Shown: in pieces, positions 1 through 64,000 of the stretch | Position numbering within the stretch: the first letter of the stretch is position 1 | Layout of the letters: the number at the start of each line of letters is the position of its first letter | Virus record (IMG/VR): IMGVR_UViG_3300015615_000629 | Coordinates: 368,711 to 432,710 of that record | Length of the DNA stretch: 64,000 nt | Source: a virus | Lineage: Duplodnaviria; Heunggongvirae; Uroviricota; Caudoviricetes | Strand: one strand, 5' to 3' | Notes under the pieces: generated by a model | Databases searched by the model: none | Told to the model about the DNA's origin: nothing | Seen by the model: only the letters and a program-made list of their open reading frames with translations | Made by a program: the position numbers and the translations under genes

Positions 1-545
1 TCGGAAACGTTCCGCTTGCGGCCAGAATCAATGACAAACTGTGCTTCGGGCAAAACCTGCCAAGTCACATAGAACACAGCAGGCTTTTCAGCACGAATGA
101 CGCCTTCCATGCGGTGCTGCCCATTTGCCAAGTTTCCTTCCGTGGTAATCGAAATGCTCTCGTCCGTGGGCACCCAATTACCAGCCCCGATATCCCGTCC
201 ATAGGCGGCAGCAGAGGAATCGGTAATATTTCGAATATTCCGATTGAACTTGAGACATTCGGCTGCCATTTCCGGACTTACCAAGACAAACTCGGAATAC
301 TGAATATTCTGCTTCGGGTGCTGAAACCAAGCTCTTCCGGTTCTCTTGGCCTCGGCAAGGTAGTACGCCTGATTGGCAATGGCGACCTGCGTAATCTCTT
401 GCAGCGGGCCTTCCCCTGCCGACGGCAAGGCAGATTTCTCTCCAGGCCGGGCGAAATTGACGCCCGCACGAGCCAACCGTTGCATCGTTCGTTCTGCAAG
501 CTGGCTCTGAATCGTAACTTCCGGCTTCTTAGTTGCAGTAGCCAT
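1..545 (-). CDS. ParB/Srx-like (DGQHR-type) domain protein, truncated at window edge
   Basis: Hand translation from ATG at 545: MATATKKPEV...VLVSPEMAAECLKFNRNIRNIT...GNWVPTDESISITTEGNLANGQHRMEGVIRAEK...VIDSGRKRN, open to base 1. Not in ORF track. Promoter at 593-620. Confidence 0.75.
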   Translation of the reverse strand, partial: MATATKKPEVTIQSQLAERTMQRLARAGVNFARPGEKSALPSAGEGPLQEITQVAIANQAYYLAEAKRTGRAWFQHPKQNIQYSEFVLVSPEMAAECLKFNRNIRNITDSSAAAYGRDIGAGNWVPTDESISITTEGNLANGQHRMEGVIRAEKPAVFYVTWQVLPEAQFVIDSGRKRNVS

Positions 546-592
546 GCGTTTTTGCCCTTGGGGCTTGTGGTAGAAAACCTCGATTCCCAAGC

Positions 593-620
593 AAACTAGC
601 ACAAAAAACCGATTTGTCAA
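593..620 (-). promoter_or_regulatory. sigma70-type early promoter
   Basis: Minus strand TTGACA-16nt-TAGTTT with TTGTGC directly before the -10. Confidence 0.65.
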
Positions 621-666
621 CTGTGGCACTAGGATTGCACAGCAAATTTTGGAAAAACTGGTTTTT

Positions 667-897
667 CTAGGCGAACGTAATCGTTATCCAGTTACCAGAA
701 GTCGTAGTTGTGCATGTAGATGTAGTATAGCAGATATCTCTTAACTTAATCACAGCCTCTGGACTCGGCTTTAGTGAAGTATTTTCTGAAAACATTCCGG
801 CGTTTAAAAAGTCTTCATCTTTCAACCATGCATTTTTCGGTTTCATAGATTCTCCTCTTTTGGCAGGCTCATTTGTTGATTCATACTTAAAGCCCAA
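667..897 (-). CDS. hypothetical protein
   Basis: ORF co-oriented in the minus-strand run; start uncertain. Confidence 0.4.
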   Translation of the reverse strand: MGFKYESTNEPAKRGESMKPKNAWLKDEDFLNAGMFSENTSLKPSPEAVIKLRDICYTTSTCTTTTSGNWITITFA

Positions 898-1283
898 CCT
901 GTTATATTAAATCTTAACATAGATTTATAAGGATACACAGGCCAAAATTCAAATTTATTTGCATAAAAATCTTTTATTCCATCGGTTAGGTAAAAAGACT
1001 TGCCGTGTAAGCTCATTAGGCTGAGTTTTACATAAATTGGCGACATAATTGCCAGATTATGAGGTGTTACATCTGTTTCTCCAATCTGCCATCTTGGTTC
1101 CTCCAGAACCCAAATATCCACATCAAAAGAGTCTAAAAAGTTGTTTATTTCGTGCTGGCTTTTCGAAGAATAATACTGTGTAAGCGTTTCAGTCCAATTA
1201 ATATCAGAAGAGATATTTAGTTTAAATGGAACTTTAAAATCCAAATTGTATAAATCTGTAATTGACAACCATTGATTTTCCAT
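843..1283 (-). CDS. hypothetical protein
   Basis: Likely start MENQWLS at 1283, just after the upstream stop at 1291. Confidence 0.5.
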   Translation of the reverse strand: MENQWLSITDLYNLDFKVPFKLNISSDINWTETLTQYYSSKSQHEINNFLDSFDVDIWVLEEPRWQIGETDVTPHNLAIMSPIYVKLSLMSLHGKSFYLTDGIKDFYANKFEFWPVYPYKSMLRFNITGWALSMNQQMSLPKEENL

Positions 1284-1290
1284 TTGATCC

Positions 1291-2022
1291 TTACATAATT
1301 TGGAATTTCTGCTTATCAGAAATATAGAGATTTTCCCCAAACTCCAACTGGAACCAGATATTGTATAATCCACAGTCCAAATCAAGGTCATCTGTATCCA
1401 AAAAGTAATATCCTACGTTTTTTTCTCTAAAGTCCACATCGGCATTTTCCACAATCAATTCTGAATCTGTTGGAACGCAATCGCCGCAATCTTTCTCGAT
1501 AGAAACCTTTATTGGGGATACAATCGTGAGATTTTCGTAATACTTCTCCAAATCCGTCGCCCTCGGCACATTGGGAACAACATTTATCATTATCCAACGC
1601 TTCGAACCAATCCTAAATCGGTTTGGTTTAAATGAAAAATTAAAATCATAAACAACAGGAATTGGTGTCGTGAACCATAGAGATGGGAAAATCTCAAAGT
1701 TGTTCTCTATCTCTGCAGCCGCCGACTCTTCTGAAAATTTAACTGTCCAAATGTCCAGGTATCTTCCGATAGTATATTTGCCTTCTTCTAATAAGGCAGA
1801 TACTGAGTATTGTCCTTCACTAATTGTCTCAATATCTGTAATTGTTTCTACTAATCTCCTGCCATCTGGATTTATATCTGTTCTTTCGTTTTTGTCGAGA
1901 AAATAAATGTCTACTTGTTCGACTGACGACACAGATGCTCTAGCATTCGCGTTGTAGGTGAACATTTTTAGGACGACAGTATCGCCTATTGCTGGGTTTT
2001 GATATCTTTGTTTTTCTGGCAT
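1291..2022 (-). CDS. putative virion structural protein (beta-rich)
   Basis: 243 aa ORF, ATAAATAA late-promoter-like motif just upstream, near baseplate gene. Confidence 0.5.
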   Translation of the reverse strand: MPEKQRYQNPAIGDTVVLKMFTYNANARASVSSVEQVDIYFLDKNERTDINPDGRRLVETITDIETISEGQYSVSALLEEGKYTIGRYLDIWTVKFSEESAAAEIENNFEIFPSLWFTTPIPVVYDFNFSFKPNRFRIGSKRWIMINVVPNVPRATDLEKYYENLTIVSPIKVSIEKDCGDCVPTDSELIVENADVDFREKNVGYYFLDTDDLDLDCGLYNIWFQLEFGENLYISDKQKFQIM

Positions 2023-2240
2023 GGTTTATTTATTACATTAAATTGACTAAAAATATGTTCTATAAATGATGTCGCTAAATTCTTTTTACTCAAATCAAAA
2101 TTCCAAGTAATCGAATTATGCCCTCTACAAAGAATTGAGCCATCCACCGATCTGTAAATTTCAGAATCATTAAACAATGGTTCTATTTCATTTTGACTTA
2201 TCCAATGATTCATTTTTTCCATATCTGTTGATGAGCCCAC
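1986..2240 (-). CDS. hypothetical protein
   Basis: ORF in co-oriented run. Confidence 0.4.
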   Translation of the reverse strand: MGSSTDMEKMNHWISQNEIEPLFNDSEIYRSVDGSILCRGHNSITWNFDLSKKNLATSFIEHIFSQFNVINKPCQKNKDIKTQQ

Positions 2241-2452
2241 ATCGAACGATCAATTCTGTACATGGTTATGGCGTCTTTCATTAATTTCATATAATTATAG
2301 ATTTTGAAATCAATAGTATCGGCTTTTTCGTAAGTAATGCGGTTTTTAAATAAGTCTTTTCTTTCTTCGTCGTTTATCCAAGGATTCATTGCGGTTCCTT
2401 TAAAATCAAATGCGTTGTAAAGTTTGTATTTCAAGTATTCCTCATCACTCAT
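2210..2452 (-). CDS. hypothetical protein
   Basis: ATG overlaps upstream TGA (ATGA coupling). Confidence 0.5.
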   Translation of the reverse strand: MSDEEYLKYKLYNAFDFKGTAMNPWINDEERKDLFKNRITYEKADTIDFKIYNYMKLMKDAITMYRIDRSMWAHQQIWKK

Positions 2453-2607
2453 TTCTTGCCTTTAGTTGCACTTTGCATGTGTTCATCTTCCCTTTGTCTT
2501 TGCTGAATAAACCGTTCAATGAACCATCTGCGTTCATGAATCGGTAATTGCATCACAATACTTGGGGAAACTTTAAAATTATAAAAGAAGAAAAACTTCT
2601 CTTCCAT
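2449..2607 (-). CDS. baseplate hub assembly catalyst (T4 gp51-like); possible -1 frameshift extension of upstream gene
   Basis: Hand translation MEEKFFFFYNFKVSPSIVMQLPIHERRWFIERFIQQRQREDEHMQSATKGKK; the LP..ERRW(F/Y)I pattern is typical. Absent from ORF track. Confidence 0.7.
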   Translation of the reverse strand: MEEKFFFFYNFKVSPSIVMQLPIHERRWFIERFIQQRQREDEHMQSATKGKK

Positions 2608-2624
2608 TAGGTTTTCCCAAAGCT

Positions 2625-3701
2625 CTAGGCTTGAGTCTCGTCCTGACTCGTCTTCTTCACTTTGGGGAAGAAAAAATTTGCTTCCATCTCCAATGGAACC
2701 TCAAATTCTTCAGCACAATAAGGACAAAGCATCCCAACTTCGGTATCAACCCCAAATGGAGGATCATTTGTCAAATTTCTTATGTAATTCAAATCTTCCA
2801 TTGGCAACTGTTTCATAAGTTGCATTAATTCCAACTTGTCAGTCAAGCCTTCAATGTCATCAACCAATACGGATAAACCGAAAATCATGGTGTCATCTTT
2901 TCTTTGCGATGCATCAAATTTCTCGTTTTTCGTATTTTTATAGTCTAAAATCCTTTGCTGATCTAAGAAAATTGGCAAATGATACTGGAAAGTAAAGCCG
3001 GTACGGGGCAATTTAGACACTAAATCTTTTGGCCCAAAGTTATCGGGACAATCCGTTTTATCCAACATGTTCAAGTCAACAGTGGTTGGAAATTGTCTGT
3101 AACACTCCTTGCACTTTACTTCTACATCATAATCCTGAGTATAAGAAATACCCCTTAGATAAATAGTTAAGAAATCTCTGTCCTTAATCAAGAAATGATC
3201 GCTATTGTATTCTTTGCCAATACAGTTGTTAAGGATCATGGACATAACCCTGTTACTTTTTACAAATCTTTGTGTGGCAAGGAGTTCCTCTTCTTCACCG
3301 GTCATAACACGTAGGGAAAGCCTGCCATCCGAGGGACCATCGTCTCCATTGTAAAACTTGCCTAAAGATGGCAGTAAAACTTCTTCAAATTGTCCTGTAA
3401 TCTGCTTGGTTCTGCCAACAAGGTCTTCGTATTTACTAGAACCCGCTTTTCGCATGGATGGAGCATTTCGGTCCATCGGTAGTCCCTGTCTCATGCGTTC
3501 GGCTTCTTTTTGGAATTGAGGCGGAACATTTCCAATTTGGGGACGCCATTCCCCCATAGGTTGTTCGGCTTCTTGGGTGGCTGCTCGACGAACTTCTGCC
3601 ATTTTCTCTAGTTTGGCAATGCCATCGTCTTCAAGGGGTTGAGCTTGAAATTCGGCTGGATTTATACTTTTTTTCTGTGGGCGGAAAACTTCTTCTTCCA
3701 T
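2625..3701 (-). CDS. baseplate hub / tail assembly protein (T4 gp26-like)
   Basis: EVLLPSLGKFY, LRVMTGEEEELL, LIKDRDFLTIYLRGISY, CKEC...CPYC motifs. Confidence 0.75.
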   Translation of the reverse strand: MEEEVFRPQKKSINPAEFQAQPLEDDGIAKLEKMAEVRRAATQEAEQPMGEWRPQIGNVPPQFQKEAERMRQGLPMDRNAPSMRKAGSSKYEDLVGRTKQITGQFEEVLLPSLGKFYNGDDGPSDGRLSLRVMTGEEEELLATQRFVKSNRVMSMILNNCIGKEYNSDHFLIKDRDFLTIYLRGISYTQDYDVEVKCKECYRQFPTTVDLNMLDKTDCPDNFGPKDLVSKLPRTGFTFQYHLPIFLDQQRILDYKNTKNEKFDASQRKDDTMIFGLSVLVDDIEGLTDKLELMQLMKQLPMEDLNYIRNLTNDPPFGVDTEVGMLCPYCAEEFEVPLEMEANFFFPKVKKTSQDETQA

Positions 3702-3733
3702 TTTAACTCCTATATTCTAATAAAATAGTAACC

Positions 3734-4096
3734 ATGCTTAAACTTAATATCCAAAATGTCGAAGATATTGTCTTTTCTGACAAAGATTTACGAAAAAAAT
3801 TGCCTGAATTGAACCATTTGTTCGTTACTTGGGATATGTCTAAAATGTCCTTCGCCATGCGTCATATCGGTAAGCGGGCCTGTCTCGACTTTCTATCCCA
3901 AGTTAATCCGGAACAAATAGAAATCATATCTCAACATATTAATTTTAGTTTGTCTGTTGATGTTTTAGACAGCAAACTAGTAAAAAATATTGATTCTACG
4001 ATTGATAAAGTTTCTGAGGAACTTGAGGAGGCGGGCAACTATAATATAGCTGCGTATCGAGAAGGCGAACAGGTTTATCTATCGTTGTGGAAGTAA
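3734..4096 (+). CDS. hypothetical protein
   Basis: 120 aa ORF opening a plus-strand run. Confidence 0.6.
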   Translation: MLKLNIQNVEDIVFSDKDLRKKLPELNHLFVTWDMSKMSFAMRHIGKRACLDFLSQVNPEQIEIISQHINFSLSVDVLDSKLVKNIDSTIDKVSEELEEAGNYNIAAYREGEQVYLSLWK

Positions 4097-4266
4097 AAAA
4101 TGCAAGAACAAACCAATTTTGTTGAAATTTTTAAATTATTGGATAAAGAATCCATAGACAAAATAGCCAAACTTGTTAAGATTCTTGATGTAGACAAGAT
4201 AAATAAGTTCATAGAGAAAGTAGATATTGTTGATGGCAATTTGCAAATCAATATAAGGATTACCAT

Positions 4267-4566
4267 ATGAGTGAGATTCTTTTCTTTATTTTCGGTGTAA
4301 TTGGCTTAACCCATATCGTCGTGGATAGTCAACTCATGGCTCCAGTTCGGGATTGGCTCAAAAAGATTCTTCCTCCCAAGATTTTTACCATTTTCCAATG
4401 CTATCAATGCAGCGGATTTTGGTGTGGTTTAATATGTGGTTGGTTTATCCTAACCCATAGTATTCCTTTAGTTATCTTGGCCGGTTGTGCAGGAAGCTTT
4501 TTGGCTCAAATGGGTGCTCTATACCTCAATTACCTAGAGGCTAAGTCGATTGTTGACGGAAAATAA
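4267..4566 (+). CDS. small membrane protein, DUF1360-like
   Basis: Three hydrophobic segments with CYQCSGFW (CxxCxGxW) motif. Confidence 0.55.
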   Translation: MSEILFFIFGVIGLTHIVVDSQLMAPVRDWLKKILPPKIFTIFQCYQCSGFWCGLICGWFILTHSIPLVILAGCAGSFLAQMGALYLNYLEAKSIVDGK

Positions 4567-4843
4567 GCTTTACATGTTCTATTGCGAGTTCTGTAATTGG
4601 AAAAAGATTACAGATGGCAAAGAACTACCCACAGAACAGGCTAGAGCGTCGATCCAACGCACAATTCCTAAATTAGACCCAGAAACAAATAAAACAGTTG
4701 CGGCTACTAATATAAATCTACCAAGGAAATTCAAGTGCCCCAAATGTGGTCGCGGAATTTCTCCTAAAGTTTATTTTGATCCCACCCCAAAACAAAAGAT
4801 AATGGAGCCAATTCAAGTTGAGAATCGGACTACTTCAGGTTAA
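4550..4843 (+). CDS. zinc-ribbon protein
   Basis: CEFC...CPKC. Confidence 0.6.
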   Translation: MLTENKLYMFYCEFCNWKKITDGKELPTEQARASIQRTIPKLDPETNKTVAATNINLPRKFKCPKCGRGISPKVYFDPTPKQKIMEPIQVENRTTSG

Positions 4844-5177
4844 AGAAGCCCTCAAAGACGCCAGATTTCGTGATATTCTTCCACTCGATTTAAGAGAAGA
4901 TGTGGCAAAATTTCTACAAAATCCAGGCTGTGCCTGTAATCTGCCTCTTTATCGTCGTCTAATCAAAGACTGCAAAAAAGAACTAGCCGAATACTATCCA
5001 GGTTCGGAAATAGTCGAAGATGAACCGCCCAAACCCGCAAATAGATTTTCTGTCATTAATTGCAACATAGAAGAATTAGAGAATAAACTAAAAACTCTAC
5101 CACCTGGACGGAAACAAATCGCCGTTACAAGATTTCAAGACCAAGTCACTGTTATAGTAAATGAACTCGACTCATGA
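4818..5177 (+). CDS. hypothetical protein (PGCACN motif)
   Basis: ORF in coupled run. Confidence 0.55.
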   Translation: MRIGLLQVKEALKDARFRDILPLDLREDVAKFLQNPGCACNLPLYRRLIKDCKKELAEYYPGSEIVEDEPPKPANRFSVINCNIEELENKLKTLPPGRKQIAVTRFQDQVTVIVNELDS

Positions 5178-5934
5178 ATTCATTTTAGGCGATTGTATCG
5201 AACAGATGAAACTCTTGCCGGCACATACGGTTGATGTCGTCATTACTTCTCCCCCTTACAATCTAAAAGTGGATTATAAATCCTATAACGATAATCTGAA
5301 AAGGGAAAAATATCTAGAGTGGACAGATGCTTGGATGACCGAAGTCAAACGTCTCATGAAACCCAAAGCATCCTTCTTTTTTAACTTTGCAGCGGCTTGT
5401 TCCGATTCATGGCTTCCTACAGAAGTAGCCTGTATTGCTAAAAAACATTTCTGTTTGCAAAACAAATTTATTTGGCTCAAGTCCGTTTCAATTGGGGATG
5501 ATAGTTATGGACATTTTAAGCCAATAAATCATGGCAACAGATTGGTAAACAGACTTTACGAGGATGTTTACCATTTGACATTAGACGAGCATGTAGAATT
5601 GGATAGAAAGGCGATTGGAGTGCCTTATATTGATAAATTCAATGCTAAACGTTGGGGGAACAGTGAAGATTTAAGATGTCGTGGAAATGTCTGGTTTGTG
5701 CCGTATAAGACGGTACATAGTAAATTAGAAAAGAGACATCCAGCGTCCTTCCCCCCTGGCTTGGTAGAAAATTGCATAAAACTGCATGGTTTATCTAGAT
5801 GCAAACTTGTTCTTGACCCTTTTGGTGGAATAGGAACAGTTTCTAGAGTTTGTTCTTCGCTCGATATTTCTTCCATTTGTATTGAACTAGATGCCGATTA
5901 TCTAGAAATTGGTAGAAAATCTGTAAATAATTAA
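5161..5934 (+). CDS. DNA amino-methyltransferase (beta class, N4-C/N6-A)
   Basis: Catalytic TSPPYN precedes SAM-binding VLDPFGGIGT; HPASFP motif. Confidence 0.9.
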   Translation: MNSTHEFILGDCIEQMKLLPAHTVDVVITSPPYNLKVDYKSYNDNLKREKYLEWTDAWMTEVKRLMKPKASFFFNFAAACSDSWLPTEVACIAKKHFCLQNKFIWLKSVSIGDDSYGHFKPINHGNRLVNRLYEDVYHLTLDEHVELDRKAIGVPYIDKFNAKRWGNSEDLRCRGNVWFVPYKTVHSKLEKRHPASFPPGLVENCIKLHGLSRCKLVLDPFGGIGTVSRVCSSLDISSICIELDADYLEIGRKSVNN

Positions 5935-6786
5935 ATGGAATTTCGTCAATGGCTAGTAGAAATGCCGTTATCTCATTACGGCTGGAAATATAACGTTAAG
6001 GAACCATTTCCAAATCAAGCCAATTTTGAACGCATTCACAAAGTAAGAGAACCAAGGCAATTCTTTATTTCCGATAGAAAAAGAATCCTTTCTGTTAGGA
6101 ATAAATTTGAAGAAATACTTAATAGGACACCATTCAAATGGAACGTTATTTTCTTAGAATCCCCTCCGGAAAGAATCCATCAAGACGCCTTAAACTACAT
6201 CGAAGCAAATAATGTTCAAACCCAAGGACATATAACCTTTGTTAAAAATAGTTCTTCTGGAGAACAGTTTACTCCGTGGATCCTCTGTCATGTGATCAGC
6301 CATTCCCTAGACTCTGATATGTTCAATCCTACCAAACCAGTTCATAAAGAAAACATGAAATCAGGGTCTATAGTAAATGATTTGATCGGTGCATTGTCTA
6401 AAAAATTTAGCGAATTGGACTTATTTCCGCAACGCCTTTACGGTGTAGATCATAAAATATTAGATTTTTTAATCCCTTATATGCCATTCAAATCCGCTAG
6501 GACTAGCATGCAAGCCATGATTAAATCTGGTATGAATTTCGCCCAAAGTAAGGGAGCAATCCAAAGCAATAGTGAATGTGTCCATGAACTTTTAGCATAT
6601 TATCTCTTTAATTCTGGGAAAATTAAACTTCAGCAGATAAAAGAAGATCATCCCATAGAAGACCTGCCAAAAACATTTAGATATCCTTCAGATAACGATT
6701 TAAGAGCAATCGAAAAGACTATTGAAAATGTCTTTACTGCAGAACTAAGGGCAGCGGTTGGACATATAATATTTGATGCTTTCTAA
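5935..6786 (+). CDS. hypothetical protein with capsid-targeting-like N-terminus
   Basis: Starts MEFRQWLVE; TAAATA at 5924-5929. Confidence 0.65.
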   Translation: MEFRQWLVEMPLSHYGWKYNVKEPFPNQANFERIHKVREPRQFFISDRKRILSVRNKFEEILNRTPFKWNVIFLESPPERIHQDALNYIEANNVQTQGHITFVKNSSSGEQFTPWILCHVISHSLDSDMFNPTKPVHKENMKSGSIVNDLIGALSKKFSELDLFPQRLYGVDHKILDFLIPYMPFKSARTSMQAMIKSGMNFAQSKGAIQSNSECVHELLAYYLFNSGKIKLQQIKEDHPIEDLPKTFRYPSDNDLRAIEKTIENVFTAELRAAVGHIIFDAF

Positions 6787-7720
6787 GGGCAACCGCACCT
6801 TCGTCACAAAACAACAAAAAAGCCTTCCAAGTCCTGTCTAATTCGCTAGTTGTATCTTCCATCGATGGAATCTGCTGATGCGTTCCATATTCAACTACCA
6901 CGCTAAAACTACCGTGTTTATAATACCAATCTGCCTCTGTGCCATAAATGGGAGAATTGTACATAGTACACAACCTAATTAACTTATAATTAGACAATTT
7001 AGCCATTCTGCCAACAATGTCCTGATAAATAGCATCGTCCGGACAACGTTCATTTCTATCTCCCCAAGGCATGCCATATACTCTGCCGAAGGTGTGCCCC
7101 GCCCACACTGCTCCAAACTTCTCTTTCAAAACAAATTCTTTTAAGCATTCAACCGGTGGAATAGATTTTTTATCTGGATTTCTCTCTGTTGGAAAATCCC
7201 TATTTGGGTCAACTCCGTCCACATGTCTAGAATGCGGAAACGAATCTGGTGATACCACAGGAATGAAATAAATGTCTCTGCTATCTAAAAGTTCCGTAAC
7301 TTCGTCTTTCCTGCCATATTCTGATAACAAAGTTCCTATGTAACCCATTACAGCAGAAGTAGCCCAAGGTTCATTTCCATGAATACATGCTGTAATTAAA
7401 ACCTTTGGCTTGCCTTCTGTGCCTGTTCTAAAGAAATATAAGTCCTTGCCACGATTGCTTTTACCATAAGTCCCTACGGAACTCATCTCAGAAGATTCTT
7501 TTTCCCATGTTTTTAGTTGTTCTACAACTTTGTCATAAGCAAGATGCCCTGGAATCTTTGTAGAAATCTCAAACGATTCTGGCTGAGAATTCTCAAATTC
7601 AGTATAGGTTTCTCGATAATCTTGAACTAGAGGTTCAGATGGCTTGTTTTTGTCGAAGATTGCAAAAGCAAGTAAAACAGAAAGAAAAACCGTCCCTAGT
7701 TTTAGATATCGCTCCATCAA
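6734..7720 (-). CDS. exported M14 zinc carboxypeptidase
   Basis: N-terminal signal/TM; IHGNEP (HxxE), DPNRDF, third His in AGHT, C-terminal VVEYG. Confidence 0.85.
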   Translation of the reverse strand: MMERYLKLGTVFLSVLLAFAIFDKNKPSEPLVQDYRETYTEFENSQPESFEISTKIPGHLAYDKVVEQLKTWEKESSEMSSVGTYGKSNRGKDLYFFRTGTEGKPKVLITACIHGNEPWATSAVMGYIGTLLSEYGRKDEVTELLDSRDIYFIPVVSPDSFPHSRHVDGVDPNRDFPTERNPDKKSIPPVECLKEFVLKEKFGAVWAGHTFGRVYGMPWGDRNERCPDDAIYQDIVGRMAKLSNYKLIRLCTMYNSPIYGTEADWYYKHGSFSVVVEYGTHQQIPSMEDTTSELDRTWKAFLLFCDEGAVALRKHQILYVQPLPLVLQ

Positions 7721-7729
7721 AAGTATGTA

Positions 7730-8641
7730 TCATTTCAGAACTGCGAAATATTCGCTACCTCCCAGAAACGTCTCACAATTCTTAATCATTTTCTCTGGAT
7801 ACTCTTTGTACTTGGAAATCTCTACGGGTAGTTCGTCCAAGCCTCTTACCAAACCTCCTAACATGGCGTTTTCATAGAAACTCTTTGCCTTTCCAAATTC
7901 TTTCACTCGAAAGTAGATATCTCCCAACAAACACCAGAACTCAGCCATATGTGGATATTCCTTTAAGCATGGCAGCAAATGTTCTATGGCTTCCTTTATT
8001 TTATCTTGATAAAGGAATACCTGAGCCATTGTGTATAGACAAAATAGCCTAGAAGACCCTTTTTCCTCTAAAAACAAATAATGCTGTGCCATGTTAAGAA
8101 ATTCTTTTAATTTTCTGTTTTTAAGAAAATGACAAGCATAGTAATAATAAGGGTCTGATAAAGTAGGTTTTTCCTTTATCCAATCCTTAAGACATTGCTC
8201 CATATCGGGCTCATTAGGGGCTCCCAGGCTATAAATAAAATTATCTTTTAAGATTTTGGCATCTGAGGTCACATTTTCATAAACTGGGTTTTCATATTTT
8301 AAATTTAGATTTTTACTCCAAAGCCTAATCGGCTTGGTTAAGATGTCTTTTTCTATAATTTGAACTCTGTAACAACCTTCTGCTGGGATGTTCATATGTT
8401 CTATGATTTCCCACGGCTCTAAGTGCAATATCCATTTAGAGTTACATTCATCGGTTAGGAGGTTTCTGGCATGGCTTCGATTGTTTTTTGACTTTAGTAT
8501 TTTAACTTTAAATGCTTTTAGGATGGAGAGGGTGTCATCGGTCGAGCCAAAATCTACTGCCAGACAGGGATAATGTATAGATTTTAAACACTTTTCAAGT
8601 GTTTTTTGATTGTTCTTGGTTAGAAGGCAGACGTTTAGCAT
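7730..8641 (-). CDS. GT2-family glycosyltransferase with TPR repeats
   Basis: NVCLLTKN...LEKCLKS, VDFGSTDDT, followed by TPR-like helices. Confidence 0.75.
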   Translation of the reverse strand: MLNVCLLTKNNQKTLEKCLKSIHYPCLAVDFGSTDDTLSILKAFKVKILKSKNNRSHARNLLTDECNSKWILHLEPWEIIEHMNIPAEGCYRVQIIEKDILTKPIRLWSKNLNLKYENPVYENVTSDAKILKDNFIYSLGAPNEPDMEQCLKDWIKEKPTLSDPYYYYACHFLKNRKLKEFLNMAQHYLFLEEKGSSRLFCLYTMAQVFLYQDKIKEAIEHLLPCLKEYPHMAEFWCLLGDIYFRVKEFGKAKSFYENAMLGGLVRGLDELPVEISKYKEYPEKMIKNCETFLGGSEYFAVLK

Positions 8642-8777
8642 TAATTATCTTTTCAAAAGCTTTTCTTTGGGGGGTATTTTCAGGGTAATTTTTTGCAATT
8701 TGTACGTAGTTTTCAATGTTTTCGGGAGAATTGAGCATCTGTGTAAAAAATTTATTCAAATTTTTTTGTCTTAACAT
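8595..8777 (-). CDS. hypothetical protein
   Basis: CTAATATAG motif just upstream of ATG. Confidence 0.45.
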   Translation of the reverse strand: MLRQKNLNKFFTQMLNSPENIENYVQIAKNYPENTPQRKAFEKIINAKRLPSNQEQSKNT

Positions 8778-8801
8778 GTTATATCGTACTATATTAGACT
8801 T

Positions 8802-9356
8802 ATGGCGAAGAAAGAATACCTTAATAATAAGGCATTAGAATCTAAAATTATAAGTTATTTACAGATTCAATACGACGTAGCCAGATACAATCTACTTATA
8901 GAAGAATTAGAAGAAACAAAACAGCGTAAGGCGATTCGTCAAGTGGATTCATCAAGAGAAGACGGTTTAATTCCGCAATATCGTATTGATTTAGGCAAAC
9001 TTAAAAACGAGTTTTCCAAGTTTGAAGGGCTGTTAACCACTGATTTTTACGCTTTATCTACAAATTTCGCCCGCTACGTCGTCTATTCTAAGTTTTATCT
9101 TCTCGAAGAAGAAGATGCGGTTCAAGAAGCAGTTTCTACCTGTTTCGCCAAGATTAATCTGTTTAATCCTAAAAAGGGCAAAGCTTTTAACTATATGACA
9201 ACTTGTATTCATAACCATTTTAAACAACTTCACAGGGGAGCAAAAAATTTTGAGGAATTCAAGAAAAGATATCGTAACTATCTTAACTCAAAATATTATA
9301 AGAATTTGTCGAAAAATATGGAAGATATTCCAATAGCACAAGGAAAAATGGAATGA
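8802..9356 (+). CDS. phage late sigma factor (T4 gp55-like)
   Basis: EYLNNKAL and FNPKKGKAFNYMTTCIHNHFKQ parallel gp55 YVNNKEL and [23 protein letters not shown]. Confidence 0.75.
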   Translation: MAKKEYLNNKALESKIISYLQIQYDVARYNLLIEELEETKQRKAIRQVDSSREDGLIPQYRIDLGKLKNEFSKFEGLLTTDFYALSTNFARYVVYSKFYLLEEEDAVQEAVSTCFAKINLFNPKKGKAFNYMTTCIHNHFKQLHRGAKNFEEFKKRYRNYLNSKYYKNLSKNMEDIPIAQGKME

Positions 9357-9583
9357 GAAGTTTGATTAATGAACTAGAACAGCAAGAATTAATTCAAAAA
9401 CTATCAAATAATGGCTTCGGAACACTAATAGAAACACTGCTACTTAACGAAAATAAAGTATATACCAAAAAAGGACGATTGAACAAAAGCGGGGCTTGCA
9501 GAGTTTTAGGCTGTAAACCCAAAGAACTAGAAGACGCTTTGGAAAAATGCAAGAAAATTCTTGCTAACGACCTAGAAAACTAG
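9353..9583 (+). CDS. small HTH-like protein
   Basis: LNKSGACRVLGCKPKELEDALEKCK helix-turn-helix pattern; ATGA-coupled to sigma gene. Confidence 0.55.
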   Translation: MRSLINELEQQELIQKLSNNGFGTLIETLLLNENKVYTKKGRLNKSGACRVLGCKPKELEDALEKCKKILANDLEN

Positions 9584-10086
9584 AACGATTCGGTATACGC
9601 TCTGTCGTATCTCAAGGCTATTTCAGCAGTTACATATTCTGAGCTAGCCATATCCAATTCGCCGAATTCGATTGACTGCGGCCACGCATTATCAAATCTC
9701 CATCTTTCAATGATGTCTCCACAACCGTTATACAACTCTAATCTAGCATTTACGTAAAAGTCGGTATCTCCTGAAGGAGTCCAAGAACCTTGATTTGGAT
9801 CATAAATTCTCGACAACCATTCAAATACAACATTATTGCTAGAAGCCAAATCATAAAGAACAAGATTAACAGGCTTCCAGTCGGGACGCCCTGGGCGGTA
9901 AACTGTTTCATTCAAGCCAGGGATTTCTATTTCTCGAAAGTTTAAGCCAGGACGAGCACTTTTTACGGGTGGCAAGGCGTTAGTACCTTCAGCAGAGATT
10001 CCAGGTACGAAGAATAACCATCTGAATTTACGCTTAAAACACGTTGAATTCTTCTCTAAACCAAAATTCAATCCCATACCTGCCAT
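9580..10086 (-). CDS. tail tube protein paralog (T4 gp19-like)
   Basis: FKRKFRWLF, ARPGLNFREIEI, ERWRFDNAWPQSIEFGELDMASSE, LRYDRA; similar to 43060-43620. Confidence 0.85.
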   Translation of the reverse strand: MAGMGLNFGLEKNSTCFKRKFRWLFFVPGISAEGTNALPPVKSARPGLNFREIEIPGLNETVYRPGRPDWKPVNLVLYDLASSNNVVFEWLSRIYDPNQGSWTPSGDTDFYVNARLELYNGCGDIIERWRFDNAWPQSIEFGELDMASSEYVTAEIALRYDRAYTESF

Positions 10087-10088
10087 AG

Positions 10089-11006
10089 TTACTCCTTATA
10101 CAAATGATAGACAGATTTATCCCCGTGGTCTAAGCCTTTTCCTACAAATTCAATTCTGTTGAACCAATCTGTCCAGGGTTTTCCCAATTCAGTCAAATTC
10201 CTCGTGGTCTTGCCATTATCCTCAAATATTACCATTTTCGCTTTTTTAACCACTTCTGGTATATCTATGTGATAATTTAGTGAAAGAAAGAACACAATAT
10301 CCCAAATTCTTTCCGTATCGTATCCTTTGCTTAAATCGACTACCTCATAATCAATATTGAAGTTTCCTAAGTAGTTAGCAAGGTGTTTGGCAGCAAATAC
10401 AGGGCCTTCCATGTCTACTCCAAGGACTCTTTTGGCCCCATGATTGTCCGCATATCTACAGAAAAAGCCTCCTGCACAACCAATATCCAGAACCCATTTA
10501 TCTTTAAAGTCTACTTTTTCTAATTGCATGTAATTTATGCGGTCAAGACTTTTTCTTGGTCCGCCATTTAAACCAAGTTCTGGCACGGCTTGATAGTAGA
10601 TTTTACCATACTTGCCATCTTTGAAATAAATGTCCTTTATAGTTTGGGTGTAATCTCTGATAAATTCACAATTATAGAAATTAACTTCTTCTCCATCTGA
10701 TTCTTTAATTGAAAAACCATATTTTTCCGCAATAGATTTAATTTTTCCGTCACAAAAAACTTTTTTAGGGAATCCATCTATGGACTGGCAAAACTCTCCC
10801 GTGCAGGATTTTATCCCTGTTATTCGAGATACTTCTGGATTTTCTATATGAGCTATATTCTGAATCTTAGAGGCTTGCAGAACTTCTGGAAACCTCTTGT
10901 CGCATGGCCCCAAGAACCCTCCGGAAAAAACAACATTAGATTCATATGAATCGAAGATTTTGCCTTCTTTTGATTTGAAATATACTTCACGTTCATTGAG
11001 TATCAT
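10089..11006 (-). CDS. class I SAM-dependent methyltransferase with N-terminal extra domain
   Basis: DFKDKWVLDIGCAGGFF, RVLGVD motifs. Confidence 0.8.
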   Translation of the reverse strand: MILNEREVYFKSKEGKIFDSYESNVVFSGGFLGPCDKRFPEVLQASKIQNIAHIENPEVSRITGIKSCTGEFCQSIDGFPKKVFCDGKIKSIAEKYGFSIKESDGEEVNFYNCEFIRDYTQTIKDIYFKDGKYGKIYYQAVPELGLNGGPRKSLDRINYMQLEKVDFKDKWVLDIGCAGGFFCRYADNHGAKRVLGVDMEGPVFAAKHLANYLGNFNIDYEVVDLSKGYDTERIWDIVFFLSLNYHIDIPEVVKKAKMVIFEDNGKTTRNLTELGKPWTDWFNRIEFVGKGLDHGDKSVYHLYKE

Positions 11007-12405
11007 GTTTTCTCTGGAATCCTTGAAAGTCTACTATCTTTCCTTTTATTATATCCAATTCAGAAATCAACTTGAAATTAGCCATTGCAAAAGGGCTGTT
11101 ATTGCAAACAAGATCAATTTTATTTAAAGCGGCACATCTTTCTTCGTAAGTTGTTACTCTATCGGAACTTATGAATTCTACAATTTGGGCTGGATATAGT
11201 TTACCTCTTCGTGCTAAAAATACTGTGTGAAAGTATTTAGGAGCCAAGCCTTTTGTATATAGGAACTTCTGTGCTTCTATTGAATCAAGTAGTTTGCTTA
11301 CTTTTCTACCTTCGATAGCAGATTCTAACATCTTTTCAGTAGGGGCATCCCCCCAATAGTAATTCTCAAGCGTTACATCTGAAGTTGAATCCATGAAGAC
11401 TTTTAGACAAACATTGCCTTCTATCAGGAATCTTTTTTTAATCCTGGTTAACAAAGGGTCGTTTTCAATGATGAAACAGCATTTCCCGCGAGTTAAATTA
11501 ACCTTGTGTCTTCCTTTGTCGAAAGGCTCAAGGAATTCATCGGCATCGAAAATGACGTATTTGTTGCTGTCTATAAAATCCTGCACATAGTCTTTAAGTT
11601 CGTGTATCGGTTCCCAAGACAGCTTCTGTTTTGTTTCTTCCAAATCCGCCAAGGTAGCAATTGCTTCTCCAGGTCTAGCCGGTAAATACTTCACTTCATC
11701 TGGCTTGAACATCTCTACAACTTCATTAACAGAATGGTTTGCTCCCCTGCCAAGGTTAAATGTTTCGCCATTCCATTCTTTTAATGAAATTTGAATTAAT
11801 CCTTCTACAATGTCCTTTACATGGGTAAAATCTCTTCTTTGCTCCCCTGTTCCTACTACCGTAAAGGGTCGTCTATTTAAATATTGTTTCTCGAAGATGC
11901 CCAAAACGCAGCAATAATCCCCTTCGCGACTGTGTCTCGGCCCATAAACATTAAAGAATCTTGCAATTGCGGTAGATAAACCAAAACTTTTATTGTACAT
12001 CCGGCAATGTTCTTCCCCAATCCACTTAGAATGAGCATAGGGGTTCATATGAGGATCAAAATAAAATGAACTAGAACCAGCATAGATTACCTTTGCTTTT
12101 GTTCGTTTGGCATATTCTAAGACTTGAATAGTGCCGCTACAATTTACAGAGACGGTTTCCGCAGGATCAATAAAACTCGGTTGAATTCTAGGCAAGGCTG
12201 CCAAATGGAAAATAGTATCAATTTCCCAAGGCAAATCAAGATTTCGAATATCCGCGTGTATAAACTTGGCTTTTGGGTTTAGATTTTCCAATCTTCCCGT
12301 AGTTAAATTATCTACAATATGGACATTATGCCCCAGAAAAATCAATTTATCTACTAAATTGCTTCCAATAAACCCACAACCACCTGTTACCAATATGTTT
12401 GACAT
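10993..12405 (-). CDS. NDP-sugar epimerase/dehydratase (extended SDR) with C-terminal extra domain
   Basis: ILVTGGCGFIGS, FHLAALP, YAHSK (YxxxK), RFFNVYGP, RDFTHVKD. Confidence 0.9.
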   Translation of the reverse strand: MSNILVTGGCGFIGSNLVDKLIFLGHNVHIVDNLTTGRLENLNPKAKFIHADIRNLDLPWEIDTIFHLAALPRIQPSFIDPAETVSVNCSGTIQVLEYAKRTKAKVIYAGSSSFYFDPHMNPYAHSKWIGEEHCRMYNKSFGLSTAIARFFNVYGPRHSREGDYCCVLGIFEKQYLNRRPFTVVGTGEQRRDFTHVKDIVEGLIQISLKEWNGETFNLGRGANHSVNEVVEMFKPDEVKYLPARPGEAIATLADLEETKQKLSWEPIHELKDYVQDFIDSNKYVIFDADEFLEPFDKGRHKVNLTRGKCCFIIENDPLLTRIKKRFLIEGNVCLKVFMDSTSDVTLENYYWGDAPTEKMLESAIEGRKVSKLLDSIEAQKFLYTKGLAPKYFHTVFLARRGKLYPAQIVEFISSDRVTTYEERCAALNKIDLVCNNSPFAMANFKLISELDIIKGKIVDFQGFQRKHDTQ

Positions 12406-12455
12406 CGATTTATTACAGTAAGTACAAAGAATATATATTCCTAGAGAGGAATTAA

Positions 12456-12776
12456 ATGGATTACACAGGGACAGGTGGTTTTAGATTACGTGGCTGTGCT
12501 GTTGTTACTAAAACTGACACAATTATTACCAAATTTGAAGTGCGTGATTCCGCTTATGTCTGTGAAGACTCCCTCAATGGAATCTCAACTAAAATTTGGA
12601 TTAAAAAGATACTAATCAATTCAAATGTGATTGTTTATAAGGATACATACAATGAACTTTGGCTTGAAGATGAACTCTGTACGGCAGAAGAAGCATCTGA
12701 CAACATTACTGCTTATGAAGATTATCTTGCAAGAAAGTTAGAAGACTTGGCCGGTATTTGTCGAAAGGAAATATGA
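12456..12776 (+). CDS. hypothetical protein
   Basis: GAGAGGA SD and ATATATA motif upstream. Confidence 0.55.
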   Translation: MDYTGTGGFRLRGCAVVTKTDTIITKFEVRDSAYVCEDSLNGISTKIWIKKILINSNVIVYKDTYNELWLEDELCTAEEASDNITAYEDYLARKLEDLAGICRKEI

Positions 12777-13210
12777 TATTTAAATTAAACCCACTTGGCG
12801 AAGTATTGCATTTTGATGATTTGCAAAAATATCTAGAAAATCTTTCAAAAGAATGGGATGAGGCTGTCGCTACGGCGAAAGCAGCATGGCCCAAGGCCAA
12901 AACAGATATAATTGACGTAACTAAATTCTTGTTGCGTTGTTTGGATGGATTAATTGATTTTATTGAGAGACTGTCCAACAGCGGCCCCGATAAAAAGGCG
13001 ACTGTTTTAGCCGCTGTAGCTGTCTTATACGATTACATTGTAATTGGTGTTCTTCCAATTTGGCTTAAACCATTTGCCAGCAAGGTAAAACTTTTCATAG
13101 TTTATACAGTTATTTCTGCTGCTGTGGACTTTATCGTTCAGAAGTATCGTGATGGCTCATGGAAATTTGATGAAACTAAGAGTGGCAAACAGGTTCCAGA
13201 TATCGTCTAA
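12758..13210 (+). CDS. putative membrane/holin-like protein
   Basis: GPDKKATVLAAV followed by hydrophobic helices. Confidence 0.45.
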   Translation: MSKGNMIFKLNPLGEVLHFDDLQKYLENLSKEWDEAVATAKAAWPKAKTDIIDVTKFLLRCLDGLIDFIERLSNSGPDKKATVLAAVAVLYDYIVIGVLPIWLKPFASKVKLFIVYTVISAAVDFIVQKYRDGSWKFDETKSGKQVPDIV

Positions 13211-13426
13211 GGTTTTATCTGCCGAATCGAAGTCTTTATTCAAGATATGTTGTTCGAATACAACGTTTAATATCTCTTTTTGCTCTTTAACGGAGTTGAT
13301 AGCATTGACTCTTCTTTTGATTTCCCCTGCTTTTTCGTAGCTTTCAGATTTTATATATTTTTTCTGTCGTTTGAGCATTATCTCTACAAATTTATCCAAG
13401 CGATCATTTTTAAGGTAAATCGACAT
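13157..13426 (-). CDS. hypothetical protein
   Basis: Coupled to upstream stop. Confidence 0.45.
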   Translation of the reverse strand: MSIYLKNDRLDKFVEIMLKRQKKYIKSESYEKAGEIKRRVNAINSVKEQKEILNVVFEQHILNKDFDSADKTLDDIWNLFATLSFIKFP

Positions 13427-14193
13427 TAGGCTGGGATTCCTCTGAATTTTAATGTAAAGCCGTCATTTTCTTTGGGGGTGGAATTTGGAGTCATGGTTCG
13501 TTTGATCCATAATGGAAATCCATCTGTCGGTAACAATGTTCCTATTACAATAGCATCTTCTTCAAAACTTACACCACCTGGAGTTATTTTTGGGCTTGTT
13601 ATTGATGCGGTAATTGCATTAATAGGAGAGCCATCTGCCAATTTGCTGATTGAAATAGTGTTTGAACCTACTAAATTGTTGTTTATCAAGGTAAGCAAAG
13701 GATGGTATTTGTTGTCGCTATCTCCAAGAAATCCTACTGTAAAAAAGACCGTGGTAGAGTTGTTAAAAACTCCCACCTCCACGTCTTCCAGTCCTGATAT
13801 GGCACTAATTTGATCTTGAAAATTAGTAGCCCATTGTACCACATTTGGATTATGCGGTACGGTAAACTGCGTGCCATCATAATCCAATATGAAATTTCCA
13901 GTCACTACTGTTCCTGTAACTTCAACTCTTTGAAGGTCGGTTGCTGTCCGAACGCCCAACAAACAATTCTCGGAGTTTTCTGCCAACACATGAGCACTGC
14001 TTATCGAATAAGCATTGTCGTTAAAAATATAGATACATCTGTATTCTGTAGTTGAAACTGTTGGTACTTGAGGTACATCGCCGAATAGATTGTTTACAAA
14101 AGGGCTTATGGCATTTGAAGAGGGTTCGCCACCCAATGATAAGTTAGGGTTTTTGTTATCAGAACCTCCGGATAAAACGATGCTTATGCTCAT
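13426..14193 (-). CDS. putative virion structural protein
   Basis: LSGG..N.NPNLSLGG, EYRCIYIFN; S/T/N/G/V-rich beta composition. Confidence 0.55.
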   Translation of the reverse strand: MSISIVLSGGSDNKNPNLSLGGEPSSNAISPFVNNLFGDVPQVPTVSTTEYRCIYIFNDNAYSISSAHVLAENSENCLLGVRTATDLQRVEVTGTVVTGNFILDYDGTQFTVPHNPNVVQWATNFQDQISAISGLEDVEVGVFNNSTTVFFTVGFLGDSDNKYHPLLTLINNNLVGSNTISISKLADGSPINAITASITSPKITPGGVSFEEDAIVIGTLLPTDGFPLWIKRTMTPNSTPKENDGFTLKFRGIPA

Positions 14194-14462
14194 TTCAGGA
14201 TATATCTAACGTTTCTGGGCGTATATTTGGTGAATTCTGCTATTTTGTTAACAGGAAGACCGGAATCATTTAATGATTTGACATGGTGTCGTCTATCATT
14301 TATTCTATTCGGTTCACCGATTTCTCTTATTATACGATATATCTCACCAATAGAAACTCCTGTTTGGCGTGCTATTTCTCGCACCGACAGGCTAGAATCA
14401 TGGTAATATAGATTTAAAACATCTGTTCTTGATTCTTGGATTACAAATTCTTTGAAGTCCAT
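14190..14462 (-). CDS. tandem HTH protein with capsid-targeting-like N-terminus
   Basis: Start MDFKEFVIQE; LSVREIARQTGVSIGEIYRII and LPVNKIAEFTKYTPRNVRYIL. Confidence 0.75.
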   Translation of the reverse strand: MDFKEFVIQESRTDVLNLYYHDSSLSVREIARQTGVSIGEIYRIIREIGEPNRINDRRHHVKSLNDSGLPVNKIAEFTKYTPRNVRYILK

Positions 14463-14526
14463 GTTGTATTTAAACAAAAAAGGCTGGAATATTCCAGCCT
14501 TTTTTGTGACTACTTGTTTTTTATCT

Positions 14527-15117
14527 CTATTCCGGTTGTCCCATCGCACCAGGAGCAAATCCTAGTTGTCCTGGCCCTGGCTCTGCCAAACCATCATTTG
14601 GATTGGTTGGAGCAATTAAAGCATCTTCTTTAACTGTGGTAAAACCATCCCAGAACTTCTGATTCATATCAGAATTTGTCATCGAATAGACGCTATTGAA
14701 CCAATCTTGTTCCTCTTTCTTCATCTTCTTCATGTTTTTCTTCATCTTTTTCATTTTCTTCATGAAGGGAGTAAGAGTTTCGCTATCTTCTTCGTCATCT
14801 TCGGGTTCTTCTTCACCCTTATCTACATCAGTGACTTCTTCATCGTCGTCATCGTCATCATCTTCTTCGTCATCCATTTCTGGCTTTTCATCTTCGGGAG
14901 CCGCGTCGTCAACAGGCGGCTTCTTCATCATTGCACCTGCTTCAACGTCCATTTTCTTCTTCATTTTCTTGGCTTCATCGAGTTCACTCCCTGCTTCAGG
15001 TTCGGTTCCAAGAACAGTTCCAATTGGGGGAGCAACTGCATTAACTTGTGACAAACCAAGTGTGAACGTACCACCAAGCGACTCGTTCAGCATTTGCCAT
15101 TGTTTGAATGTGATCAT
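14527..15117 (-). CDS. low-complexity acidic/basic protein, prohead-core-like
   Basis: MITFKQWQMLNE start, D/E tract between KKM repeats, AAGAGGT SD. Confidence 0.6.
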   Translation of the reverse strand: MITFKQWQMLNESLGGTFTLGLSQVNAVAPPIGTVLGTEPEAGSELDEAKKMKKKMDVEAGAMMKKPPVDDAAPEDEKPEMDDEEDDDDDDDEEVTDVDKGEEEPEDDEEDSETLTPFMKKMKKMKKNMKKMKKEEQDWFNSVYSMTNSDMNQKFWDGFTTVKEDALIAPTNPNDGLAEPGPGQLGFAPGAMGQPE

Positions 15118-15153
15118 TTTACCTCTTTTGATTGAGTTAAAACTATATATCTC

Positions 15154-16056
15154 TTGGAGTTTGTTTTTCGAATGAAAAAATACCAGATATACTATGTCGT
15201 CTTCTCTTTAATCCTGTTTGGGGCATTATGTTATGTTTCTTCTAACAATAGCAATATTGAGCTGTCTTACGATGATATTCCGGAAATTATACAAAAAGGC
15301 GATCAAAAACAAGAAAAACCACTCATTAAAGAAATAAACGAGAAAAACGCCAAAGTCCAATCCATTGCCTACGACAATGTCGATATGATTTTAAGAAAAG
15401 ACATTGCAGTTAGGCTAACTGGTAAAATCTATTACGAAAAACCAAAAAATAGTCGTCTAATCGTCGAAAGTAGACTTGGAAAAGAAACAGATGCCGGCTC
15501 AAATAGCGAATCTTTTTGGTTTTGGTCTCACCGCTTAGATGATTGCCTGTACTTTGCCAAATATGAAAATCTATACGATACGCCGCTTAAAACACCATTT
15601 AATCCAGGCTGGATTGTCGAAACTTTGGGAATCTCTAACCTAAACGAAGAAGCAGAATACGTAGAATACGAAGATAAAGTAGTTCTCAAAGAACATACCA
15701 AAAGCATTGAAAATAAGCCAGTTATTAAACTAACTTTGCTGGACAAACAGAACAAAAGGATATTAGGACATTACATCTTAAATCTAGAAAATAAGGTAAT
15801 TGTGTCTTCGGAAATCAAAGAGTTCTACGAAATAGATGGTTATTCTTTCCCCAAAAAGATGAAAACAGTTTGGTTCGAAGAAAATGTTTCTATAGAATGG
15901 AATTTCAATCCGCCAAAAGTTAATTCCAATCTTCCTAAGTCTCTATGGATGATGCCTAAGTCTAGGAATAAAAAGGAGTTACGAGATTTTTCCGAAGTTC
16001 TTTCGAAGGATCTCCGCTCTCCGCTTTTGTTCAAGAGATCGCCTTTCGCTAGATAG
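15154..16056 (+). CDS. exported protein, LolA-like fold suspected
   Basis: N-terminal TM; GKIYYEKPKNSRL...DAGSNSESFWFW. Confidence 0.5.
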   Translation: MEFVFRMKKYQIYYVVFSLILFGALCYVSSNNSNIELSYDDIPEIIQKGDQKQEKPLIKEINEKNAKVQSIAYDNVDMILRKDIAVRLTGKIYYEKPKNSRLIVESRLGKETDAGSNSESFWFWSHRLDDCLYFAKYENLYDTPLKTPFNPGWIVETLGISNLNEEAEYVEYEDKVVLKEHTKSIENKPVIKLTLLDKQNKRILGHYILNLENKVIVSSEIKEFYEIDGYSFPKKMKTVWFEENVSIEWNFNPPKVNSNLPKSLWMMPKSRNKKELRDFSEVLSKDLRSPLLFKRSPFAR

Positions 16057-16194
16057 TCCAGACTGGGATATTTGGCGTGTAATCGGAGCCACAGCGGCAA
16101 TACCGCCGCGAACTGAGCGTTGCTTCATTGTAATGACTTTAGATGATGGGAGTTTTGCGTTTCTGACTGTATTTTTACTGCAACCACAAGCCAT
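15979..16194 (-). CDS. small basic protein, MACGCSK start
   Basis: TAGGAGA SD. Confidence 0.6.
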   Translation of the reverse strand: MACGCSKNTVRNAKLPSSKVITMKQRSVRGGIAAVAPITRQISQSGLSSERRSLEQKRRAEILRKNFGKIS

Positions 16195-16202
16195 ATTTTC
16201 TC

Positions 16203-16310
16203 CTAAATGAAAATCCTTTTTTTAGGCTGAACTTTGACACTTGCTTGTCTTTTGCCACAATTACATCCTTTTGAGGCTGCGGCTTTCACTGTTGTTTTCT
16301 TCTTTTCCAC
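16203..16310 (-). CDS. 35 aa basic protein with GCNCGK motif
   Basis: Hand translation from GTG: MEKKKTTVKAAASKGCNCGKRQASVKVQPKKRIFI; CTAAATAG upstream; stop overlaps next SD. Confidence 0.55.
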   Translation of the reverse strand: MEKKKTTVKAAASKGCNCGKRQASVKVQPKKRIFI

Positions 16311-16325
16311 ACTACTATTTAGTAT

Positions 16326-17759
16326 ATGAACAGTGAAAAGATTGTAAATGACGCAATAAACCGCTCTCTTGAGTTGTTAAATGAAAATTCCATCTTCGAG
16401 GCAGAGTTGGTTTTAGAACAAGTTCTCAAGGTAAATCCGAAGGAATTAAACGCAAAACAATTACTCGCTCTCACCAAATACAAGAAGGGAGATAGCGTTG
16501 TCGCTCTTAATCTATTTAAAGAAGTAATTGAAGAAGAACCAAACAATCATCAAGCCCATAATAACCTTTCATTATGTTTTTCTTATGAAAACAACATGGA
16601 AATGGCTCTCTTCCATATTCGAAAAGCAATTAAAATCTGTCCAACTGAATATGCTTATCATAACAATCTTGCTATGAGACTATCTCAATCTGGAAACAGA
16701 TTAGAAGCGATTAAATCATTCAAAAAGGCTGCAAAACTAGGAAAAAAAGACGCTAATGTATTAACCAATTTGGGAAATACTTATGGGATTAAGGACGTAG
16801 ACAAAGCCATAAAGAGTTTTAAATCTGCATTAGAAATCAACCCAGAACATGCCGATGCACATGTAAATCTAGCTTACGCTTATTTCTTTAAAGGACAACT
16901 TAATAAAGCGTGGCCTCATTATGAATATAGATTGGAAAGTTTCCCCCAAGCAGAGTATTTTAAGAAAATTTATCCTAATAAAAGACTGAGAAGATGGGAT
17001 GACATACAAGGTAAAACTATTGTTGTCTATTGCGAGCAAGGAGCAGGAGATTTTATACAGTTTTCTAGATATTTACCTGTACTAATTAAATTAGGAGTAA
17101 ATGTTCTACTCCACACCCCTCCTGAACTGATTAGTCTTTTCAAAAACAACTTTCCTTGCGAAATTGCCGAAGATTTCCGAGATAGAGAATATGATTATGT
17201 CTGTTCCGTTCTTAGTTTGCCGTATTTACTAAACACAAAGATATCTGGAAAACCTTATTTGAAAATAGACAAAAAGATAGACTTGCCTAAAGACAAATTC
17301 AAAATAGGCATCGTATGGGCAGGAAGTCCTTTGCATCCAAATGACATGGATAGGTCTTGCAAAGCAGAGTTTTTTAATGTTTTAAACGATATTGAAAATG
17401 TAAAAATATACTCCTTACAGAAGGACTTAAGAAAAAGGGCGTATCTTACGCATCCGGAGCCAATAGACTTAGCAGAAGGAATTGGAAAGGATTGGATTGA
17501 TATGTCCGAAGTAATGAATGACTATAATGATACTGCTGTGATTATTTCGAGTTTAGATTTGGTAATTTGCGTTGATACCTCAGTCCTTCATCTGGCCGGT
17601 GCTTTGGGTAAACCGTGTTGGGGCTTGATTACAGAGAATCCAGATTGGAGATGGGGATTAACTAAAAATGTGACTAAATGGTACAATAGCGTAAGGCTTT
17701 TTAGGAAGAACGGCTCGTGGGAAGAACTTTTTCAGAGGATCAGACATGAAAAAGATTAA
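16326..17759 (+). CDS. TPR-repeat glycosyltransferase (GT9/heptosyltransferase-like C-terminus)
   Basis: Multiple TPRs; CEQGAGDFIQFSRY, IGIVWAGSP, LDLVICVDTSVLHLAGALGKP, DWRW. Confidence 0.85.
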   Translation: MNSEKIVNDAINRSLELLNENSIFEAELVLEQVLKVNPKELNAKQLLALTKYKKGDSVVALNLFKEVIEEEPNNHQAHNNLSLCFSYENNMEMALFHIRKAIKICPTEYAYHNNLAMRLSQSGNRLEAIKSFKKAAKLGKKDANVLTNLGNTYGIKDVDKAIKSFKSALEINPEHADAHVNLAYAYFFKGQLNKAWPHYEYRLESFPQAEYFKKIYPNKRLRRWDDIQGKTIVVYCEQGAGDFIQFSRYLPVLIKLGVNVLLHTPPELISLFKNNFPCEIAEDFRDREYDYVCSVLSLPYLLNTKISGKPYLKIDKKIDLPKDKFKIGIVWAGSPLHPNDMDRSCKAEFFNVLNDIENVKIYSLQKDLRKRAYLTHPEPIDLAEGIGKDWIDMSEVMNDYNDTAVIISSLDLVICVDTSVLHLAGALGKPCWGLITENPDWRWGLTKNVTKWYNSVRLFRKNGSWEELFQRIRHEKD

Positions 17760-18453
17760 ATGGTGGATTGTTTTGGTGGTCTTGTTATTAGTAACCTATA
17801 GACTCCAAACAACAATTAAGCCACAATTTCCCGAGAAATTTGTAATTCCAAACTTTAAAGCATTACAACAACCAGATGGAATTACTTGCGGGCCTACATC
17901 CGCTACAATGTTGCTAAACTATTACGGTATAAGCACTAACGTTGATGAGATCAAGAAATTATCTAAAACAGAGTGGTTTAATTACAAAGGCAATCCTATT
18001 GGATTGACGACGCCAGAATATTTGCAAAAAGCCATAGAAAAGAAAGGGTTAGATTGCAGGCTAACGCATGGAAACTTAGATATTTTGAAGACTTCTGTAA
18101 GTAGGGATGAGCCGTGTTTAGTGTTGTTAAGAAGTGGAAAGACTTTATGGCATTATGTGGTTGTAGTGGGTTACGATGAAAGAAATGTGTTATTTGCCGA
18201 CCCTGGAAGTGGTCGGATTGAGACTTTATCTAATGATATTTTTTTGGAGTCTTGGAAGTTTTCCAAGGACATGTCTGGGGTGGATTGTCTTAAAACGTGT
18301 CCTGTTTGTCATGGAACTGGTAATTTTCTTTCAATTCCTTGTGACTTGTGCGGCGGGACTGGTAGGATTATTGATATTTTAGATGAATCTTTACATTTAG
18401 CCGAAGTGAGGCCGAACACGGTGATAATACCAATAAAAAAAGCCCAACGTTAA
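17746..18453 (+). CDS. membrane-anchored C39-like cysteine peptidase with DnaJ-type Zn finger insert
   Basis: QQPDGITCGPTS, HYVVVVGYD; CPVCHGTG and CDLCGGTG. Confidence 0.8.
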   Translation: MKKIKWWIVLVVLLLVTYRLQTTIKPQFPEKFVIPNFKALQQPDGITCGPTSATMLLNYYGISTNVDEIKKLSKTEWFNYKGNPIGLTTPEYLQKAIEKKGLDCRLTHGNLDILKTSVSRDEPCLVLLRSGKTLWHYVVVVGYDERNVLFADPGSGRIETLSNDIFLESWKFSKDMSGVDCLKTCPVCHGTGNFLSIPCDLCGGTGRIIDILDESLHLAEVRPNTVIIPIKKAQR

Positions 18454-18464
18454 TTGGGCTTTTT
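18435..18464. terminator. bidirectional intrinsic terminator
   Basis: A7-GCCCAA-cgttaa-TTGGGC-T5 between convergent genes. Confidence 0.75.
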
Positions 18465-18486
18465 CTCTCGATTCTAAGCTAAGAGT

Positions 18487-18747
18487 TTAGCGTCGGGTAC
18501 GAGTCTTGGCGGCCTTCTTTACCTGGGTAGTGCCTTCATCGAAGGCGACACCGCCCGTGTAATTAAGTTGGGTTGCCAAAGAGCGGGCAGACGTAGCAAG
18601 AGCAGAACGGGTGCTAAAGCTAGTAGTATTATCTGCACGGCGAACCAACTTTGTAGGCTGAAGACCAGGGAGAGAAACAGTCCCTTCCCAAGATTCAACT
18701 CCATTACGGTTGCGACGGGCAACCCTTACACTCAATACATTACTCAT
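18487..18747 (-). CDS. hypothetical basic protein
   Basis: AGGAGA SD upstream; 86 aa. Confidence 0.65.
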   Translation of the reverse strand: MSNVLSVRVARRNRNGVESWEGTVSLPGLQPTKLVRRADNTTSFSTRSALATSARSLATQLNYTGGVAFDEGTTQVKKAAKTRTRR

Positions 18748-18848
18748 AAAAATTTCTCCTGTGAAATTTCACAACTTTGGGGATTCTAACTTAATAATCT
18801 GAAAAATCAAGCCTAAATTTTGGAAAATTTTCTACTATATAATATCAA

Positions 18849-18975
18849 CCGCAGGAAATGCGGGGATAGCCGATTGCCCTGGTATAAGACTTTCTAAATA
18901 GAAAGCGACTGGTTGGATCGGAAGCCACTTGTATGGCGATTTCACATAAATGTAAACCATAAACCGAAAGGTATT
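18849..18975 (+). ncRNA. candidate structured RNA / 5' leader of unknown class
   Basis: Four to five hairpins in 125 nt downstream of TATAAT (18838-18843), with possible loop-loop pairing. Confidence 0.4.
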
Positions 18976-18983
18976 AGGATATA

Positions 18984-19229
18984 ATGAAAACATTCTTGCA
19001 ATGGGCCGAAGATAGTGATTTTGACGTAACCGTTCCCGAAATCGTAGAGATTAATCCGGCCGAAAAGACGAAGGCCGAAAATGGCGTTCGTACCGGCGTT
19101 AGCCAAAACTACCCAGATGCTTATGTTCGAGCACAGTATCCTCACAAGTATTTCAATCCAGTGAAGGCTACTGCAGACTTCGATCTCGAAGCAAAGCCAA
19201 AGGCTGCTCCTAAAGGAACTCCGGGCTAA
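18984..19229 (+). CDS. small protein with capsid-targeting-like N-terminus
   Basis: MKTFLQWAE start. Confidence 0.65.
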   Translation: MKTFLQWAEDSDFDVTVPEIVEINPAEKTKAENGVRTGVSQNYPDAYVRAQYPHKYFNPVKATADFDLEAKPKAAPKGTPG

Positions 19230-19549
19230 TTACGGCCGTTTTTAAATCTGATTTCTTGATCGACTTCAAATATAGATTTTGGTTTTTTCGGCATAACTTC
19301 TTTTACACGTTGCCAATATGCCCAAGTATCATGGTTCTTGGGATTTTGCACTACAATTCCTGTAGAATAATACTTTGAAAGTAGTTGTTCTACTCTTTCC
19401 ATGCTCAATCTAGATTCTTTTGCGATTGCAGCAATACTTTTCCACTCCCAGTTTGGGTCTCTTGATAAAGCAATAAAAAACCGCTTTTCTTCTTCCCCTT
19501 CGGGGGTTCCTTGTGGATAAACTTCTTCCCATTTTTGCGGATCTGCCAT
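19226..19549 (-). CDS. winged-HTH-like protein
   Basis: WKSIAAIAKESRLSMERVEQLLSKY; AGGAGA SD. Confidence 0.55.
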   Translation of the reverse strand: MADPQKWEEVYPQGTPEGEEEKRFFIALSRDPNWEWKSIAAIAKESRLSMERVEQLLSKYYSTGIVVQNPKNHDTWAYWQRVKEVMPKKPKSIFEVDQEIRFKNGRN

Positions 19550-19567
19550 GATTTCTCCTATTAACTC

Positions 19568-19583
19568 GCTATATTAATATAGC
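19568..19583. promoter_or_regulatory. perfect 16 bp palindrome between divergent genes
   Basis: GCTATATTAATATAGC. Confidence 0.55.
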
Positions 19584-19605
19584 ACTTAGAACAAAGAAAG
19601 GTCAA

Positions 19606-20037
19606 ATGCGAAGAATTAATAGACAAGTTACCAGAATGGAAAGGATGCAGAGACGCCAGCAAATTATTGCTGATCGTCTAAAAGGTACTGGAAAGTTTAT
19701 ATACAGAAATAATACTAGAGGCGAATTAACTTTACCAAAGCCATCCTTAGATGGCAAGAAAACGGTTCCTCCTAAAGGCGAATGGCTTGGTGACGATTAT
19801 TTTATGGCTCTTGTAAAGACTCATGATGCGACTCTAGTTCGTGAAGTTGAAGAAAGGAAAACAGTGTCAGAAACAAAACTTATTTTAGACCAACCGCCCA
19901 CAGTGACTTCGTCTGGACAGGTTGAACATGTTGTTACTCCTAAACAACTTACGGAGACAAAAGGTTCGCCGGAACAGAGCAAAGAAACGCTCATTACGGA
20001 AGATCCAGTCGATGGCGTGGAAATCATTATCGACTAA
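19606..20037 (+). CDS. hypothetical protein
   Basis: GAAAGG SD; 143 aa. Confidence 0.6.
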   Translation: MRRINRQVTRMERMQRRQQIIADRLKGTGKFIYRNNTRGELTLPKPSLDGKKTVPPKGEWLGDDYFMALVKTHDATLVREVEERKTVSETKLILDQPPTVTSSGQVEHVVTPKQLTETKGSPEQSKETLITEDPVDGVEIIID

Positions 20038-20066
20038 GTGACAAAGCCGGTTCCCTGTGCTATAAT
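20038..20066 (+). promoter_or_regulatory. sigma70-type early promoter
   Basis: GTGACA-17nt-TATAAT with TGTGC before the -10. Confidence 0.7.
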
Positions 20067-20112
20067 GCCAGCCTGAGTCGAATTTCTTAACCCTAGATTC
20101 AAGGGACTTCGC

Positions 20113-21198
20113 TTGCGCCACACCATCAGTGTTGAACGTAAGTCAAAGTATTGTATTAAAGAATCAAGGTTTACGCAAATTGCCAAGGGGATCGTCCAGA
20201 AGGCGATTGGATCAAATCCTTGGCATTTCGTAGCCAGACCACTTATTAGAAGTGGCTCCCCTGGTGAATGGACATTTGTCCAAGAAGTGCGGGTTGAAAA
20301 AACCGGCCGAGGTTCATATGAACGACAATGGGAAAAAATAAAAAACCGGTTTTTAAAAATATCCGCCAGAAAAAGTCTTAACTGCCGTCTATATATTGAC
20401 GGAAAAGCACTCACCGCCGCCGAAGAATTAAAAATCACCCCACCTAGCGGCAAAGATTATGGTGAAATAAACACCAATCCCACTGGCTTTTTTGATCATA
20501 TTTATGGCCGCGAGGCTGCAATTAACATTGCTCTCAGTGCCATCAATGCTGCGAAAGATAGTGATTTAACTCAACGTCATCATGTTCTACTTTATGGCCC
20601 GCCAGGAAGTGGAAAAACCGAAATTTTAAAATCAATTGGTAGAATGCTCGGTCAAGAAGGTGACGCCTATTTAAGCATTGACGCCACTAGTGCAACCGAA
20701 GCCGGCATTTACAAAATGCTGTTTGAATTAACTCACATCCCGCCAGTATTGCTGATTGAAGAAGCCGAAAAAGTACCTGAGAAAGCCCAACGTTGGACAT
20801 TAGCATTAATGGATCAACGTGCCGAAATTCGTAAAACTAATTTCAATGTCGGCCACATGGCAAAGAATGTCAGAATGATTGTTCTTGCCACGGTGAATGA
20901 TATTGAATTGTTTAAGAAAAGCATGTTCGGTGCCTTGTATTCCAGATTTGGCTACGAAATTTATTGTCCCCACCCAAGTAAGGATCAAATTAAGCAAATA
21001 TTGACGAGAGAAGTCAAACGAATCAACGGCAATCCTGCCTGGATTGAACCTACGATTCAATTTTGTGTCGAGGAATTGAAATACACAGATCCACGCAAAA
21101 TTATTCCTGTGTGCATTTGTGGAAAGGATAAATTGTTAACTGGCGAATACCAGAATTACGTGAGAGAAATTCAATGCCTACCTACTGCTACACAGTAA
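20113..21198 (+). CDS. AAA+ ATPase
   Basis: Walker A HVLLYGPPGSGKT, Walker B LLIEEAEK, ATVND sensor, SRF arginine finger. Confidence 0.85.
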   Translation: MRHTISVERKSKYCIKESRFTQIAKGIVQKAIGSNPWHFVARPLIRSGSPGEWTFVQEVRVEKTGRGSYERQWEKIKNRFLKISARKSLNCRLYIDGKALTAAEELKITPPSGKDYGEINTNPTGFFDHIYGREAAINIALSAINAAKDSDLTQRHHVLLYGPPGSGKTEILKSIGRMLGQEGDAYLSIDATSATEAGIYKMLFELTHIPPVLLIEEAEKVPEKAQRWTLALMDQRAEIRKTNFNVGHMAKNVRMIVLATVNDIELFKKSMFGALYSRFGYEIYCPHPSKDQIKQILTREVKRINGNPAWIEPTIQFCVEELKYTDPRKIIPVCICGKDKLLTGEYQNYVREIQCLPTATQ

Positions 21199-21350
21199 GC
21201 AACAGAAACCCCCAAACCGATTACGAGCGAAGATATAAACAAAAAGGAACCACAATTGAGGCTCCTTCTATGAGCGAAGCAGAAGAAATACTTGCCCGCT
21301 CGCTGCCCAAATCTGTGGTGATTACCAAAATTTATAGAAAAGTAGAATGA
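21174..21350 (+). CDS. hypothetical protein (58 aa)
   Basis: Hand translation MPTYCYTVSNRNPQTDYERRYKQKGTTIEAPSMSEAEEILARSLPKSVVITKIYRKVE; ends just before terminator. Confidence 0.5.
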   Translation: MPTYCYTVSNRNPQTDYERRYKQKGTTIEAPSMSEAEEILARSLPKSVVITKIYRKVE

Positions 21351-21358
21351 TTCCTCGC

Positions 21359-21399
21359 CAGCCTAGCCGGGCCTCGTTGGCCCGGTTGGGCTGTTTTTT
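21359..21399 (+). terminator. intrinsic terminator
   Basis: 15 bp GC-rich stem CAGCCTAGCCGGGCC/GGCCCGGTTGGGCTG plus T6. Confidence 0.85.
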
Positions 21400-21413
21400 A
21401 ATCGGAGCGAATA

Positions 21414-21566
21414 ATGAAACGCAAAGTCGCCAGCAAACCAATCAAAAAAAAGGTCAAGCGGGCAGACTCGCTATTGGACCTTCACCGCAAGGGCAAACTT
21501 GGGATGTCTAAGCGAGCAACCAAAGCATTCTTCAATGAATTTTTTGGGTGCGATCCTATTCCATGA
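21414..21566 (+). CDS. small basic protein (50 aa)
   Basis: Hand translation MKRKVASKPIKKKVKRADSLLDLHRKGKLGMSKRATKAFFNEFFGCDPIP; GGAG SD; ATGA-coupled. Confidence 0.55.
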   Translation: MKRKVASKPIKKKVKRADSLLDLHRKGKLGMSKRATKAFFNEFFGCDPIP

Positions 21567-22063
21567 ATAACATAAAAACCCTGTGGACAAAAGGGCGATT
21601 ATACGCTTTCCATGAAGTAGAAAGCCATAGCAGGACAATACTTTATTGTAGCGGTCCATGTTTTGTAGAATTTCCCAAGATACATTTTATTTTAGATACT
21701 ATCGAACATGAACTGTATATCTGTGCAGAATCCGAAGGAGACTTTTATACTTTACTCCTTTCTAATGTTTGTTCCACTTGCGTTTGTTTGGGGCATGAAA
21801 TTCATTCCGCAATGGATTTTTTGTTTACTGGAAAAAACATACCGGCTCTATTTGAATTTGCAATAAATTCCTTTTGGCAGACAAGTTTCGATGGGGTCGC
21901 CTATCTTTCTGAATCTCAAATCATTTCGTTTGGAGAAAGCCTGCGAAAAAAGAAAATAGAGTTGGGAGAAAAAATTGATAATTGGCTGATGGACATATTG
22001 AAAGAGAAAGCCAATCTGTACCTACATTCTCAGAAATCCGTCAGCCAGACAGGGAACTATTGA
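21563..22063 (+). CDS. prokaryotic E2 family D-like protein
   Basis: FVEFPKIHF, LYI, LSNV...VCLG, FW.TSF. Confidence 0.5.
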   Translation: MNNIKTLWTKGRLYAFHEVESHSRTILYCSGPCFVEFPKIHFILDTIEHELYICAESEGDFYTLLLSNVCSTCVCLGHEIHSAMDFLFTGKNIPALFEFAINSFWQTSFDGVAYLSESQIISFGESLRKKKIELGEKIDNWLMDILKEKANLYLHSQKSVSQTGNY

Positions 22064-22088
22064 AGACATGGGCCTCCTTTTAAAAAAC

Positions 22089-22117
22089 TTGGCAATGGTT
22101 GAGAATTGTGCTAAGGT
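22089..22117 (+). promoter_or_regulatory. sigma70-type early promoter of NAD cluster
   Basis: TTGGCA-17nt-TAAGGT with TTGTGC; -10 ends 6 nt before ATG. Confidence 0.65.
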
Positions 22118-22123
22118 GGACGC

Positions 22124-22909
22124 ATGACAACCAATCTTTTAATCATTGATCCACAATATGATTTCTGCGATCAAGAAGGTTCCTTGTATGTTACAGGTGC
22201 GGCTGCTGATTGCGGCCGTATCGAGTTGCTTATTGCCAACAATATGGCCAACATCAATGATATTCTTGTGACAATGGACGCACATCCAGACTTCCATATC
22301 GGCCACCCAATTTGGTTTAAAAACTCTAGGGGAGAACACCCTAATCCTTTTTCCCAAATTCGCTTAGATGGCACTGCTTTTATTGATCAAAACGATACAG
22401 AATGGCAAGTAACTTGTGAGCATACACATGACTATACTGTTAATTACCTTAAAATAGTCAAGGAACACACTGTCTGGCCTTATCATTGTGTAGATGGCAC
22501 GATTGGAAGCTCATTAAGTATTAATGATGGGCTCCAAGTTTGGGCTAAAACTCAAATGGCTGTTCCTGTCCTCTTGCGAAAAGGCCAAAGCCCTTTTACA
22601 GAGTGTTATTCCGCTATTAAAGACGTTACAGGTCGCCTTACGGATATTTCAGAGACTATCCTAACATCAATTTCTAAAGCTGATAAAACAATTGTTTGCG
22701 GTGAGGCTTCTAGCCATTGTGTTGCCGCAACAGTAAGAGATATTTTAAGGACTTCGCCAGAGTTTGCTAAGAAATTGATTATTCTCTCTAATTGCATGTC
22801 TCACGTTACTGGATTTAGGGCGGTAGCGGAAAATTTCTTTAATCAAATGCGGGAAGCAAATGTCCAAGTCTCAACTACTGATGAAATCAGCGGGAATTTG
22901 CGTAGTTGA
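22124..22909 (+). CDS. pncA: nicotinamidase (isochorismatase-like cysteine hydrolase)
   Basis: IIDPQYDF, TMDAH, WPYHC, LRKG, GEASSHCV: Asp/Lys/Cys triad and metal ligands. Confidence 0.9.
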   Translation: MTTNLLIIDPQYDFCDQEGSLYVTGAAADCGRIELLIANNMANINDILVTMDAHPDFHIGHPIWFKNSRGEHPNPFSQIRLDGTAFIDQNDTEWQVTCEHTHDYTVNYLKIVKEHTVWPYHCVDGTIGSSLSINDGLQVWAKTQMAVPVLLRKGQSPFTECYSAIKDVTGRLTDISETILTSISKADKTIVCGEASSHCVAATVRDILRTSPEFAKKLIILSNCMSHVTGFRAVAENFFNQMREANVQVSTTDEISGNLRS

Positions 22910-23078
22910 CCCATACAAGCAAGAAGATGCTTGGTTTGTTTGCCTTACGATAAAAATCGACGGAGCAATTGGTACACTTTATTGGGCTTCCGTTATGGAA
23001 GATAAAAAATCTGCCGTTAAATTCGGCAGAAAATGTGCTAAACAACTTAGACTTAAAGTAGTTGGGAAATTGAAATGA
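22860..23078 (+). CDS. hypothetical protein
   Basis: ATGA-coupled to pncB; start uncertain. Confidence 0.45.
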   Translation: MSKSQLLMKSAGICVVDPYKQEDAWFVCLTIKIDGAIGTLYWASVMEDKKSAVKFGRKCAKQLRLKVVGKLK

Positions 23079-24229
23079 AATCGTTTCTTGATCAAGACTT
23101 ATACAAGTTCACGATGGGCCAAATCGCCTCTCAGAGCCACGCTGATGTACAATATAACTTCGTAAATCGCGACCAAAATAACAAATTTATTCAAGACTTT
23201 CTTCATGTTTTTGAAGAAAAAGTACAGCAACTTGGCGACGTTCACCTAACTCCAGAGGAAAAAGACTACCTTATAAGCCTCAGATTGTTTAATGAAAATT
23301 ATCTCAAGTTTCTTCAAAATTTCAGATATAATCCGAATCAACTCGACATCAGAATTGTTGATGAACAGCTAAGGTTGCGAATTGAAGGCCCTTGGTCTGA
23401 AACTATCTATTGGGAAGTGCCTTTGATGGCACTAATCAGCGAAACTTATTTTGAAATCGTTGATAAGAATTGGAAATGGGATCGAACCGATTATAAAAAC
23501 AGATTGATCGACAAAGCCCAACTCCTAAAAGGCGTCAGATTTGCTGAATTTGGAACAAGACGACGCAGATCGTTTGATACCCAAGATTTGGCCGTAGAAG
23601 TAATGTCACATTATCCTAATTTCGCAGGTACTAGTAACGTATATTTGGCGAAAAAATATAATGTAAACTGTATTGGGACTGTAGCCCATGAATTTGTAAT
23701 GGCTCAGTCCATGTTTTCAAATTATGAATTCAAGGGCAAACCAAACCCAATGGTTCATAGAAATTCAATGGATCGTTGGATTTCTCAATATCATGGCAAA
23801 CTAGGCATCGCTCTTACCGACACCTATACCACCAAATCCTTTCTTAAGTCATTCGATTCATTTTACGCTAGATTGTTCGATGGCGTAAGGCAGGACAGCG
23901 GCGACCCATTTGAATACGGCGAGATGATTATTCGCCATTATAAATCGCTTGGTATCAATCCTCTCTATAAAGTAATTGTTTTCAGCGACTCCTTGGACCC
24001 AGAAAAGGCTGTTGCTCTGAATGATAGGTTCTCTGATAGAATCAACTGTATGTTTGCGATTGGGACTAATTTGACAAATGACTTTCCTGGCAGCCCTGCT
24101 TTGAAAATCGTTATCAAATTGTTCATGTTCAATGGCCAACCTGTCGTAAAAGTTTCCGACGAACCAAGTAAGGCATCTGGCGATCCTGATGCTCTCAAAA
24201 TGATTAAGAGGCTCCACAATGTCGAATAA
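23075..24229 (+). CDS. pncB: nicotinate phosphoribosyltransferase
   Basis: LDQDLYKFTM, EFGTRRR, GTSNV, GTVAHEF, LTDTY, GVRQDSGDP, FSDSL, FAIGTNLTND, KVSDEPSK. Confidence 0.95.
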   Translation: MKSFLDQDLYKFTMGQIASQSHADVQYNFVNRDQNNKFIQDFLHVFEEKVQQLGDVHLTPEEKDYLISLRLFNENYLKFLQNFRYNPNQLDIRIVDEQLRLRIEGPWSETIYWEVPLMALISETYFEIVDKNWKWDRTDYKNRLIDKAQLLKGVRFAEFGTRRRRSFDTQDLAVEVMSHYPNFAGTSNVYLAKKYNVNCIGTVAHEFVMAQSMFSNYEFKGKPNPMVHRNSMDRWISQYHGKLGIALTDTYTTKSFLKSFDSFYARLFDGVRQDSGDPFEYGEMIIRHYKSLGINPLYKVIVFSDSLDPEKAVALNDRFSDRINCMFAIGTNLTNDFPGSPALKIVIKLFMFNGQPVVKVSDEPSKASGDPDALKMIKRLHNVE

Positions 24230-24668
24230 AAAAGATTATCCTAAGCCGGCTTTAACGGTCGATATTGTTTGTTTTTCGTCTACCGATCACGATCTTTCAC
24301 GACACCATTCAAAAGTTCTTTTAATTAAGCGTAAAAACGAGCCCTTTAAGGATTGTTGGGCTTTGCCGGGCGGTTATGTAAATGAAGGGGAAACAAGCCT
24401 AGAAGCCGCCATCCGTGAATTATACGAAGAAACAAAACTTGTTATTAGCCAAAATTATGGCTTAACGGGTGTTTACGACAAGCCCGGCAGAGACCCACGT
24501 GGTTGGGTAGTTTCTGTCGCTTATTTTACCGAGATACACGATTTAAATACCGCTCGTGCTGGCGACGATGCTGCGGAAGTTGGAATCTTCGATGTTGACA
24601 ATTTACCGGAAATGGCGTTCGACCATGCTGACATCATCGACGATACTTTTGATAGGTTTGCAACATGA
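24219..24668 (+). CDS. Nudix hydrolase (ADP-ribose pyrophosphatase/NrtR-N-like)
   Basis: ALPGGYVNEGETSLEAAIRELYEET Nudix box; TVDIV, GRDPRGW, AGDDA. Confidence 0.9.
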   Translation: MSNKKDYPKPALTVDIVCFSSTDHDLSRHHSKVLLIKRKNEPFKDCWALPGGYVNEGETSLEAAIRELYEETKLVISQNYGLTGVYDKPGRDPRGWVVSVAYFTEIHDLNTARAGDDAAEVGIFDVDNLPEMAFDHADIIDDTFDRFAT

Positions 24669-24901
24669 AACTAAGATTGTGCAAGTTTTCTCGTCGTAAG
24701 CTCAATGAAAGCGAGCAAGGCCAGCAACTTTTACCGCTTGTTGACCAAGCCGTTGTCATGATTAACGAAATGGGTGCGGCCCATTGCGACATCAAACTCG
24801 GCTACGTCGAACTAGATGGCGAAGGCGAAGTTGTCGATTCCGAAGAGGAATGTTTGGTTCCTGAAATCATCATCCGTGTAAGAAAAGCGAGAGATGCATA
24901 A
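24665..24901 (+). CDS. hypothetical protein
   Basis: Coupled overlaps at both ends. Confidence 0.55.
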   Translation: MKLRLCKFSRRKLNESEQGQQLLPLVDQAVVMINEMGAAHCDIKLGYVELDGEGEVVDSEEECLVPEIIIRVRKARDA

Positions 24902-25632
24902 TGGGCGGCAACATTGCTGTAACAATTCGTCGTGAAGATGGCCGTGAACATCGGATGTGCCGATGGACTAACCCAATTCCTCACACCTTTAAGAATATCC
25001 ATTTCCTAAACGGAAACGAGGAATACCTAGACAGATATATCAAAACATGGGATGATTTTGTAGAAGATTACCGCCTCCACAAGGAAGATGGCGAATTTGA
25101 GCATAACATGACTAGTGTGTATGCTCCATATCCGTTCTTGGCTCCTTCTGAATACGGAATAATTGTTGTCGATTACCAGAAAAAGGTAATCATTTCTTGC
25201 AATCACTATACTAGTTTGGGGTATATTGATGGTGTAAATTACCTTATTGAATTACCAGATGATCCGCCCTATACCGAAGCATTCAAGATTCCTACACCTG
25301 ACGAAGAAGGTGATTTTGCAGTATGCCAAAATTTGGCACATTTTATATCAGAAGACAGAATTAAAAGCGTCATAAGTTGGGATAATGAAGTTAAAGAAAA
25401 ACTGCCACTTGATTTTTTCATTAACACGCCTCGTCGAGAACAGGGAGAAGTAACACGAGAACTAAGATTTGAACTAGATTTAAAGCCATTTACTTTATTT
25501 GATTTTAACAGAGACACACCAGAAATCTTCGCTAAGGTCAAAGAAAAAGTCCTAGAATTAGGCTTTAAATTGACTCCAGAAGAAGAAGAAATTTGGGAAA
25601 AAGAGATTAAAGGCAGGGAAGAAGATGAGTAA
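24901..25632 (+). CDS. hypothetical protein
   Basis: 243 aa coupled ORF. Confidence 0.65.
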   Translation: MGGNIAVTIRREDGREHRMCRWTNPIPHTFKNIHFLNGNEEYLDRYIKTWDDFVEDYRLHKEDGEFEHNMTSVYAPYPFLAPSEYGIIVVDYQKKVIISCNHYTSLGYIDGVNYLIELPDDPPYTEAFKIPTPDEEGDFAVCQNLAHFISEDRIKSVISWDNEVKEKLPLDFFINTPRREQGEVTRELRFELDLKPFTLFDFNRDTPEIFAKVKEKVLELGFKLTPEEEEIWEKEIKGREEDE

Positions 25633-26164
25633 ATGCTTTTTGGTTGTTTATGGCGAATGTGCCGACCTTCCTCATGATGACTGGAATTTTATTCCAAAAC
25701 CATCAAAATACTGCGTTATTTCAGCATGGCCAGATAAAGCAGCGGCAGATAAGGATTGTGAACAAAAAGCCACCTCAATTACTTACCACAATGGAAGTTC
25801 CTATAGGTTAAGCACGGATGTTTGGACTCATAGTGGTAGCGGTACGTTTTACTGCGTAATTGAAGTTCCATCGCCGGCTGTGCATATCAAGGAAAAAGAA
25901 ATACCTTACGCCCCCAAGAAAGTTGAATTACGTGGTGCGTTTGTTTGGGATTGTGACGATTGTGGCCGTGAAAACTTTTGTACCGGCCCGCCTGTCATCC
26001 AAGAAGAAATTGACGAAATAATTGAAGAGTATGCCGAGGTCGAGGACTTACATGGATTCCATTTCGCCGAGATGCCCGAAACAGTAACTTGTAAATATTG
26101 TGGCGAAATTTTTGAGACTCAAAACCCGACAAAAACCGAACTAGACGAAGATGACGAGGAATAA
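25625..26164 (+). CDS. zinc-binding hypothetical protein
   Basis: WDCDDCG...CKYCG. Confidence 0.6.
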   Translation: MSKCFLVVYGECADLPHDDWNFIPKPSKYCVISAWPDKAAADKDCEQKATSITYHNGSSYRLSTDVWTHSGSGTFYCVIEVPSPAVHIKEKEIPYAPKKVELRGAFVWDCDDCGRENFCTGPPVIQEEIDEIIEEYAEVEDLHGFHFAEMPETVTCKYCGEIFETQNPTKTELDEDDEE

Positions 26165-27841
26165 ATGAACATTTCCCTGGCTCAAATCAATACAACTCCA
26201 CGGGATTTTCAAGGAAATCTCGATAAAATCTTTGCTGCTATTGCACAAGCCGCCAAAGACCAAAGCCGCATTGTCGTATTTCCCGAACTAACCATCCCTG
26301 GATACCTAACCAGAGATATGGTTTATAGCCGAGACTACGTTAGAACCTGTCTCGAAAATCTCCAACGTGTTGTAAACGTATCCAGCAAATATCCTAATCT
26401 TTACATCGTTCTTGGATATATTGATACAAATCGAACCGGTGTAGGCAAGCCATACCAAAATATGGCAGCCGTTATCAATAACGGCGTTGTTGTCGCCACC
26501 TATGCAAAACAATTGTTGCCCTTTTACGATGTTTTTGATGAGGCCCGTTATTTCGAGCCTGGAAATTCTCCCGCTATCGTTGAAATCGATGGCGTAAAAT
26601 GGGGAATTACCATCTGTGAAGACCTTTGGAACGACAAAGGCAGCGACGATTATAATTACAAAAAGAACCCGCTCCGAGCCTACCGTAAACTCGGTATCAA
26701 AAATATCATTTCCTTAAATAGTTCGCCTTTTGTTCGTGGAAAGCCACGTAAGAGAATCGATCTCTTCTCCAAGAGCGAACTTGATACTCTAGTTTATGTT
26801 AATCAAATTGGCGGACAAGATGAACTTGTTTTCGACGGAAATAGTTTCATCTTAAAAGCCAACGAAGGCCACGGCTTTTTCGAGCCAGATATGCAAGAAG
26901 GGGTTTTTACAGCAACCCCCCAAAAGATGGGGCTTAATATCAATTTAACGGCAAGTTCTGCCGAGAACGAACTTGCTACTATCTCTAAGGTTCTGGATAT
27001 CGGCATTAGAGACTATGTAAGGAAATCTGGATTTACCGATGTGGTTGTGGCTAGTTCGGGCGGTATTGACAGTGCCATCGTTATTGCGAAAGCCTGTGAC
27101 GCTCTAGGGGCCGAACACGTTCACGGCATCAGGATGCCAAGTATCTACAGCAGCAAAGGCTCTGTAGACGATGCTTTGTTGCTACACCAAAACTTGGGGT
27201 GTCATGATTACTTGCACCCTATTGCTCACGAAGATTTGATTAAGGATTTTGCCAAATCCTTTAGGATTGTTGGAGATTACAACAAGGTTGCTGATGAGAA
27301 CATCCAAGCACGACTTAGAGGTAATGCTTTGATGTTTTTCTCAAATGCTTTGGGGGCATTGCCGTTAACGACTGGTAACAAAACGGAAATGGCCGTAGGT
27401 TACTTTACCATTTATGGTGATTCCTGTGGGGGGTTTGCTCCCATTAGCGACCTTTACAAGACAGAAGTATATGATTTGGCACGTTACTTGAATCACAACA
27501 GGGAGATTATCCCTAATGAGATCGTCAATAAAGCCCCTTCCGCCGAGCTAAGGCCAGATCAGACGGACGAATCTAGTTTGTTGCCTTATTCGATTCTTGA
27601 CAAAATTGTTAAAGAATATGTTGAGGAATACATTGGTTCGTTCGATAATTTTGCCAAAAAATATCCTAAATTGAAGACATGGGCAAATACCGAAAAAGCC
27701 CCCACAGAATACCGCAGAATCATTAAGTTGATTGATTCTGCCGAATACAAACGTCGCCAAGCCGCTCCAGGCATCAAACTTAGCCAAGTGGCTTTCGGAA
27801 CGGGACGCAGATTGCCAATCGTCAAAGGCGTATTGCTATGA
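26165..27841 (+). CDS. nadE: glutamine-dependent NAD+ synthetase
   Basis: Nitrilase domain (LAQIN, VFPEL, K..LP.YDVFDEARYF, ICEDLW) plus synthetase domain (SGGIDS, ENIQARLRG, TTGNKTE, PSAEL, EYKRRQA). Confidence 0.95.
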   Translation: MNISLAQINTTPRDFQGNLDKIFAAIAQAAKDQSRIVVFPELTIPGYLTRDMVYSRDYVRTCLENLQRVVNVSSKYPNLYIVLGYIDTNRTGVGKPYQNMAAVINNGVVVATYAKQLLPFYDVFDEARYFEPGNSPAIVEIDGVKWGITICEDLWNDKGSDDYNYKKNPLRAYRKLGIKNIISLNSSPFVRGKPRKRIDLFSKSELDTLVYVNQIGGQDELVFDGNSFILKANEGHGFFEPDMQEGVFTATPQKMGLNINLTASSAENELATISKVLDIGIRDYVRKSGFTDVVVASSGGIDSAIVIAKACDALGAEHVHGIRMPSIYSSKGSVDDALLLHQNLGCHDYLHPIAHEDLIKDFAKSFRIVGDYNKVADENIQARLRGNALMFFSNALGALPLTTGNKTEMAVGYFTIYGDSCGGFAPISDLYKTEVYDLARYLNHNREIIPNEIVNKAPSAELRPDQTDESSLLPYSILDKIVKEYVEEYIGSFDNFAKKYPKLKTWANTEKAPTEYRRIIKLIDSAEYKRRQAAPGIKLSQVAFGTGRRLPIVKGVLL

Positions 27842-28143
27842 ATTATGAGCAATTAATGGAAGAATGGCATGAAGATGTGAAATATCATTCTTCTTACCAC
27901 CAGATATGCAAGCATGAAAACCATAAGAAACTACTTGATGTAGGCAAAGATTTATTACCTTATCTATTTGAATGCCTAGAAGCGGATAAATATATTCATC
28001 AATGCTTTATTTTGCTTCCACAATTAACGGGTTGGTCGCCGGAACATAAGTCGTTGGGTGTTGGAACTTGGGTTGCTATAGATGTTCCCCAAACTCGCCT
28101 TAATTGGTTGGAATGGGGAAGACAGCATGGATACATCCAATAA
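27838..28143 (+). CDS. hypothetical protein
   Basis: ATGA-coupled to nadE. Confidence 0.6.
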   Translation: MNYEQLMEEWHEDVKYHSSYHQICKHENHKKLLDVGKDLLPYLFECLEADKYIHQCFILLPQLTGWSPEHKSLGVGTWVAIDVPQTRLNWLEWGRQHGYIQ

Positions 28144-28390
28144 CCCATACGAAGCCCCGAATTTTTATGATCTCCCTAAGTTTCCCGCCTATGATTTAAT
28201 TCTAAATTTTGGCATGATTTCATGTGTGCTCATTTCTGTTATTTCTGTCTTTATCCTTACAGAAATTGGTTTGCCGCTCTGTTTTAGACATATTTTATTT
28301 TATGTGTGGATTATATCTTCCGTTGTAGGTCTAGTTTCGGCTGTGTTTGTCATTTTTAAGTCTTCTATTGGATTGTTTAAAAATGGATAA
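28127..28390 (+). CDS. membrane protein with NPYEAP motif
   Basis: MDTSNNPYEAPNF followed by two TM helices. Confidence 0.65.
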   Translation: MDTSNNPYEAPNFYDLPKFPAYDLILNFGMISCVLISVISVFILTEIGLPLCFRHILFYVWIISSVVGLVSAVFVIFKSSIGLFKNG

Positions 28391-28595
28391 TCCCTACGAA
28401 GCCCCAAATTTCAATGATACTCCCAAACTAAATTTTACTCCTTTTTACTATTTAGCACATATTTTTGTTTGTCTTCTTGCAATTGCGTTTCTCTTATATC
28501 TGGATATTGCTTTAGAAGTCATCATGCTGGGTTTGGCAATTACTTGGGTTATTCAAGTTTCGTGTCTTGTTTTCGCTTTATTAGATGATAAATGA
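28383..28595 (+). CDS. membrane protein with NPYEAP motif (paralog)
   Basis: MDNPYEAPNF followed by two TM helices. Confidence 0.65.
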   Translation: MDNPYEAPNFNDTPKLNFTPFYYLAHIFVCLLAIAFLLYLDIALEVIMLGLAITWVIQVSCLVFALLDDK

Positions 28596-28605
28596 AAGGT
28601 GGTTG

Positions 28606-29178
28606 ATGAAAGTTTGTCTCTACGGCGGTGCGTTTGACCCTGTAACTAATGGGCATCTAGAAATTGCCACATTGGCTTCAAAATATTGCGATGAAGTATG
28701 GGCGATCCCTGCTTACGATCACCACTTCAAAAGCAACATGTCAGATTTTGGCACCCGATTCAAACTCTCAAAAATCGGTTTTTCTTCCTTGCCATTCGTC
28801 AAAGTTGAAGCCCTTCAAGACAACGGTTCAACCTATCGGCTAATGAATGTCCTTTATCGCCGATTCCCCGATATTGATTTTCGCTTTGTTATTGGACAAG
28901 ACAATGCAGATACGATACAATCCTGGGATCACCATATGGATTTATTGAAAACCACAAAATTCCTTGTCATCCATCGTGTCGGAATGCCAAAGCAAGAAAA
29001 TGCTTGGTATCTAACAGAACCACATATCTATGTGCAAGAATCTGGAATAAATTCTGAGGTAAGTTCAAGATTGGTGCGAGGTTTAATATCGACTGAACCT
29101 CACAAAGCGGCCGATTTAGTTCCAACACCCGTTTTTGAATACATTCAAGCGAATAAATTGTATACAATACGTTCCTGA
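28606..29178 (+). CDS. nadD: nicotinate-nucleotide adenylyltransferase
   Basis: YGGAFDPVTNGHL, IGQDN, VSSRLVR, VPTPVFEYI...LY. Confidence 0.9.
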   Translation: MKVCLYGGAFDPVTNGHLEIATLASKYCDEVWAIPAYDHHFKSNMSDFGTRFKLSKIGFSSLPFVKVEALQDNGSTYRLMNVLYRRFPDIDFRFVIGQDNADTIQSWDHHMDLLKTTKFLVIHRVGMPKQENAWYLTEPHIYVQESGINSEVSSRLVRGLISTEPHKAADLVPTPVFEYIQANKLYTIRS

Positions 29179-29196
29179 ACAGAGAAGGAATTTTGC

Positions 29197-29391
29197 ATGT
29201 CAAGAGAAGCGTTCAGTGACTTTTTAAGAGATGTTCGTAGTCGTCTTTCGGAAGAAATTAAAAACGAAGACGACTACGGCCCAGAAGAAGTCGAATTATT
29301 CCGCCAACTTTTAGATTTGGCTTCCTTTACACATGGAACAATTGATGGAAAGAAACACCGAAATAGAAATAAGAACGTTTCCACCCCGTAA
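29197..29391 (+). CDS. hypothetical protein
   Basis: GAAGGA SD. Confidence 0.5.
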   Translation: MSREAFSDFLRDVRSRLSEEIKNEDDYGPEEVELFRQLLDLASFTHGTIDGKKHRNRNKNVSTP

Positions 29392-29827
29392 ACGAACAAT
29401 TTTGGTTAACTGGACAAACAACTGGACAAACAAAGACGTTCAATCTTATTGTGTTGGTTTTCCTCAAACGCATTTCCTCTATCTAAATAGAGGCCGCCTT
29501 AGAAACTATCTTTATCTTTTCTTTGAAAAAGATAAAGAAATCTTCTTTCCTTTTCTTCCAAACACAATTTTGGGTTGGGTTTGTGTTGGCTGTGTTGGCA
29601 CCATAGAACAGGCTTTGGATTCCTTTTGGAATATTCCCTTTGGAAATTCTCTCCTTGATGTAGAGGAAAGGACTTTTTTTCTAAATGATATCCGCTCGCA
29701 AAAGATTAATATGCGTAGTCTAGACGAAGAAATGAAGAGATACCCGAAATGGCGGCATCATTTTGGGAGCGATTTTGAAGAAAATGCTACTTTTGCACTT
29801 GATGCCATAAAAAAGCATATAAAATGA
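29345..29827 (+). CDS. prokaryotic E2 family D-like protein
   Basis: P.RKRTI, VGFPQTHF, LYLFF, LPNT..GWVCVG, FWNIPF. Confidence 0.55.
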   Translation: MERNTEIEIRTFPPRKRTILVNWTNNWTNKDVQSYCVGFPQTHFLYLNRGRLRNYLYLFFEKDKEIFFPFLPNTILGWVCVGCVGTIEQALDSFWNIPFGNSLLDVEERTFFLNDIRSQKINMRSLDEEMKRYPKWRHHFGSDFEENATFALDAIKKHIK

Positions 29828-30090
29828 TCGCCTTCAATAAACACATAGAAAAGCCAAAAGAAATCGTTGCCAAGAGCAATAATTGGAATTGGTTGTTGTG
29901 TGGCGTAATTATCATTTTGTCAATCAATTCTATAAGAATGATGTCGGCGATGAACCGAGGGAATGCCGCCTTGGAACAAGCAATTCAAAATCAATATAGG
30001 TTGCTTGTGAAATACGAAGGCTGGCAGTGGAAAGGTAACACGGCAATCCCAGGGCCAGCAGATGAACATAAAAACCTTCCCAGCACGTAA
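29824..30090 (+). CDS. single-TM hypothetical protein
   Basis: WLLCGVIIILSI segment. Confidence 0.55.
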   Translation: MIAFNKHIEKPKEIVAKSNNWNWLLCGVIIILSINSIRMMSAMNRGNAALEQAIQNQYRLLVKYEGWQWKGNTAIPGPADEHKNLPST

Positions 30091-30541
30091 AAGAACCATC
30101 ACCTCTTTTTATTTAAAAGAAATTAAGAATCGTGGCAATAACGGTGTCTTTATACAAGAATATTTTTACGAGAAAGGTTCTTTTTATATAGATTTTCCAA
30201 AATCGCACTTTATCAAAGAAACAGGTGACTTGTATCTATTTTTTGAAATAGACAATGATATTTTTGTTCCTGTTATGTCCAATGTATTCGCGGGATACGT
30301 TTGTCTGCCCGTTACAGATTCGCTTGAAGAAGCGATAGACCTATTTTGGAAGACCCCTTTTGATGGTAAAGCATATTTGGATACTCGCGAAAGATTTGAC
30401 TTCGCAGATCAACTCCACCAGGGAAAAGTGGAATACATTAGCATTAATGAATGCAGGGAAACATGTTGGGATAAAATGTCCTCAGAGCATGTCACAAATT
30501 TTGAATATATTGTAGCCACCCTAAGAAATAAGATAAAATGA
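30062..30541 (+). CDS. prokaryotic E2 family D-like protein
   Basis: PARKRTI, IDFPKSHF, LYLFF, MSNV.AGYVCLP, FWKTPF. Confidence 0.55.
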   Translation: MNIKTFPARKRTITSFYLKEIKNRGNNGVFIQEYFYEKGSFYIDFPKSHFIKETGDLYLFFEIDNDIFVPVMSNVFAGYVCLPVTDSLEEAIDLFWKTPFDGKAYLDTRERFDFADQLHQGKVEYISINECRETCWDKMSSEHVTNFEYIVATLRNKIK

Positions 30542-30546
30542 CAGAA

Positions 30547-31050
30547 TTACCTCTTCGGGCCAGTTTTGAGTTTTATTCCCTTTAATTTCTCCATCCTTTT
30601 GTCGGGCTTGTCTTTAAGGGAATGCATAAGGTTTCTCAATTCTGTCGTAATCTCTGCGGCTGAACTTCCCTTGCACTTTTGGCTTGATTGAATCGATACG
30701 CTCCTGCGATCTTTGTTATAAAAGCCCTTTGAGATTATAAAGCTTCCACCATCGTGATCCGGATTGAAGCTAATTAGACCAATCCATTCACCATCATCCC
30801 AGTTTCTACTGGAAACCAGCATTCGGATGGGTTTTTCTTCATAAATCTGTTTAACGTGGTAGCCGTTTTGCTTTAAAGCCGCTCCCACAAATCCCAAACA
30901 GATTTTGGCAAAAGACTCCGCTATTTCCGGCAAAGAACTTCGGAAATTTACCTCTACGCTGTACCGAGAGGTAGATTCTGTAAGTAACTGATTAAGATCA
31001 GTTTGCTCAGTTATTGATTTAAATATGTCATTCCAGGCTTTAAAGTCCAT
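30547..31050 (-). CDS. hypothetical protein with capsid-targeting-like N-terminus
   Basis: MDFKAWND...TE start; CTAAATAA upstream. Confidence 0.65.
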   Translation of the reverse strand: MDFKAWNDIFKSITEQTDLNQLLTESTSRYSVEVNFRSSLPEIAESFAKICLGFVGAALKQNGYHVKQIYEEKPIRMLVSSRNWDDGEWIGLISFNPDHDGGSFIISKGFYNKDRRSVSIQSSQKCKGSSAAEITTELRNLMHSLKDKPDKRMEKLKGIKLKTGPKR

Positions 31051-31053
31051 TAC

Positions 31054-32697
31054 TTAGTTATTTAGGTCCAATCGCCAACGTTTTTTGCCACAATCCCATA
31101 TTCTTGCTAGGCCATTTTGAGCTGCCCACTCTCGTTCTGTAAGACCTGGAGGACAGTTAGTCAAAGCCTTTCTTTGGGATTGCTTTGAATGTCTTCTAGT
31201 TGGTTTATGAAAATTTACATAACAATAATCTTCACGAAGTTCTTCCTCTAATACAAAACCCAACTTGTCGTATATTGTACCGAGACTCCACCTGTTATCA
31301 CTCCAAGATATTATGGAATTGTATCCGTTTTGAATAGCCCATTCTTTACAATATTTTAATAGTTTACTGGCTCCCCCAACGACTTGTACACCATTTTTAA
31401 AAAACAACCTGTCCAGGGTTAATTTTTTGTTTCTTGGATGTCTTCCTAAAGACATACCCCCTATTATCTCGTTTTTATAGACTAAACAATAGAAAACGAG
31501 TCCTAAGTTATTCGAACCTTGAAGATGATATTTCTCACAAAAAATGTTAAAATCCTTTCTAGTAGATTCTACTATAGAACATTTTCTTGCAAATATTCTA
31601 TTACTAAATATTTTTAGATTAGATAGTAGAATATTTTTACATTGTTCTTGTCTTTTTTTCCATTCATCTTCGAATATGGTTATTAGTTGAATGCCTGATT
31701 CTTTGCAAATGCGATATTTTTCATAGTGATACTTTCTGTCTCTTGGCTCTAACGATAATTCATTGTGCCAAAACAACCCACAATATTCTATTCCCAAATT
31801 TAAATTTTCGTCAAACATATCGAGTTGTTTTGTTTTTAATATCTTATAACTTGATTTGAAATTAAATCCGTGAGAATTCAACCAATCCTGAATTTCTATT
31901 TGTGTTCTGCCATATTTTTGATTCTCTTTTAGACATAGAGTGCTTGGCACCCCATATTTTCTCAAACACGTCTCTTCGTATCTTTTTTTAAATTCAGCCG
32001 ACTGTGCGTAGTTTTCGACTCCATACCTTTCTAAATTGGTATTCTTAAATTTGGTTATAACGTCTTTGTTTTGATGCGGATGCTCAAATCCATATTTTTC
32101 TAGACATGTTTCTTTTCTTTGCTGCCAATACTCATCTGTCTGGCTATAGTTTTTTTTCCCATACCTTTCCAGGCATGTTTCATCTCTTTTGTGTAAAACT
32201 TTCTTGTTTTGCATTGGGCTCTCGTTGCCATATTTTTCAAGAGATGTTTTTTTATATTTTTCTAAAAAGTCTTCCGCTTGGGCATAATTTTTAACTCCAT
32301 ACTTTTCCGAACAAGTTTTGCGCTGTTTTTCTTTGATTTCTTCACATTGTAGTGGTGATTCGACTCCATACTGCTCTAAAAGTTTTTTCTTACGTTTATT
32401 TTTGAAGTCTTCGCTGGAATAATATTCTTCTGTACCGTATTTTTCTAAATTTGTAGATTTTTGCTTCTCTTTAAAAGACGTAGAAGTGAAGATGCATTTC
32501 GACCCAACAGTTTTTAGATTGACATCTTCTTGTTTGGCTTTTGTGCAATTTTTTGAACCGCAACTGTCTTTATCTATAATCTTGTTTAGGCGTGGTATAC
32601 TTTTCTTTACCCTATAAAATTCTTCGCCGCAATAGTCACATTTAAGCAAAACTTTTGTGCGAATTGTACATTGATCATAATTTTCTTGAAGTATCAT
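31054..32697 (-). mobile_element. free-standing homing-endonuclease-like gene with (T)xL[EK][KR]YG repeats
   Basis: Zn ribbon CDYC, about 9 repeats of TxLEKYG, Vsr/DUF559-like QLDMF...GIEYCGLFWH...ITIFEDEW, C-terminal GGASKLL...SWSD.RWS...DCG. Confidence 0.75.
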
Positions 32698-32740
32698 GTA
32701 GAAAATGTATTTTGTCTAATTGTATATGTCAAGATGTAAT

Positions 32741-33631
32741 TTAGCCGAAACTTATAGGAAGTATTTCGCCAAATCTGGTAATTAAGTCTTCTTTCCACTT
32801 TTCTCGTTCCTGCTGAGCTTCTTGCAACAAGGCTAGGCCGTCTAATTGAAGCGGGGAGCCCCCAGGGCCTGGAATGTTTTGAATTCTAGAACGAATACGT
32901 CCAACTATCTCCTTGGCATATGAAAGAGCACCCTCCTGCATTGCCTGATTTACCTCTGTCCAGTCTTTATTTCTCTGAAGGTACTTTACAATCACCATTT
33001 GAACATTATATGGAACTGGATAAATCTTGATGTTTGAATAGTCTCCAACCCACTCCCAACCACCGAGACTAGAACTAAGCCGAGAATACATTTGCTCGTA
33101 TTGCTTATAAAGCGTCCATTCCCCCATTCTTCCCCAAATCGGCTGTACGGGATCGATTAATCCGCCTTGAATCGAGGCGTAAGCCCCACCTGGATAGAAA
33201 TACTCTACAGGGATTGCTCCCTGTAAATCTGTCGATTGAAAAGCAAATTGGGGAACCTGTCTATAAGCAACTTGCCTTACGAATCCTATATCGTCTGGCA
33301 TTTTGTAAACACTGACACCAGGGACAGTCCTAAATGTATGATAGCTGAAGAATTCTGCGGGTGCGTAACTTTCAAACACCATCATGGCTTGATCGACGCA
33401 AAAATCTATATTTTGTTCGTCAAGTTCCAGGTCAAGAACGGGAGCACCGAGCATATTTAGGATATATTCTCTTATTTGAGCCTTAACTTTTCCCCTATTT
33501 GGGCGTGGCCCCGTCTTTTTGTCCACGGAACCCGTCGAACTCACTTCGCTACAGGTAGTCGAACATTGAGCCGAATTAAACCCATTTTGGCTAGGTCTGT
33601 TAATAATTAATGTGTCATTTCCGCAACCCAT
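32741..33631 (-). CDS. neck protein (T4 gp13-like)
   Basis: YILNMLGAPVLDLELDEQNIDFCVDQA; AKEIVGRIRSR...PG.G...LDG. Confidence 0.85.
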   Translation of the reverse strand: MGCGNDTLIINRPSQNGFNSAQCSTTCSEVSSTGSVDKKTGPRPNRGKVKAQIREYILNMLGAPVLDLELDEQNIDFCVDQAMMVFESYAPAEFFSYHTFRTVPGVSVYKMPDDIGFVRQVAYRQVPQFAFQSTDLQGAIPVEYFYPGGAYASIQGGLIDPVQPIWGRMGEWTLYKQYEQMYSRLSSSLGGWEWVGDYSNIKIYPVPYNVQMVIVKYLQRNKDWTEVNQAMQEGALSYAKEIVGRIRSRIQNIPGPGGSPLQLDGLALLQEAQQEREKWKEDLITRFGEILPISFG

Positions 33632-33756
33632 ACCGTATATATGGTTATGGATTGGCTAAAACAAAAATGGCTTTCTCTACAAATTATAACTATATTAATT
33701 TGGAGATATATTTTGGAGTCTTTTAAAGCAGTATTTGAATGGTTGAAGGATTAAAA

Positions 33757-36363
33757 ATGCTATCAAATTTTGAATTATATTTGAAAGAAAACTACCTTTA
33801 TCAGGAAATGGCTATTGAGGGAGATGTTCCCAAAACGCCGGTTCTCTTTAATGAAGATGACATCCGTTATCTTTATCAATTTCCTCCCAAATTCTGGATT
33901 CAGGCTTTAAAAGCACGTTACAACAACTTGCTATTAAGTTACAAAGAGCGTCAAGAAAAAGGACAAGAGATACCTGAAAAAGATGGAGTCAAGATTCAAT
34001 CTGGAAACAAAACATATGTTTTTCCGGTGAAAACGGGCATGAAAAAGCTCATCGATAGACTTGAAAAAGACTTTGATGTAGAAGGATTCTCGACTTTACA
34101 CCCGCACGAGCATGACAAATATCAAACCAGAGAAAAAAACGGTTTGCATGGATTTCCTTTGAATCAAAGGACCGTATCACCACACAACAGAGAAGAATGG
34201 TTTTCCAGTGGTTATGTTCCCCTTAAATACCACACCAAAAGCAAAGACAATCCAGAGGTAGGCGGAAACTCAAGTGCTGCAAGAACTCTTAGAAATTGGG
34301 AAGATATGTCTCAAGAAGGTTGGCTTGGCGATATAGCTCCAAACATGAAAGAATTCGATAAAAAAGCTAAGCACGCAGCCCCTCCGGAGTATCTACAAAA
34401 ATTAGGTTTTAACAGTTCAGATGGTACTATTAATTGGAAGTATTATTTGGTGGATTATGAGCATCGAAATGCTGAAGGTAAGCCAAGTTTAATTGCTCAA
34501 AACGAGTCTGGACATGTGCCGATTCTTTTGCCTGGAAAATTGATTAATTCTGCTTCGATGAGACAATACAACAAGAAGATTAAGGAGGCAGAAGAGGCAG
34601 AGGGCAGCGGTCAAAAAGAGAAGGGACAGGCTTTAAGACAAGAGGCAGAACAGATGAAAAAAGACGCTGCCAGACACGATGAATTCGCGTGGAATGTCCA
34701 TCGCCATAATTCAGCGAAGGATGCCGAAGGAAAGCCGATGTATTCCTCTCTGCATGGGAGAGTCAACACAGCAGGCGGTTTTAACCCAAATAAGGGATCA
34801 GCCGAGTCTTCTGTTCTAGAGAATCCAGAAGAGCAGGAAAAAGCATCTCAATTGTTAGCCAAATATCTTTTAGGCGACAAATACGAAGCAAGTAAAGATG
34901 CACATTACGTACTAGGACAAGATAGTAAAAGAACTCAACATGCCTTGGACAGTTTAAAGCATGAAATAGATACTGCCCGCTCAAGGGGTGACGCTGATAC
35001 CGCCAAACGTCTTGAAAAGGAACTAGAACAAACAAAATTAGGAAAATGGGTTCGTGGCGGCCCAATTCGTGATGGACTTCAAACATTCTTAAGAAAAGAC
35101 ATTTACGGAACACCTGAAGAAAAGGTTTTAAGTGGCTTATTTGATGACTTGGTGCAACAGGCCGCTATGGAAATCTTTACTAAAACAAAGGTTAAAGGGA
35201 TACGTGAATTCGTCGATTATCTATTAGGCAAAAATGACGATCCAAATTCCTACAAGAAATTTTATCAAGTTGTAAATGCCTTGGCTAGAGATTATGGCCG
35301 CAGAGCGGCCCAATTAGATTTTGGTCGTGGAACTAGAAGATTAAGAAAATCTCAATCAATGGTTCTTCGTCCCGAAGTTCATTCTTTATTCCAGTCTCTT
35401 GGCAATGAAGAAGGCGTATCAATGGTTGATTTGATTAAATCTTACGTAAGCCCTTCTGAACTAGGAGCAGCGGAAAGAGGACATGGAGCCAGAACTTCTT
35501 TAAGGAAGACTGGCGGTATTTTCTCGGATGAAATGATTAGTTTTGGCCATCAAATTAAGGCCATGTTGGGTCGAATTAAAGCCGCCGATCAAGCCATGCG
35601 TTCTTCGAGAACCGGCGATGAAAAGGCCGTCAAGGATGACGTAGCCTTAAGAATCGGACTGTTTAATAAGTTGGTTGACCTTTATATTGCCAAACAAATG
35701 GTTGATAATTCCCCTTGGAATATGGCAACTGCTTATGATTTTGCCGACCAAGAAATGCGTAAAATTCTTGTCGGACACGGTATCGAAGTATCCAATGCAC
35801 CAACAGATTACCGATCTAAGGGTGAAATTGGAGAAAAAGAACTCGAAAATCAAAAGCAAGAAAAAGAAATGATTCTTAAGCAAAAAGAACAAATTGACTC
35901 TTTAATTGCTAATCCAAATAGGTTAAAGGAATTAAGGGCTCAAGCAGACGCCACCCAAGACCCCAAAGAGAAAGAAAGATTAGGTCATATTATTCAAATT
36001 GCAGAAAAAGGTGCCGCAGACCGAGAAGCCGAACAAAATCCTATGGCTATGGCTGCCCGTGTAAGCGGACAACCCACGCAACAACAAACCCAAGACGTAG
36101 AGGCTCAAGCAGGTCAAGCACAACAAGATGTTGTAAGAAGATTAAGTTTAAATCCGTTGCAGTTAGCTCAAGCCAAAAGAGATGTTGAAAAGATCGACGA
36201 GCCAGACAAAAGAGCGACCTGGACAGCAATTATTGCTAAAGCCGAGGAAGAAGCTGCCCGTAGAAAGGCTCAACAAGCCCCAATGCAGCAGCCACCAGTT
36301 GCTCCAAAACCAGTCTATACGCCAGGAGCATCGCCATTAAGCCGCTTTAGGAAGCCTCAATGA
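33757..36363 (+). CDS. large hypothetical protein, possible internal virion protein
   Basis: MLSNFELYLKE start; helical, Q/A-rich C-terminus. Confidence 0.6.
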   Translation: MLSNFELYLKENYLYQEMAIEGDVPKTPVLFNEDDIRYLYQFPPKFWIQALKARYNNLLLSYKERQEKGQEIPEKDGVKIQSGNKTYVFPVKTGMKKLIDRLEKDFDVEGFSTLHPHEHDKYQTREKNGLHGFPLNQRTVSPHNREEWFSSGYVPLKYHTKSKDNPEVGGNSSAARTLRNWEDMSQEGWLGDIAPNMKEFDKKAKHAAPPEYLQKLGFNSSDGTINWKYYLVDYEHRNAEGKPSLIAQNESGHVPILLPGKLINSASMRQYNKKIKEAEEAEGSGQKEKGQALRQEAEQMKKDAARHDEFAWNVHRHNSAKDAEGKPMYSSLHGRVNTAGGFNPNKGSAESSVLENPEEQEKASQLLAKYLLGDKYEASKDAHYVLGQDSKRTQHALDSLKHEIDTARSRGDADTAKRLEKELEQTKLGKWVRGGPIRDGLQTFLRKDIYGTPEEKVLSGLFDDLVQQAAMEIFTKTKVKGIREFVDYLLGKNDDPNSYKKFYQVVNALARDYGRRAAQLDFGRGTRRLRKSQSMVLRPEVHSLFQSLGNEEGVSMVDLIKSYVSPSELGAAERGHGARTSLRKTGGIFSDEMISFGHQIKAMLGRIKAADQAMRSSRTGDEKAVKDDVALRIGLFNKLVDLYIAKQMVDNSPWNMATAYDFADQEMRKILVGHGIEVSNAPTDYRSKGEIGEKELENQKQEKEMILKQKEQIDSLIANPNRLKELRAQADATQDPKEKERLGHIIQIAEKGAADREAEQNPMAMAARVSGQPTQQQTQDVEAQAGQAQQDVVRRLSLNPLQLAQAKRDVEKIDEPDKRATWTAIIAKAEEEAARRKAQQAPMQQPPVAPKPVYTPGASPLSRFRKPQ

Positions 36364-36521
36364 ACTTCAAAAAATGGTTAGAAATGTGTGGCACAGGGGC
36401 AATTTACGACCCGAAAGTCAAACCTAAAGATTTTAATTGGTGGGGAGCCGTTGGAAAACAGGCGGTTTCTCCTAAGAAAGGCCCAATCAATGCGAGCAGG
36501 AAACATAACAACAAATCCTAA
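36360..36521 (+). CDS. 53 aa protein with capsid-targeting-like N-terminus
   Basis: Hand translation MNFKKWLEMCGTGAIYDPKVKPKDFNWWGAVGKQAVSPKKGPINASRKHNNKS; ATGA-coupled. Confidence 0.7.
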   Translation: MNFKKWLEMCGTGAIYDPKVKPKDFNWWGAVGKQAVSPKKGPINASRKHNNKS

Positions 36522-36762
36522 CTCAGCTACTATTAAAAAGTATATTTTTGAGATGATAAAAGAAAACTTCCAAGAGAATGAAGAAATCATCGAACGAATC
36601 TGCCATTCTTTGTTCCTCAACAAGGACTTAGAAGCATTTGCTAAATTGATTGCCACAACTTACCAAGCTGGTTTTAGTTCTGCTATCGACCAACAAACAG
36701 AACAACTTAAAAAGGCCGGAATAGAATTCAAAGTCATTCAGAAAAGTCATAGTTCTCATTAG
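36490..36762 (+). CDS. hypothetical protein
   Basis: Internal start preferred over 36388; exact start uncertain. Confidence 0.55.
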   Translation: MRAGNITTNPNSATIKKYIFEMIKENFQENEEIIERICHSLFLNKDLEAFAKLIATTYQAGFSSAIDQQTEQLKKAGIEFKVIQKSHSSH

Positions 36763-37252
36763 TAATTGATGCTTCGATAAAGAACCTATCTTCTGATTTT
36801 AATATCTTGTTTATCTTCCACCAACGAAAGCCCTTATATGGGAAAATTACACTCCCTACCGTAGGTTCATTATTTTCCGTTATCATGCGTATACTAAAAT
36901 CATTTTCTTCTACGATTTTGGCGTAGAATTTTAGTTTTTTATCGAATTCATAGGTGATGTAAACATCGCCGTAAAGAGGGTCTTTTTTCTCTACTTTTCT
37001 TGCTCTAAGACAATGAATTAAAGTCTTGTTTTCTGGTGGTTTTTCGACAATTTTTGGTGCGGGAGCAGCGTTTACTGGAGGTGGAATATCCGGTATAATT
37101 GCTTTTTTGGGAGCAGGTTCTTCGGCAATTGGTTTCCACTCGCAGTTATGTAGAACTATTTTTTCTTCCTGTATCCAAAAATCTTGGGTAGTTCCTAAAG
37201 GATTGGGGCTGTTTAGACGATAAGGCGTACCATCTTTTCTTTTAAGTGCCAT
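36734..37252 (-). CDS. hypothetical structural-region protein
   Basis: CTAAATAG upstream; N-terminus resembles that of the gp14-like protein. Confidence 0.6.
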   Translation of the reverse strand: MALKRKDGTPYRLNSPNPLGTTQDFWIQEEKIVLHNCEWKPIAEEPAPKKAIIPDIPPPVNAAPAPKIVEKPPENKTLIHCLRARKVEKKDPLYGDVYITYEFDKKLKFYAKIVEENDFSIRMITENNEPTVGSVIFPYKGFRWWKINKILKSEDRFFIEASITNENYDFSE

Positions 37253-37289
37253 ATGACCTATTTAGATGGCTTAGTTAATATATAGTTTC

Positions 37290-37688
37290 ATGACCATAGT
37301 AGTACCTGACGAATCAGAAATTCTAATTCTTCAATATGTTTTGAACATGGTCGCTCCTGGCAATGTTCAATTAAGACTTTATACTAACGATCCAACGATA
37401 AACGACAGTATTGTTAAAGCAAGTTTGACGGAATGTACAACTCCTGGTTACACAGCGGTTGCTTTAACGGGTGCGGGTTGGACAACTACTCAAACGGGTG
37501 GAGTAACTACTGCTGTCTATAGTGCGGTGGCCTTTACATTCACCACGGGAGCAACCGTAAACGGTTATTTCATAACAAATTCTGGCAATACTAAGGTTTT
37601 GTTTGTGGAAAGATTTACAAATGCTCCATTTAGTGTGAGTTCAAGTGGAGGAGACATAACAATCAATCCAAATATTACGTGTAGTTGA
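37290..37688 (+). CDS. virion structural protein
   Basis: T/G/V-rich; LRLYTNDPT...TECTTPGY...LTGAGW. Confidence 0.65.
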   Translation: MTIVVPDESEILILQYVLNMVAPGNVQLRLYTNDPTINDSIVKASLTECTTPGYTAVALTGAGWTTTQTGGVTTAVYSAVAFTFTTGATVNGYFITNSGNTKVLFVERFTNAPFSVSSSGGDITINPNITCS

Positions 37689-37703
37689 TGCGATATATAC
37701 TAC

Positions 37704-38240
37704 ATGAAGAACCCTGATGGAAGTCCTTATAAGACACTTGGAAGTCTCCAACAATTCAATCCAGAAAACAAACAGATATGTTTGCTCAATTTCTGGGACC
37801 AGGAAGCCATTAAATTAGGTGGCTCTCCTATCTTCTATCATGAATTGGTTGTAAATAGCGGCGATATTGACCCTGTTTACTTGGAAGCCAGGAACAAACT
37901 ATTCAGGGATCCTGTCCAATTATGGGGATTTTATGTACCAACCCCTACTACAAATTACGTAAATCAATACGGCATTGACGGTATTGATATGATGATCTTC
38001 GAATTTAATTACCGCATGGTATTAGACACATTAGGACATCGTCCAATCATTGGTTCTAGGCTGTTTACTCCACACAAGGGCGAAAATTGGGTAATTAAGA
38101 CAATTCAAACAAACCAATACGATCTTTGGAACGCAATTAGACTTCAAATGGTTTGCGACCGCTACCAAGAATCTATTACTACTCAAGAAGGTGCGGTTAC
38201 GCAAAGAAAAACCGATTTTAATATTTCCCCTTTACCTTAG
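37704..38240 (+). CDS. head-tail connector / neck protein (T4 gp14-like)
   Basis: QEAIKLGGSPIFY, DPVYLE, YGID, P.IGSRL. Confidence 0.75.
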   Translation: MKNPDGSPYKTLGSLQQFNPENKQICLLNFWDQEAIKLGGSPIFYHELVVNSGDIDPVYLEARNKLFRDPVQLWGFYVPTPTTNYVNQYGIDGIDMMIFEFNYRMVLDTLGHRPIIGSRLFTPHKGENWVIKTIQTNQYDLWNAIRLQMVCDRYQESITTQEGAVTQRKTDFNISPLP

Positions 38241-38514
38241 ACCTAATTAATTCCGAATCGGGCATTAACTCGGCAGCCCAGTCATAGAGTCTACAGATTA
38301 ATTCGGCAAAATTTCTAGCATCTTGTGGTTCGCAGAAATGAAATTGATAATGATTTCCTTCCACATGCCAGTTTGAACAACCGTCCCATTTGATAAAACC
38401 ATGAAATTCAATTTCTTCATACATTCCACCAGCCACTATGAATTCTACGGACAACTTAGTATCATGAACCGAAGCGGTGACATAATAACCCAAATCTTCA
38501 AATTCTCTTTCCAT
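38218..38514 (-). CDS. hypothetical protein
   Basis: AAGGA SD. Confidence 0.6.
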   Translation of the reverse strand: MEREFEDLGYYVTASVHDTKLSVEFIVAGGMYEEIEFHGFIKWDGCSNWHVEGNHYQFHFCEPQDARNFAELICRLYDWAAELMPDSELIRSKVKGKY

Positions 38515-38570
38515 TTGATTTCCTTACTTTAAATAACTTCAATGGTAGTTTGGGTTTAGGAATACGAGTC

Positions 38571-39440
38571 TCAATTGGAAGAGGCTCTTGTTTTATTCTT
38601 TGTTTTTTTACCTTTATGATTTTCATATTTTAAATAAATTGGTTTTATTGTTGGTGTTTCTTTATTTTTAGATTTTAAAAACGCTCTTCTGATAAGGTCT
38701 TTAATCCCTTGCATGCCATTTTTGGCGTAAGCGTTGCTTAATTGTCTATATTTATCATCAAAGGTGTTCCCTTTGTGGTCTTCCCATATGTTTTCACTTA
38801 AATAAGATTGATATTTTAGTATAGCACCTTCTAGATTTAATCTTTCATTTTTCTCTTGTTTTGTCATTTCTACGACATTATAGAGCATTTTTCTAGGGAC
38901 AATAAGTATCTGGGCGTAAGGTTCATCTTTTCGAAAGATGAATGTTTGTCCTTTTAGAGGTGCTTTAAAAACGATAAAGAAGATTCTGGGCCACCAATTG
39001 TGTAGGTGTCCTGGTACAGGAATTGGGACGGTTCCTGTAGTATCTGTAAAGAATCTTGGATGAGGCTCTATTCTTGTTACGTATCCCTCTGGCGGGCAGA
39101 TATCTATGGAAGATGTGAAACCAAAATGGCCTGGAGCAAAGGCAGCAAAGGGTTTTGCATGCTTTTGTTTAGTCCAAGGAGACTCTTTAGAAAAGTCTCC
39201 TTCGAATTTAATTTCATTATTCTCATCTAAAGTTATGCGACATTCTGTGTCGAATGGGTATATAAGTTCTAGACCATAGGTAGAGCCATCAATAAAAGGC
39301 TGACAATGCCAAGGTTGGGGCTTAGAACCGTCCGAATGATCCATAGAATCACCCGCCCAACCAGGAATCTCTAGTTTAATTTTTCTTGGTGCCGAACCTT
39401 TGTACCAAGTTCTGTATTTTATTTTTATATTTTCGAACAT
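38571..39440 (-). CDS. DUF6065-like protein
   Basis: PWHCQPFIDGSTYGLELIYPFD, FGFTS, FRKDEPYAQI. Confidence 0.5.
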   Translation of the reverse strand: MFENIKIKYRTWYKGSAPRKIKLEIPGWAGDSMDHSDGSKPQPWHCQPFIDGSTYGLELIYPFDTECRITLDENNEIKFEGDFSKESPWTKQKHAKPFAAFAPGHFGFTSSIDICPPEGYVTRIEPHPRFFTDTTGTVPIPVPGHLHNWWPRIFFIVFKAPLKGQTFIFRKDEPYAQILIVPRKMLYNVVEMTKQEKNERLNLEGAILKYQSYLSENIWEDHKGNTFDDKYRQLSNAYAKNGMQGIKDLIRRAFLKSKNKETPTIKPIYLKYENHKGKKTKNKTRASSN

Positions 39441-39466
39441 GAAGGACCATAAATAGGTGAAACAAT

Positions 39467-40462
39467 ATGCCAATTAACTATGACGACAAATCGTTAAATG
39501 AATGTAACGAAAAGAGTCCTAATCTAGACGAGCTTAATAATGACAAAATTCCTCCCTTTTGTCTAGACCCAACTGCTCCTCCCAATAAAAATTTTGTCTC
39601 GGGAGCACCGGATCTTGGTTGGAATGACGATTTAAGTAATTCCAAGACTGGAATTGGACGCCAAGCAAATTGCGATCCGATGCAGACCGGAAAGATCGTA
39701 AATGAGACAGAAAACCCAAGCCCCCAAACGATTTACCGTTACGCTCGTTCATTAAGAGGTGCCGATGAAGCTGTAATGGATTTGTTTAAGAATATTGATG
39801 TGATTGATGAAGATGGGAAGGCACATAGGGTTCCCATTATTATAGGAACACAAGAGAAGGCGATTGCGGCAATTTTACAGGATAATGTGAGAAAAGATAC
39901 TAGTTATGTAGTTGATAGGATTCGTTTGCCGATGATGGCAATTCATTCTAATAGCATCCAGCCTAATCAGGAAAGATATACGTATAGTCGGGCCAAGGAT
40001 TGGATGAGGAGATTTAGACCAGATAATAAACCTGGATTTACAACGGATGAAAAGTATGAAAGGGATACGGTATTTGGGGTAACTAGAGGTATTCCTGTAG
40101 ATGTGAGTTATACGTTACACGTTTGGACGTTGTATATGGAAGACTTGTTGCAGATTACCGAGCAAATCTTTTTGAAATTCAATCCAGTGGCGTATATAAG
40201 AATACGTGGCGTAACTTGGGAAACCATAGTACGTTTGGACGCAACTAGTAATAACATAAATTTTGAACCAGGAGATCAAGACTTAAGGGTATTAAAGTAT
40301 CAATTTGAGATGACTGCTGAAACTTATATTGCACAGCCAATATCTAGACATAAGGCAGTATTAAAAGAAAAAATTGATATTTATAATAGCGTTGACGAGG
40401 ACAAAGTTACTGACGTATTCAGTAGATTTATAGAACAGGTGGATAATGATCGAGCTAACTAA
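39467..40462 (+). CDS. tail terminator / tail completion protein (T4 gp15-like)
   Basis: RVPIIIGTQEK, RIRLPMMAI, GIPVDVSYTLHVWT, QITEQIFLKFNP; directly before sheath. Confidence 0.8.
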   Translation: MPINYDDKSLNECNEKSPNLDELNNDKIPPFCLDPTAPPNKNFVSGAPDLGWNDDLSNSKTGIGRQANCDPMQTGKIVNETENPSPQTIYRYARSLRGADEAVMDLFKNIDVIDEDGKAHRVPIIIGTQEKAIAAILQDNVRKDTSYVVDRIRLPMMAIHSNSIQPNQERYTYSRAKDWMRRFRPDNKPGFTTDEKYERDTVFGVTRGIPVDVSYTLHVWTLYMEDLLQITEQIFLKFNPVAYIRIRGVTWETIVRLDATSNNINFEPGDQDLRVLKYQFEMTAETYIAQPISRHKAVLKEKIDIYNSVDEDKVTDVFSRFIEQVDNDRAN

Positions 40463-40646
40463 TAGGACAAAATCGCCAATTTCGGTTGTAATAAGGTCAA
40501 AAAAGCGTCCAAGAGACTTTACAACCTTGACGATTCCTGGGATTGGTTCGAACCATAACACTCGGGTAATTGAAGACGAACGCATGACTGAATATGTTGA
40601 TCGACTGATTAAAAGCAAGTTAATAAGTAAAAAAGATATTAAATAG
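40446..40646 (+). CDS. hypothetical protein
   Basis: Between terminator and sheath genes. Confidence 0.55.
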   Translation: MIELTNRTKSPISVVIRSKKRPRDFTTLTIPGIGSNHNTRVIEDERMTEYVDRLIKSKLISKKDIK

Positions 40647-40654
40647 GAGAAACA

Positions 40655-43042
40655 ATGGCGATTTTGACAGGCTTTCCGCCTTCCAACACAATCAGTCCTG
40701 GCGTTCGCATCGCTGAGAATGATTTAAGTTTTGTTCCAGCCGAACAATCCTTGCACCGTGCTGGATTGGTTGGATTTGCAAGCAAAGGCCCGGTCGGTAT
40801 TCCCACTCCAATTAGCACAACTCGTGAGTTGCATGTCGTTTTTGGATTCCCCCACCCAGACGTTAGCGATCCTTATCTAATTTATGCTGGCGAACAGTTT
40901 TTGCTCGTTGCCAACGAATTAGTTGTCGTCCGTGTTGCCGAAGAAGAAGCAGTAAACGATGAGGCTGCTCAAACCGCTGACATGGACGTTCCTGCTTCTG
41001 GTGGACGTATAATTATTCAATCTGCCACCACTAGCCCTTATTCGTTTGATAACGATTCGTTCTTCCGTTGGAGATTAAATGGCGTTTTGGCTTCAAAAAC
41101 CTTAGTGGTTTTAGCCGACGAAAATCGTCCTGGGGATGACGCTAATAGTGCCTATTCCTGCGATGAATTAGTAGATTTGCTTAATTCTCAAATTGATTCA
41201 GTTCAAGATGGATTCCAATTCTATTGTTCAACTGATAACAAAATTGGCTTAAGCACAACATATGCCTTCGGCCCAGATGCTTCTTTTGAATTAGTATCGG
41301 TTAAGGATTCTATTTATGGCGGCACAGTAGGCCCAACCAACGTTACGGGACTTGGAACCGGCATGACGGCCGCTTCAACCACAGGAACAAAAGACCGTTA
41401 TCCTAATGATGGCTATCACACTGCTGGAGATTGGACATTTACGGGACTTGATGATGCTGCTGCCGACCTTTACGTGGTTATCGACGGAACAGATAGCGTT
41501 TTGATTGATAACGCCGTTCAAGTGGTAAGTTTAGCCGATTTGATCGGTTCTACGGTAACAACCACTGATATCGTAAATGAAATTAACAATCAAATTACTG
41601 CCGGAACAATTGCTGGTGGTTTCGTTGCCGCTGCAACTGGCGATAACTTAACTCTACAGACGTTGCACACAGGTCGAGATGCCAGAATTCTTGTTAAATC
41701 AAGCAGTCCTGGTTTCAGTATCTTTGGCTTTAGTGGTTTAACTGCTACGGGTGGTTCGCCGCAAGGTGCCGCTGGCGATGTCGCTATCGCAAGTTACGGT
41801 ATTGTAAACGGTAACGAAAACACGACAGATCAGGTTTCTTTTACGCTCCAGGCTGAAAGCCCTGGTATTGAGGGAAACAACACTCAAATAACCATTATCA
41901 ACGATACCAGAAGTGCGACTTTCACAATGGAAGTTTTAAACTCTGGGGCTGCGGTTGAGACTTGGGGTAATTTAACCAAGGATCAATCGAGCCGATATTA
42001 TGTTGAAACTTTCTTGGCTACGGTATCCAATTATATTCGCGTTAATGACAACACAGACTCTGTTGCTCCACCTGCTGACGGAACTTACACTTTAACCGGT
42101 GGAACGGACGGTATTCCTTCTGATCCTGATCAACAGGATTCGCTCTTAATTGGAAGTGATGTAGGGTTTACGGGAGTTTACTCTTTATCCGAACCCGAAC
42201 AAAACGATATTGATTTATTGGCAATTCCTGGCCACTCGTCAACTAGTGTTGTAATGGCATTAATTGATGTTTGCCAGAACAAGCGTCAGGATTGCTTGGC
42301 AATTATTGATCCGCCGTTTGGTTTGACGGTTAACGAAATCGTTGACTGGCAAAATGGAACTCACCCGCTTAACAGCACGCGATTTGACAGCGATTTTGCT
42401 GCTCTTTACTGGCCTTGGGTTAAGATTCGCGACACGCATAATCGTGTTGACGTTTGGGTTCCGCCGTCTGGTTCGGTAATGGCTGTTATTGCCCGAAACG
42501 ACTTTTTAGGAGCCCCGTGGATGGCCCCAGCGGGAGCCAATCGTGGCATTGTTCCTGGCATTACCGATGTGTTTACCAGACCTACATTGTCTGAGCGAGA
42601 TTTAATGTATGGTTTCCGCAATGCTATTAACCCAATTGTTCAATTTGCCGATGTGGATGGATTTACAATTTGGGGACAAAAGACATTGCAGCGTAGACCA
42701 ACGGCTCTTGACCGTGTAAACGTCCGTCGTTTGATGTTTACGGTTGAAAAGAGAATTAGGGCTGCTTGTCGTCAGTTGTTGTTTGAGCCACACGACGATA
42801 TTTTCAATCAGAAGTTTACAGACATCTGTACGGCTATTTTGAGAGAAATTCAAGTTGGTAGAGGAATAACGGACTTCATTATTGATGCTAGTGCGGAGCT
42901 TAATACTCCGGATGTCATTGATAGAAATGAATTCCGTGCGAGAATTGGTATTATTCCGGTTCATGCTGTTGAATTTATATTTATTGAATTTAGTGTGCAA
43001 AGAACGGGTAGTATCACGGAATCGTCTGCGACGGTATTCTAA
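40655..43042 (+). CDS. contractile tail sheath protein (T4 gp18-like)
   Basis: SPGVRIAENDLS, GFASKGP, ALYWPW, WVPPSG, WMAPAG.NRG, INPIV, WGQKTL, DRVNVRRL, VEFIFIEF. Confidence 0.95.
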   Translation: MAILTGFPPSNTISPGVRIAENDLSFVPAEQSLHRAGLVGFASKGPVGIPTPISTTRELHVVFGFPHPDVSDPYLIYAGEQFLLVANELVVVRVAEEEAVNDEAAQTADMDVPASGGRIIIQSATTSPYSFDNDSFFRWRLNGVLASKTLVVLADENRPGDDANSAYSCDELVDLLNSQIDSVQDGFQFYCSTDNKIGLSTTYAFGPDASFELVSVKDSIYGGTVGPTNVTGLGTGMTAASTTGTKDRYPNDGYHTAGDWTFTGLDDAAADLYVVIDGTDSVLIDNAVQVVSLADLIGSTVTTTDIVNEINNQITAGTIAGGFVAAATGDNLTLQTLHTGRDARILVKSSSPGFSIFGFSGLTATGGSPQGAAGDVAIASYGIVNGNENTTDQVSFTLQAESPGIEGNNTQITIINDTRSATFTMEVLNSGAAVETWGNLTKDQSSRYYVETFLATVSNYIRVNDNTDSVAPPADGTYTLTGGTDGIPSDPDQQDSLLIGSDVGFTGVYSLSEPEQNDIDLLAIPGHSSTSVVMALIDVCQNKRQDCLAIIDPPFGLTVNEIVDWQNGTHPLNSTRFDSDFAALYWPWVKIRDTHNRVDVWVPPSGSVMAVIARNDFLGAPWMAPAGANRGIVPGITDVFTRPTLSERDLMYGFRNAINPIVQFADVDGFTIWGQKTLQRRPTALDRVNVRRLMFTVEKRIRAACRQLLFEPHDDIFNQKFTDICTAILREIQVGRGITDFIIDASAELNTPDVIDRNEFRARIGIIPVHAVEFIFIEFSVQRTGSITESSATVF

Positions 43043-43059
43043 AGGAGAAATTAAAATAA

Positions 43060-43620
43060 ATGGCTAATATGGGTATTGGAAGATTAGGTCAGAGGGACAC
43101 TATCTTCAAGAGAAAATTCCGTTGGACTTTTAGAGTAGACAACATCTGCGGTGGATTATCCATCCCAGAGTATTATGTCAAGCTTGCGGCTCGTCCCAAC
43201 TTGACAATCGAAGAACAGGAAATCAACTTCCTAAATGCCAAGACTTGGATTCCTGGCAAAGCATCTTGGGAAACAATTACTGTAACATATTATGACGTAG
43301 CTACAACCGATTCGAAAGCATTGTGGAATTGGATTGCGTCTGTATACGAATTTCCAGACCCAGTTCGTTTAAGAATGGGCTCTAGCCAGCGTGACTATGC
43401 TGGTAGCGGTCAATTGGTTATGTACGATGGTTGCGGTGAGCCATTGGAACAATGGACACTTAATGACTTGTGGCCTCAAGCCATTAACTGGGGCGAATTG
43501 GACATGGGTTCCTCAGAAGAATCTAACATTGAATTAACGCTCCGTTATTCAAGTGTTGTATACCAATCTTTCTGCCCAAGATTCACACCAGAAGCTTGCT
43601 GCACAGGTTGCTCTGCTTAA
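43060..43620 (+). CDS. tail tube protein (T4 gp19-like)
   Basis: Follows sheath; KRKFRWTF, ARPNL, WIPGKASWETITVTYYD, WPQAINWGELDMGSSE. Confidence 0.9.
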   Translation: MANMGIGRLGQRDTIFKRKFRWTFRVDNICGGLSIPEYYVKLAARPNLTIEEQEINFLNAKTWIPGKASWETITVTYYDVATTDSKALWNWIASVYEFPDPVRLRMGSSQRDYAGSGQLVMYDGCGEPLEQWTLNDLWPQAINWGELDMGSSEESNIELTLRYSSVVYQSFCPRFTPEACCTGCSA

Positions 43621-43691
43621 TAAAGAGGTTCTTAAATGGAAGGGAAGTTTTAAACAAACTTCCCTTCCATTTAGTCTTTTAAGGAGTTTAT

Positions 43692-44510
43692 ATGGTAAGT
43701 GGATTGGTAGTTTTAAGCAACGCCGTAAAAGGCTGCTATCCATTTAAAGAATCTATTCAATCTTTTCTACCTGTCTGTGACGAAATATGTGCTGTTTACG
43801 ACGTATTCTCTACAGATGACACAAGAGAAATTGTCGAATCTATTGGCGACAAGAAAATCCGCATAATTCCATCCGCCTTTAATCTTAAAGAATGGGGATG
43901 GATTGGATATGGAATAATGCGAACAGCCGGCTACCATGCTTGCTCTGGTAAAGGGGTTATCTTAATGTTTGACGCTGATGGTGTCTTGCATGAGAAAGAT
44001 TACGATACAGTACGCAATCATTGCAGAGAAATGGAAGTCGGCAAGGTTCCTAATGCTTATTGGAACAAACACAGAATATATAAACCAACTCTTTATCACC
44101 CACAACATAAGCATTCTGGAATCTACAACAAAGCCGTTTTGGGCGATTTGTTTGATTTTTTTCATGGAAACAAAGGAATCCCTAACTTTAGCAGATATAT
44201 TGCAGCCTATCCGGAACATGCCAAACGCCGCACAATGCAATTTGATGTAAGATTGTACGGTTACGAACATGTATGGGATACAGAAGAATGTATTCGCAAC
44301 AAGGTTGCAGTTTATGGAAGAATGATGGATCGTGTGTCTGGCCAGCCATTTAAGACCGATCCTGAGTATTACGATGCTTATCGTAAAGAATTGGTTGAAA
44401 AGATGGAAAGCAAAGGCTTACCCATGACCATTGAAGAACAGCCCGCCATAATTCAAGATAAATTAAAAGAAGTAACCGATAAGCACTTTGGCTACAATTT
44501 CTTTTCTTGA
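43692..44510 (+). CDS. GT2-like glycosyltransferase
   Basis: YPFKESIQSFLPVCDEI, STDDT, FDADG (DxD). Confidence 0.7.
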   Translation: MVSGLVVLSNAVKGCYPFKESIQSFLPVCDEICAVYDVFSTDDTREIVESIGDKKIRIIPSAFNLKEWGWIGYGIMRTAGYHACSGKGVILMFDADGVLHEKDYDTVRNHCREMEVGKVPNAYWNKHRIYKPTLYHPQHKHSGIYNKAVLGDLFDFFHGNKGIPNFSRYIAAYPEHAKRRTMQFDVRLYGYEHVWDTEECIRNKVAVYGRMMDRVSGQPFKTDPEYYDAYRKELVEKMESKGLPMTIEEQPAIIQDKLKEVTDKHFGYNFFS

Positions 44511-44743
44511 TGTTTCATATATGCTTTTAATCCTATTAGGGACTGCCATAGGGAGGTAGCCACAAATAGAGATAGCGACCATTGGTCTGGACTTTTCGCC
44601 ACCAATATGGTATTAAGGACAATTCCGATAGTTCCTTGGGCGATCATCGTAAGGTAGATTCCTTTCAGTTGGTGTTTGTAGATTAGCCACTGAAGCAGGA
44701 AAGACGAGAAAACACTACCGAAAACCAAAAAGGTTAAAAACAT
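44492..44743 (-). CDS. small membrane protein
   Basis: Three TM segments. Confidence 0.5.
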   Translation of the reverse strand: MFLTFLVFGSVFSSFLLQWLIYKHQLKGIYLTMIAQGTIGIVLNTILVAKSPDQWSLSLFVATSLWQSLIGLKAYMKHQEKKL

Positions 44744-44847
44744 ACCTTAGATACGATTATGAAATTCAAGTAGAATCCAGAAAAACTGGTTTTTACAACT
44801 CATGATTGAAAAAGTTTATGTGAATTGTAATCTCCAACCGATAGACG

Positions 44848-45051
44848 ATGAGATCGAGAGAGAAGATAGAATTGCTGGCTCAACTTAATGCCTTGAAAAA
44901 GCAAGGTAAGGCGATACTATCATCTTACGAAGACGCAATTACTGCCGTAGAGTTAATGGAAGACAAGATAATTAGACTGAATTTAAAAATTGAGCAAATA
45001 GAGCAGGAAAATTATGAGTTACTTCAAATGCTACGCCGTAAAAGCACTTAA
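44848..45051 (+). CDS. coiled-coil hypothetical protein
   Basis: Heptad pattern. Confidence 0.5.
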   Translation: MRSREKIELLAQLNALKKQGKAILSSYEDAITAVELMEDKIIRLNLKIEQIEQENYELLQMLRRKST

Positions 45052-45469
45052 TGTCCTTCTTCTTCTTTGTATGGTTTGGCTAACATTTTTCTTTTGTTTT
45101 AGCGTGTTAAAAGTATGTTTTAAAGGTCGTAAGAGTACCGATTGGGTGCAAAACCAGCCTTATGAACCCCTAATCGATAAAAAAGGTAGACCGCTTGAAT
45201 ATATGCCTTGGGAGTTGGCTAACGCCGATGTTGATGAGGTGCGTAGGGTTGTGGATAAATTAACTGGTGATCAAGTCTTTATTACAGGTTCTCCCACCTA
45301 TGAGTTTGGCGAACCTAATTATCGTATCCTTCGCAGAAGCCGTATCGATTTAAGAAAATTCGATAATGGCTGGAAGGATGCGGGAATAGGGGATTTTTGG
45401 TCTGTCGAAACCAGACGGCTTTCAGAGTTAATGCCTCTATACGGGCAAGAAATAGGAGCGTCAAAATGA
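45014..45469 (+). CDS. membrane-anchored hypothetical protein
   Basis: N-terminal TM. Confidence 0.55.
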   Translation: MSYFKCYAVKALNVLLLLCMVWLTFFFCFSVLKVCFKGRKSTDWVQNQPYEPLIDKKGRPLEYMPWELANADVDEVRRVVDKLTGDQVFITGSPTYEFGEPNYRILRRSRIDLRKFDNGWKDAGIGDFWSVETRRLSELMPLYGQEIGASK

Positions 45470-45855
45470 TTAGGTACTTTCTTGTTTTTGTCTTGTTTTG
45501 CTCAACATGCCATGCAAAGGATTATACTTTTCATGGGACATGGAACACTACTGGACGCAGGTCTCTTTCCGGAGAAATGACTTGTGTTCTAACGCCTTTG
45601 AAGAAGGTAAAAGACAAACAACGCTGGCGTGGTCGTTTTTATGGTATTTGGCAAGGTGTAGAGTTTGATTACGTTGAAGAATTCGAAGGGCCAGCTACGG
45701 CCTTAACCGGAAAAGCGGTAATAGATGGAGCAAACTACACTTGGAAAGGTAGTGCAAGCCAGCAACGATTTAGGGCGACATTTACTGGAGATAGATATAC
45801 GGGCAAATTTGAGCTGAAACGAGTTCAAGAAAACACTTCAAGACTTAGAAGGTAG
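45466..45855 (+). CDS. secreted beta-rich protein
   Basis: Signal peptide MIRYFLVFVLFCSTCHA; AGGAG SD. Confidence 0.6.
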   Translation: MIRYFLVFVLFCSTCHAKDYTFHGTWNTTGRRSLSGEMTCVLTPLKKVKDKQRWRGRFYGIWQGVEFDYVEEFEGPATALTGKAVIDGANYTWKGSASQQRFRATFTGDRYTGKFELKRVQENTSRLRR

Positions 45856-46093
45856 GAGGTTCGTACCTTTGGCTATAACCAACGCCTTGGGTTCTGTATT
45901 TGCTTAGAATGTGATTCATTTGCTCATGAAAACTACTAGCTAACTGTTGAAGTTCTTGGCGGGCTTTTGGATCAAAAACACTTTTAATTTGCGAATTGAG
46001 TTGTTGTAATACCCAATCAAATCCTTCTAAACTACGGTCGGCTAGCGGGCCACCCGGCCTGTTTGCTTCTTGGAAATTTTCAAAAGTTCTCAT
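45845..46093 (-). CDS. small protein with capsid-targeting-like N-terminus
   Basis: MRTFENFQE start; ATATATA upstream. Confidence 0.6.
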   Translation of the reverse strand: MRTFENFQEANRPGGPLADRSLEGFDWVLQQLNSQIKSVFDPKARQELQQLASSFHEQMNHILSKYRTQGVGYSQRYEPPTF

Positions 46094-46253
46094 GGAAATA
46101 TATATGAAAAAATGCAAGTATTTTGAAAAATACAAAGGGGTTTTTAAACCGCGTTGCGGCTGTTTAGCCTGTAACAAAAAATATAAGGAAGTTCAACTTG
46201 CTAAATTGAATTCACGTTAAACAGAATCGGAGATAATTGTGCTTAAATAATTC

Positions 46254-46727
46254 ATGTGGAAATCCGTTCTATTTTTATTCCTTCCCACAGCTAGCTTTGC
46301 ATCTCAATGTGAGATTGCTTCTGAAATGCGGGTTCCCAATCGTTCTAGAACCCAATGCGTCTGGGCTTCGATAGAAACGCTTGCCAGACACAACAAGGTG
46401 CCACAACTATATGGCATTACTGACACTTATAAAGAAAAAGCAAATATCCATCATGTAGAAAAGGTATTGAAAAAGAAACGTGTTCGTTATATTATGACAC
46501 TAAAGGGAAATACCACTTTATTGAAAAGATATGTCAGGGAAAAGAAATTTGGAGTAGCGTTTGGTACGAACCATAAACATATGATGACAATGGTTCATAT
46601 TGACGACGAATGTGTTAAATTTATTGATAGTTCTTCTAAAGAGTTGGAAGAAAAGACTTGGGATTTAAAAACATTTAATAAAGCATTTGACGGCTGGGTT
46701 ATCGTTATATTGGGTAAAGAAAAATGA
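46254..46727 (+). CDS. secreted C39-like cysteine peptidase
   Basis: Signal peptide; QCVWAS, HMMTMV, FIDSS. Confidence 0.6.
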   Translation: MWKSVLFLFLPTASFASQCEIASEMRVPNRSRTQCVWASIETLARHNKVPQLYGITDTYKEKANIHHVEKVLKKKRVRYIMTLKGNTTLLKRYVREKKFGVAFGTNHKHMMTMVHIDDECVKFIDSSSKELEEKTWDLKTFNKAFDGWVIVILGKEK

Positions 46728-46936
46728 GCCTTCCTGTAATTTACATAATATTTTCATATGTTTTGACTTTTGTTTTGTTACGTTACTGGAAGTTTTTGTC
46801 TTTTATAGAGACTAATTTGGCTGGATTTTTATTCCTAATTAGTCCTATCGGATTGATAATTGTGGCGTCTTTTTCTTTGGCATTTGTTCTTGGAACTACT
46901 GTAGAGATGGTAGGGAAATTCATTAAAAATGGATAA
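46724..46936 (+). CDS. small membrane protein
   Basis: Hydrophobic, coupled. Confidence 0.5.
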   Translation: MSLPVIYIIFSYVLTFVLLRYWKFLSFIETNLAGFLFLISPIGLIIVASFSLAFVLGTTVEMVGKFIKNG

Positions 46937-47114
46937 AACAGATGATGTTAGGTTTTTGGCCTATTTATTGGCCGAAAGAGATGGCTTCACGAAAGAACCT
47001 GAATATTATTGGTTCGAAGCCGAGAGGTTAACCTACGCACCGCCGCCTGAAGAATTGACAAATTTCCGCAAGTTGAAGGCTACGTGGCGGATAGACGCCA
47101 ATTCTTTGATTTAA
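46929..47114 (+). CDS. DUF2934-like protein
   Basis: VRFLAYLLAERDG....EYYWFEAER. Confidence 0.6.
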   Translation: MDKTDDVRFLAYLLAERDGFTKEPEYYWFEAERLTYAPPPEELTNFRKLKATWRIDANSLI

Positions 47115-47589
47115 TTAGCGGGGAATGTATCCAGTTTCCCTTTTTCTTTTCTGTTTTCTTGCGGACATGAATATCGAACAACTGGCGTGCGACATCAAGT
47201 ATATTTTTGGGAATCTCACTGACTTGGGATATTGTGTCTGACGCGCCGGTTACTTTAATATTTACCTTCACTAGATCCGAAGGTATTTCAATATACTGAA
47301 GCGGACTAAAGGAAAGATTTGTCGGACCTTCCGTAAGATATTTTAGGACATAATCTCCTTCGATAAAGTTCTTTAGTTGGTTTTCAATTCTGTTAACAAC
47401 GACAGTAAAAGAATTTTTGACTAATCCAACATGCTTTAGATAATTATCTTCTAATCCAAATTCATCAAGACCTGTTGCCATTACGGCTATTGATGACTTG
47501 CTGGCGACTACTATACCGAAAATAACACAATTTTCTGGTTCTTGTAGGTTGGGATAATAGAGAAGTAATCTATAACTAAACTCTTGCAT
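47080..47589 (-). CDS. DUF3037-like protein
   Basis: YRLLLYYPN....ENCVIFGIVV ... NLSFSP. Confidence 0.45.
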   Translation of the reverse strand: MQEFSYRLLLYYPNLQEPENCVIFGIVVASKSSIAVMATGLDEFGLEDNYLKHVGLVKNSFTVVVNRIENQLKNFIEGDYVLKYLTEGPTNLSFSPLQYIEIPSDLVKVNIKVTGASDTISQVSEIPKNILDVARQLFDIHVRKKTEKKKGNWIHSPLIKSKNWRLSAT

Positions 47590-47752
47590 CTTGCTTATTC
47601 CTTTGAGCGTTTTCCAATGCCGCCCGAATAGCGGCTATTTTATTTGAGAATTGCCCTGGCCACAGTTTGTTGTTCTCAAGTTCATAAGCCAAGGTTTCAG
47701 CAGTTGCCGCTACTTCTCTTAAGTAGTTTGCCGCAATTTTATCGTTATTCAT
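47576..47752 (-). CDS. hypothetical protein (58 aa)
   Basis: Hand translation MNNDKIAANYLREVAATAETLAYELENNKLWPGQFSNKIAAIRAALENAQRNKQDARV fills the gap. Confidence 0.55.
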   Translation of the reverse strand: MNNDKIAANYLREVAATAETLAYELENNKLWPGQFSNKIAAIRAALENAQRNKQDARV

Positions 47753-48089
47753 GTCCTAATGCATCCATTATTTTCTTTAATGTCGCTTGATTTGGATTAT
47801 GTTGTCCATTTTCAATCTTTGACAAATGACTTTGTGGGATTTGGGTTTGGTAGGATAAGGCGTTTTGGGTTAATCCTCTCTTAATGCGTGCCTCTCTAAT
47901 AGAGGAACCAACTCCATTATTTCGACGAACGACCTGACAGCCCAACGTCCCGGCCGAAACGCCTTCTGGAAAGACGATATTAAAGAAAGTGGATCTTATT
48001 TGATCCCGCGTTTCTTCATCGGTTGTTTTATAAAATAAAGAACGAAGTTCTCGAAGATTCTCGACTTCATTATCCGTCAGATAATTCAT
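47745..48089 (-). CDS. XRE-family HTH regulator
   Basis: IREARIKRGLTQNALS...IPQSHLSKIENGQHNP. Confidence 0.85.
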   Translation of the reverse strand: MNYLTDNEVENLRELRSLFYKTTDEETRDQIRSTFFNIVFPEGVSAGTLGCQVVRRNNGVGSSIREARIKRGLTQNALSYQTQIPQSHLSKIENGQHNPNQATLKKIMDALGHE

Positions 48090-48798
48090 CTAACGTGTCC
48101 TCCCACATTGTTCCGCCACGTAGTTCTAGTTCCTCCATGAATTCTTTGTGTAATCTTTGTCTTTCTAATTCTTGTTCTCGGGGCAACGTTGGTGCATTTC
48201 CACTAAGACTGTCTAACAATTGTTGCTGATCTTGTCTCTGTTTGTCAGACATACCGTCCAGTAGTCTTTGCGGTGTGGTGAAGTTATAATGTGCCCGTTG
48301 AAAATCTCTGAATTTTACTTGAGCTAATTCTACTAATTCTTCAAGGCTATCAACAATGACAATTGGCTCATATTCGTGCTCTAAAGCAAGCTGTTTCCTA
48401 ACATCGAACGCTCTGGGATAGTCGGGATGAGTTCCAACAATAATTCGTTTGGCTGCTTGCTCATGTCCTGAATATTTACCTAATTCAAATAATGTTATCG
48501 GCTGAAGAATATCAGCACAAAACCAGAAAATAATTAAATCTGAATCCCTCAGATTTTGCCATTCCCATTCAATTTGACGTTCTGATACGGAAATGTCATT
48601 TATATCAAAATCTTTGCGACGAGGATTTACAACTACAAGACCTTCTGTGTTTTTCCACTTGCTTATTAATTCCTTGGCGGTCTGTTGCCAATCCGGACAG
48701 TTTGTAATTCCGCCAGCTAGAAAAATCCGCCATTCTCGCCAGTTATACGGATGATCTTCAGGTGCTTCTACGTATTTCAAATTTAAATCCTTTTTCAA
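48070..48798 (-). CDS. nucleoside 2-deoxyribosyltransferase-like protein
   Basis: IFLAGGITNCPDWQ, NPRR, RQIEWE, SDLIIFWF, PITLFELG. Confidence 0.8.
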   Translation of the reverse strand: MKKDLNLKYVEAPEDHPYNWREWRIFLAGGITNCPDWQQTAKELISKWKNTEGLVVVNPRRKDFDINDISVSERQIEWEWQNLRDSDLIIFWFCADILQPITLFELGKYSGHEQAAKRIIVGTHPDYPRAFDVRKQLALEHEYEPIVIVDSLEELVELAQVKFRDFQRAHYNFTTPQRLLDGMSDKQRQDQQQLLDSLSGNAPTLPREQELERQRLHKEFMEELELRGGTMWEDTLDELSDG

Positions 48799-48961
48799 GG
48801 GTTTCCCAACCCAGAATTTCCAGGCATTTTAATTCTTGTTCGTCCATTCCGTCAGTGTCGCCCGATACGGCTATCTCATTTTCCTTTAGGGAAATGTCTG
48901 TAACGTTATTTTGGGCTAGAATCATCAATCCGTCAAGTATGCTGTCGATTGGTTTTGCCAT
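48758..48961 (-). CDS. hypothetical protein
   Basis: AGGAAG SD. Confidence 0.55.
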   Translation of the reverse strand: MAKPIDSILDGLMILAQNNVTDISLKENEIAVSGDTDGMDEQELKCLEILGWETLEKGFKFEIRRST

Positions 48962-48985
48962 TTTCTTCCTAAAAGGACTTGCTAA

Positions 48986-49015
48986 ACTCTCTAATTTAGT
49001 AAGTTCTTAGAGAGT
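48986..49015. promoter_or_regulatory. inverted repeat, candidate operator
   Basis: ACTCTCTAA-12nt-TTAGAGAGT upstream of minus-strand operon. Confidence 0.4.
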
Positions 49016-49020
49016 AAAAC

Positions 49021-49050
49021 AAAAAAGGCTGCCAAATTGGCAGCCTTTTT
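49021..49050 (-). terminator. intrinsic terminator after PEP-CTERM gene
   Basis: AAAAAAGGCTGCCA-aat-TGGCAGCCTTTTT. Confidence 0.8.
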
Positions 49051-49066
49051 GTCAATTTCAGAAAAT

Positions 49067-49771
49067 TCAGTTTTTCAATTTCCAAAATATCAACCCAACC
49101 CCGGCCATAACAGCGAGCACGAGACTAGATGGTTCGGGAATGTAGAAAAAGACATTACCGGAAATAATGAATTCGGTTCCTGCTCCGACACTAATGGGTA
49201 GTTCATCATTGGTGTTGGCATCTACCCCAACGATAAGGCTTCCCAAACCTCCTATTCCGATAAAATTCCAATCCCAAGCATTCATCTGGTTTCGAATAAA
49301 AGTGTCCGTCGCAAACGTGTTAAAAGGATTGCCCAACGCAGGCTGTGCCCAACTGATAATCAGCTGGTCAAGATTGATAACGGACAATGTAGAATCCGGA
49401 AAGGTTGCTGTCTCGCTGGGGTTAACAGAAACAGGATCTGTAAGTTCAAAATCTGACGAAAACATCGTCGCAGATCCGATTTTACCGTTGAGTCCCCCAA
49501 CTTGGAAATAGACATCCTGAACATCTTCGGAGTTATTTACGATATTGAGGTTTTTGACTTGCATATCATTGAAGTCAAAAACCACCCCAAAGGAATTGAT
49601 GTTGAGATTATCGGAGTGTAAGAGATTCGGCACAGGGTCGCCTGTAACCGTTGGGGTGTTTGAGTTTCCATCCCAAGTTAGGGTAAACTCAAACGACGTA
49701 CTGTAAAGCGGTGCGGCGGCAGCTGTTGAAGCAAACAAAACCGCAAACAGACAAACCAGTGTGCGAATCAC
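49067..49771 (-). CDS. PEP-CTERM sorting-domain surface protein
   Basis: Signal peptide ending AAAA; C-terminal IPEPSSLVLAVMAGVGLIFWKLKN; AAGGAAAG SD. Confidence 0.85.
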   Translation of the reverse strand: MIRTLVCLFAVLFASTAAAAPLYSTSFEFTLTWDGNSNTPTVTGDPVPNLLHSDNLNINSFGVVFDFNDMQVKNLNIVNNSEDVQDVYFQVGGLNGKIGSATMFSSDFELTDPVSVNPSETATFPDSTLSVINLDQLIISWAQPALGNPFNTFATDTFIRNQMNAWDWNFIGIGGLGSLIVGVDANTNDELPISVGAGTEFIISGNVFFYIPEPSSLVLAVMAGVGLIFWKLKN

Positions 49772-49817
49772 TAGACTTTCCTTAGAAAAAGGGGCGCAGA
49801 GTAGCGGAATAGACCAT

Positions 49818-49845
49818 ATCTTAGCACAACTGGAAATGTTGTCAA
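49818..49845 (-). promoter_or_regulatory. sigma70-type early promoter
   Basis: TTGACA-16nt-TAAGAT with TTGTGC. Confidence 0.75.
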
Positions 49846-49936
49846 GAAAAATTTTAAGTCCTTAGACACAAAGGACTTACGCCCAAGACCGCAAGCGGAG
49901 ACTCCATTTCTGGCTTTTGTCTTACTATATGAGTGA

Positions 49937-50179
49937 ATGAACCAGATGAAAAAGCAATTATTGAGAACCGCCAAAGAAATTAAGGAAGAAGACATGGTGG
50001 CTGTGATTCCGCACGAGCCCACACCTTATGTAAAGAACCACTTAAAAAGAGTGCGTGATTTAGGAAACGGAAAAGTGGTTTATATTTTTGATAATGTAGG
50101 GTTTTTAAGTGGTAGTGGCGGAATTTTCCTTATAGAAGATGGAAAAATTATAAAACAGAAGATGTGCTATGTTGCGTGA
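49937..50179 (+). CDS. hypothetical protein
   Basis: 80 aa ORF. Confidence 0.55.
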   Translation: MNQMKKQLLRTAKEIKEEDMVAVIPHEPTPYVKNHLKRVRDLGNGKVVYIFDNVGFLSGSGGIFLIEDGKIIKQKMCYVA

Positions 50180-50208
50180 AAACCGAAATTTTCAGAGATA
50201 GATAAAGA

Positions 50209-50658
50209 ATGGATTTCAGAGAGTTTATTGAAGATATCAGTCCAGCCCCCTCTTTTGGCTCGGCCCCCTCGTCTAGTAGAAGAAGCGGCAACAAGTTATC
50301 GCTTGTTCCGTCACGATACAAAGTAAGTTATATTTTGAATCATGGCGAACGAGATATAGATGATTTTGATGATCGTGATTCTGCTATGGAAACCTTCAAA
50401 GGTACGATAAAGAGGTTGCCTTTAGGAGCGATTGGTGTTAAACTTTCCTTTGGAAATAATGTCATAGAAGAATACAGAATATCTCCAAACGAATACTCTG
50501 TGTATCTAATGTATGATGAAAAACGTGGTGTTCGAGTAGCATTCGGTAAAGATGAAGCCGAAATTAATCGAGTATACGAATTCAGGAAGAAAGAACCTAC
50601 TCTATTTCAAAAGAGCATTAGACTCTACAAAGGCACAGATTTAATTGATTCGCAATGA
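50209..50658 (+). CDS. hypothetical protein with capsid-targeting-like N-terminus
   Basis: MDFREFIE start; TAGATA upstream. Confidence 0.65.
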   Translation: MDFREFIEDISPAPSFGSAPSSSRRSGNKLSLVPSRYKVSYILNHGERDIDDFDDRDSAMETFKGTIKRLPLGAIGVKLSFGNNVIEEYRISPNEYSVYLMYDEKRGVRVAFGKDEAEINRVYEFRKKEPTLFQKSIRLYKGTDLIDSQ

Positions 50659-50840
50659 AAAAATATTTTATCTCTTTTGCCGCTAGAACCATCTCTGGTA
50701 AAAGTTACTTTGGTAATGTAGAGTTGTCCTACGATAGTATCGTCTGTTATGATGATATTGTACATATTACCAAGTTGATATCTACCGCCAGAAATGATCT
50801 CTTTGACATAACCATAATTAATTGGAAAGAATTTGAATGA
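50655..50840 (+). CDS. hypothetical protein
   Basis: ATGA-coupled. Confidence 0.55.
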   Translation: MKKYFISFAARTISGKSYFGNVELSYDSIVCYDDIVHITKLISTARNDLFDITIINWKEFE

Positions 50841-51964
50841 CTTCTATTCTCGGTATCCTGGTTTCTTTTTTTGGAGCTTGGGCTTTCTTTAAGTATGTAA
50901 TAATAAAGGAGTTGCGTGTTGACAGCAACACATTCAAGACGTTGTATGATTTATTGAAAACATCGGAAAAGAAGTTTATTTTGGATGAAGAGTTTATAAC
51001 AGAAGCCAAGTATCCTAATCTTTACAATGCCTTATGTTATGTCGATGGTGCTCCTTTTTTCTATTTGAGACATGGAGAACGACTATTGCAGGCAGGTTGG
51101 TATGGCAAAGATTATGTTACTATCATTTCCTGTTTTCGTTGGAAAAGAAGTAAACTTAAAGACTTTTTAACTACGAAACTTAAAAAGTTCCAAACAGAGG
51201 AATTAGGGGTTCCTGTCGAGATACTGACGCCACATTATACCGATAAAATTGGTTCCATCAAAGAAATGGGGCTAAAGCCCTTACATGAAGAGGAACTTTG
51301 GGAAGATTTTGAAAAAGAAGTCGCGGAGGTGGCGGCTCAGACACGCAAAAAGACCGGAGCTATTCTTTACGGTGCTCCAGGTAACGGTAAAACTTCATTT
51401 ATCAAATATCTAGCCACCAAGTACAATTTGCCAATTAAATTGGTAGTTTTATCACCGGAATATTCAAACACAGATATAATGTTTATGTTTTCCCAAATCA
51501 CATCCAGATGTATCGTCCTTCTGGAAGATTTTGACAACTATTTTGAAGGTAGAAAGTGTATTATCGGTGGCGATAAAAACACATCTATCAAATTCACTTT
51601 TGATGTAATGCTCAATGTCCTCGATGGCGTTTACAACACCTATGAAAATGTAGTTTTTATTATGACTGCAAACGATATCTCAAAAGTGGATATTGCACTT
51701 AAAAGCAGACCAAGCCGTTTTAAATACATGAAAGAATTCGGCAATCCATCAAAGAAAGTGCGAACCCATTTATTAAACGGATGGGCAGACCATACGGATG
51801 GGCTTAATCTGGATCAAATCGTAAGGCTTAGCGAATTTAAACAAGAAGATTGTAGTTTAGAAGAGGCGACAAGCAAATTGAAAGCAGATGTTGTTGAAAA
51901 TATCGCTAAAGATGGGTATAAAGAGAGACTTAAAAAGATGATTGGCATCAAGAAAGGGACATAG
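50837..51964 (+). CDS. membrane-anchored AAA ATPase (BCS1-like)
   Basis: N-terminal TM; GAILYGAPGNGKTS, VLLEDFD, LNVLDG, SRPSRF. Confidence 0.85.
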   Translation: MTSILGILVSFFGAWAFFKYVIIKELRVDSNTFKTLYDLLKTSEKKFILDEEFITEAKYPNLYNALCYVDGAPFFYLRHGERLLQAGWYGKDYVTIISCFRWKRSKLKDFLTTKLKKFQTEELGVPVEILTPHYTDKIGSIKEMGLKPLHEEELWEDFEKEVAEVAAQTRKKTGAILYGAPGNGKTSFIKYLATKYNLPIKLVVLSPEYSNTDIMFMFSQITSRCIVLLEDFDNYFEGRKCIIGGDKNTSIKFTFDVMLNVLDGVYNTYENVVFIMTANDISKVDIALKSRPSRFKYMKEFGNPSKKVRTHLLNGWADHTDGLNLDQIVRLSEFKQEDCSLEEATSKLKADVVENIAKDGYKERLKKMIGIKKGT

Positions 51965-51994
51965 TGACACCCGCCAGAGCAGGAATAATTGGAA

Positions 51995-52261
51995 CTATGA
52001 TTGGTCTGACGGTTGGGTTTGGATTGTTTTTGCTTCTGATTTAAGAATTCTTTTACGAATTAGAAAATACTTGTATCCAACCGTCCAAAAGGCAAAAACC
52101 ATAGCGATAAGCAATCCGGAATGGTAGTTTAATCCTGAGATACGGCTTAGACCTTCGGCAATCAACGCTCCGAAAATGCCTCCGAAGAAGAAAGCACCAT
52201 ATAGATTTATGGCGTCATTAAAGGACATTTTCTCAAACATATTACTTCTCCACATCAACAA
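51995..52261 (-). CDS. small membrane protein
   Basis: Two TM helices. Confidence 0.5.
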   Translation of the reverse strand: MLMWRSNMFEKMSFNDAINLYGAFFFGGIFGALIAEGLSRISGLNYHSGLLIAMVFAFWTVGYKYFLIRKRILKSEAKTIQTQPSDQS

Positions 52262-53090
52262 ATTGAACTACTGGACACGCTTTTTTCTTTATCGCAACAA
52301 GATATGTCCATAAAATGCCAAACCCAGACAGAACCTTAGCCGACCTTCCCATAAAGAGAAACGAGGGTTTTTTGCGAAAGAAAAATCTGAATTTGAGAGA
52401 AATCCTGTCGAAAAACGTTGGCTCGTAAATCTCTGGTCGAATTCTAGTTTGGGATTGTAGATATTTCTCTGTTTTAACTATTCTTACGCTTTGTCGTTTA
52501 TCAAACCATCTATCCATTTTGCTTATAAGATATTGGAAAGGCTTGGAACTAACTATAAAACCAAGCAATTTCACAAGCGACCATACGATGGCACAGGAAA
52601 CCGCTACAATGGATAAAACATATAAGATGGCAGACCAATAGCCCGATAGTAGCCAAACGAAGAATTTTCCTACTTTTCCAATTGCTAGAAAGATAAGCCA
52701 ACCAATATTCAGTATTACCCACCAAATGAATCCCAAAGTTGGCACTAATCCATAAACAAGAAAAAGCGTGATTAGGCCAACTGCACAACATATCAGTAAA
52801 CTAACCGCCCCCAAAACGATATTTCGAATAATATATGCATCTTTTTCTGGAAGAGAATAGTAGTTTCTAGTTAGATACGCTAAGACTTTCTTTGGGATAA
52901 AAAGCCTAGTTATAAGACCGAACAACCACAAAGGAGCGGTTAAAATAGATAGGAAAGTCAGCCAAAACGTAGTTTGTACGTATGGACACAGACTTGTTTG
53001 ATCGGGGATTCCAATTCCCCATAATCTCCTAATACGGCAAAAATAGTTAAAGTGCCAGCTATTTTTGTTAATTACCAGGACTGGATCCAT
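52242..53090 (-). CDS. multi-pass membrane protein
   Basis: Several TM segments. Confidence 0.65.
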   Translation of the reverse strand: MDPVLVINKNSWHFNYFCRIRRLWGIGIPDQTSLCPYVQTTFWLTFLSILTAPLWLFGLITRLFIPKKVLAYLTRNYYSLPEKDAYIIRNIVLGAVSLLICCAVGLITLFLVYGLVPTLGFIWWVILNIGWLIFLAIGKVGKFFVWLLSGYWSAILYVLSIVAVSCAIVWSLVKLLGFIVSSKPFQYLISKMDRWFDKRQSVRIVKTEKYLQSQTRIRPEIYEPTFFDRISLKFRFFFRKKPSFLFMGRSAKVLSGFGILWTYLVAIKKKACPVVQFVDVEK

Positions 53091-53413
53091 TTTTTCTTGT
53101 CTTTCTTCTCTACTGGCTTGTAGGTAATACCTGCTTCATTTTTTTCAATCGTATAAGCCCACCAAACACGTTTGACTGCCTTGTTTACAATTTCTGTTTC
53201 TTCCGGATTGGTCATAAATAAGGCGACCTTATGTCTGATATAATCTATTTCTGTATGTCTAAGTTCCCTTTCTAGTTCCTGTATTCTAGCATCGCGAACT
53301 GCTAGCGTTTCTTTTAACTCGGCGGCTTTACTTGTTTCGACTTTTGAATAGGCATAAGTGCAGAAACCAAAAAAGGCAGTTCCGGCGAGCATTGTGTAAA
53401 GGAAGTCTTTCAT
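53072..53413 (-). CDS. membrane-anchored coiled-coil protein
   Basis: N-terminal TM then coiled coil; GGAGA SD. Confidence 0.6.
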   Translation of the reverse strand: MKDFLYTMLAGTAFFGFCTYAYSKVETSKAAELKETLAVRDARIQELERELRHTEIDYIRHKVALFMTNPEETEIVNKAVKRVWWAYTIEKNEAGITYKPVEKKDKKKWIQSW

Positions 53414-53453
53414 TTGTTCTCCAGCAGAAGGCGTTTGGAGAACGCATTTTAGG

Positions 53454-53936
53454 CTAAATCTCAGTGGTTGTCAAATTCCTGAGTTTTTCGAGGATGGCAG
53501 AGTCGTGTAGGAGGTACTGAAGTCCAAAATGCTTCGGTTCTGTCTGTATTAGTTGGTCTAGACTAACCCAATTAAAGCCCGATGTTTCCCATCTTGAATT
53601 TTCATCGGGGCTTGGGTTAAACTTCATAGGAATTATCCCTAGAAAATTAGTATAAGTAAAATTCGTGGCGTGGAATTCCTTTAAGACAGATAGTTGCATC
53701 TGTCCGTGATAACCAGTTTCTTCTAAAAATTCCCTTTTGGCACCTGCTATCGGCGTTTCTGATCCGTCTAGTTTGCCACCAATAATACCATAGGTGTTTG
53801 GTTCATTTACATGTGGCGATCTAAGAGAGATAAGAAATTCCTTATCTTTCTTGGCAAATGCCAAAATACCGGCAGCTTCGGTTCCCCAAAACTGCTCTAG
53901 TTTAAGTAAATATAACCAATCTTCAAATCCACGCAT
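53454..53936 (-). CDS. Nudix hydrolase with capsid-targeting-like N-terminus
   Basis: GGKLDGSETPIAGAKREFLEETG; MRGFEDWL...LE start. Confidence 0.85.
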   Translation of the reverse strand: MRGFEDWLYLLKLEQFWGTEAAGILAFAKKDKEFLISLRSPHVNEPNTYGIIGGKLDGSETPIAGAKREFLEETGYHGQMQLSVLKEFHATNFTYTNFLGIIPMKFNPSPDENSRWETSGFNWVSLDQLIQTEPKHFGLQYLLHDSAILEKLRNLTTTEI

Positions 53937-54001
53937 TACTGCTTCAACAATTTAAATAAAATAACAAACAAAATAATCACAATTAAGAGAGTGATAAGCA
54001 T
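53936..54001 (-). CDS. 21 aa hydrophobic microprotein
   Basis: MLITLLIVIILFVILFKLLKQ; AAGGAGG SD; TAATG overlap with Nudix start. Confidence 0.65.
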   Translation of the reverse strand: MLITLLIVIILFVILFKLLKQ

Positions 54002-54035
54002 AAAACCTCCTTGTTAAACTATTTATGCGTCCAGA

Positions 54036-54063
54036 TTGACATTTAAGTGACTTGTGCTATTAT
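54036..54063 (+). promoter_or_regulatory. sigma70-type early promoter
   Basis: TTGACA-16nt-TATTAT with TTGTGC. Confidence 0.75.
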
Positions 54064-54079
54064 ACATTGGGAGATTAAC

Positions 54080-54232
54080 ATGAAACGCGGCGGAAATGAC
54101 TTTTTTGCGATGTCTGTTGCCACCTTTGGCATGATCGCCATTGGCATTTCTTACGGCGGTATTTTAGGCGGGTTGGTTGGCCTTTCCGTTGGTGTCGCTA
54201 CCACTACACTTGCCACGAAATTAAACAAATAA
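54080..54232 (+). CDS. small Gly-rich membrane protein
   Basis: GGGAGA SD; two GxxxG helices. Confidence 0.55.
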   Translation: MKRGGNDFFAMSVATFGMIAIGISYGGILGGLVGLSVGVATTTLATKLNK

Positions 54233-55137
54233 TGCTCTTAAAAGACCTACAAGATAGAAAAATTATCCACCCTCCGAGCTGGTTGCCTGACAACACTGTC
54301 TTTCTGGCAGTTGTCGGCTCCAATGCTTATGGCACTGCTACGGATACTTCTGATTTCGATATTTTTGGAATTGCCATCCCTAAGAAGGAATCGGTATTTC
54401 CACATCTGGCCGGTGTAATTCAAGGATTTGGAACTCAAATCGAACAATTTAATCAATGGCCACTTAAAAGCGAAAAAAGTAAGTGTTTTGACCCCGATGC
54501 TCTTGGAGGCAAGGGCAGAGAATACGATTTTACAATTCATAATATCGTAAAGTATTTTCAACTTTGCATGGAAAACAATGCAAATTGTTTGGATACATTA
54601 TTCGTTCCCTACGAATGTATTTTGCACTCAACTCAAGTTGGAAATATGATTCGAGAAAACAGAAAGTTATTCTTGAGTAAAGAATGTCTGGTTAAGTTTA
54701 AAGGCTATGCATTTGGGCAGATGCATAAAATGCGAACAAAAGAACCAACAGGCAAACGCAAAAAAACTAGGGATGCCTTCGGATACGATACGAAATTTGC
54801 AATGCATCTTGTGCGCCTTCTGGGAGAGTGTGAGCAAATTTTGACAATCGGCGAGATAGATCTAAGAAGGAACAACGAGCATCACAAAGCAATTCGCCGT
54901 GGTGAGGTTCCTCAAGAAGAAGTTATTGCTTGGGCTCAAGCCAAAGAGCGTCAACTTGAGGAATTAGCAGTAAAATCTGATTTGCCACAAAAAGCAGATG
55001 AGAAAGCAATTAAACAATTGTTACTTAATTGCTTAGAGCACCATTATGGTTCTCTCAAGGAAGCCATTGTTGTTCCAGACAACTATTTGTCTGGACTTAG
55101 AGAAATAAAACAAATTTTAGATAAGATTGGAGTTTGA
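54232..55137 (+). CDS. Pol-beta-superfamily nucleotidyltransferase (RlaP-like)
   Basis: VVGSNAYGTATDTSDFDIFGI (GS...DxD), N.N..D.LF, YDTKFAMHLVRLL. Confidence 0.85.
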   Translation: MLLKDLQDRKIIHPPSWLPDNTVFLAVVGSNAYGTATDTSDFDIFGIAIPKKESVFPHLAGVIQGFGTQIEQFNQWPLKSEKSKCFDPDALGGKGREYDFTIHNIVKYFQLCMENNANCLDTLFVPYECILHSTQVGNMIRENRKLFLSKECLVKFKGYAFGQMHKMRTKEPTGKRKKTRDAFGYDTKFAMHLVRLLGECEQILTIGEIDLRRNNEHHKAIRRGEVPQEEVIAWAQAKERQLEELAVKSDLPQKADEKAIKQLLLNCLEHHYGSLKEAIVVPDNYLSGLREIKQILDKIGV

Positions 55138-55597
55138 CATGATTTCGATACTTTCACGTTTTGACATTAGAAGAATTGTAAATAAAGAACCAAACCAGCA
55201 TGTTTGCATCGTAATATCCGAGCCAGAACATGGACATGCTGTTGCGGATATTTTACCATTGTGCAAAGAGGTTCTGCATCTTGAATTTCACGATGTAAGT
55301 TATGGCAAGGCGGGACCGACCCTTGAACATGTGCAGAAGGCTATTGATTGGGCAAAAGAGAGGATGGATGCTCATATTTTGGTTGCCTGTGCGGCTGGTG
55401 TATCGAGAAGTTCGTCAATTGCCTACTTGATACAATGCGCTAGAACAGAGCCAGAATCTGCTGCTCTTATCCTTGATCCGGAGGTTCATTATCCGAATAC
55501 ACTTGTAATCGAACATGGGCGGAAAATCTTAGGGGAAAGTATCTGGCCGCCTGTCAAAGATTTTTACAGTAGGGCTCTTGGCTATTGGGGCGAATAA
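55127..55597 (+). CDS. tyrosine/dual-specificity phosphatase-like protein
   Basis: LVACAAGVSRS (CX5R), LEFHDV, HYPNTLV. Confidence 0.85.
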   Translation: MEFDMISILSRFDIRRIVNKEPNQHVCIVISEPEHGHAVADILPLCKEVLHLEFHDVSYGKAGPTLEHVQKAIDWAKERMDAHILVACAAGVSRSSSIAYLIQCARTEPESAALILDPEVHYPNTLVIEHGRKILGESIWPPVKDFYSRALGYWGE

Positions 55598-55645
55598 GAT
55601 AAAAATTGATCTATTTTTTATTGGTTCGACCGCTATATTAAGGGA

Positions 55646-56092
55646 ATGGAAACCCTTGCTAGCAAAAAATTAGTTCTACCCGCATCAGAAGTTACGGCTA
55701 CTGCTGAAATCTCTGGCACCTGTTCTCGCCAGCACGAAGACGGATGGAAAATCAAGGGACGGATTCACGAAAATTATTTCACTTGGGTAGAAGAATTCTA
55801 TGCTGAACATCCCAAACTGGGTAAGGTTTGGGGTAGTTTTTCTAAAAAAATTTATACGACTTCTTCTAAGGCGTATGAACACTTTATTGAACACCATCCG
55901 CCTGATTATCTTGAAACAGATTCTCACGGATCGTCTAAAAATTTTGCTCTTTGCATTCACAAAGAACCTGATTGTAACGATCTTTGTTTGGGGACTCTTT
56001 ATTCTGTTCTGTCAACAGATGAAGAATATCTGCGTGTCATAGATGAATCGGGAGAAGATTACCTTTATCCGGTTAAGTATTTCATTTATTGA
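55646..56092 (+). CDS. two-domain hypothetical protein
   Basis: C-terminal LRVIDESGEDYLYP module. Confidence 0.6.
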   Translation: METLASKKLVLPASEVTATAEISGTCSRQHEDGWKIKGRIHENYFTWVEEFYAEHPKLGKVWGSFSKKIYTTSSKAYEHFIEHHPPDYLETDSHGSSKNFALCIHKEPDCNDLCLGTLYSVLSTDEEYLRVIDESGEDYLYPVKYFIY

Positions 56093-56099
56093 GTACCAT

Positions 56100-56462
56100 A
56101 TGCTTATAAAAAACATGAAGCTTTTACGACTGGACGCTCCCAACAAAAACGGTGACGTTTTTCCTTCTAGTTCCGTTCTGCCAATCGTAAAAAATGAATA
56201 TTTTGGTCATATTGAACTCAAAACCCGCAAGACTTCCCAAACCAGCCATAAAGTATTTAACATCCGCACCGAATCGGATGAATCTGGAACCTTTTTAGTA
56301 GGCGATATTAAGATATTAAATACGCCAGCTGGTTTGGTTCTTCAGGATGCCCTTAATTCTGATAAACTTATCTCTATGGCTCCAAGACTTACGGGCAGGG
56401 TGGAAAATGGGGAGATAAAGCCACCCATCTCTATTCTTTCTATTGATATTGTTGAATCATGA
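56100..56462 (+). CDS. degenerate prohead-protease-like protein (T4 gp21 fold)
   Basis: PNKNGDVF, SHKV, GDIKILNTPAG, MAPRLTG in place of SSRGxG. Confidence 0.55.
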   Translation: MLIKNMKLLRLDAPNKNGDVFPSSSVLPIVKNEYFGHIELKTRKTSQTSHKVFNIRTESDESGTFLVGDIKILNTPAGLVLQDALNSDKLISMAPRLTGRVENGEIKPPISILSIDIVES

Positions 56463-56595
56463 ACTATCCCACATTGGGATTTCCTGCTTCGCTTACAGTT
56501 GCCTTTTGTCTATAATGACAAAATAAGTCTTACACCATATCCACAGGCTTTTTATTTCCGGTCGTTCCGACCTAGAAGATAATCTAATATAGTAT

Positions 56596-57315
56596 TCAAA
56601 AATTATTTATCATAGCGTACAAATCGTCTAAATTCTTAATTGTATCGTTATGTGGAGCAACCATCAAAATATTATTGGGATTCATGATAAAGTAAGTTAA
56701 TCCTCCCAAGTCACCGGATTCTTTTCTTATTTTCCTAGATTCTGTAAAGACCATTGCGTCGTAACCGCTCTTTTTTATCTCATCTACAAATTGTGGCTTG
56801 TCTAAAAGCCACCAAATATCTTCCATTGCCAATTTAGTCTTTTTTGTTCCGTTATAAGAATTGACTAATTGTAGTCCTATTTTTTTTGCGGTTAATGGAA
56901 TATTGTTAACATTTAACGGATTCTCTACTTTGCAATAAGCGTCATAAACCTTATAATCTCTGCCATATTTCGATCTATTGCTTCCAAAATAATTAGCGAT
57001 TGGCTTGGAGTTCGTCATAAAGACTCCAAGATTTTCTACGTCATACATTGCACCTAAAAATCCCAAACTTCTTTTTCCTGGCATGGGTTTTAATTCTTTT
57101 AAATCCATATTTGGAGAGCCATGATGCAATAGGATTGGATTAGAAGTGCCGAGTTTCTTAGCATAGCCTTCTCTATTAATTTCTTTAACCCAATTAAGGA
57201 CATTTTCTCGTCCTGCTGGGCCGATTTGTTTTAATCTATCGTTAAATTCTTGTTGAGAGTTTATTCCCTGCAGTTCTTGAGGTAACATAGACTCTAGCCA
57301 CAACTTAAACTCCAT
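56596..57315 (-). CDS. ADP-ribosyltransferase-like protein (ART-PolyVal-like) with capsid-targeting-like N-terminus
   Basis: LHHGS, GVFMTNS..IANYFG, VYDAYCKVENPL, GYDAMVF; MEFKLWLE start. Confidence 0.65.
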   Translation of the reverse strand: MEFKLWLESMLPQELQGINSQQEFNDRLKQIGPAGRENVLNWVKEINREGYAKKLGTSNPILLHHGSPNMDLKELKPMPGKRSLGFLGAMYDVENLGVFMTNSKPIANYFGSNRSKYGRDYKVYDAYCKVENPLNVNNIPLTAKKIGLQLVNSYNGTKKTKLAMEDIWWLLDKPQFVDEIKKSGYDAMVFTESRKIRKESGDLGGLTYFIMNPNNILMVAPHNDTIKNLDDLYAMINNF

Positions 57316-57946
57316 ATAAGCCTTTTCCCTTCCAAAGCATTTTATCTATCTTATGTGGGTGCTTCTTCATGAAGTCATCTGTGGTTTTCATTACATCTGG
57401 CGGCTTTACGCCTGGATTAGATTTTGCATAAAATTGCATTAAAAGTTGTCTTTTGTTCTTGTCCTCTTCTGGCCCAAAATCCCTTGGCCAGACTTTACCT
57501 TTTCTGAATACGTCTATCATTTTATTTCCAGTTACAACAAATTCTATTCCTTGATTATCCAAAGAAAACCAATCTCCTGGCTCTGCTTGCATGGGGGCCT
57601 CTTGAGGATATCTGGATTCCGAATCGTCTTGTCTTTTCTCGAAACCACGCTCATCTCCTACTTTAATCAACGCACCATAAGTCTTTATCTCATCGTCAGT
57701 TACATCATGAAACGTCTTGTTTAAAAGTCTTGCCACATGAGAAATTATGGCATTTAAGGCTCTTTGGAGGCTTCTTTTGTCGGTAGCAAAGACGGCCGGT
57801 TCTAATAAGTCTGCATACTCATCCCCATAAGCATCTTGTGTAAAACCACCCACATCAGGAACTAGTCCAATTTGCTTAATGTTTTTGGCGGCGACTTTGG
57901 TTGTGCCGTGCCAAAGGGACGTTTCCATAAAATTCCTGAAGTCCAT
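57305..57946 (-). CDS. ADP-ribosyltransferase-like protein with capsid-targeting-like N-terminus
   Basis: LWHGTT....NIKQIGLVP, AVFATD; MDFRNFME start. Confidence 0.6.
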   Translation of the reverse strand: MDFRNFMETSLWHGTTKVAAKNIKQIGLVPDVGGFTQDAYGDEYADLLEPAVFATDKRSLQRALNAIISHVARLLNKTFHDVTDDEIKTYGALIKVGDERGFEKRQDDSESRYPQEAPMQAEPGDWFSLDNQGIEFVVTGNKMIDVFRKGKVWPRDFGPEEDKNKRQLLMQFYAKSNPGVKPPDVMKTTDDFMKKHPHKIDKMLWKGKGLYGV

Positions 57947-57962
57947 ACAATATCTAAGCTTG

Positions 57963-58688
57963 ATGTTCCACATTAGAAAACCGTTAATATTGATAGGAAG
58001 TGTTTATAACGAGCAATCTACTAAATGGTTGGCGTTACAACAAGAATTTCTTAAAACAACCGCATCAAAATACGAATTCGTAGTTTATTTTAACGGCACC
58101 AAGCCTCCAGAAAAGGTTGACATCTTAGGGATTAATCTACAAAGTAAAGATAGCAGAGCGGAACACCTGTTGGGATTTAACAAAATATTGGACTATTTCA
58201 AAGAAGAAAAACGCTTTTCTCATTGCCTAATTTTAGACAGTGACGCCTTTCCCATTAAAAATGAATGGGATAAAATACTCCTAAAGAAAATAGAGCCTTT
58301 TGGAATGGCCTGTGTTATTAGATTTGAGAATCTAGACACATTCCCTCATCCTTGTGTCTTTTTTACCGATAGAAAATCTGTCGATAATGTAAACCCAAGG
58401 ATGTCGGAACAGAAAAACCTACTTGGCAGGAAGTTCAAGGAATTTAATCTAGACATTAAACAGCCATTCTTTCCGCTACTTAAGACAAACACCTATTCCC
58501 CACATCCTATTATTAGCACAATCTATTACAATTTGTTCTATCATCATGGTTTCGGTTCTAGGAATTTTTACTGCCGATCTGTCCATGTAGACAATTATTA
58601 TGAAACAAAAAATAGTGTCAAGTCCCTTTATGATGAACTAATTGAAAATCCAAAATTGTATATCAAAAGATTAAATGAAAACGCATAA
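57963..58688 (+). CDS. GT-A-like glycosyltransferase
   Basis: LILDSDAFP (DxD), PHPC, YHHGFGSR. Confidence 0.6.
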   Translation: MFHIRKPLILIGSVYNEQSTKWLALQQEFLKTTASKYEFVVYFNGTKPPEKVDILGINLQSKDSRAEHLLGFNKILDYFKEEKRFSHCLILDSDAFPIKNEWDKILLKKIEPFGMACVIRFENLDTFPHPCVFFTDRKSVDNVNPRMSEQKNLLGRKFKEFNLDIKQPFFPLLKTNTYSPHPIISTIYYNLFYHHGFGSRNFYCRSVHVDNYYETKNSVKSLYDELIENPKLYIKRLNENA

Positions 58689-59583
58689 TAACATCTGGTG
58701 GGAGCACCATAGGTCTGGTTGGAAACATGTTGTTGCGGAACTGTCTAAAATAGAAAAAGATATCTATTTTGAAGGCTATCTAGATGGTTTTTTCGGAAAT
58801 GGAAAACAATTTAATCAACCTTGGATCGGATTCTTTCACCACACCCCAACTCATCATCCTCTCACAAATCGGATTTACAATTTTAATGAAGATAGAAGTT
58901 TAAATGGTCTTATTCAATCCAAGGCGTTTTTAAACAGCCTAAATAACTGCAAAGGGCTTTTTACTCTTTCCGAACACTGTAAAGAATTTATTGCGAATAG
59001 AGTCAATGTAGATGTTCATAGTTTGAAATTACCCACAGAAAACGTCGAAACTTTCTTTGATTTGAACAAATTCAAAGCGAAACCAACAATTTGTGTAGTA
59101 GGACATTGGCAACGACTTTTTGGAACATTTTGTAATCTAAATACTACTTTCAACCGGTGTATTCTTAATTGGAACAAGAAAAATAAGGTAAGTTGGTTTT
59201 TGCAAAAGCATGAAATAAAAAGCGCTATTCCGATATTGCCGACTCTAACAAATACAGAATATGATGAATTTTTGTCTAAAACTGTGATTTTTTTAGAACT
59301 ATACGATAGCAATGCAAACAATATAATAGTAGAATGTATCGTTCGAAACACACCGGTGGTTATTAACAGGTTGCCCGCCACTGAAGAATATTTTGGAAAA
59401 AATTATCCTTTGTTTTATACTTCTAAAGAACAAGCCGAAACACTTCTAAATACTAAATCCATTAAATTAGCAGAGGAATACCTAAAATCTATGGATAAAT
59501 CTGATTTATCCTTGGACTCATTTGTCAATAAATTTAAAAAATTGGTTTCTCATCTGCCTGATTCAAAGAAAAAATTTATATGA
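58675..59583 (+). CDS. GT-B-like glycosyltransferase
   Basis: FTLSEH, VVGHWQR, YDEFLSKTVIFLELYDSNANNIIVECIVRNTPVV. Confidence 0.6.
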   Translation: MKTHNNIWWEHHRSGWKHVVAELSKIEKDIYFEGYLDGFFGNGKQFNQPWIGFFHHTPTHHPLTNRIYNFNEDRSLNGLIQSKAFLNSLNNCKGLFTLSEHCKEFIANRVNVDVHSLKLPTENVETFFDLNKFKAKPTICVVGHWQRLFGTFCNLNTTFNRCILNWNKKNKVSWFLQKHEIKSAIPILPTLTNTEYDEFLSKTVIFLELYDSNANNIIVECIVRNTPVVINRLPATEEYFGKNYPLFYTSKEQAETLLNTKSIKLAEEYLKSMDKSDLSLDSFVNKFKKLVSHLPDSKKKFI

Positions 59584-60182
59584 AATACCTAATTTCTTCG
59601 CATGCTAACTATTATCAAAAAACACTTCCTAAGATACTTGCATCTTTAAATTCGGAAAATGTTATCGTAACGATTGGTGGCGTTAAACAGATTTCCGAGG
59701 ACTACGGTGTCCAAGTAGATTGTGTAGAGTATAACAGTTTTGAGTATGTAAGCCTGATTAATTTTGTTGAAAAAGGCTATAAAAGTGATTTTGTATTTTT
59801 ATTACACGATACAATGTCTTGCGGAGATAAATTTATTGAATTATCTAAGAACTTCAATCCAGAGTTTAACGCCACAATGGCTCACCCAAAAGGCTTCTGT
59901 AACCTGGGTGTGTTTAAAGTAGAATATCTACAGGAGATAAAGCCTAAATTGTTGAAAATGAAGGACATGAGCAAAAGAGAGGCGATTCGTCTAGAAGGAA
60001 AATTCTTTAGACCAAATTTCACTACTTACCCAAATGCTGTATCTGAAAAAATAGAGATAAAAGACGTTTATGACACGGGAACTTTGAGATCCGTTGATCA
60101 TTACAAGGCAGTAAATATTTATAAATACGGAGCGAACAGTAGAAAAACATTACGTGCAGGAAAGATAATACTAGACCTATGA
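59580..60182 (+). CDS. glycosyltransferase-like protein
   Basis: ISSH..Y..KTLP, YNSFEY, FLLHDT. Confidence 0.5.
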   Translation: MKYLISSHANYYQKTLPKILASLNSENVIVTIGGVKQISEDYGVQVDCVEYNSFEYVSLINFVEKGYKSDFVFLLHDTMSCGDKFIELSKNFNPEFNATMAHPKGFCNLGVFKVEYLQEIKPKLLKMKDMSKREAIRLEGKFFRPNFTTYPNAVSEKIEIKDVYDTGTLRSVDHYKAVNIYKYGANSRKTLRAGKIILDL

Positions 60183-60853
60183 TTCCGCTTGTAATCAATA
60201 ACAGAAACCGTCTAACTACATTGAAAGCAATGATTAATTGGTTTTCTGATTTAAAGATTATAATTCTAGATAACGACTCGACTTATCCGCCATTGCTGGA
60301 ATATTATAAAGAAATCGACGCGGAAGTGGTTTTCATGGGTAAAAATTATGGCCATACGGTTCTATACCAATGGAAAGGCCATCTCAACTTCCCAGAAAGG
60401 TATTTCTTATATTCCGATTCAGATGTTGTTCCTAGAGAAGATTGCCCGAAAGACTTAGTGGAATACCTTCTAAATGCGAAAAAAACCTATCCTGGGGCGA
60501 GAAAAATAGGAGTCGCCTTGGAAATCAACGATCTGCCAGAAACCGAATTGAGAAACGAAATAATTAGTTGGGAATCTAAGTTCTGGAAACAGAAATATGA
60601 TGATTTCTTCATAGCCGATGTGGATACTACTCTGGCAATTTATGACAACACCACATGTCATTCTCATGGTATTTCAAATAGTTTAAGAACTAATTATCCA
60701 TACGTAGCCAGACATCTTCCTTGGTACACCAAAGTTCTTAGCTACGAAGATAGATATTATATCAAAAATGCCGATGCTAAATTGCCAAATGGCAAACTTG
60801 TAGGAATGTGGACGCAAAAGATGCATAGACTGCGAAAACTACGCATTTTATAG
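60179..60853 (+). CDS. GT2-like glycosyltransferase
   Basis: IINNRNRLTTL, ILDNDSTYPPLLEYY, YSDSDV, ADVDTT, ARHLPWY. Confidence 0.7.
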   Translation: MIPLVINNRNRLTTLKAMINWFSDLKIIILDNDSTYPPLLEYYKEIDAEVVFMGKNYGHTVLYQWKGHLNFPERYFLYSDSDVVPREDCPKDLVEYLLNAKKTYPGARKIGVALEINDLPETELRNEIISWESKFWKQKYDDFFIADVDTTLAIYDNTTCHSHGISNSLRTNYPYVARHLPWYTKVLSYEDRYYIKNADAKLPNGKLVGMWTQKMHRLRKLRIL

Positions 60854-61567
60854 TTTGAAATAATTACTTCGGCCACCATTTATCCTAATTGTTTGTCCAC
60901 TTATGAAGTTTTCGTCTTTACAAAGAAAAGAAATTACATTGGCGACTTCTTCTTTAAAGGATTTACGAAATAAAGTCTTATTATTGAATGGTTCGTTTCT
61001 TCTAAAAACTCCTGTCGGGGCTACAACATTTACACTAATGTTATGTGGTCTCAAGAAATTAGCAAGATATAATGCATATTGATGTACAGCAGCTTTCGCT
61101 ATGGCATAACCACACATTTCACTTTTTTCATTTGGCTTGTCTACGACATCTCCACCTACTATGATAATTTTACCCTTTTTTTGAGAAATTAAACATTGGC
61201 TGAATTTTTGGCAAGTCAACAAAGTACAGATAAAAATGTTATTTAAGATTTTGTTAAAATCATCTACTTTAATCAAATTTGGAACATCCTCTAAATTGGA
61301 AAGATGAGTACGGCCGGCGCAACAGACAACTCCTTGAATGCTATATTTGTTAGATATATAACCATAAAGATCGTCAACAACACTTTCCACTGATAAATCG
61401 CCATGAATATATTCACATTTAGGAGGTATCGTTAAAGCGTGCTCGGATTTTCCATGATAGACAACGTTTATTCCATCGGAATAAAGCGTATCAGCTACAG
61501 CCTTCCCTATTCCAGAAGAAGAACCTGTAACCAAGAAGATACGAGGTTTATTTGCGTTTTTAATCAT
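60848..61567 (-). CDS. short-chain dehydrogenase/reductase
   Basis: VTGSSSGIG, YAIAK (YxxxK), ISGQTIRINGG. Confidence 0.9.
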   Translation of the reverse strand: MIKNANKPRIFLVTGSSSGIGKAVADTLYSDGINVVYHGKSEHALTIPPKCEYIHGDLSVESVVDDLYGYISNKYSIQGVVCCAGRTHLSNLEDVPNLIKVDDFNKILNNIFICTLLTCQKFSQCLISQKKGKIIIVGGDVVDKPNEKSEMCGYAIAKAAVHQYALYLANFLRPHNISVNVVAPTGVFRRNEPFNNKTLFRKSFKEEVANVISFLCKDENFISGQTIRINGGRSNYFKL

Positions 61568-61574
61568 ATCTTAT

Positions 61575-62411
61575 ATGAGTAACATGACAGAATATAGATC
61601 CATAGAATTAAATGTTAAAATAGGATGCCCTATAGGATGTCTCTACTGCCCACAGGATAAATTTGTCAAAGCCAATATCGATACAAAAAGATTGCTATCA
61701 CAAGAAAACCTGGAAGCAATAATAAACAATCTTACATTTGGAAAGCAACTAGCAAAAGTTTTCTTTGCCGGAATGTCGGAGCCTTTTTCTCATGAGAAAT
61801 GTGTCGATTTTATTGAATATTGTAGCAATCATAAGTACATCACAAATGTTATCGTTTTCACAACCGGTTATCGACTTACAGATGAAAAGATACAGAGACT
61901 TTCTAAAATCAAAAAACTAAAAATGAACTTCCATGTTGGCGAGAAAGAAAAAATGCCGAATTTTGATGACAAAATATTGAACAAAATAGACCAAATTAAG
62001 AAATCAATTAAAAATTGTGACTTTATCAATGTGGGGTTTGAGAAAAATTCTAAACTAGAAAACCACTTGCAAAAGATAGGTGTAAATCTAAAATTTCAAC
62101 CAATCATTTCAAGATCGGGAAATTTAGAAGCAGTTGGAGATCAAACAATTGATAAAAAATTTACAAATTGTGCTGTCACGTGCCCAAGGGTAAGCAATGT
62201 AAAAAGACCGGTTATCCTACCGGATGGAACCGCTCTCGCCTGTGCGAACGATTATTCTTGTGAGCTTACGATTGGCAATTTGATTACATCTGTTTGGGAT
62301 GATTTAGATTTCGACAGAATCGCCAGATTGCAAAAAATCCCATGCGATTTGCCGTGTTTTAGAGATTGTCATTTGGCAACAAAATCTCGCCCTGAATTTA
62401 AAATGTTATAA
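61575..62411 (+). CDS. radical SAM protein with SPASM/twitch-like C-terminus
   Basis: GCPIGCLYCPQ (CxxxCxxC), AGMSEP, C...ILPDG..LACAND...IGNL. Confidence 0.85.
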   Translation: MSNMTEYRSIELNVKIGCPIGCLYCPQDKFVKANIDTKRLLSQENLEAIINNLTFGKQLAKVFFAGMSEPFSHEKCVDFIEYCSNHKYITNVIVFTTGYRLTDEKIQRLSKIKKLKMNFHVGEKEKMPNFDDKILNKIDQIKKSIKNCDFINVGFEKNSKLENHLQKIGVNLKFQPIISRSGNLEAVGDQTIDKKFTNCAVTCPRVSNVKRPVILPDGTALACANDYSCELTIGNLITSVWDDLDFDRIARLQKIPCDLPCFRDCHLATKSRPEFKML

Positions 62412-63842
62412 CATTGTTTTGTTTCGATATATTTTGTTGCCTAAAAAAATCGCGTCTAAACCAATATTGTTTATTATTTGATTTTTACAAGAGGATATAG
62501 GACTACCCATTGTGTTTAAAGATGTATTTAGAATGATCGGCAGTCCCGTCAAATTATAATATTCCGAAATAAGTTGATGGAAAACAGGGTTGTCTTCTTC
62601 TGAGACTGTTTGAACCCTGCATGTGCTATCGACATGAGTAACAGCGGGAATTTTATCATTTATAACGTTACAAGCATACAACATATATTGACTGACATTA
62701 AAGTCAACATAATCGCTTGCAAATTTTTGAAGAATAGCCCCTGCATAGGGTCGCCAAGGCTCTCGTTTCTTGACTTTTTTATTCAATAAGTCTTTATTTT
62801 CGGCTTTTGTTACGTTCATCAATATCGATCTGTTTCCTAAAGCCCTTGGGCCTAATTCACCTTGGCCTTGTGCCCAGCCTATTATTTTGTCATCAGCCAG
62901 CATTTGGGCGGCTTTCTTAATGGTTTCTTGTGTTGGTTTTTCTTTTATTTCATCATCTTGCCAATAGGGGAACCCATCTTTTGAAAAATCTTTCTCTCCA
63001 AAAAAACGGCGAAGAAATTCTAAACATCCTAAAGAAATTCCCCCATCGTAAGCGTGCGGCGGGATGTATAAATTGGGAAATATTTTTTTCAACCGATAAT
63101 TAAAAACAGTATTTTGGGCACAACCTCCGGAATACCCGATGAAATCATTAATCCCACAAAACCTTTCAAAAATTTCTACTATACGACTCCACCAATATTC
63201 ATGCCAAGCGTTGTAAGTTTCACAAACAATACCTTTTTTGGTGGGCTCGATATCTGATATGTCCAACTGTTTGAATTTAGGAAGTCCAAAATTTACGATA
63301 TCGTCCTCTGAATATGCTTGAAGTCCCATTAACTTGCCTGCCAGATCGTATTCTAAGCCTTCGAATTTCAATAATTTTCCCAATTTGAAAAAATCCCATC
63401 CCATATGAGGGAAAGATTCTTCGTGTAAAACAGTTGGATTGTTAGTCAAATTAGAAACTACTTTAACTGATTTGTAATGATCTCCTCTGCCATCTATAGA
63501 AATTCCAAAATTTAGTCTATCCGAATCTACGATTGGCCACAAACTAAGCATGTGAGCATAATGATGATCAAGGCAGAAACTCTTTAACAACTGCCCTTTG
63601 CAAAATAACTCATCTGGTTGGCATGTGCCTAAATTGTTTCGGTTTCCATCGGAATAAGCACAGTAATCTATATCCTTGAGGGACAGGCCCCAATCTTTTA
63701 AAGTGCTTGTTACAAAATCAAATTTAGCCTTATGGTGCTTTACCCCGAAATAACGTTCTGATTTTCGATATTTTATCAAACCGTCTATAGAAACGGCAAT
63801 ATTAGAATCGTGCCCCAAATAGAAACCAAGAAATATAGACAT
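62406..63842 (-). CDS. O-carbamoyltransferase (NodU/CmcH family)
   Basis: GHDS, DHHYAH, DGRGD, GKLMGL, GGCAQN, DGGISLG, GPRALGNRS, KREPWRPYA, HVDSTCRVQTV, LNTSLN. Confidence 0.92.
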   Translation of the reverse strand: MSIFLGFYLGHDSNIAVSIDGLIKYRKSERYFGVKHHKAKFDFVTSTLKDWGLSLKDIDYCAYSDGNRNNLGTCQPDELFCKGQLLKSFCLDHHYAHMLSLWPIVDSDRLNFGISIDGRGDHYKSVKVVSNLTNNPTVLHEESFPHMGWDFFKLGKLLKFEGLEYDLAGKLMGLQAYSEDDIVNFGLPKFKQLDISDIEPTKKGIVCETYNAWHEYWWSRIVEIFERFCGINDFIGYSGGCAQNTVFNYRLKKIFPNLYIPPHAYDGGISLGCLEFLRRFFGEKDFSKDGFPYWQDDEIKEKPTQETIKKAAQMLADDKIIGWAQGQGELGPRALGNRSILMNVTKAENKDLLNKKVKKREPWRPYAGAILQKFASDYVDFNVSQYMLYACNVINDKIPAVTHVDSTCRVQTVSEEDNPVFHQLISEYYNLTGLPIILNTSLNTMGSPISSCKNQIINNIGLDAIFLGNKIYRNKTML

Positions 63843-63843
63843 T

Positions 63844-63999
63844 TTATCTCTTGAGAACAAAATCTAAAAAAGATTGTTTGAGTTGGAAATTTGGAAAGAC
63901 TTCTCTTTTTTTCGTTCCCCCTTTTTCAGGAAGTGCCATCTTGATTCTGCTGGCAACTAAAGAGTTCTTAGAGAAAAATCCTTCTGGGTTTTGCTCGTC
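63844..63999 (-). CDS. 3' end of a gene entering from the window edge
   Basis: Open frame ...ALPEKGGTKKREVFPNFQLKQSFLDFVLKR* ending 1 nt before the next ATG. Confidence 0.45.
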   Translation of the reverse strand, partial: DEQNPEGFFSKNSLVASRIKMALPEKGGTKKREVFPNFQLKQSFLDFVLKR

Positions 64000-64000
64000 A

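Follow-up and report, generated by a model that had tools for sequence, protein, structure and literature searches.

A short tag with the consensus M-x(1-2)-F-[KR]-x-[WF]-[LIV]-x(0-2)-E marks the N-termini of dozens of proteins in a complete 572-kb phage genome of the T4 superfamily. The tag is real and confined to N-termini, it is under selection at the protein level, and it is tied to late-type promoters and conserved in relatives. It is likely this lineage's version of the capsid targeting sequence (CTS) of T4, in expanded form, and the phage probably fills its capsid in advance with a large number of proteins destined for injection. The tag was noticed in a stretch of 64,000 nucleotides of this genome (the window), where the first-pass annotation had reported it on twelve proteins as a genome-wide count. 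This was an understatement, since the twelve are those of the window and 36 genes reach the threshold of 10 bits in a motif model derived from the entire genome.

In 34 of these 36 genes the motif is located at the first ATG of the frame, in the other two at the second. The motif model confirms the positional enrichment anticipated in the first-pass annotation: the 10-bit threshold is reached by 37 of 252 start-proximal candidate windows (36 genes) and by 0 of 322 internal candidates (Fisher p = 1e-14). A strict regular expression matched 25 predicted N-termini, whereas shuffling the N-termini gave an expectation of 0.34 matches; of 2968 internal Met positions, 4 matched. The core of the tag is a Phe at position 3 or 4 followed three residues on by Trp or Phe. 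Both aromatics are present in 33 of the 36 genes, and they carry 4.3 bits (F) and 5.1 bits (W) in the model. Of 30 tags picked without using Glu, 25 carry a hydrophobic residue at +1; a Glu at +2 to +4 is likewise seen in 25, where about 20% would be expected. The Glu is an independent feature of the tag; in the tags of relatives it is found at +2 to +4 in 10 of 14 and 8 of 11 cases. The codons of the tag vary synonymously (e.g. TTT 23, TTC 17) and its nucleotide sequence is not conserved. The tagged genes are spread over about 400 kb, singly or in pairs, often each with its own promoter-like box.

All twelve N-termini listed for the window were found as written, on the correct strands and at the correct positions, and they open ORFs of 53–868 aa (Table 1). 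Eight of them score 13.6–23.3 bits (5935, 14462, 15117, 18984, 46093, 50209, 57315 and 57946), and four remain below 10 bits (31050, 33757, 36360 and 53936). The tags at 31050 and 36360 are rescued because their orthologues carry clear tags, namely MKNFSEYREE (299-kb relative) and MLNFKDYVEE (LR756511.1) for the former and MKTFRQWLSE (299-kb relative) for the latter. The tags at 33757 and 53936 are not rescued and appear doubtful or weak, since the LR756511.1 homologue of the first lacks the aromatic pair and that of the second the whole 17-residue extension. An in-frame ATG is located at 33739, upstream of the 33757 start. Orthologues of the 14190..14462 protein start with MDGFQQYF and MDGFKEFFAE, those of the 18984..19229 protein with MKTFTQWAEE and MVKTFMQWAEE. 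Automatic gene callers can clip or extend the starts of tagged genes; the Atlas record for the 57946 gene, for example, starts at residue 7.

Table 1. Tagged genes of the window and late-promoter-like boxes in front of them.
Feature	Position	Strand	Length (aa)	N-terminus or box	Remarks
Tagged gene	5935..6786	+	283	MEFRQWLVE	21.4 bits; weak metalloprotease/LPD1-like Atlas lead only
Late-promoter-like box	5924..5929	+		TAAATA	5 nt before ATG at 5935
Tagged gene, winged-helix DNA-binding protein (HTH_24)	14190..14462	-	90	MDFKEFVIQE	18.1 bits
Late-promoter-like box	14467..14472	-		TAAATA	4 nt before ATG at 14462
Tagged gene	14527..15117	-	196	MITFKQWQMLNE	18.0 bits; matches no known family
Tagged gene	18984..19229	+	81	MKTFLQWAE	16.3 bits
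Tagged gene	30547..31050	-	167	MDFKAWNDIFKSITE	weak by motif model, orthologues clearly tagged
Box	31059-31064	-		TAAATA	8 nt upstream of 31050 gene
Gene with doubtful tag	33757..36363	+	868	MLSNFELYLKE	2.8 bits
Tagged gene	36360..36521	+	53	MNFKKWLE	< 10 bits
Tagged gene	45845..46093	-	82	MRTFENFQE	13.6 bits
Box	46099-46104	-		TATATA	5 nt upstream of 46093 gene
Tagged gene	50209..50658	+	149	MDFREFIE	18.1 bits
Box	50199-50204	+		TAGATA	4 nt upstream of 50209 gene
Nudix hydrolase, weak tag	53454..53936	-	160	MRGFEDWLYLLKLE (N-terminal extension)	2.4 bits
Tagged gene, ART-PolyVal-type ADP-ribosyltransferase	56596..57315	-	239	MEFKLWLE	23.3 bits, best motif score of the genome
Tagged gene	57305..57946	-	213	MDFRNFME, then WHGT	17.4 bits
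Box	57951-57956	-		TAGATA	4 nt upstream of 57946 gene

Beyond the tag, the proteins have little in common. BLASTP among 40 tagged proteins without their first 16 residues gave no hit at E < 1e-3, which bears out the earlier statement that the rest of each sequence is unrelated. As a set, however, they are basic, with a median pI of 8.6 (first 12 residues removed) versus 6.3 for the remaining proteins (p = 6e-4). Many are enzymes of 150–500 aa, and the tagged cargo types in the genome are ART-PolyVal (twice), Nudix, an AAA_33 kinase and an HTH protein. For the window, the previous assignments of an HTH protein, a Nudix hydrolase and one ART-PolyVal protein could be retained. The protein encoded at 56596-57315 matches Pfam ART-PolyVal (PF18760) with 31.1 bits and E = 4.5e-7 at a gathering cut-off of 31.2 bits, and PF18760 is precomputed for this protein and three of its four homologues (44–53% identity). 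All four homologues keep the tag, and M1, F3, L7 and E8 are invariant in the family. In one homologue, P0004, a whole extra domain is inserted right behind the tag, resulting in two ART-type domains with one tag. The second protein assigned as ART (57305-57946) has weak Atlas leads only (PARP/DarT/Arr, feature scores 0.87–0.88, TM about 0.43), and Pfam and PHROG searches gave no hit. Its WHGT motif locally resembles the PARP-like insert of P0004 (E = 0.13), and an ART fold is possible. No HExxH motif is present in the 283-aa protein of 5935..6786.

A TA[ATG]ATA box is located 3–9 nt upstream of 22 of 39 tagged genes, compared with 63 of 877 untagged genes (odds ratio 16.7, p = 2e-14). The spacing between box and start is mostly 4–5 nt. 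The capsid and scaffold genes are preceded by this box too, as are large structural genes. In the window, the claim that most of the twelve genes follow such a box holds for six (at 4–8 nt); in two the box lies at 26–27 nt, and the 45 nt before the other four starts contain no such box. Genome-wide, the lack of a nearby late box in 17 of the 39 tagged genes counts against a T4-type CTS; Shine-Dalgarno sites are present at some of these 17. A tblastn search with T4 gp55 as query did not find a gp55 homologue in the genome.

The head module of this genome is of the T4 type, with a gp23 capsid protein (282.6 bits) and a gp20 portal (Portal_T4, 234.6 bits). A gp21-type prohead protease (Peptidase_S77) is located at 471564-472280 on the minus strand and scores 92.3 bits at a cut-off of 27; its S80 match reaches only E = 0.003, versus 92 bits for S77. 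Between the protease and capsid genes lies a scaffold candidate of 311 aa, coiled-coil-like and with 20 [LIV]-x-E sites, as in T4 gp22. A Pfam search with this candidate returned no family match, which also counts against a T4-type CTS. Mutagenesis of T4 IPIII mapped the targeting determinants to residues 4 and 7 and those for processing to residues 8 and 10 (PMC9026906). The conserved positions of our tag (aromatic, aromatic at +3, hydrophobic residue next, then Glu) coincide with these four residues. The T4 record gives MKTYQEFIAE as the start of IPII and IPIII and MKTFKEF as that of IPI, and the starts MKTFKEWIKE, MKTFNEWLE and MKTFLQWAE are found in the genome studied here. In about half of the tags, the Glu directly follows W-L. 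This places Trp at P3, where the T4 cleavage logo has Leu/Ile, and counts against a T4-type CTS.

Tagged ORFs are also present in relatives, with 30 in LR756511.1 and 11 in a 299-kb fragment. Orthologues at 30–60% identity retain the anchor residues, which shows selection on the peptide. Some homologues of tagged proteins lack the tag, and this counts against the T4-type reading. In four other huge-phage contigs, 7–14 starts of the type M-x-F-[KR]-x-W were found in each, compared with 0–2 for reversed-pattern controls. In these four contigs, one of them rated 97% complete, neither an S77 nor an S80 protease was detected, which likewise counts against the T4-type reading. Either the protease is too diverged for detection there or the tag can work without a protease.

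A T4-type capsid targeting function, as proposed in the first-pass annotation, is supported in silico by the head module, the T4 residues, the N-terminal position, the late box, the basic protein bodies and the orthologues. From this we infer binding of the tagged proteins to the core, cleavage, packaging and injection. The tagged genes would be transcribed late from T4-type late promoters, many of them abutting the start codon. The tag probably forms a short amphipathic helix that presents F, W and L on the same side. Through it, the protein would bind to the scaffolding core while the prohead assembles, and the gp21-type protease would then cut after the conserved Glu. Once released, the mostly basic proteins would stay inside the head alongside the DNA and accompany it into the cell.

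Other explanations have to be considered. Instead of the prohead core, the tag could address its proteins to, or dock them on, a different common partner such as a chaperone, a membrane site or the E2-like/ubiquitin-like tagging system of the phage. Tags in huge-phage contigs without a detected S77 or S80 protease would be in line with this. However, the motif equals the T4 CTS residue for residue at functionally mapped positions, the genome contains a T4-type head module and the conserved Glu suits a Glu-specific protease. Moreover, only one (weak) tagged gene is found near the E2 array beyond 537 kb, and we regard a different partner as unlikely. A chance pattern, or a paralogous family with a common N-terminal domain, for which only the first impression of similarity speaks, has next to no probability and is refuted by 25 matches against 0.34 expected, by the lack of internal candidates at or above 10 bits and by the absence of BLASTP similarity beyond residue 16.

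The close spacing of box and start in 22 of 39 tagged genes could also indicate that the motif merely reflects how translation starts on leaderless late mRNAs, i.e. a favoured 5' coding sequence or nascent peptide and no sorting signal. With a box 3–9 nt before the start, the mRNAs probably begin at or beside the AUG (box position from PMC2988020). We consider this origin of the motif very improbable, since 63 untagged genes with the same box and spacing have no such N-terminus, whereas 17 tagged genes lack a nearby box and some of these have Shine-Dalgarno sites. Furthermore, the amino acids are kept while synonymous codons vary freely, and the Trp and Glu several codons into the gene are conserved across relatives of 40 to 49% GC. 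Marginally lower still we rate the idea that the segment of promoter plus start serves mainly as a recombination joint for swapping in new genes, with little function for the peptide itself. The scattered arrangement of the tagged genes, singly or in pairs and often with their own box, would agree with it, as would homologous bodies found both with and without a tag and the homologue with a whole extra domain right after the tag. Nevertheless, the tag is not conserved at the nucleotide level and therefore offers little homology for recombination, and the anchor residues persist in orthologues at 30–60% identity.

If the tag indeed acts as an expanded T4-type CTS, the full set of injected proteins could be read from a nine-residue tag, resulting in a large catalogue of candidate immediate-early effectors for host takeover or anti-defence. 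T4 packs Alt and three internal proteins, one of which, IPI, is known to counteract restriction (PMC3012670). If the tag works alike, ten times as many kinds of protein would be injected here. Most of the would-be injected proteins of this phage and its relatives match no known family, and the tag would give dozens of these dark-matter families a probable location in the virion interior. It would also be a cheap sequence-only filter for those proteins of uncultured huge phages that are likeliest to act in the first seconds of infection. We give an even chance to the wider proposal that, throughout a clade of T4-like phages of roughly 0.5 Mb, dozens of different proteins (about 4% of the proteome) are put into the capsid in advance, with some 30 families without known fold alongside ARTs, a Nudix, a kinase and a regulator that binds DNA. 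Loading of varied proteins via the CTS in T4-like phages is an already published principle, and reuse as a delivery tag, suggested in the first-pass annotation, is not new, as the T4 CTS is already in use for this (PMC9026906). The novelty here lies in scale and lineage rather than in mechanism.

Polyvalent proteins of phages and conjugative elements, reportedly described by Iyer, Burroughs, Anand, de Souza and Aravind in 2017, contain effector domains that presumably enter together with the DNA and act early. The same effector domain types occur here (ART-PolyVal and an LPD1-like lead; ART-PolyVal and LPD1 are Pfam names). In polyvalent proteins, the domains are fused in one giant polypeptide, whereas here each domain is a small tagged gene, except in P0004.

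In phiKZ-like giant phages (phiKZ, 201phi2-1 and SPN3US), ejection or inner-body proteins are processed by the gp175/gp245 prohead protease (PMC5694885, PMC9026906). Their giant heads take up many different proteins that are cleaved after Glu and ejected into the cell, similar to what we propose here. The phiKZ-like propeptides, however, mostly exceed 100 residues and have no short common tag, and these phages differ in lineage and protease family (S80-like, as opposed to S77 here).

T4 packages the ART Alt in its head and injects it along with the DNA, and the enzyme acts on the host immediately; Alt has a 7-residue propeptide that is removed by gp21 (PMC9026906). ART enzymes with a short N-terminal peptide are likewise found here in two tagged ART-PolyVal-type proteins, but the ART family differs, with Pfam ART-PolyVal scores at or just under the cut-off.

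The closest counterpart is the T4 CTS. In both phages, a tag of about ten residues at the extreme N-terminus of basic, otherwise unrelated proteins has two aromatics three residues apart, then a hydrophobic residue and then Glu, and MKTFKEF of IPI is nearly the same as MKTFKEWIKE of our phage. A gp21-type protease, a candidate scaffold and a gp23 capsid gene are encoded in the same genome, and late expression, here predicted from the late-type boxes, would be shared. Differences concern the aromatics (F and W/F instead of Y and F), the Glu, which is mostly at +2 (W-L-E) and results in a tag of 8–9 residues, and the promoter, which abuts the ATG here. In contrast to the three IPs of T4, at least 33–36 genes over about 400 kb are tagged, and many of their products are enzymes of 150–500 aa. 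The T4 CTS has been mapped experimentally (PMC9026906), whereas the targeting role of the tag in this phage is predicted from sequence.

The N-terminal tag is real and far from random, and it characterizes a whole clade of phages. On sequence grounds, it is likely to be an expanded form of the T4 capsid targeting sequence (CTS), carried by at least 33–36 proteins of G000 (the whole phage genome containing the window), cut after its Glu by a gp21-type protease and marking a large set of packaged, probably injected proteins.

The window covers bases 368,711-432,710 of an IMG/VR virus record that comprises 572,167 bp with direct terminal repeats, is rated complete and has a GC content of 39.6%. 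Three T4-type head genes lie near one another in it, encoding the major capsid protein, the portal and the prohead protease. When GenBank records are compared by capsid protein, LR756511.1 (595 kb, 'uncultured phage', without annotation) comes closest at 69% identity, and identity to cultured T4-like phages is about 30%. The head genes and these capsid-protein relationships identify G000 as a T4-superfamily phage of huge size. Megablast of an 8-kb piece of the window against GenBank phages found no match. In the sequencing-run search, one wastewater DNA run contains 0.05 of the sampled words, and RNA runs containing them are not listed.

Features of G000 discussed in the text, in window or whole-genome (G000) coordinates
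Feature	Frame of reference	Coordinates	Strand	Evidence
Major capsid protein	G000	469,218-470,429	-	Pfam Gp23, 282.6 bits
T4-type portal	G000			Pfam, 234.6 bits
gp21-type prohead protease	G000	471564-472280	-	Peptidase_S77, 92.3 bits
605-aa protein	G000	472289-474106	-	outside window, between protease and portal genes
154-aa ORF	G000	476469-476933	-	outside window, adjoins portal gene
HTH_24 (tagged)	window	14190-14462		Pfam
NUDIX (tagged)	window	53454-53936		Pfam
ART-PolyVal (tagged)	window	56596-57315		Pfam, 31.1 bits vs cut-off 31.2
ART-PolyVal (tagged)	G000	219,692-220,687		Pfam
AAA_33 (tagged)	G000	266,659-267,252		Pfam
Frame of second suggested ART	window	57305-57973	-	possible ATG starts at 57973, 57946, 57928
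Tagged protein, MDFRVWLE	G000	214059-214649	+	EGQHR
Box	window	5924-5929		TA[A/T/G]ATA
Box	window	14467-14472		TA[A/T/G]ATA
Box	window	46099-46104		TA[A/T/G]ATA
Box	window	50199-50204		TA[A/T/G]ATA
Box	window	57951-57956		TA[A/T/G]ATA

All 12 N-termini named in the first-pass annotation were found in the sequence as described; those at 33757 and 53936 are weak and have no orthologue support. Gene calling in G000 with a simple codon-usage model yielded 916 genes (92.8% coding). Scoring used a position-specific model with the F-x-x-[W/F] pair as its anchor and gave a bimodal distribution, in which the background fades under roughly 9 bits and the other mode spans 13–25 bits. At a cut-off of 10 bits 36 genes are tagged, both aromatics being present in 33 of them; in 34 the motif begins at the frame's first ATG, and in two at the second. 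The consensus is M-[D/E/K/T]-F-[K/R]-x-[W/F]-[L/I/V]-x(0-2)-E. Weaker extra examples are MALKSFEQWLQE, MKTFIDYLLEQE, MKNFFEWSSRLNE and MDLTFRQYFE; the real number of tags may be near 50.

A chance origin of the motif is rejected. Candidate windows were defined as a Met with F two to four residues later; a score of 10 bits was attained by 37 of 252 such windows close to frame starts and by 0 of 322 internal windows (p = 1e-14). Furthermore, 25 predicted N-termini fit a strict regular expression, where 0.34 are expected from shuffled N-termini. A signal at the nucleotide level is likewise rejected, because the codons of the tag vary freely: the anchor Phe is encoded by TTT (23) and TTC (17), and the basic position by AAA, AAG, AGG, AGA, CGA and CGT. 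Paralogy was considered as well and rejected, since BLASTP among 40 tagged proteins without their first 16 residues found no mutual similarity at E < 1e-3, which also bears out the earlier view that the remainders of these proteins are unrelated. The tag is therefore a peptide, neither a nucleotide signal nor a shared domain. In tags picked without regard to E, Glu lies 2–4 residues past the second aromatic in 25/30 cases in G000, and at the same spacing in 10/14 in LR756511.1 and 8/11 in a third genome, against an expectation of about 20%. Because of this enrichment, the conserved Glu is not an artefact of the model.

The box TA[A/T/G]ATA peaks sharply 4–5 nt upstream of start codons (55 genes of G000) and lies 3–9 nt from the start in 85 genes, usually without a Shine-Dalgarno site. 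Within the latter distance it precedes 22 of 39 tagged genes; among untagged genes the proportion is 63 of 877 (odds ratio 16.7, p = 2e-14). The same box is found upstream of the capsid gene, of a scaffold candidate (a 311-aa protein encoded between the protease and capsid genes) and of several very large genes, which are probably structural. In T4, late promoters consist of an 8-bp box that spans -13 to -6 (PMC2988020). Consequently, with a box ending 5 nt before ATG, +1 would coincide with the start codon's A, and we infer that transcription would start on or beside this A, producing leaderless late mRNAs. A tblastn search of the genome with T4 gp55 gave a sole match (E = 0.023) in a dUTPase-like gene, which was dismissed as spurious.

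Of 32 tagged proteins searched, Pfam assigned a family to five; for the remaining 27 neither Pfam nor PHROGs gave one. The cargo had been expected to include a DNA-binding protein, a Nudix enzyme and two ARTs; the HTH, Nudix and one ART were matched in Pfam, and the ART at 57305-57946 has a WHGT motif and weak PARP/DarT/Arr leads only. The tagged proteins, with residues 1–12 left out, are basic: their median pI is 8.6, compared with 6.3 for all other proteins of the phage (p = 6e-4). An Atlas search with a 508-aa tagged protein returned nothing usable. For a 283-aa tagged protein it led to metalloprotease/LPD1-like clusters; the HExxH motif is absent from this protein, and we assign it no function.

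In the frame of the second suggested ART, the tag starts at the ATG at 57946, with a box 4 nt upstream. The ESM Atlas record of this gene begins only with residue 7 of the tagged protein and its tag is therefore clipped; automatic gene calls can conceal the motif. Two clearly tagged proteins, one of G000 (MDFRVWLE) and one of a 299-kb relative (at 78870, minus strand, MQFKLWLE), share only a C-terminal stretch with EGQHR (44% identity over 50 residues), a ParB/Srx-like motif.

In IMG/VR, DNA that encodes M[DE]F[KR]xWLE was found at 66 loci. Of these, 39 coincide with the first ATG of an open frame no shorter than 40 codons, and the same box recurs 4–5 nt upstream of many. A Gp23-type capsid gene is present in 15 of 30 such contigs, ten of them scoring 272–298 bits as in G000, and the CheckV completeness of these contigs mostly implies genomes of about 500 kb. 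Because of these capsid genes and sizes, most of the contigs are placed in a single clade of huge T4-like phages. The strict pattern has no match in LR756511.1 (GC 42%) versus 30 tagged frames by the G000 motif model, and is hence too narrow for gauging distribution. The 299-kb fragment (GC 49%, S77 protease, Gp23 277 bits) has 11 tagged frames by the same model. In both relatives all tags are at first or second ATGs, many with a box upstream.

The anchor residues are kept in 6/9 orthologues from the fragment and 7/10 from LR756511.1 (30–60% identity), and the remaining tag residues drift. All four homologues of the 239-aa ART (window 56596-57315) in a large protein database (44–53% identity) carry the tag, with M1, F3, L7 and E8 invariant in the family. 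One of them, P0004, has an insertion of a PARP-like domain (precomputed as PF00644) immediately behind the tag, giving two ART-type domains with a single tag; the tag thus still occupies the extreme N-terminal end. Among homologues the tag is both gained and lost: the 17-residue extension is missing from the Nudix homologue of LR756511.1, and the AAA_33 homologue is untagged in the 299-kb fragment and tagged in other contigs.

MKTFxEW is common at frame starts across IMG/VR (38/82 among the matches listed). Four other huge-phage contigs (340–436 kb) have 7–14 M-x-F-[KR]-x-W starts each, versus 0–2 for a reversed-pattern control. No head protease was found in these four with S77, S80 or G000 protease queries, and one of them is rated 97% complete. 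Two have only a diverged Gp23-like gene, one encoding just 317 aa; among the genes flanking the short gp23-like gene in one contig no protease was seen.

Hydrophobic-x-Glu sites near the N-terminus also occur in T4 head proteins other than the IPs and in their G000 counterparts, namely the capsid protein (MEGNSRFLNE) and the protease (MRLLTE). The scaffold candidate has 20 such sites per 311 residues, versus 20 per 269 in T4 gp22. A complex prediction of the protease, the scaffold candidate and residues 1–45 of the tagged ART, run without controls, scored 0.00 and is neutral on binding. The 154-aa ORF resembles the N-terminal portion of the phage's own major capsid protein, with a stretch around ISIPL-x-RIY in common, and then ends; a truncated capsid or vertex paralogue is one possible identity. 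The 605-aa protein, approximately at the position of T4 gp67/gp68, begins MKRKLIKFDAFEKLQSE, which contains a tag-like F-x-x-F ... L-x-x-E shifted seven residues from Met, and might be a core protein.

The CTS mechanism is already known, and T4-like phages have been suggested to load varied proteins by it (PMC9026906); no paper describing dozens of such tags in huge phages was found in the open-access literature searched. In the T4 record, IPII and IPIII begin MKTYQEFIAE and IPI begins MKTFKEF with the Glu later on; N-termini of G000 include MKTFKEWIKE, MKTFNEWLE and MKTFLQWAE. According to a review of L. W. Black's work, residues 1–10 of T4 IPIII are enough for loading, targeting acts mainly via residues 4 and 7 and processing via residues 8 and 10, and Asp at position 10 blocks cutting, not loading (PMC9026906). 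The conserved aromatic of the tag, the aromatic at +3, the hydrophobic residue at +4 and the Glu occupy the same four positions as in IPIII.

Follow-up and report, generated by a model that had tools for sequence, protein, structure and literature searches.

A probable NAD+ salvage module of the deamidating type in a complete 572-kb megaphage genome

We found a tightly packed gene array in a megaphage that very probably encodes a genuine deamidating NAD+ salvage module of the phage, combining a nicotinamidase (PncA) with the Preiss-Handler enzymes. The window, i.e., the whole stretch of 64,000 nucleotides that was analysed, comes from a complete virus record, a single contig of 572,167 bp with terminal repeats, and also encodes tail sheath and baseplate genes; the virus carrying the NAD+ cluster is a complete myovirus-like megaphage of 572 kb. 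The cluster is a fuller example of an already published jumbo-phage type: Li et al. reported Preiss-Handler clusters of pncB, nadD and nadE from "NAD-jumbo phages" such as Kuafu_71 and mentioned phage pncA (Microbiome 2024, PMC11662467). Those phages likewise combine a genome above 200 kb with clustered pncB, nadD and nadE, carry NAD+ consumers such as an NAD+-dependent ligase, and were likewise read as running NAD+ synthesis themselves, on evidence that was, like ours, bioinformatic only. Compared to those clusters, the present one adds a nicotinamidase, a long form missed at the Pfam cut-off, and an ADP-ribose-type Nudix hydrolase, so that the route begins at nicotinamide. The original prediction had presented the cluster as a new third route, a claim that is out of date given the 2024 clusters and the assignment of the name NARP3 to PnuC plus NadR (Sci Adv 2026, PMC13464706).

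The ORF positions bear out five co-oriented genes on the + strand between 22124 and 29178, in the order PncA, PncB, Nudix, glutamine-dependent NadE and NadD, and their description as mostly overlap-coupled was correct, with overlaps or abutments of 0-11 nt at the junctions within the array (4, 11, 4, 1, 8, 0, 4 and 11 nt). On one side, the array is enclosed by a terminator-like hairpin read from the sequence at 21359-21393 (+; 15 pairs, 11 of them G-C, then a T run), which probably marks the upstream limit of a co-directional array extending to 30541, and on the other side by a convergent gene. While gene content, coordinates and packing stood, the proposed single early promoter found no support: the + strand between the hairpin and the PncA start holds no sigma-70-like site with at least 9 of 12 matches, promoter-like sites in the region were not in excess (37 found versus 42.6 expected from shuffles), and the timing of expression is not readable from sequence. 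The five-gene array is presumably co-transcribed, and any timing assigned to it is presumptive.

The prediction had also omitted seven ORFs interleaved with the five enzymes, none of which was found in any related locus of our viral-locus survey. All on the + strand, they comprise a 72-aa ORF without a family match (22860-23078), an acidic ORF of 78 aa (24665-24901), a 243-aa protein of a phage-borne family for which the fold search gave no match (24901-25632), a zinc-ribbon-like protein of 179 aa with two C-terminal CxxC pairs that is not conserved beside NAD genes (25625-26164), a 101-aa ORF (27838-28143), and two small hydrophobic paralogs of 102 and 82 aa that each open with an NPYEAPNF motif (28082-28595). 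Because its family is elsewhere located away from NAD genes, the 243-aa protein probably stands outside the pathway.

Family and structure matches support, gene by gene, the predicted assignment from nicotinamide through nicotinate, NaMN and NaAD to NAD+. The 261-aa entry protein (22124-22909, +) is, as judged from its family alignment, AF2 model and Foldseek matches, a divergent long-form nicotinamidase that would deamidate nicotinamide to nicotinate. It scored under the family cut-offs (Pfam, 24.7 versus 27; NCBIfam, 46 versus 174) and carries an insert of ~60 residues relative to canonical PncA. Residues D9, D52, H54, H121, K153 and C199 were invariant in the family alignment, the protein has an Asp-Lys-Cys triad together with the Asp/His/His metal site used by solved nicotinamidases, and the alignment to M. 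tuberculosis PncA spans WP-HC and the Cys. Upon searching the PDB with the AF2 model (pLDDT 96.9), we obtained nicotinamidases as all of the best 11 Foldseek matches, with other amidases of the isochorismatase fold appearing from rank 12 on. At one related viral locus, L089, a canonical short PncA adjoins PncB-NadE-Nudix, and canonical PncA replaces the long form in many PncB-anchored loci as well; the same slot is taken by two unrelated PncA types.

The next enzyme, a type I nicotinate phosphoribosyltransferase of the E. coli/Pseudomonas kind (PncB; 384 aa, 23075-24229, +), exceeded the NF003704 cut-off (414.5 versus 379 bits), scored 383 bits with TIGR01514, matched both Pfam domains, and gave a full-length alignment with PDB 1yir in which the histidine of GT-AHE is conserved; it would convert nicotinate and host-made PRPP, with ATP, to NaMN. 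The adenylation of NaMN to NaAD would fall to a NadD-like nicotinate/nicotinamide mononucleotide adenylyltransferase (197 aa, 28585-29178, +), which matched B. subtilis NadD (1kam) over its full length, carries GGAFDPVTNGH and a C-terminal SS-R, and scored 99.7 bits with TIGR00482, under the cut-off of 112.45. Its first nucleotidyltransferase motif reads TNGH, not HxGH, a form typical of phosphopantetheine adenylyltransferases, and such enzymes were among its weaker PDB matches, over the N-terminal part only; its substrate preference is a predicted one. Amidation of NaAD to NAD+ would be carried out by a glutamine-dependent NadE (558 aa, 26165-27841, +) with a CN_hydrolase (glutaminase) and an NAD_synthase (ATP-pyrophosphatase synthetase) domain, supported by NF010588 (542.7 versus 479 bits) and by an alignment to PDB 5kha that matches FPEL, the Lys, SGGIDS and the Cys of iCED.

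The fifth protein is a stand-alone Nudix hydrolase (149 aa, 24219-24668, +; PF00293, 68 bits) whose nearest relatives are NrtR and NadM-Nudix, a clade that binds or hydrolyses ADP-ribose, has ties to NAD+ metabolism and includes non-catalytic ADP-ribose sensors (NrtR). The original prediction of intact catalytic motifs in the four other enzymes held for their catalytic residues. The Nudix box is intact except that its second Gly is Lys, and it keeps the catalytic glutamates. The protein has no winged-helix DNA-binding domain, while its counterpart at another viral locus, L013, is a full NrtR that includes one. Its preferred substrate would most likely be ADP-ribose, cleaved to AMP and ribose-5-phosphate, which would remove the other NAD+ cleavage product and could supply PRPP synthesis by the host Prs.

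The array is the only NAD+ route of the genome, as no Prs/Adps, Nampt (NAMPT_N) or PnuC was found across the 572 kb; SIR2 was likewise not found, and there is only one NAPRTase-family gene. The predicted absence of prs from the window thereby extends to the whole genome, and the claim that the enzymes differ from those of NARP1 and NARP2 agrees with a genome devoid of NARP1 and NARP2 parts. An NAD+ consumer is encoded elsewhere, the NAD+-dependent ligase LigA (685 aa), and a borderline ART-PolyVal match (31.1 versus a cut-off of 31.2 bits) lies 27 kb from the cluster, making it plausible, on this one match, that the module feeds phage ART-like proteins.

The co-occurrence survey suggested with the prediction showed that the module recurs in other IMG/VR viral contigs, mostly with fewer genes. 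Within 10 kb of PncB in the best 80 PncB-bearing viral loci of IMG/VR, some of them prophage calls on isolate genomes that may be host flank, we counted PncA in 51/80, NadE in 38/80, NadD in 11/80 and a same-clade Nudix in 4/80, with PncA, NadE and NadD jointly in 7/80 and all five genes in 1/80. Around the long PncA family (79 loci, neighbours within 10 kb), the counts were 18/79 for PncB, 13/79 for NadE, 8/79 for NadD and 7/79 for Nudix, L013 being the sole PncA-anchored locus with all five genes and the second five-gene locus besides the PncB-anchored one. NadE, PncB and PncA have their closest relatives in other huge phages (52% for NadE in LR756511.1; 48-50% in L089 and L096). As NadE, PncA and PncB are scattered across 60 kb in LR756511.1, the nearest deposited relative, clustering is not required.

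Among known systems, NARP2 (Nampt plus Nmnat-Nudix of Vibrio phage KVP40; Osterman et al. 2024, bioRxiv 10.1101/2024.02.11.579819) similarly rebuilds NAD+ with nicotinamide and host PRPP as starting materials and couples a same-clade Nudix to its adenylyltransferase, but it is amidated and takes two steps via NMN, whereas the present route takes four, via nicotinate, NaMN and NaAD to a final glutamine-dependent amidation, with a PncB-type phosphoribosyltransferase in a genome without Nampt. NARP1 (Adps plus Namat) also uses NAD+ cleavage products, yet pyrophosphorylates ADP-ribose and joins nicotinamide directly, while the present module would do no more with ADP-ribose than degrade it to ribose-5-phosphate, and its genome has no Prs-like gene. 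NARP3 (PMC13464706) shares phage-encoded NAD+ restoration but imports nicotinamide riboside, and this genome has no PnuC. [quoted passage not shown] Agrobacterium phage Atu_ph07 has a glutamine-dependent NadE, PncB and an ADP-ribose pyrophosphatase, with NadE ~85 kb from PncB, and in Bacillus phage G a stretch of 7 kb contains NadE, a NadD-like gene and a Nudix; identities are only 25-43%, and tblastn found no PncA of the long family in either.

A dedicated counter-defence role, in effect a further NARP, overlaps with the salvage reading rather than excluding it, and we consider it a real possibility, if somewhat short of an even chance. It would have been selected because Thoeris, SIR2, SEFIR, DSR and similar NADases split NAD+ to nicotinamide and ADP-ribose, of which PncA would use the former while the Nudix would yield ribose-5-phosphate for host Prs, so that NAD+ is rebuilt from both products; the pool might also be hidden as deamidated intermediates. 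Such a role for phage pncB, nadD and nadE has been suggested in print (PMC13384950), and NARP1, NARP2 and NARP3 set the precedent that NAD+ rebuilding defeats such defences, in a genome here without any of these three routes. The entry enzyme is a nicotinamidase, and the far more frequent company of PncB with PncA than with NadD (51 versus 11 of the best 80) suggests that the usual substrate is nicotinamide, which NADases release; a Nudix of the ADP-ribose clade is encoded between PncB and NadE, and at L089 a NADAR domain protein lies 1.5 kb from the cluster. Against this, we found no experiments on the deamidating route as counter-defence in the literature searched, and a route of four enzymes that spends ATP at three steps, as well as PRPP and one glutamine, versus two steps in NARP1 and NARP2, would be a slow answer to acute depletion. 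Furthermore, the Nudix occurs in only 4 of the best 80 PncB loci, indicating that conservation does not extend to ADP-ribose recycling, nicotinamide also comes from a possible ART of the phage itself, and NARP2 lifts NAD+ even without a defence system, so that general supply is an equally good explanation of such genes.

It is unlikely that only PncB, NadD and NadE form a pathway, of nicotinate salvage, with the PncA-like protein acting on another amide and the Nudix on NAD-capped RNA, a signalling nucleotide or an immune signal derived from ADP-ribose. The sub-threshold PncA scores, the many amidases housed by the isochorismatase fold, the occurrence of the long PncA family in many viral contigs beside a VWA-like/PP2C/protein-kinase set without NAD genes, a Nudix substrate range not readable from sequence, and two further Nudix genes in the genome would fit it. 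By contrast, the invariant nicotinamidase-type triad and metal site, the 11 best structural matches, the canonical PncA in the same slot, the ties of the named Nudix relatives to ADP-ribose and NAD+ metabolism, and the presence of PncB within 10 kb in 18/79 long-PncA loci, versus 15/50,697 deposited phage records with any PncB, argue for the complete route. That the cluster is non-phage DNA, either misassembled host sequence or a very recent unselected pickup, is highly improbable: PncB and NadE resemble proteobacterial enzymes among their PDB matches and some surveyed PncB loci may be host flank, but the record is one complete contig with terminal repeats, the cluster's G+C of 0.40-0.42 falls inside the range of the whole window, it is flanked by genes of phage type and by a paralog family specific to phages, its best relatives are genes of other huge phages at 41-52% identity rather than near-identical bacterial genes, and megablast against the deposited phage collection gave no match.

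Overall, a phage-encoded salvage module of the deamidating type would uphold the NAD+ level in the infected cell regardless of the consumer, which may be an enzyme of the phage itself (its NAD+-dependent ligase and perhaps an ART) or an NADase defence of the host.

The five enzyme genes lie on the plus strand, within an unbroken co-directional run of open reading frames (ORFs) that follows a terminator-like hairpin (21359-21393, plus strand) and ends at 30541, where a convergent gene begins, and their coordinates are exactly those of the original prediction. Based on established knowledge of the enzyme families and on the tests run here, the best-supported reading of this array is a phage-run deamidating salvage pathway, with each activity assigned from sequence. 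PncA would convert nicotinamide to nicotinate, PncB would use host PRPP and ATP to turn nicotinate into NaMN, NadD would convert NaMN to NaAD, and NadE would complete the route to NAD+ at the expense of glutamine and ATP.

Because PncA (22124-22909) scored below both the Pfam and the NCBIfam cut-offs, it was the enzyme that we checked most closely. A search of 5.8 billion proteins returned relatives that were metagenomic proteins of 250-290 residues with at most 40% identity. In an alignment of 23 family members, the catalytic triad (D9, K153, C199) and the metal ligands (D52, H54, H121) were invariant, and the AlphaFold model built on this alignment had a mean pLDDT of 96.9. Upon comparing the model with the PDB using Foldseek, we found that the best eleven matches were all nicotinamidases, spanning yeast Pnc1 and the enzymes of A. 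baumannii, Leishmania, Drosophila and Pyrococcus as well as M. tuberculosis PncA. The predicted protein combines the isochorismatase fold, the Asp-Lys-Cys triad and the Asp/His/His site of a nicotinamidase, as judged from sequence and model together. Elsewhere, the long PncA-like family is found directly upstream of a conserved trio, as in the IMG/VR viral loci L002 (10001-14296), L063 (9863-13918) and L013 (5221-9665), where a protein of ~225-290 aa (with a weak VWA hit in L002) is followed by a PP2C phosphatase and a Ser/Thr protein kinase, and NAD genes are not required nearby. The trio resembles the TerY-phosphorylation triad, and its association hints at a second role of the long nicotinamidase family; no VWA-like/PP2C/kinase trio was seen beside the PncA of the window.

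The assignments of PncB and NadE follow from scores above curated cut-offs and from conserved residues. PncB (23075-24229) reached 414.5 bits with NF003704 (cut-off 379) and 383 with TIGR01514 (cut-off 269.55), and its alignment to PncB proteins of solved structure spans the full length. Both PF17767 and PF04095 were found in it, and its GT-AHE histidine, H205, was invariant in 14 viral homologues and aligned to 1yir, giving the protein the N-terminal and catalytic domains and the ATP-coupled-type histidine of a nicotinate phosphoribosyltransferase. NadE (26165-27841) scored 542.7 bits with NF010588, above the equivalog cut-off of 479, and has a CN-hydrolase domain ahead of the synthetase domain, with both Pfam domains found. 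On alignment with 5kha, a glutamine-dependent enzyme, its Glu, Lys and Cys residues and its SGGIDS motif proved to be conserved, such that it carries the CN-hydrolase Glu-Lys-Cys domain of a glutamine-dependent NAD+ synthetase. NadD (28585-29178) matched solved NadD proteins over its full length (1kam, E 1.6e-14) and scored 99.7 with TIGR00482, below the cut-off of 112.45. Set against the (H/T)xGH and ISSTxxR-like motifs of the family, it reads TNGH at the first motif, the variant usual in phosphopantetheine adenylyltransferases, and SSRLVR; its predicted membership of the NadD family appears sound.

The Nudix box (gene at 24219-24668) reads GGYVNEGETSLEAAIRELYEETKL, and relative to the reference pattern GX5EX7REUXEEXGU it keeps all Glu and Arg positions while the second Gly is replaced by Lys. 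The best matches of the protein were NrtR, the Nudix halves of NadM-Nudix enzymes and 2fml, and no winged-helix domain was found in it. Nudix relatives fused to NadM hydrolyse ADP-ribose to AMP and ribose-5-phosphate, and by analogy this is most likely also the reaction of the array enzyme, whereas we can only speculate that its product feeds host Prs. The genome holds two further Nudix genes, at 53454-53936 (minus strand, 160 aa) and at G000:C1:253,750-253,905 in coordinates of the whole record (about 154 aa), both of which, going by how similar they are to the cluster Nudix, fall outside the NrtR/NadM clade.

Seven ORFs of 72, 78, 243, 179, 101, 102 and 82 aa, left out of the original prediction, are interleaved with the enzyme genes. 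None of them had a family match or occurred in any of the ~160 related viral loci fetched, for which reason the 243-aa and 179-aa ORFs were rejected as missing steps (Prs, kinase or transporter), and we treat all seven as putative lineage-specific insertions and not as pathway steps. Atlas matches of the 243-aa and 179-aa ORFs were viral hypothetical proteins only. The 243-aa protein (24901-25632, plus strand) belongs to a phage-borne family of about 30 homologues, located on huge-phage contigs away from or without NAD genes, in which M1-G2-G3, R10, R18, R21, T23, N24, D91 and E228 are invariant. Its model, although confident (pLDDT 85.7), had no PDB match at E <= 0.001 and nothing convincing among the AFDB clusters, the single match at E 2e-6 being an uncharacterized protein with a TM of 0.29. 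Between NadE and NadD, two small overlapping hydrophobic ORFs (28082-28595, plus strand; 102 and 82 aa) both start with NPYEAPNF and are probably paralogous membrane proteins.

Transcription of the array from one early promoter, as originally predicted, did not find support: between the hairpin (ending at 21393) and the start of PncA (22124), the plus strand has no sigma-70-like site of at least 9/12, and promoter-like sites in the array region were no more frequent than in shuffles. The stretch just before the PncA ATG reads as a ribosome-binding site, and terminator-like hairpins on the plus strand of 22124-29178 are weak only (5-8 pairs, 3-4 of them G-C), with several inside genes expected by chance. 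One aquatic-metagenome DNA run shares 0.09 of the sequence words, a figure without bearing on habitat or expression, and no RNA runs sharing sequence words were listed. Three paralogous ORFs of 160-170 aa flank the array (21548-22063, 29333-29827 and 30062-30541, plus strand); they have a common FP(K/Q)xHF...LYLFFE-like core, none has a Pfam hit, and tblastn located at least five further copies in the genome (at ~C1:118.4 kb, 296.7-299.9 kb and 463.9 kb). Just downstream, on the opposite strand, lies a gene for a 547-aa homing or HNH endonuclease (31054-32697, minus strand; phrog_3339, E 3e-101).

The virus record is a single sequence of 572,167 bp with direct terminal repeats, judged complete, of which the window represents bases 368,711-432,710. 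Genes for a tail sheath, a sheath stabiliser, a baseplate hub and a homing endonuclease are present in the window, and the sheath shows distant kinship only to deposited phages. The complete record, the sheath and baseplate genes and the distant sheath together identify the phage, by its genome, as an uncultivated myovirus-like megaphage. No deposited phage matched the 7-kb region in a Megablast search.

Across this whole genome, we found no other candidate route to NAD+. A PRPP synthetase or Adps-like gene was absent (no PF13793 or PF14572 match, with controls hit in 14/14 genomes), extending to the entire genome the earlier observation that the window lacks a prs gene. Likewise, the genome has no match to NAMPT_N (PF18127, the Nampt N-terminal domain) or PnuC (PF04973), and its one NAPRTase-family gene is of the PncB type, with the PHROG Nampt family scoring only 69.8 bits. 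Therefore, NARP1 (a Prs-like Adps next to a Nampt-like Namat), NARP2 (Nampt with PF18127 and PF04095, together with Nmnat) and NARP3 (PnuC and NadR) are all absent, and the array is the only NAD+ route predicted for the phage. Another CTP_transf_like gene was rejected as NadM or NadR, as it encodes a 332-aa fusion of an N-terminal DHFR and a C-terminal HldE-domain-II-like adenylyltransferase (G000:C1:211,801-212,799, or 1432-2430 of the extract L004; minus strand); it is flanked by thymidylate synthase and adenine DNA methyltransferase genes, and the domain combination is unusual. As for consumers, the adenylation domain of an NAD+-dependent DNA ligase (G000:C1:147,096-147,833, in the extract L006) lies in a 685-aa open frame, and this predicted ligase is a clear phage-encoded NAD+ consumer. 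A 239-aa ART-PolyVal-like protein (56596-57315, minus strand), encoded 27 kb downstream of the array and scoring 31.1 bits against a cut-off of 31.2, may be a phage ADP-ribosyltransferase that consumes NAD+; the ORF upstream of and overlapping it (57305-57973) had no Pfam hit. SIR2 or Macro domain genes were not found in the genome.

Related loci showed how often these enzymes travel together. Searched with a single query, PncB gave no related locus and NadE one, and alignment queries reached further. Among deposited huge phages, homologues of PncB and NadE are encoded by LR756511.1, LR756500.1 and LR756501.1, and the long PncA by LR756511.1 and LR756500.1 as well, with spacings between PncB, NadE and PncA that range from adjacent to tens of kilobases; in Atu_ph07 and Bacillus phage G, only part of the route is encoded. 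The long PncA family is encoded in at least 236 IMG/VR contigs and a PncB relative in at least 538, counts that are approximate because some IMG/VR loci were called as prophages in isolate genomes and could contain flanking host DNA. Within 10 kb of the long PncA, PncB was found in 18 of the best 79 loci, NadE in 13, NadD in 8 and Nudix in 7, and L013 has all five genes with the bare Nudix replaced by a full NrtR. Among the best 80 PncB-anchored loci, a PncA of either type lay nearby in 51, NadE in 38, NadD in 11 and Nudix in 4; PncA, NadE and NadD occurred together in 7/80 and all five genes in 1/80. PncB was thus often accompanied by PncA but rarely by the Nudix, so the Nudix does not count among the conserved components of the route. 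The locus L096 carries PncA-PncB-NadE in the same order as the window without the fillers (NadE identity 50%), and in L089, from a 332-kb IMG/VR phage, a canonical short PncA comes after PncB-NadE-Nudix. The 199-aa ORF after this PncA was rejected as a divergent NadD, as it had no similarity. A NADAR domain protein (L089 14328-14825, plus strand; 163 bits) is encoded 1.5 kb downstream of the cluster, such that an ADP-ribose-processing domain adjoins NAD+ salvage genes there. Overall, a nicotinamidase is the usual companion of viral PncB genes, and the occupation of one slot by two unrelated PncA types is good comparative support for the view that the module requires nicotinamidase activity; to judge from how often PncA and PncB are paired, nicotinamide is the substrate that matters to phages.

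Bacteria commonly defend themselves by depleting NAD+. Experiments have established three phage routes that rebuild it, whereas reports of the deamidating route are so far limited to its cataloguing in jumbo phages. The module could supply NAD+ in general to the phage's own consumers, help the infection to recover from NADase defences of the host, or do both, and the frequent PncA-PncB pairing fits the products of NADases and the by-product of ADP-ribosyltransferases alike. It could also be purely a counter-defence pathway, serving only recovery from host NADases, but the deamidating route is long and costly next to NARP1 and NARP2, and NARP2 raises NAD+ with no defence system present (Osterman et al. 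2024, bioRxiv 10.1101/2024.02.11.579819). Deamidating salvage, whichever of these ends it serves, retains the chemistry of the original prediction, which was supported gene by gene. Its claim to be a new, third route did not hold, as such clusters are published and the name NARP3 now denotes PnuC+NadR (PMC13464706).

Li et al. 2024 (PMC11662467) defined NAD-jumbo phages as those whose genome exceeds 200 kb and encodes the full gene set for one or more NAD+ salvage or Preiss-Handler pathways, and found a complete pathway of either kind in 174 of 668 gut jumbo phages; the present 572,167-bp record, with pncB, nadD and nadE, belongs to this group. The same study reported clustered pncB, nadD and nadE genes, for example in Kuafu_71, noted that the largest phages are all NAD-jumbo and that the group carries NAD+ consumers such as NAD+-dependent ligase, and mentioned phage pncA in its discussion. 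A 2026 phage genome paper suggested that phage pncB/nadD/nadE may counter NAD+ depletion (PMC13384950). Osterman et al. make no mention of the deamidating route, nor do Iyer et al. 2022 of nicotinamidase, PncA, NadD, NadE or Preiss-Handler, and the literature searched contained no published experiments of phage PncA, PncB, NadD or NadE against a defence system.

The locus is a fuller example of a kind of cluster already published by Li et al. 2024, to which we add a long-form PncA verified by sequence and model, the presence of the Nudix and the counts from the surveys. As the long PncA falls below Pfam's cut-off, complete routes from nicotinamide to NAD+ are probably under-represented when phage NAD+ genes are counted from annotations. 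The locus, in which all five enzymes can be identified and which has no rival NAD+ route elsewhere in its genome, is a compact and complete test case, and a clean candidate for a fourth NAD+-rebuilding route that would cause specialists little surprise. That the array is a working fourth reconstitution pathway, in which a deamidating rebuild with Nudix disposal or recycling of ADP-ribose sustains replication in NAD+-depleting hosts and the long PncA is an under-annotated entry enzyme, we regard as possible rather than probable. If the route does defeat NADase defences, it would extend the NARP set by a member that differs in mechanism and is costly in glutamine and ATP.

Follow-up and report, generated by a model that had tools for sequence, protein, structure and literature searches.

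The stretch of DNA analysed here (the window) comprises 64,000 nt, bases 368,711-432,710 of a 572,167-bp IMG/VR phage record (G000), and carries on its minus strand a compact cassette built around a single open reading frame (ORF), whose product is referred to below as the window protein (P0001). Read in the direction of transcription, the cassette consists of the following elements:

49855..49879, minus: perfect 9+9-bp palindrome, TAAGTCCTT-N7-AAGGACTTA, directly upstream of the promoter
49846..49854, minus: A/T tract AAATTTTTC, read from the sequence, which abuts the -35 hexamer and is putatively UP-element-like
49818..49845, minus: sigma-70-type promoter TTGACA-N16-TAAGAT with a TG extended -10, scoring 10/12, the top site in a 2-kb scan
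49777..49784, minus: Shine-Dalgarno-like sequence AAGGAAAG, read from the sequence, 5 nt ahead of the GTG
49067-49771, minus: PEP-CTERM-type ORF of 234 aa with a GTG start
49712..49771, minus: signal peptide, ~residues 1-20, with Arg3, a hydrophobic core and an Ala-rich cleavage region
49142..49711, minus: mature body, ~residues 21-210, acidic, S/T/N/D-rich and predicted all-beta
49070..49141, minus: PEP-CTERM-type tail, residues 211-234, with Y-I-P-E-P-S-S, a 16-residue hydrophobic helix and K-L-K-N
49022..49050, minus: intrinsic terminator with a 13-14-bp stem (6 GC pairs), a 1-3-nt loop and a T run

The original prediction had described this region as a self-contained unit, and the ORF, Shine-Dalgarno sequence, signal peptide and S/T/N/D-rich body that it named, together with its promoter, inverted repeat and terminator, were all recovered where it had placed them. 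By inspection and hydropathy, the N-terminus of the window protein matches the layout of a Sec signal peptide: residues 1-22 reach a Kyte-Doolittle peak of 2.36, and the core at residues 4-15 is followed by an A-A-A-A-P region. The mature body is strongly biased in composition, with S, T, N and D making up 37% of its residues versus 23% across the phage proteome, K and R accounting for 3 of 188 residues, a pI of 4.05 and no Cys. At the C-terminus, I-P-E-P-S-S occupies residues 212-217 of 234 and supplies the near-invariant Pro-Glu-Pro of PEP-CTERM tails, directly followed by a hydrophobic segment (residues 214-232, hydropathy peak 2.29) in which AF2 places a helix at residues 216-233. The protein thus combines an N-terminal signal peptide with a transmembrane helix after the PEP motif, both characteristic of PEP-CTERM proteins. 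These features support a self-contained, phage-resident gene for a protein predicted to be Sec-exported and to end in a PEP-CTERM-type tail.

Sites resembling the cassette promoter occur throughout the phage genome, where ~17 fit TTGACA-N12-13-[TC]GTGCTAnnAT; almost every one is on the minus strand and precedes a gene, and three stand before tRNA arrays. Their distribution places the cassette promoter in a genome-wide, host-type class (sigma-70, extended -10), and recognition by the unmodified host polymerase would fit early or constitutive expression. Upstream of genes, the T4 late-promoter motif TATAAATA shows no enrichment (2 of 24 occurrences), and the promoter class is therefore not readable from T4 rules alone. 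Among the listed public runs, there was no RNA dataset carrying the stretch. For the inverted repeat TAAGTCCTT/AAGGACTTA at 49855-49879, 1 match was obtained versus 0.08 expected by chance. The palindrome also recurs: G000 holds six copies including that of the window (two exact, two with one mismatch and two with two mismatches; chance expectation ~0.01). Examples of the promoter class and the other palindrome copies are located as follows:

G000 116865, 302298, 343569 and 418528, all minus: examples of the promoter class
G000:295951-295975, 259959, 475593, 77930 and 124077: other copies of the palindrome

The second exact copy of the palindrome lies 4 nt from a tRNA-Ser gene, one two-mismatch copy precedes a further promoter of this class, and three copies fall inside ORFs. 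The element is a candidate operator, RNA hairpin or nuclease site. Directly downstream of the cassette terminator, window 47745-48798 (minus) contains a 67-aa ORF and two genes with Pfam matches: one is nucleoside 2-deoxyribosyltransferase-like (PF15891, 63 bits), and the other, at 47745-48089, encodes an XRE-type HTH protein (PF01381, 51 bits) that is a candidate binder of the palindrome.

The carrier genome has a 141-bp direct terminal repeat, a CheckV completeness of 100 and a GC content of 39.6%, and its major capsid protein is of the T4 type (Pfam Gp23, 282.6 bits, above the cut-off), which identifies the carrier as a T4-type, terminally redundant phage. Relatives of this capsid protein are found on 404 IMG/VR contigs, the best 80 of the 404 at 74-80% identity. 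The closest complete published relative is an uncultured 595-kb phage, LR756511.1, with a 70% identical capsid protein, for which the main text of Al-Shayeb 2020 (PMC7162821) names no host. ARAGORN detected 40 tRNAs in the genome, all on the minus strand; two of them (G000:30802-30894 and 286239-286310, minus), with anticodons CTA and TCA, are potential amber and opal suppressors, and despite these the coding density in a crude call under table 11 is ~92%. The exosortase models TIGR02602 and PF09721 returned no match in the window or in the whole 572-kb genome, so that the absence of an exosortase noted for the window in the original prediction extends to the entire phage. Any processing must therefore be the host's. 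Searching the phage for a T9SS C-terminal domain gave no match.

Searching 1.84 billion representative proteins with HMMER, we recovered only two homologues of the window protein (P0002 and P0003), both encoded on related phage DNA; a word-indexed search of 5.8 billion proteins returned the same P0002, and there were no homologues in IMG/VR, INPHARED phages or PHROGs. P0002 is 44% identical to P0001 over 94% of the length and is encoded on an 8.7-kb contig (L003) that also specifies a phage head protein (phrog_240, PF23140 Gp80). Genes of L003 match G000 at ~232-234 kb (76% DNA identity) and at ~204-205 kb, and its cassette lies in a different gene neighbourhood, with its own TTGACG-16-TAGAAT promoter upstream and a hairpin downstream. 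P0003 is a fragment, 69% identical to P0001, on a 708-bp contig (L004) that retains the divergently transcribed 80-aa neighbour of the cassette (56% aa identity) as well as both AGGAAA and the GTG start. On L004 the palindrome arms are 100% conserved and reach 11 bp around a loop that differs; no base is changed in the A/T tract or the -35 hexamer, and the promoter core is 78% identical between L004 and the window versus 65-70% in the flanking coding DNA. A segment equivalent to the signal peptide is present in both P0002 and P0003.

Parts of the stretch are matched by short contigs of low depth from three further metagenome studies (wastewater, freshwater and aquatic), none of which bridges the whole cassette; one study has 188 nt of the gene at 100% identity, and another has pieces of the gene, the promoter and both neighbours at ~90% identity. 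On one aquatic contig that is ~90% identical, 77 nt (window 49173-49251, ~residues 174-199) are swapped for 74 unrelated letters, which points to a putative hypervariable patch in the body. PF07589 had no match in LR756511.1 or in 16 related phage fragments that are 9-69% complete and for which this short HMM is insensitive; the cassette is therefore not universal in the lineage and presumably dispensable to it. Taken together, the contexts on L003 and L004 and the metagenome pieces reject an assembly chimera and show the cassette to be an accessory element of one sub-lineage, mobile and quick to diverge.

The PEP-CTERM layout and its sorting system are used here as defined by Haft et al. 2006 (PMC1569441). 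Against PF07589, the window protein scores 14.5 bits in hmmscan and 18.5 bits in the genome search (cut-off 20.7), and against TIGR02595 it scores 14.2 bits (cut-off 16); these values stay below the cut-offs because the basic cluster is thin, consisting merely of K-x-K. The basic end reads K-L-K-N in the window protein versus R-R-R-K-S in the orthologue P0002, whose tail (Y-I-P-E-P-S-T-L-V...R-R-R-K-S) exceeds both cut-offs, with 24.3 bits for PF07589 and, for the tail alone, 19.1 versus 16 for TIGR02595. The motif, helix and end of the IPEPSS-TM-KLKN tail described in the original prediction are therefore all present, though at sub-cut-off HMM scores. Between P0001 and P0002, the segment Y-I-P-E-P-S-x-L-V-x-A is retained while the remaining helix drifts, despite an overall identity of 44%; conservation amid such drift favours a recognition motif, since a plain anchor would not require it. 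An ESM Atlas feature search found the Pfam PEP-CTERM annotation on 82 of the 100 nearest clusters, with a top score of 0.93. On this basis we count the family among the PEP-CTERM proteins, the window copy being a member whose basic end is weakened. The model of the flocculation protein PepA, NF033554 (floc_PepA, cut-off 80), gave 12.2 bits for the tail piece P0001:195-234, no match to the whole window protein at E <= 1, and a weak full-length alignment to P0002 (15.1 bits, E 0.015).

A second PEP-CTERM gene is located at G000:139643-140712 on the minus strand (locus L001:1444-2513) and encodes a signal peptide, an SGNH/GDSL esterase, two dockerin repeats and a tail composed of L-I-P-E-P-S-T-Y, a hydrophobic stretch and R. 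One frameshift splits this gene near G000:140,400 and could be a sequencing error, the mark of a pseudogene or recoding. A regular-expression scan of all phage ORFs revealed no third case. With two tagged genes in one phage, the tag is therefore used on two unrelated bodies.

The second protein also provides a hint of the host. Among 301 sampled Planctomycetota genomes, 10 contain a multi-copy tail module to which the dockerin-PEP tail of this protein shows 35-49% identity, and a pattern search of genome contigs with the same protein gave a single match, in a Phycisphaerales MAG with two exosortases. A Planctomycetota host is thereby hinted at but is contradicted by GC content, which would have to bridge ~60% in the genomes with look-alike tails and 39.6% in the phage. 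The phage additionally encodes an unrelated ~935-aa frame (G000 ~249,450-252,260, minus; locus L099) that ends in a double dockerin-like module, with DGxxDGLDYxxWADxFG present twice, and has no PEP-CTERM tail; this frame may be a structural or fibre protein. Given this second dockerin module of the phage's own, the similarity to Planctomycetota tails may reflect the dockerin and not the host.

AF2 models of the body, with pLDDT values of 61.6 and 63.3, consist mostly of strands and are jelly-roll-like at modest confidence. Foldseek comparison of these models with the PDB gave no match at E <= 0.001; matches among AFDB clusters reached TM <= 0.26 and included several named PEP-CTERM/VPLPA-CTERM proteins, too weak for use; and an ESM Atlas structure search of the body reached TM <= 0.33. 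A wide VIA-align search yielded generic jelly-rolls with a best Z of 5.8, Z < 8 being background for that search. The body is without a recognisable fold relative and forms an orphan family of three known members. As no fold match rises above background, only composition and the address tags give a basis for inferring what the body does.

Considered together, the tags suggest that the phage probably sends a protein of its own to the surface of the infected cell via the host sorting route. The cassette would be an accessory ("moron"-type) unit of a huge T4-like phage, transcribed by host RNA polymerase from the strong sigma-70/extended -10 promoter as far as its own terminator. The 234-aa product would be Sec-exported and its signal peptide removed, after which the C-terminal helix would anchor it to the inner membrane, leaving the acidic, putatively beta-sandwich body in the periplasm. 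At the membrane edge, I-P-E-P-S would serve as the recognition site for a matching exosortase that we infer the host to possess. By analogy with sortase and LPXTG, this enzyme would cut off the anchor and release the body to the outer surface or the exopolysaccharide layer. The displayed protein would most likely alter the cell surface, such that adsorption of further phages is blocked or the matrix is changed. To our knowledge, exosortase cleavage has not been reconstituted biochemically, even with bacterial substrates. For the whole chain of export, PEP cleavage by a host exosortase, delivery to the surface or extracellular matrix, and altered adsorption or aggregation, we see about even chances.

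The main alternative is that the tail is no more than an anchor: the product would then stay in the periplasm, held by its C-terminus, without encountering an exosortase, and would act, for instance, in superinfection exclusion or lysis timing, as do T4 Imm, Sp and RI. T4-like phages make early envelope proteins, small in the case of Imm, Sp and RI of T4, and the sub-cut-off tail with its weak basic cluster, as well as the lack of a phage exosortase, would suit such a role. The PEP-S motif and its flanks are nevertheless kept between orthologues that share 44% identity, one of which has a canonical tail with RRRK; a second protein of the same phage bears the same tag; and neither in sequence nor in fold does the window protein resemble Imm, Sp or RI. 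We consider an anchor without sorting unlikely, while granting that it has some weight.

A further reading retains the host exosortase: as a decoy substrate produced in bulk early in infection, the protein would occupy the enzyme, leaving host PEP-CTERM surface or matrix proteins, possibly receptors or floc components, undisplayed. The strong promoter with its UP-like tract, the fast divergence of a body without a conserved function-bearing fold and the presence of the tag on two different phage proteins would all agree with this. A decoy, however, has no need of a conserved folded body of 190 residues, in which blocks such as W-D-G-x-S-N-x-P and V-F-D-F are invariant, and we regard it as very unlikely.

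In favour of an assembly chimera, or of a freshly captured and non-functional host gene, the window gene stands out mildly in composition: its GC content of 44.7% and GC3 of 46.0% lie ~1.4-1.7 SD over the phage mean, and its codon-usage divergence is at the 91st percentile. In GC content, both PEP-CTERM genes lie slightly above the phage as a whole (~45%, z ~+1.4), an excess compatible with an old foreign origin. A recent host gene is opposed by the lack of any cellular homologue among the 1.84 billion representatives, and by the intact frame and conserved motifs. The original prediction had itself held that read mapping might expose the region as a chimeric host insert; the neighbour and promoter shared with L004 in conserved synteny, and the orthologue next to a phage head protein on L003, reject that case. 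This explanation is accordingly highly improbable. Least credible of all is an accessory role in the virion or tail fibre, with a jelly-roll domain for receptor binding. The weak top rows of the fold search are jelly-rolls, among them viral capsid, TNF/C1q-like and cyanophage tail-fibre domains, but they lie within its background; a cleavable signal peptide and a C-terminal membrane helix are not expected in a virion protein of a tailed phage; and the gene, placed behind a host-type promoter in the company of small early-type genes, is ~50 kb away from that for the capsid.

Display by the host exosortase may be taken one step further in view of the genes around the cassette. A GT2-like ORF is found at window 60179-60853, ~10 kb from the cassette, and radical-SAM and carbamoyltransferase genes at window 61.6-63.9 kb; the link between the cassette and such glycan genes is one of proximity only. 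Elsewhere in the window are an RlaP-type nucleotidyltransferase (54232-55137, plus; 64.8 bits) and an ART-PolyVal ADP-ribosyltransferase-like ORF (56596-57315, minus; 31.1 bits, at the cut-off). The PEP-CTERM protein might be the scaffold of a phage-specified surface coat that the nearby glycan genes decorate and the host exosortase displays, with the conserved palindrome as the operator of a small phage regulon that sets the timing. We hold this extended scheme to be quite unlikely; if true, the infected cell would be re-surfaced, and competing phages would be excluded or aggregation changed.

The PEP-CTERM/exosortase system is a widespread bacterial route of surface display that is tied to exopolysaccharide, flocs and biofilms and is biochemically poorly characterised. 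A phage with substrates but without the enzyme would exploit this route from outside. Since the host of a carrier phage needs an exosortase that matches, these cassettes could mark host range; they could also be compact natural probes of exosortase specificity, and may account for the changes in aggregation or adsorption that phages bring about in communities of wastewater and freshwater. In the literature, we found no paper describing phage-encoded PEP-CTERM substrates; one preprint mentions such a domain for a mobile element of Dehalococcoides. The moraphage paper (PMC12619734) is unrelated.

PEP-CTERM substrates themselves are a known bacterial kind. With the substrates of the bacterial PEP-CTERM/exosortase (EpsH, XrtA) system (TIGR02595, PF07589; PMC1569441), the window protein shares the signal peptide, the PEP motif and the helix, as well as a diverse, low-homology body with few charges, an occurrence in more than one copy per genome and a location near sugar-handling genes. 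Unlike those substrates, it is encoded by a phage without an exosortase, its basic cluster after the helix is reduced to K-x-K, its tail remains under the cut-offs, and its body has no cellular homologue. PepA of Zoogloea resiniphila (NF033554; Gao et al. 2018, ref. 37 of PMC12642866) is a flocculation-associated PEP-CTERM protein of ~250 aa which is required together with exopolysaccharide for bacterial cell aggregation. Both are small, secreted PEP-CTERM proteins, and the window protein, scoring below 80, is not a member of NF033554. The likeness to the textbook proteins Imm and Sp of T4 lies in a T4-type phage, a small product directed to the membrane or periplasm, a host-type promoter and a plausible role in phage exclusion; in contrast to them, the window protein would be anchored by a sorting-signal tail and not by N-terminal helices. 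The present instance contributes a huge T4-like carrier, a new three-member protein family, and a conserved promoter and palindrome that make the regulation testable.
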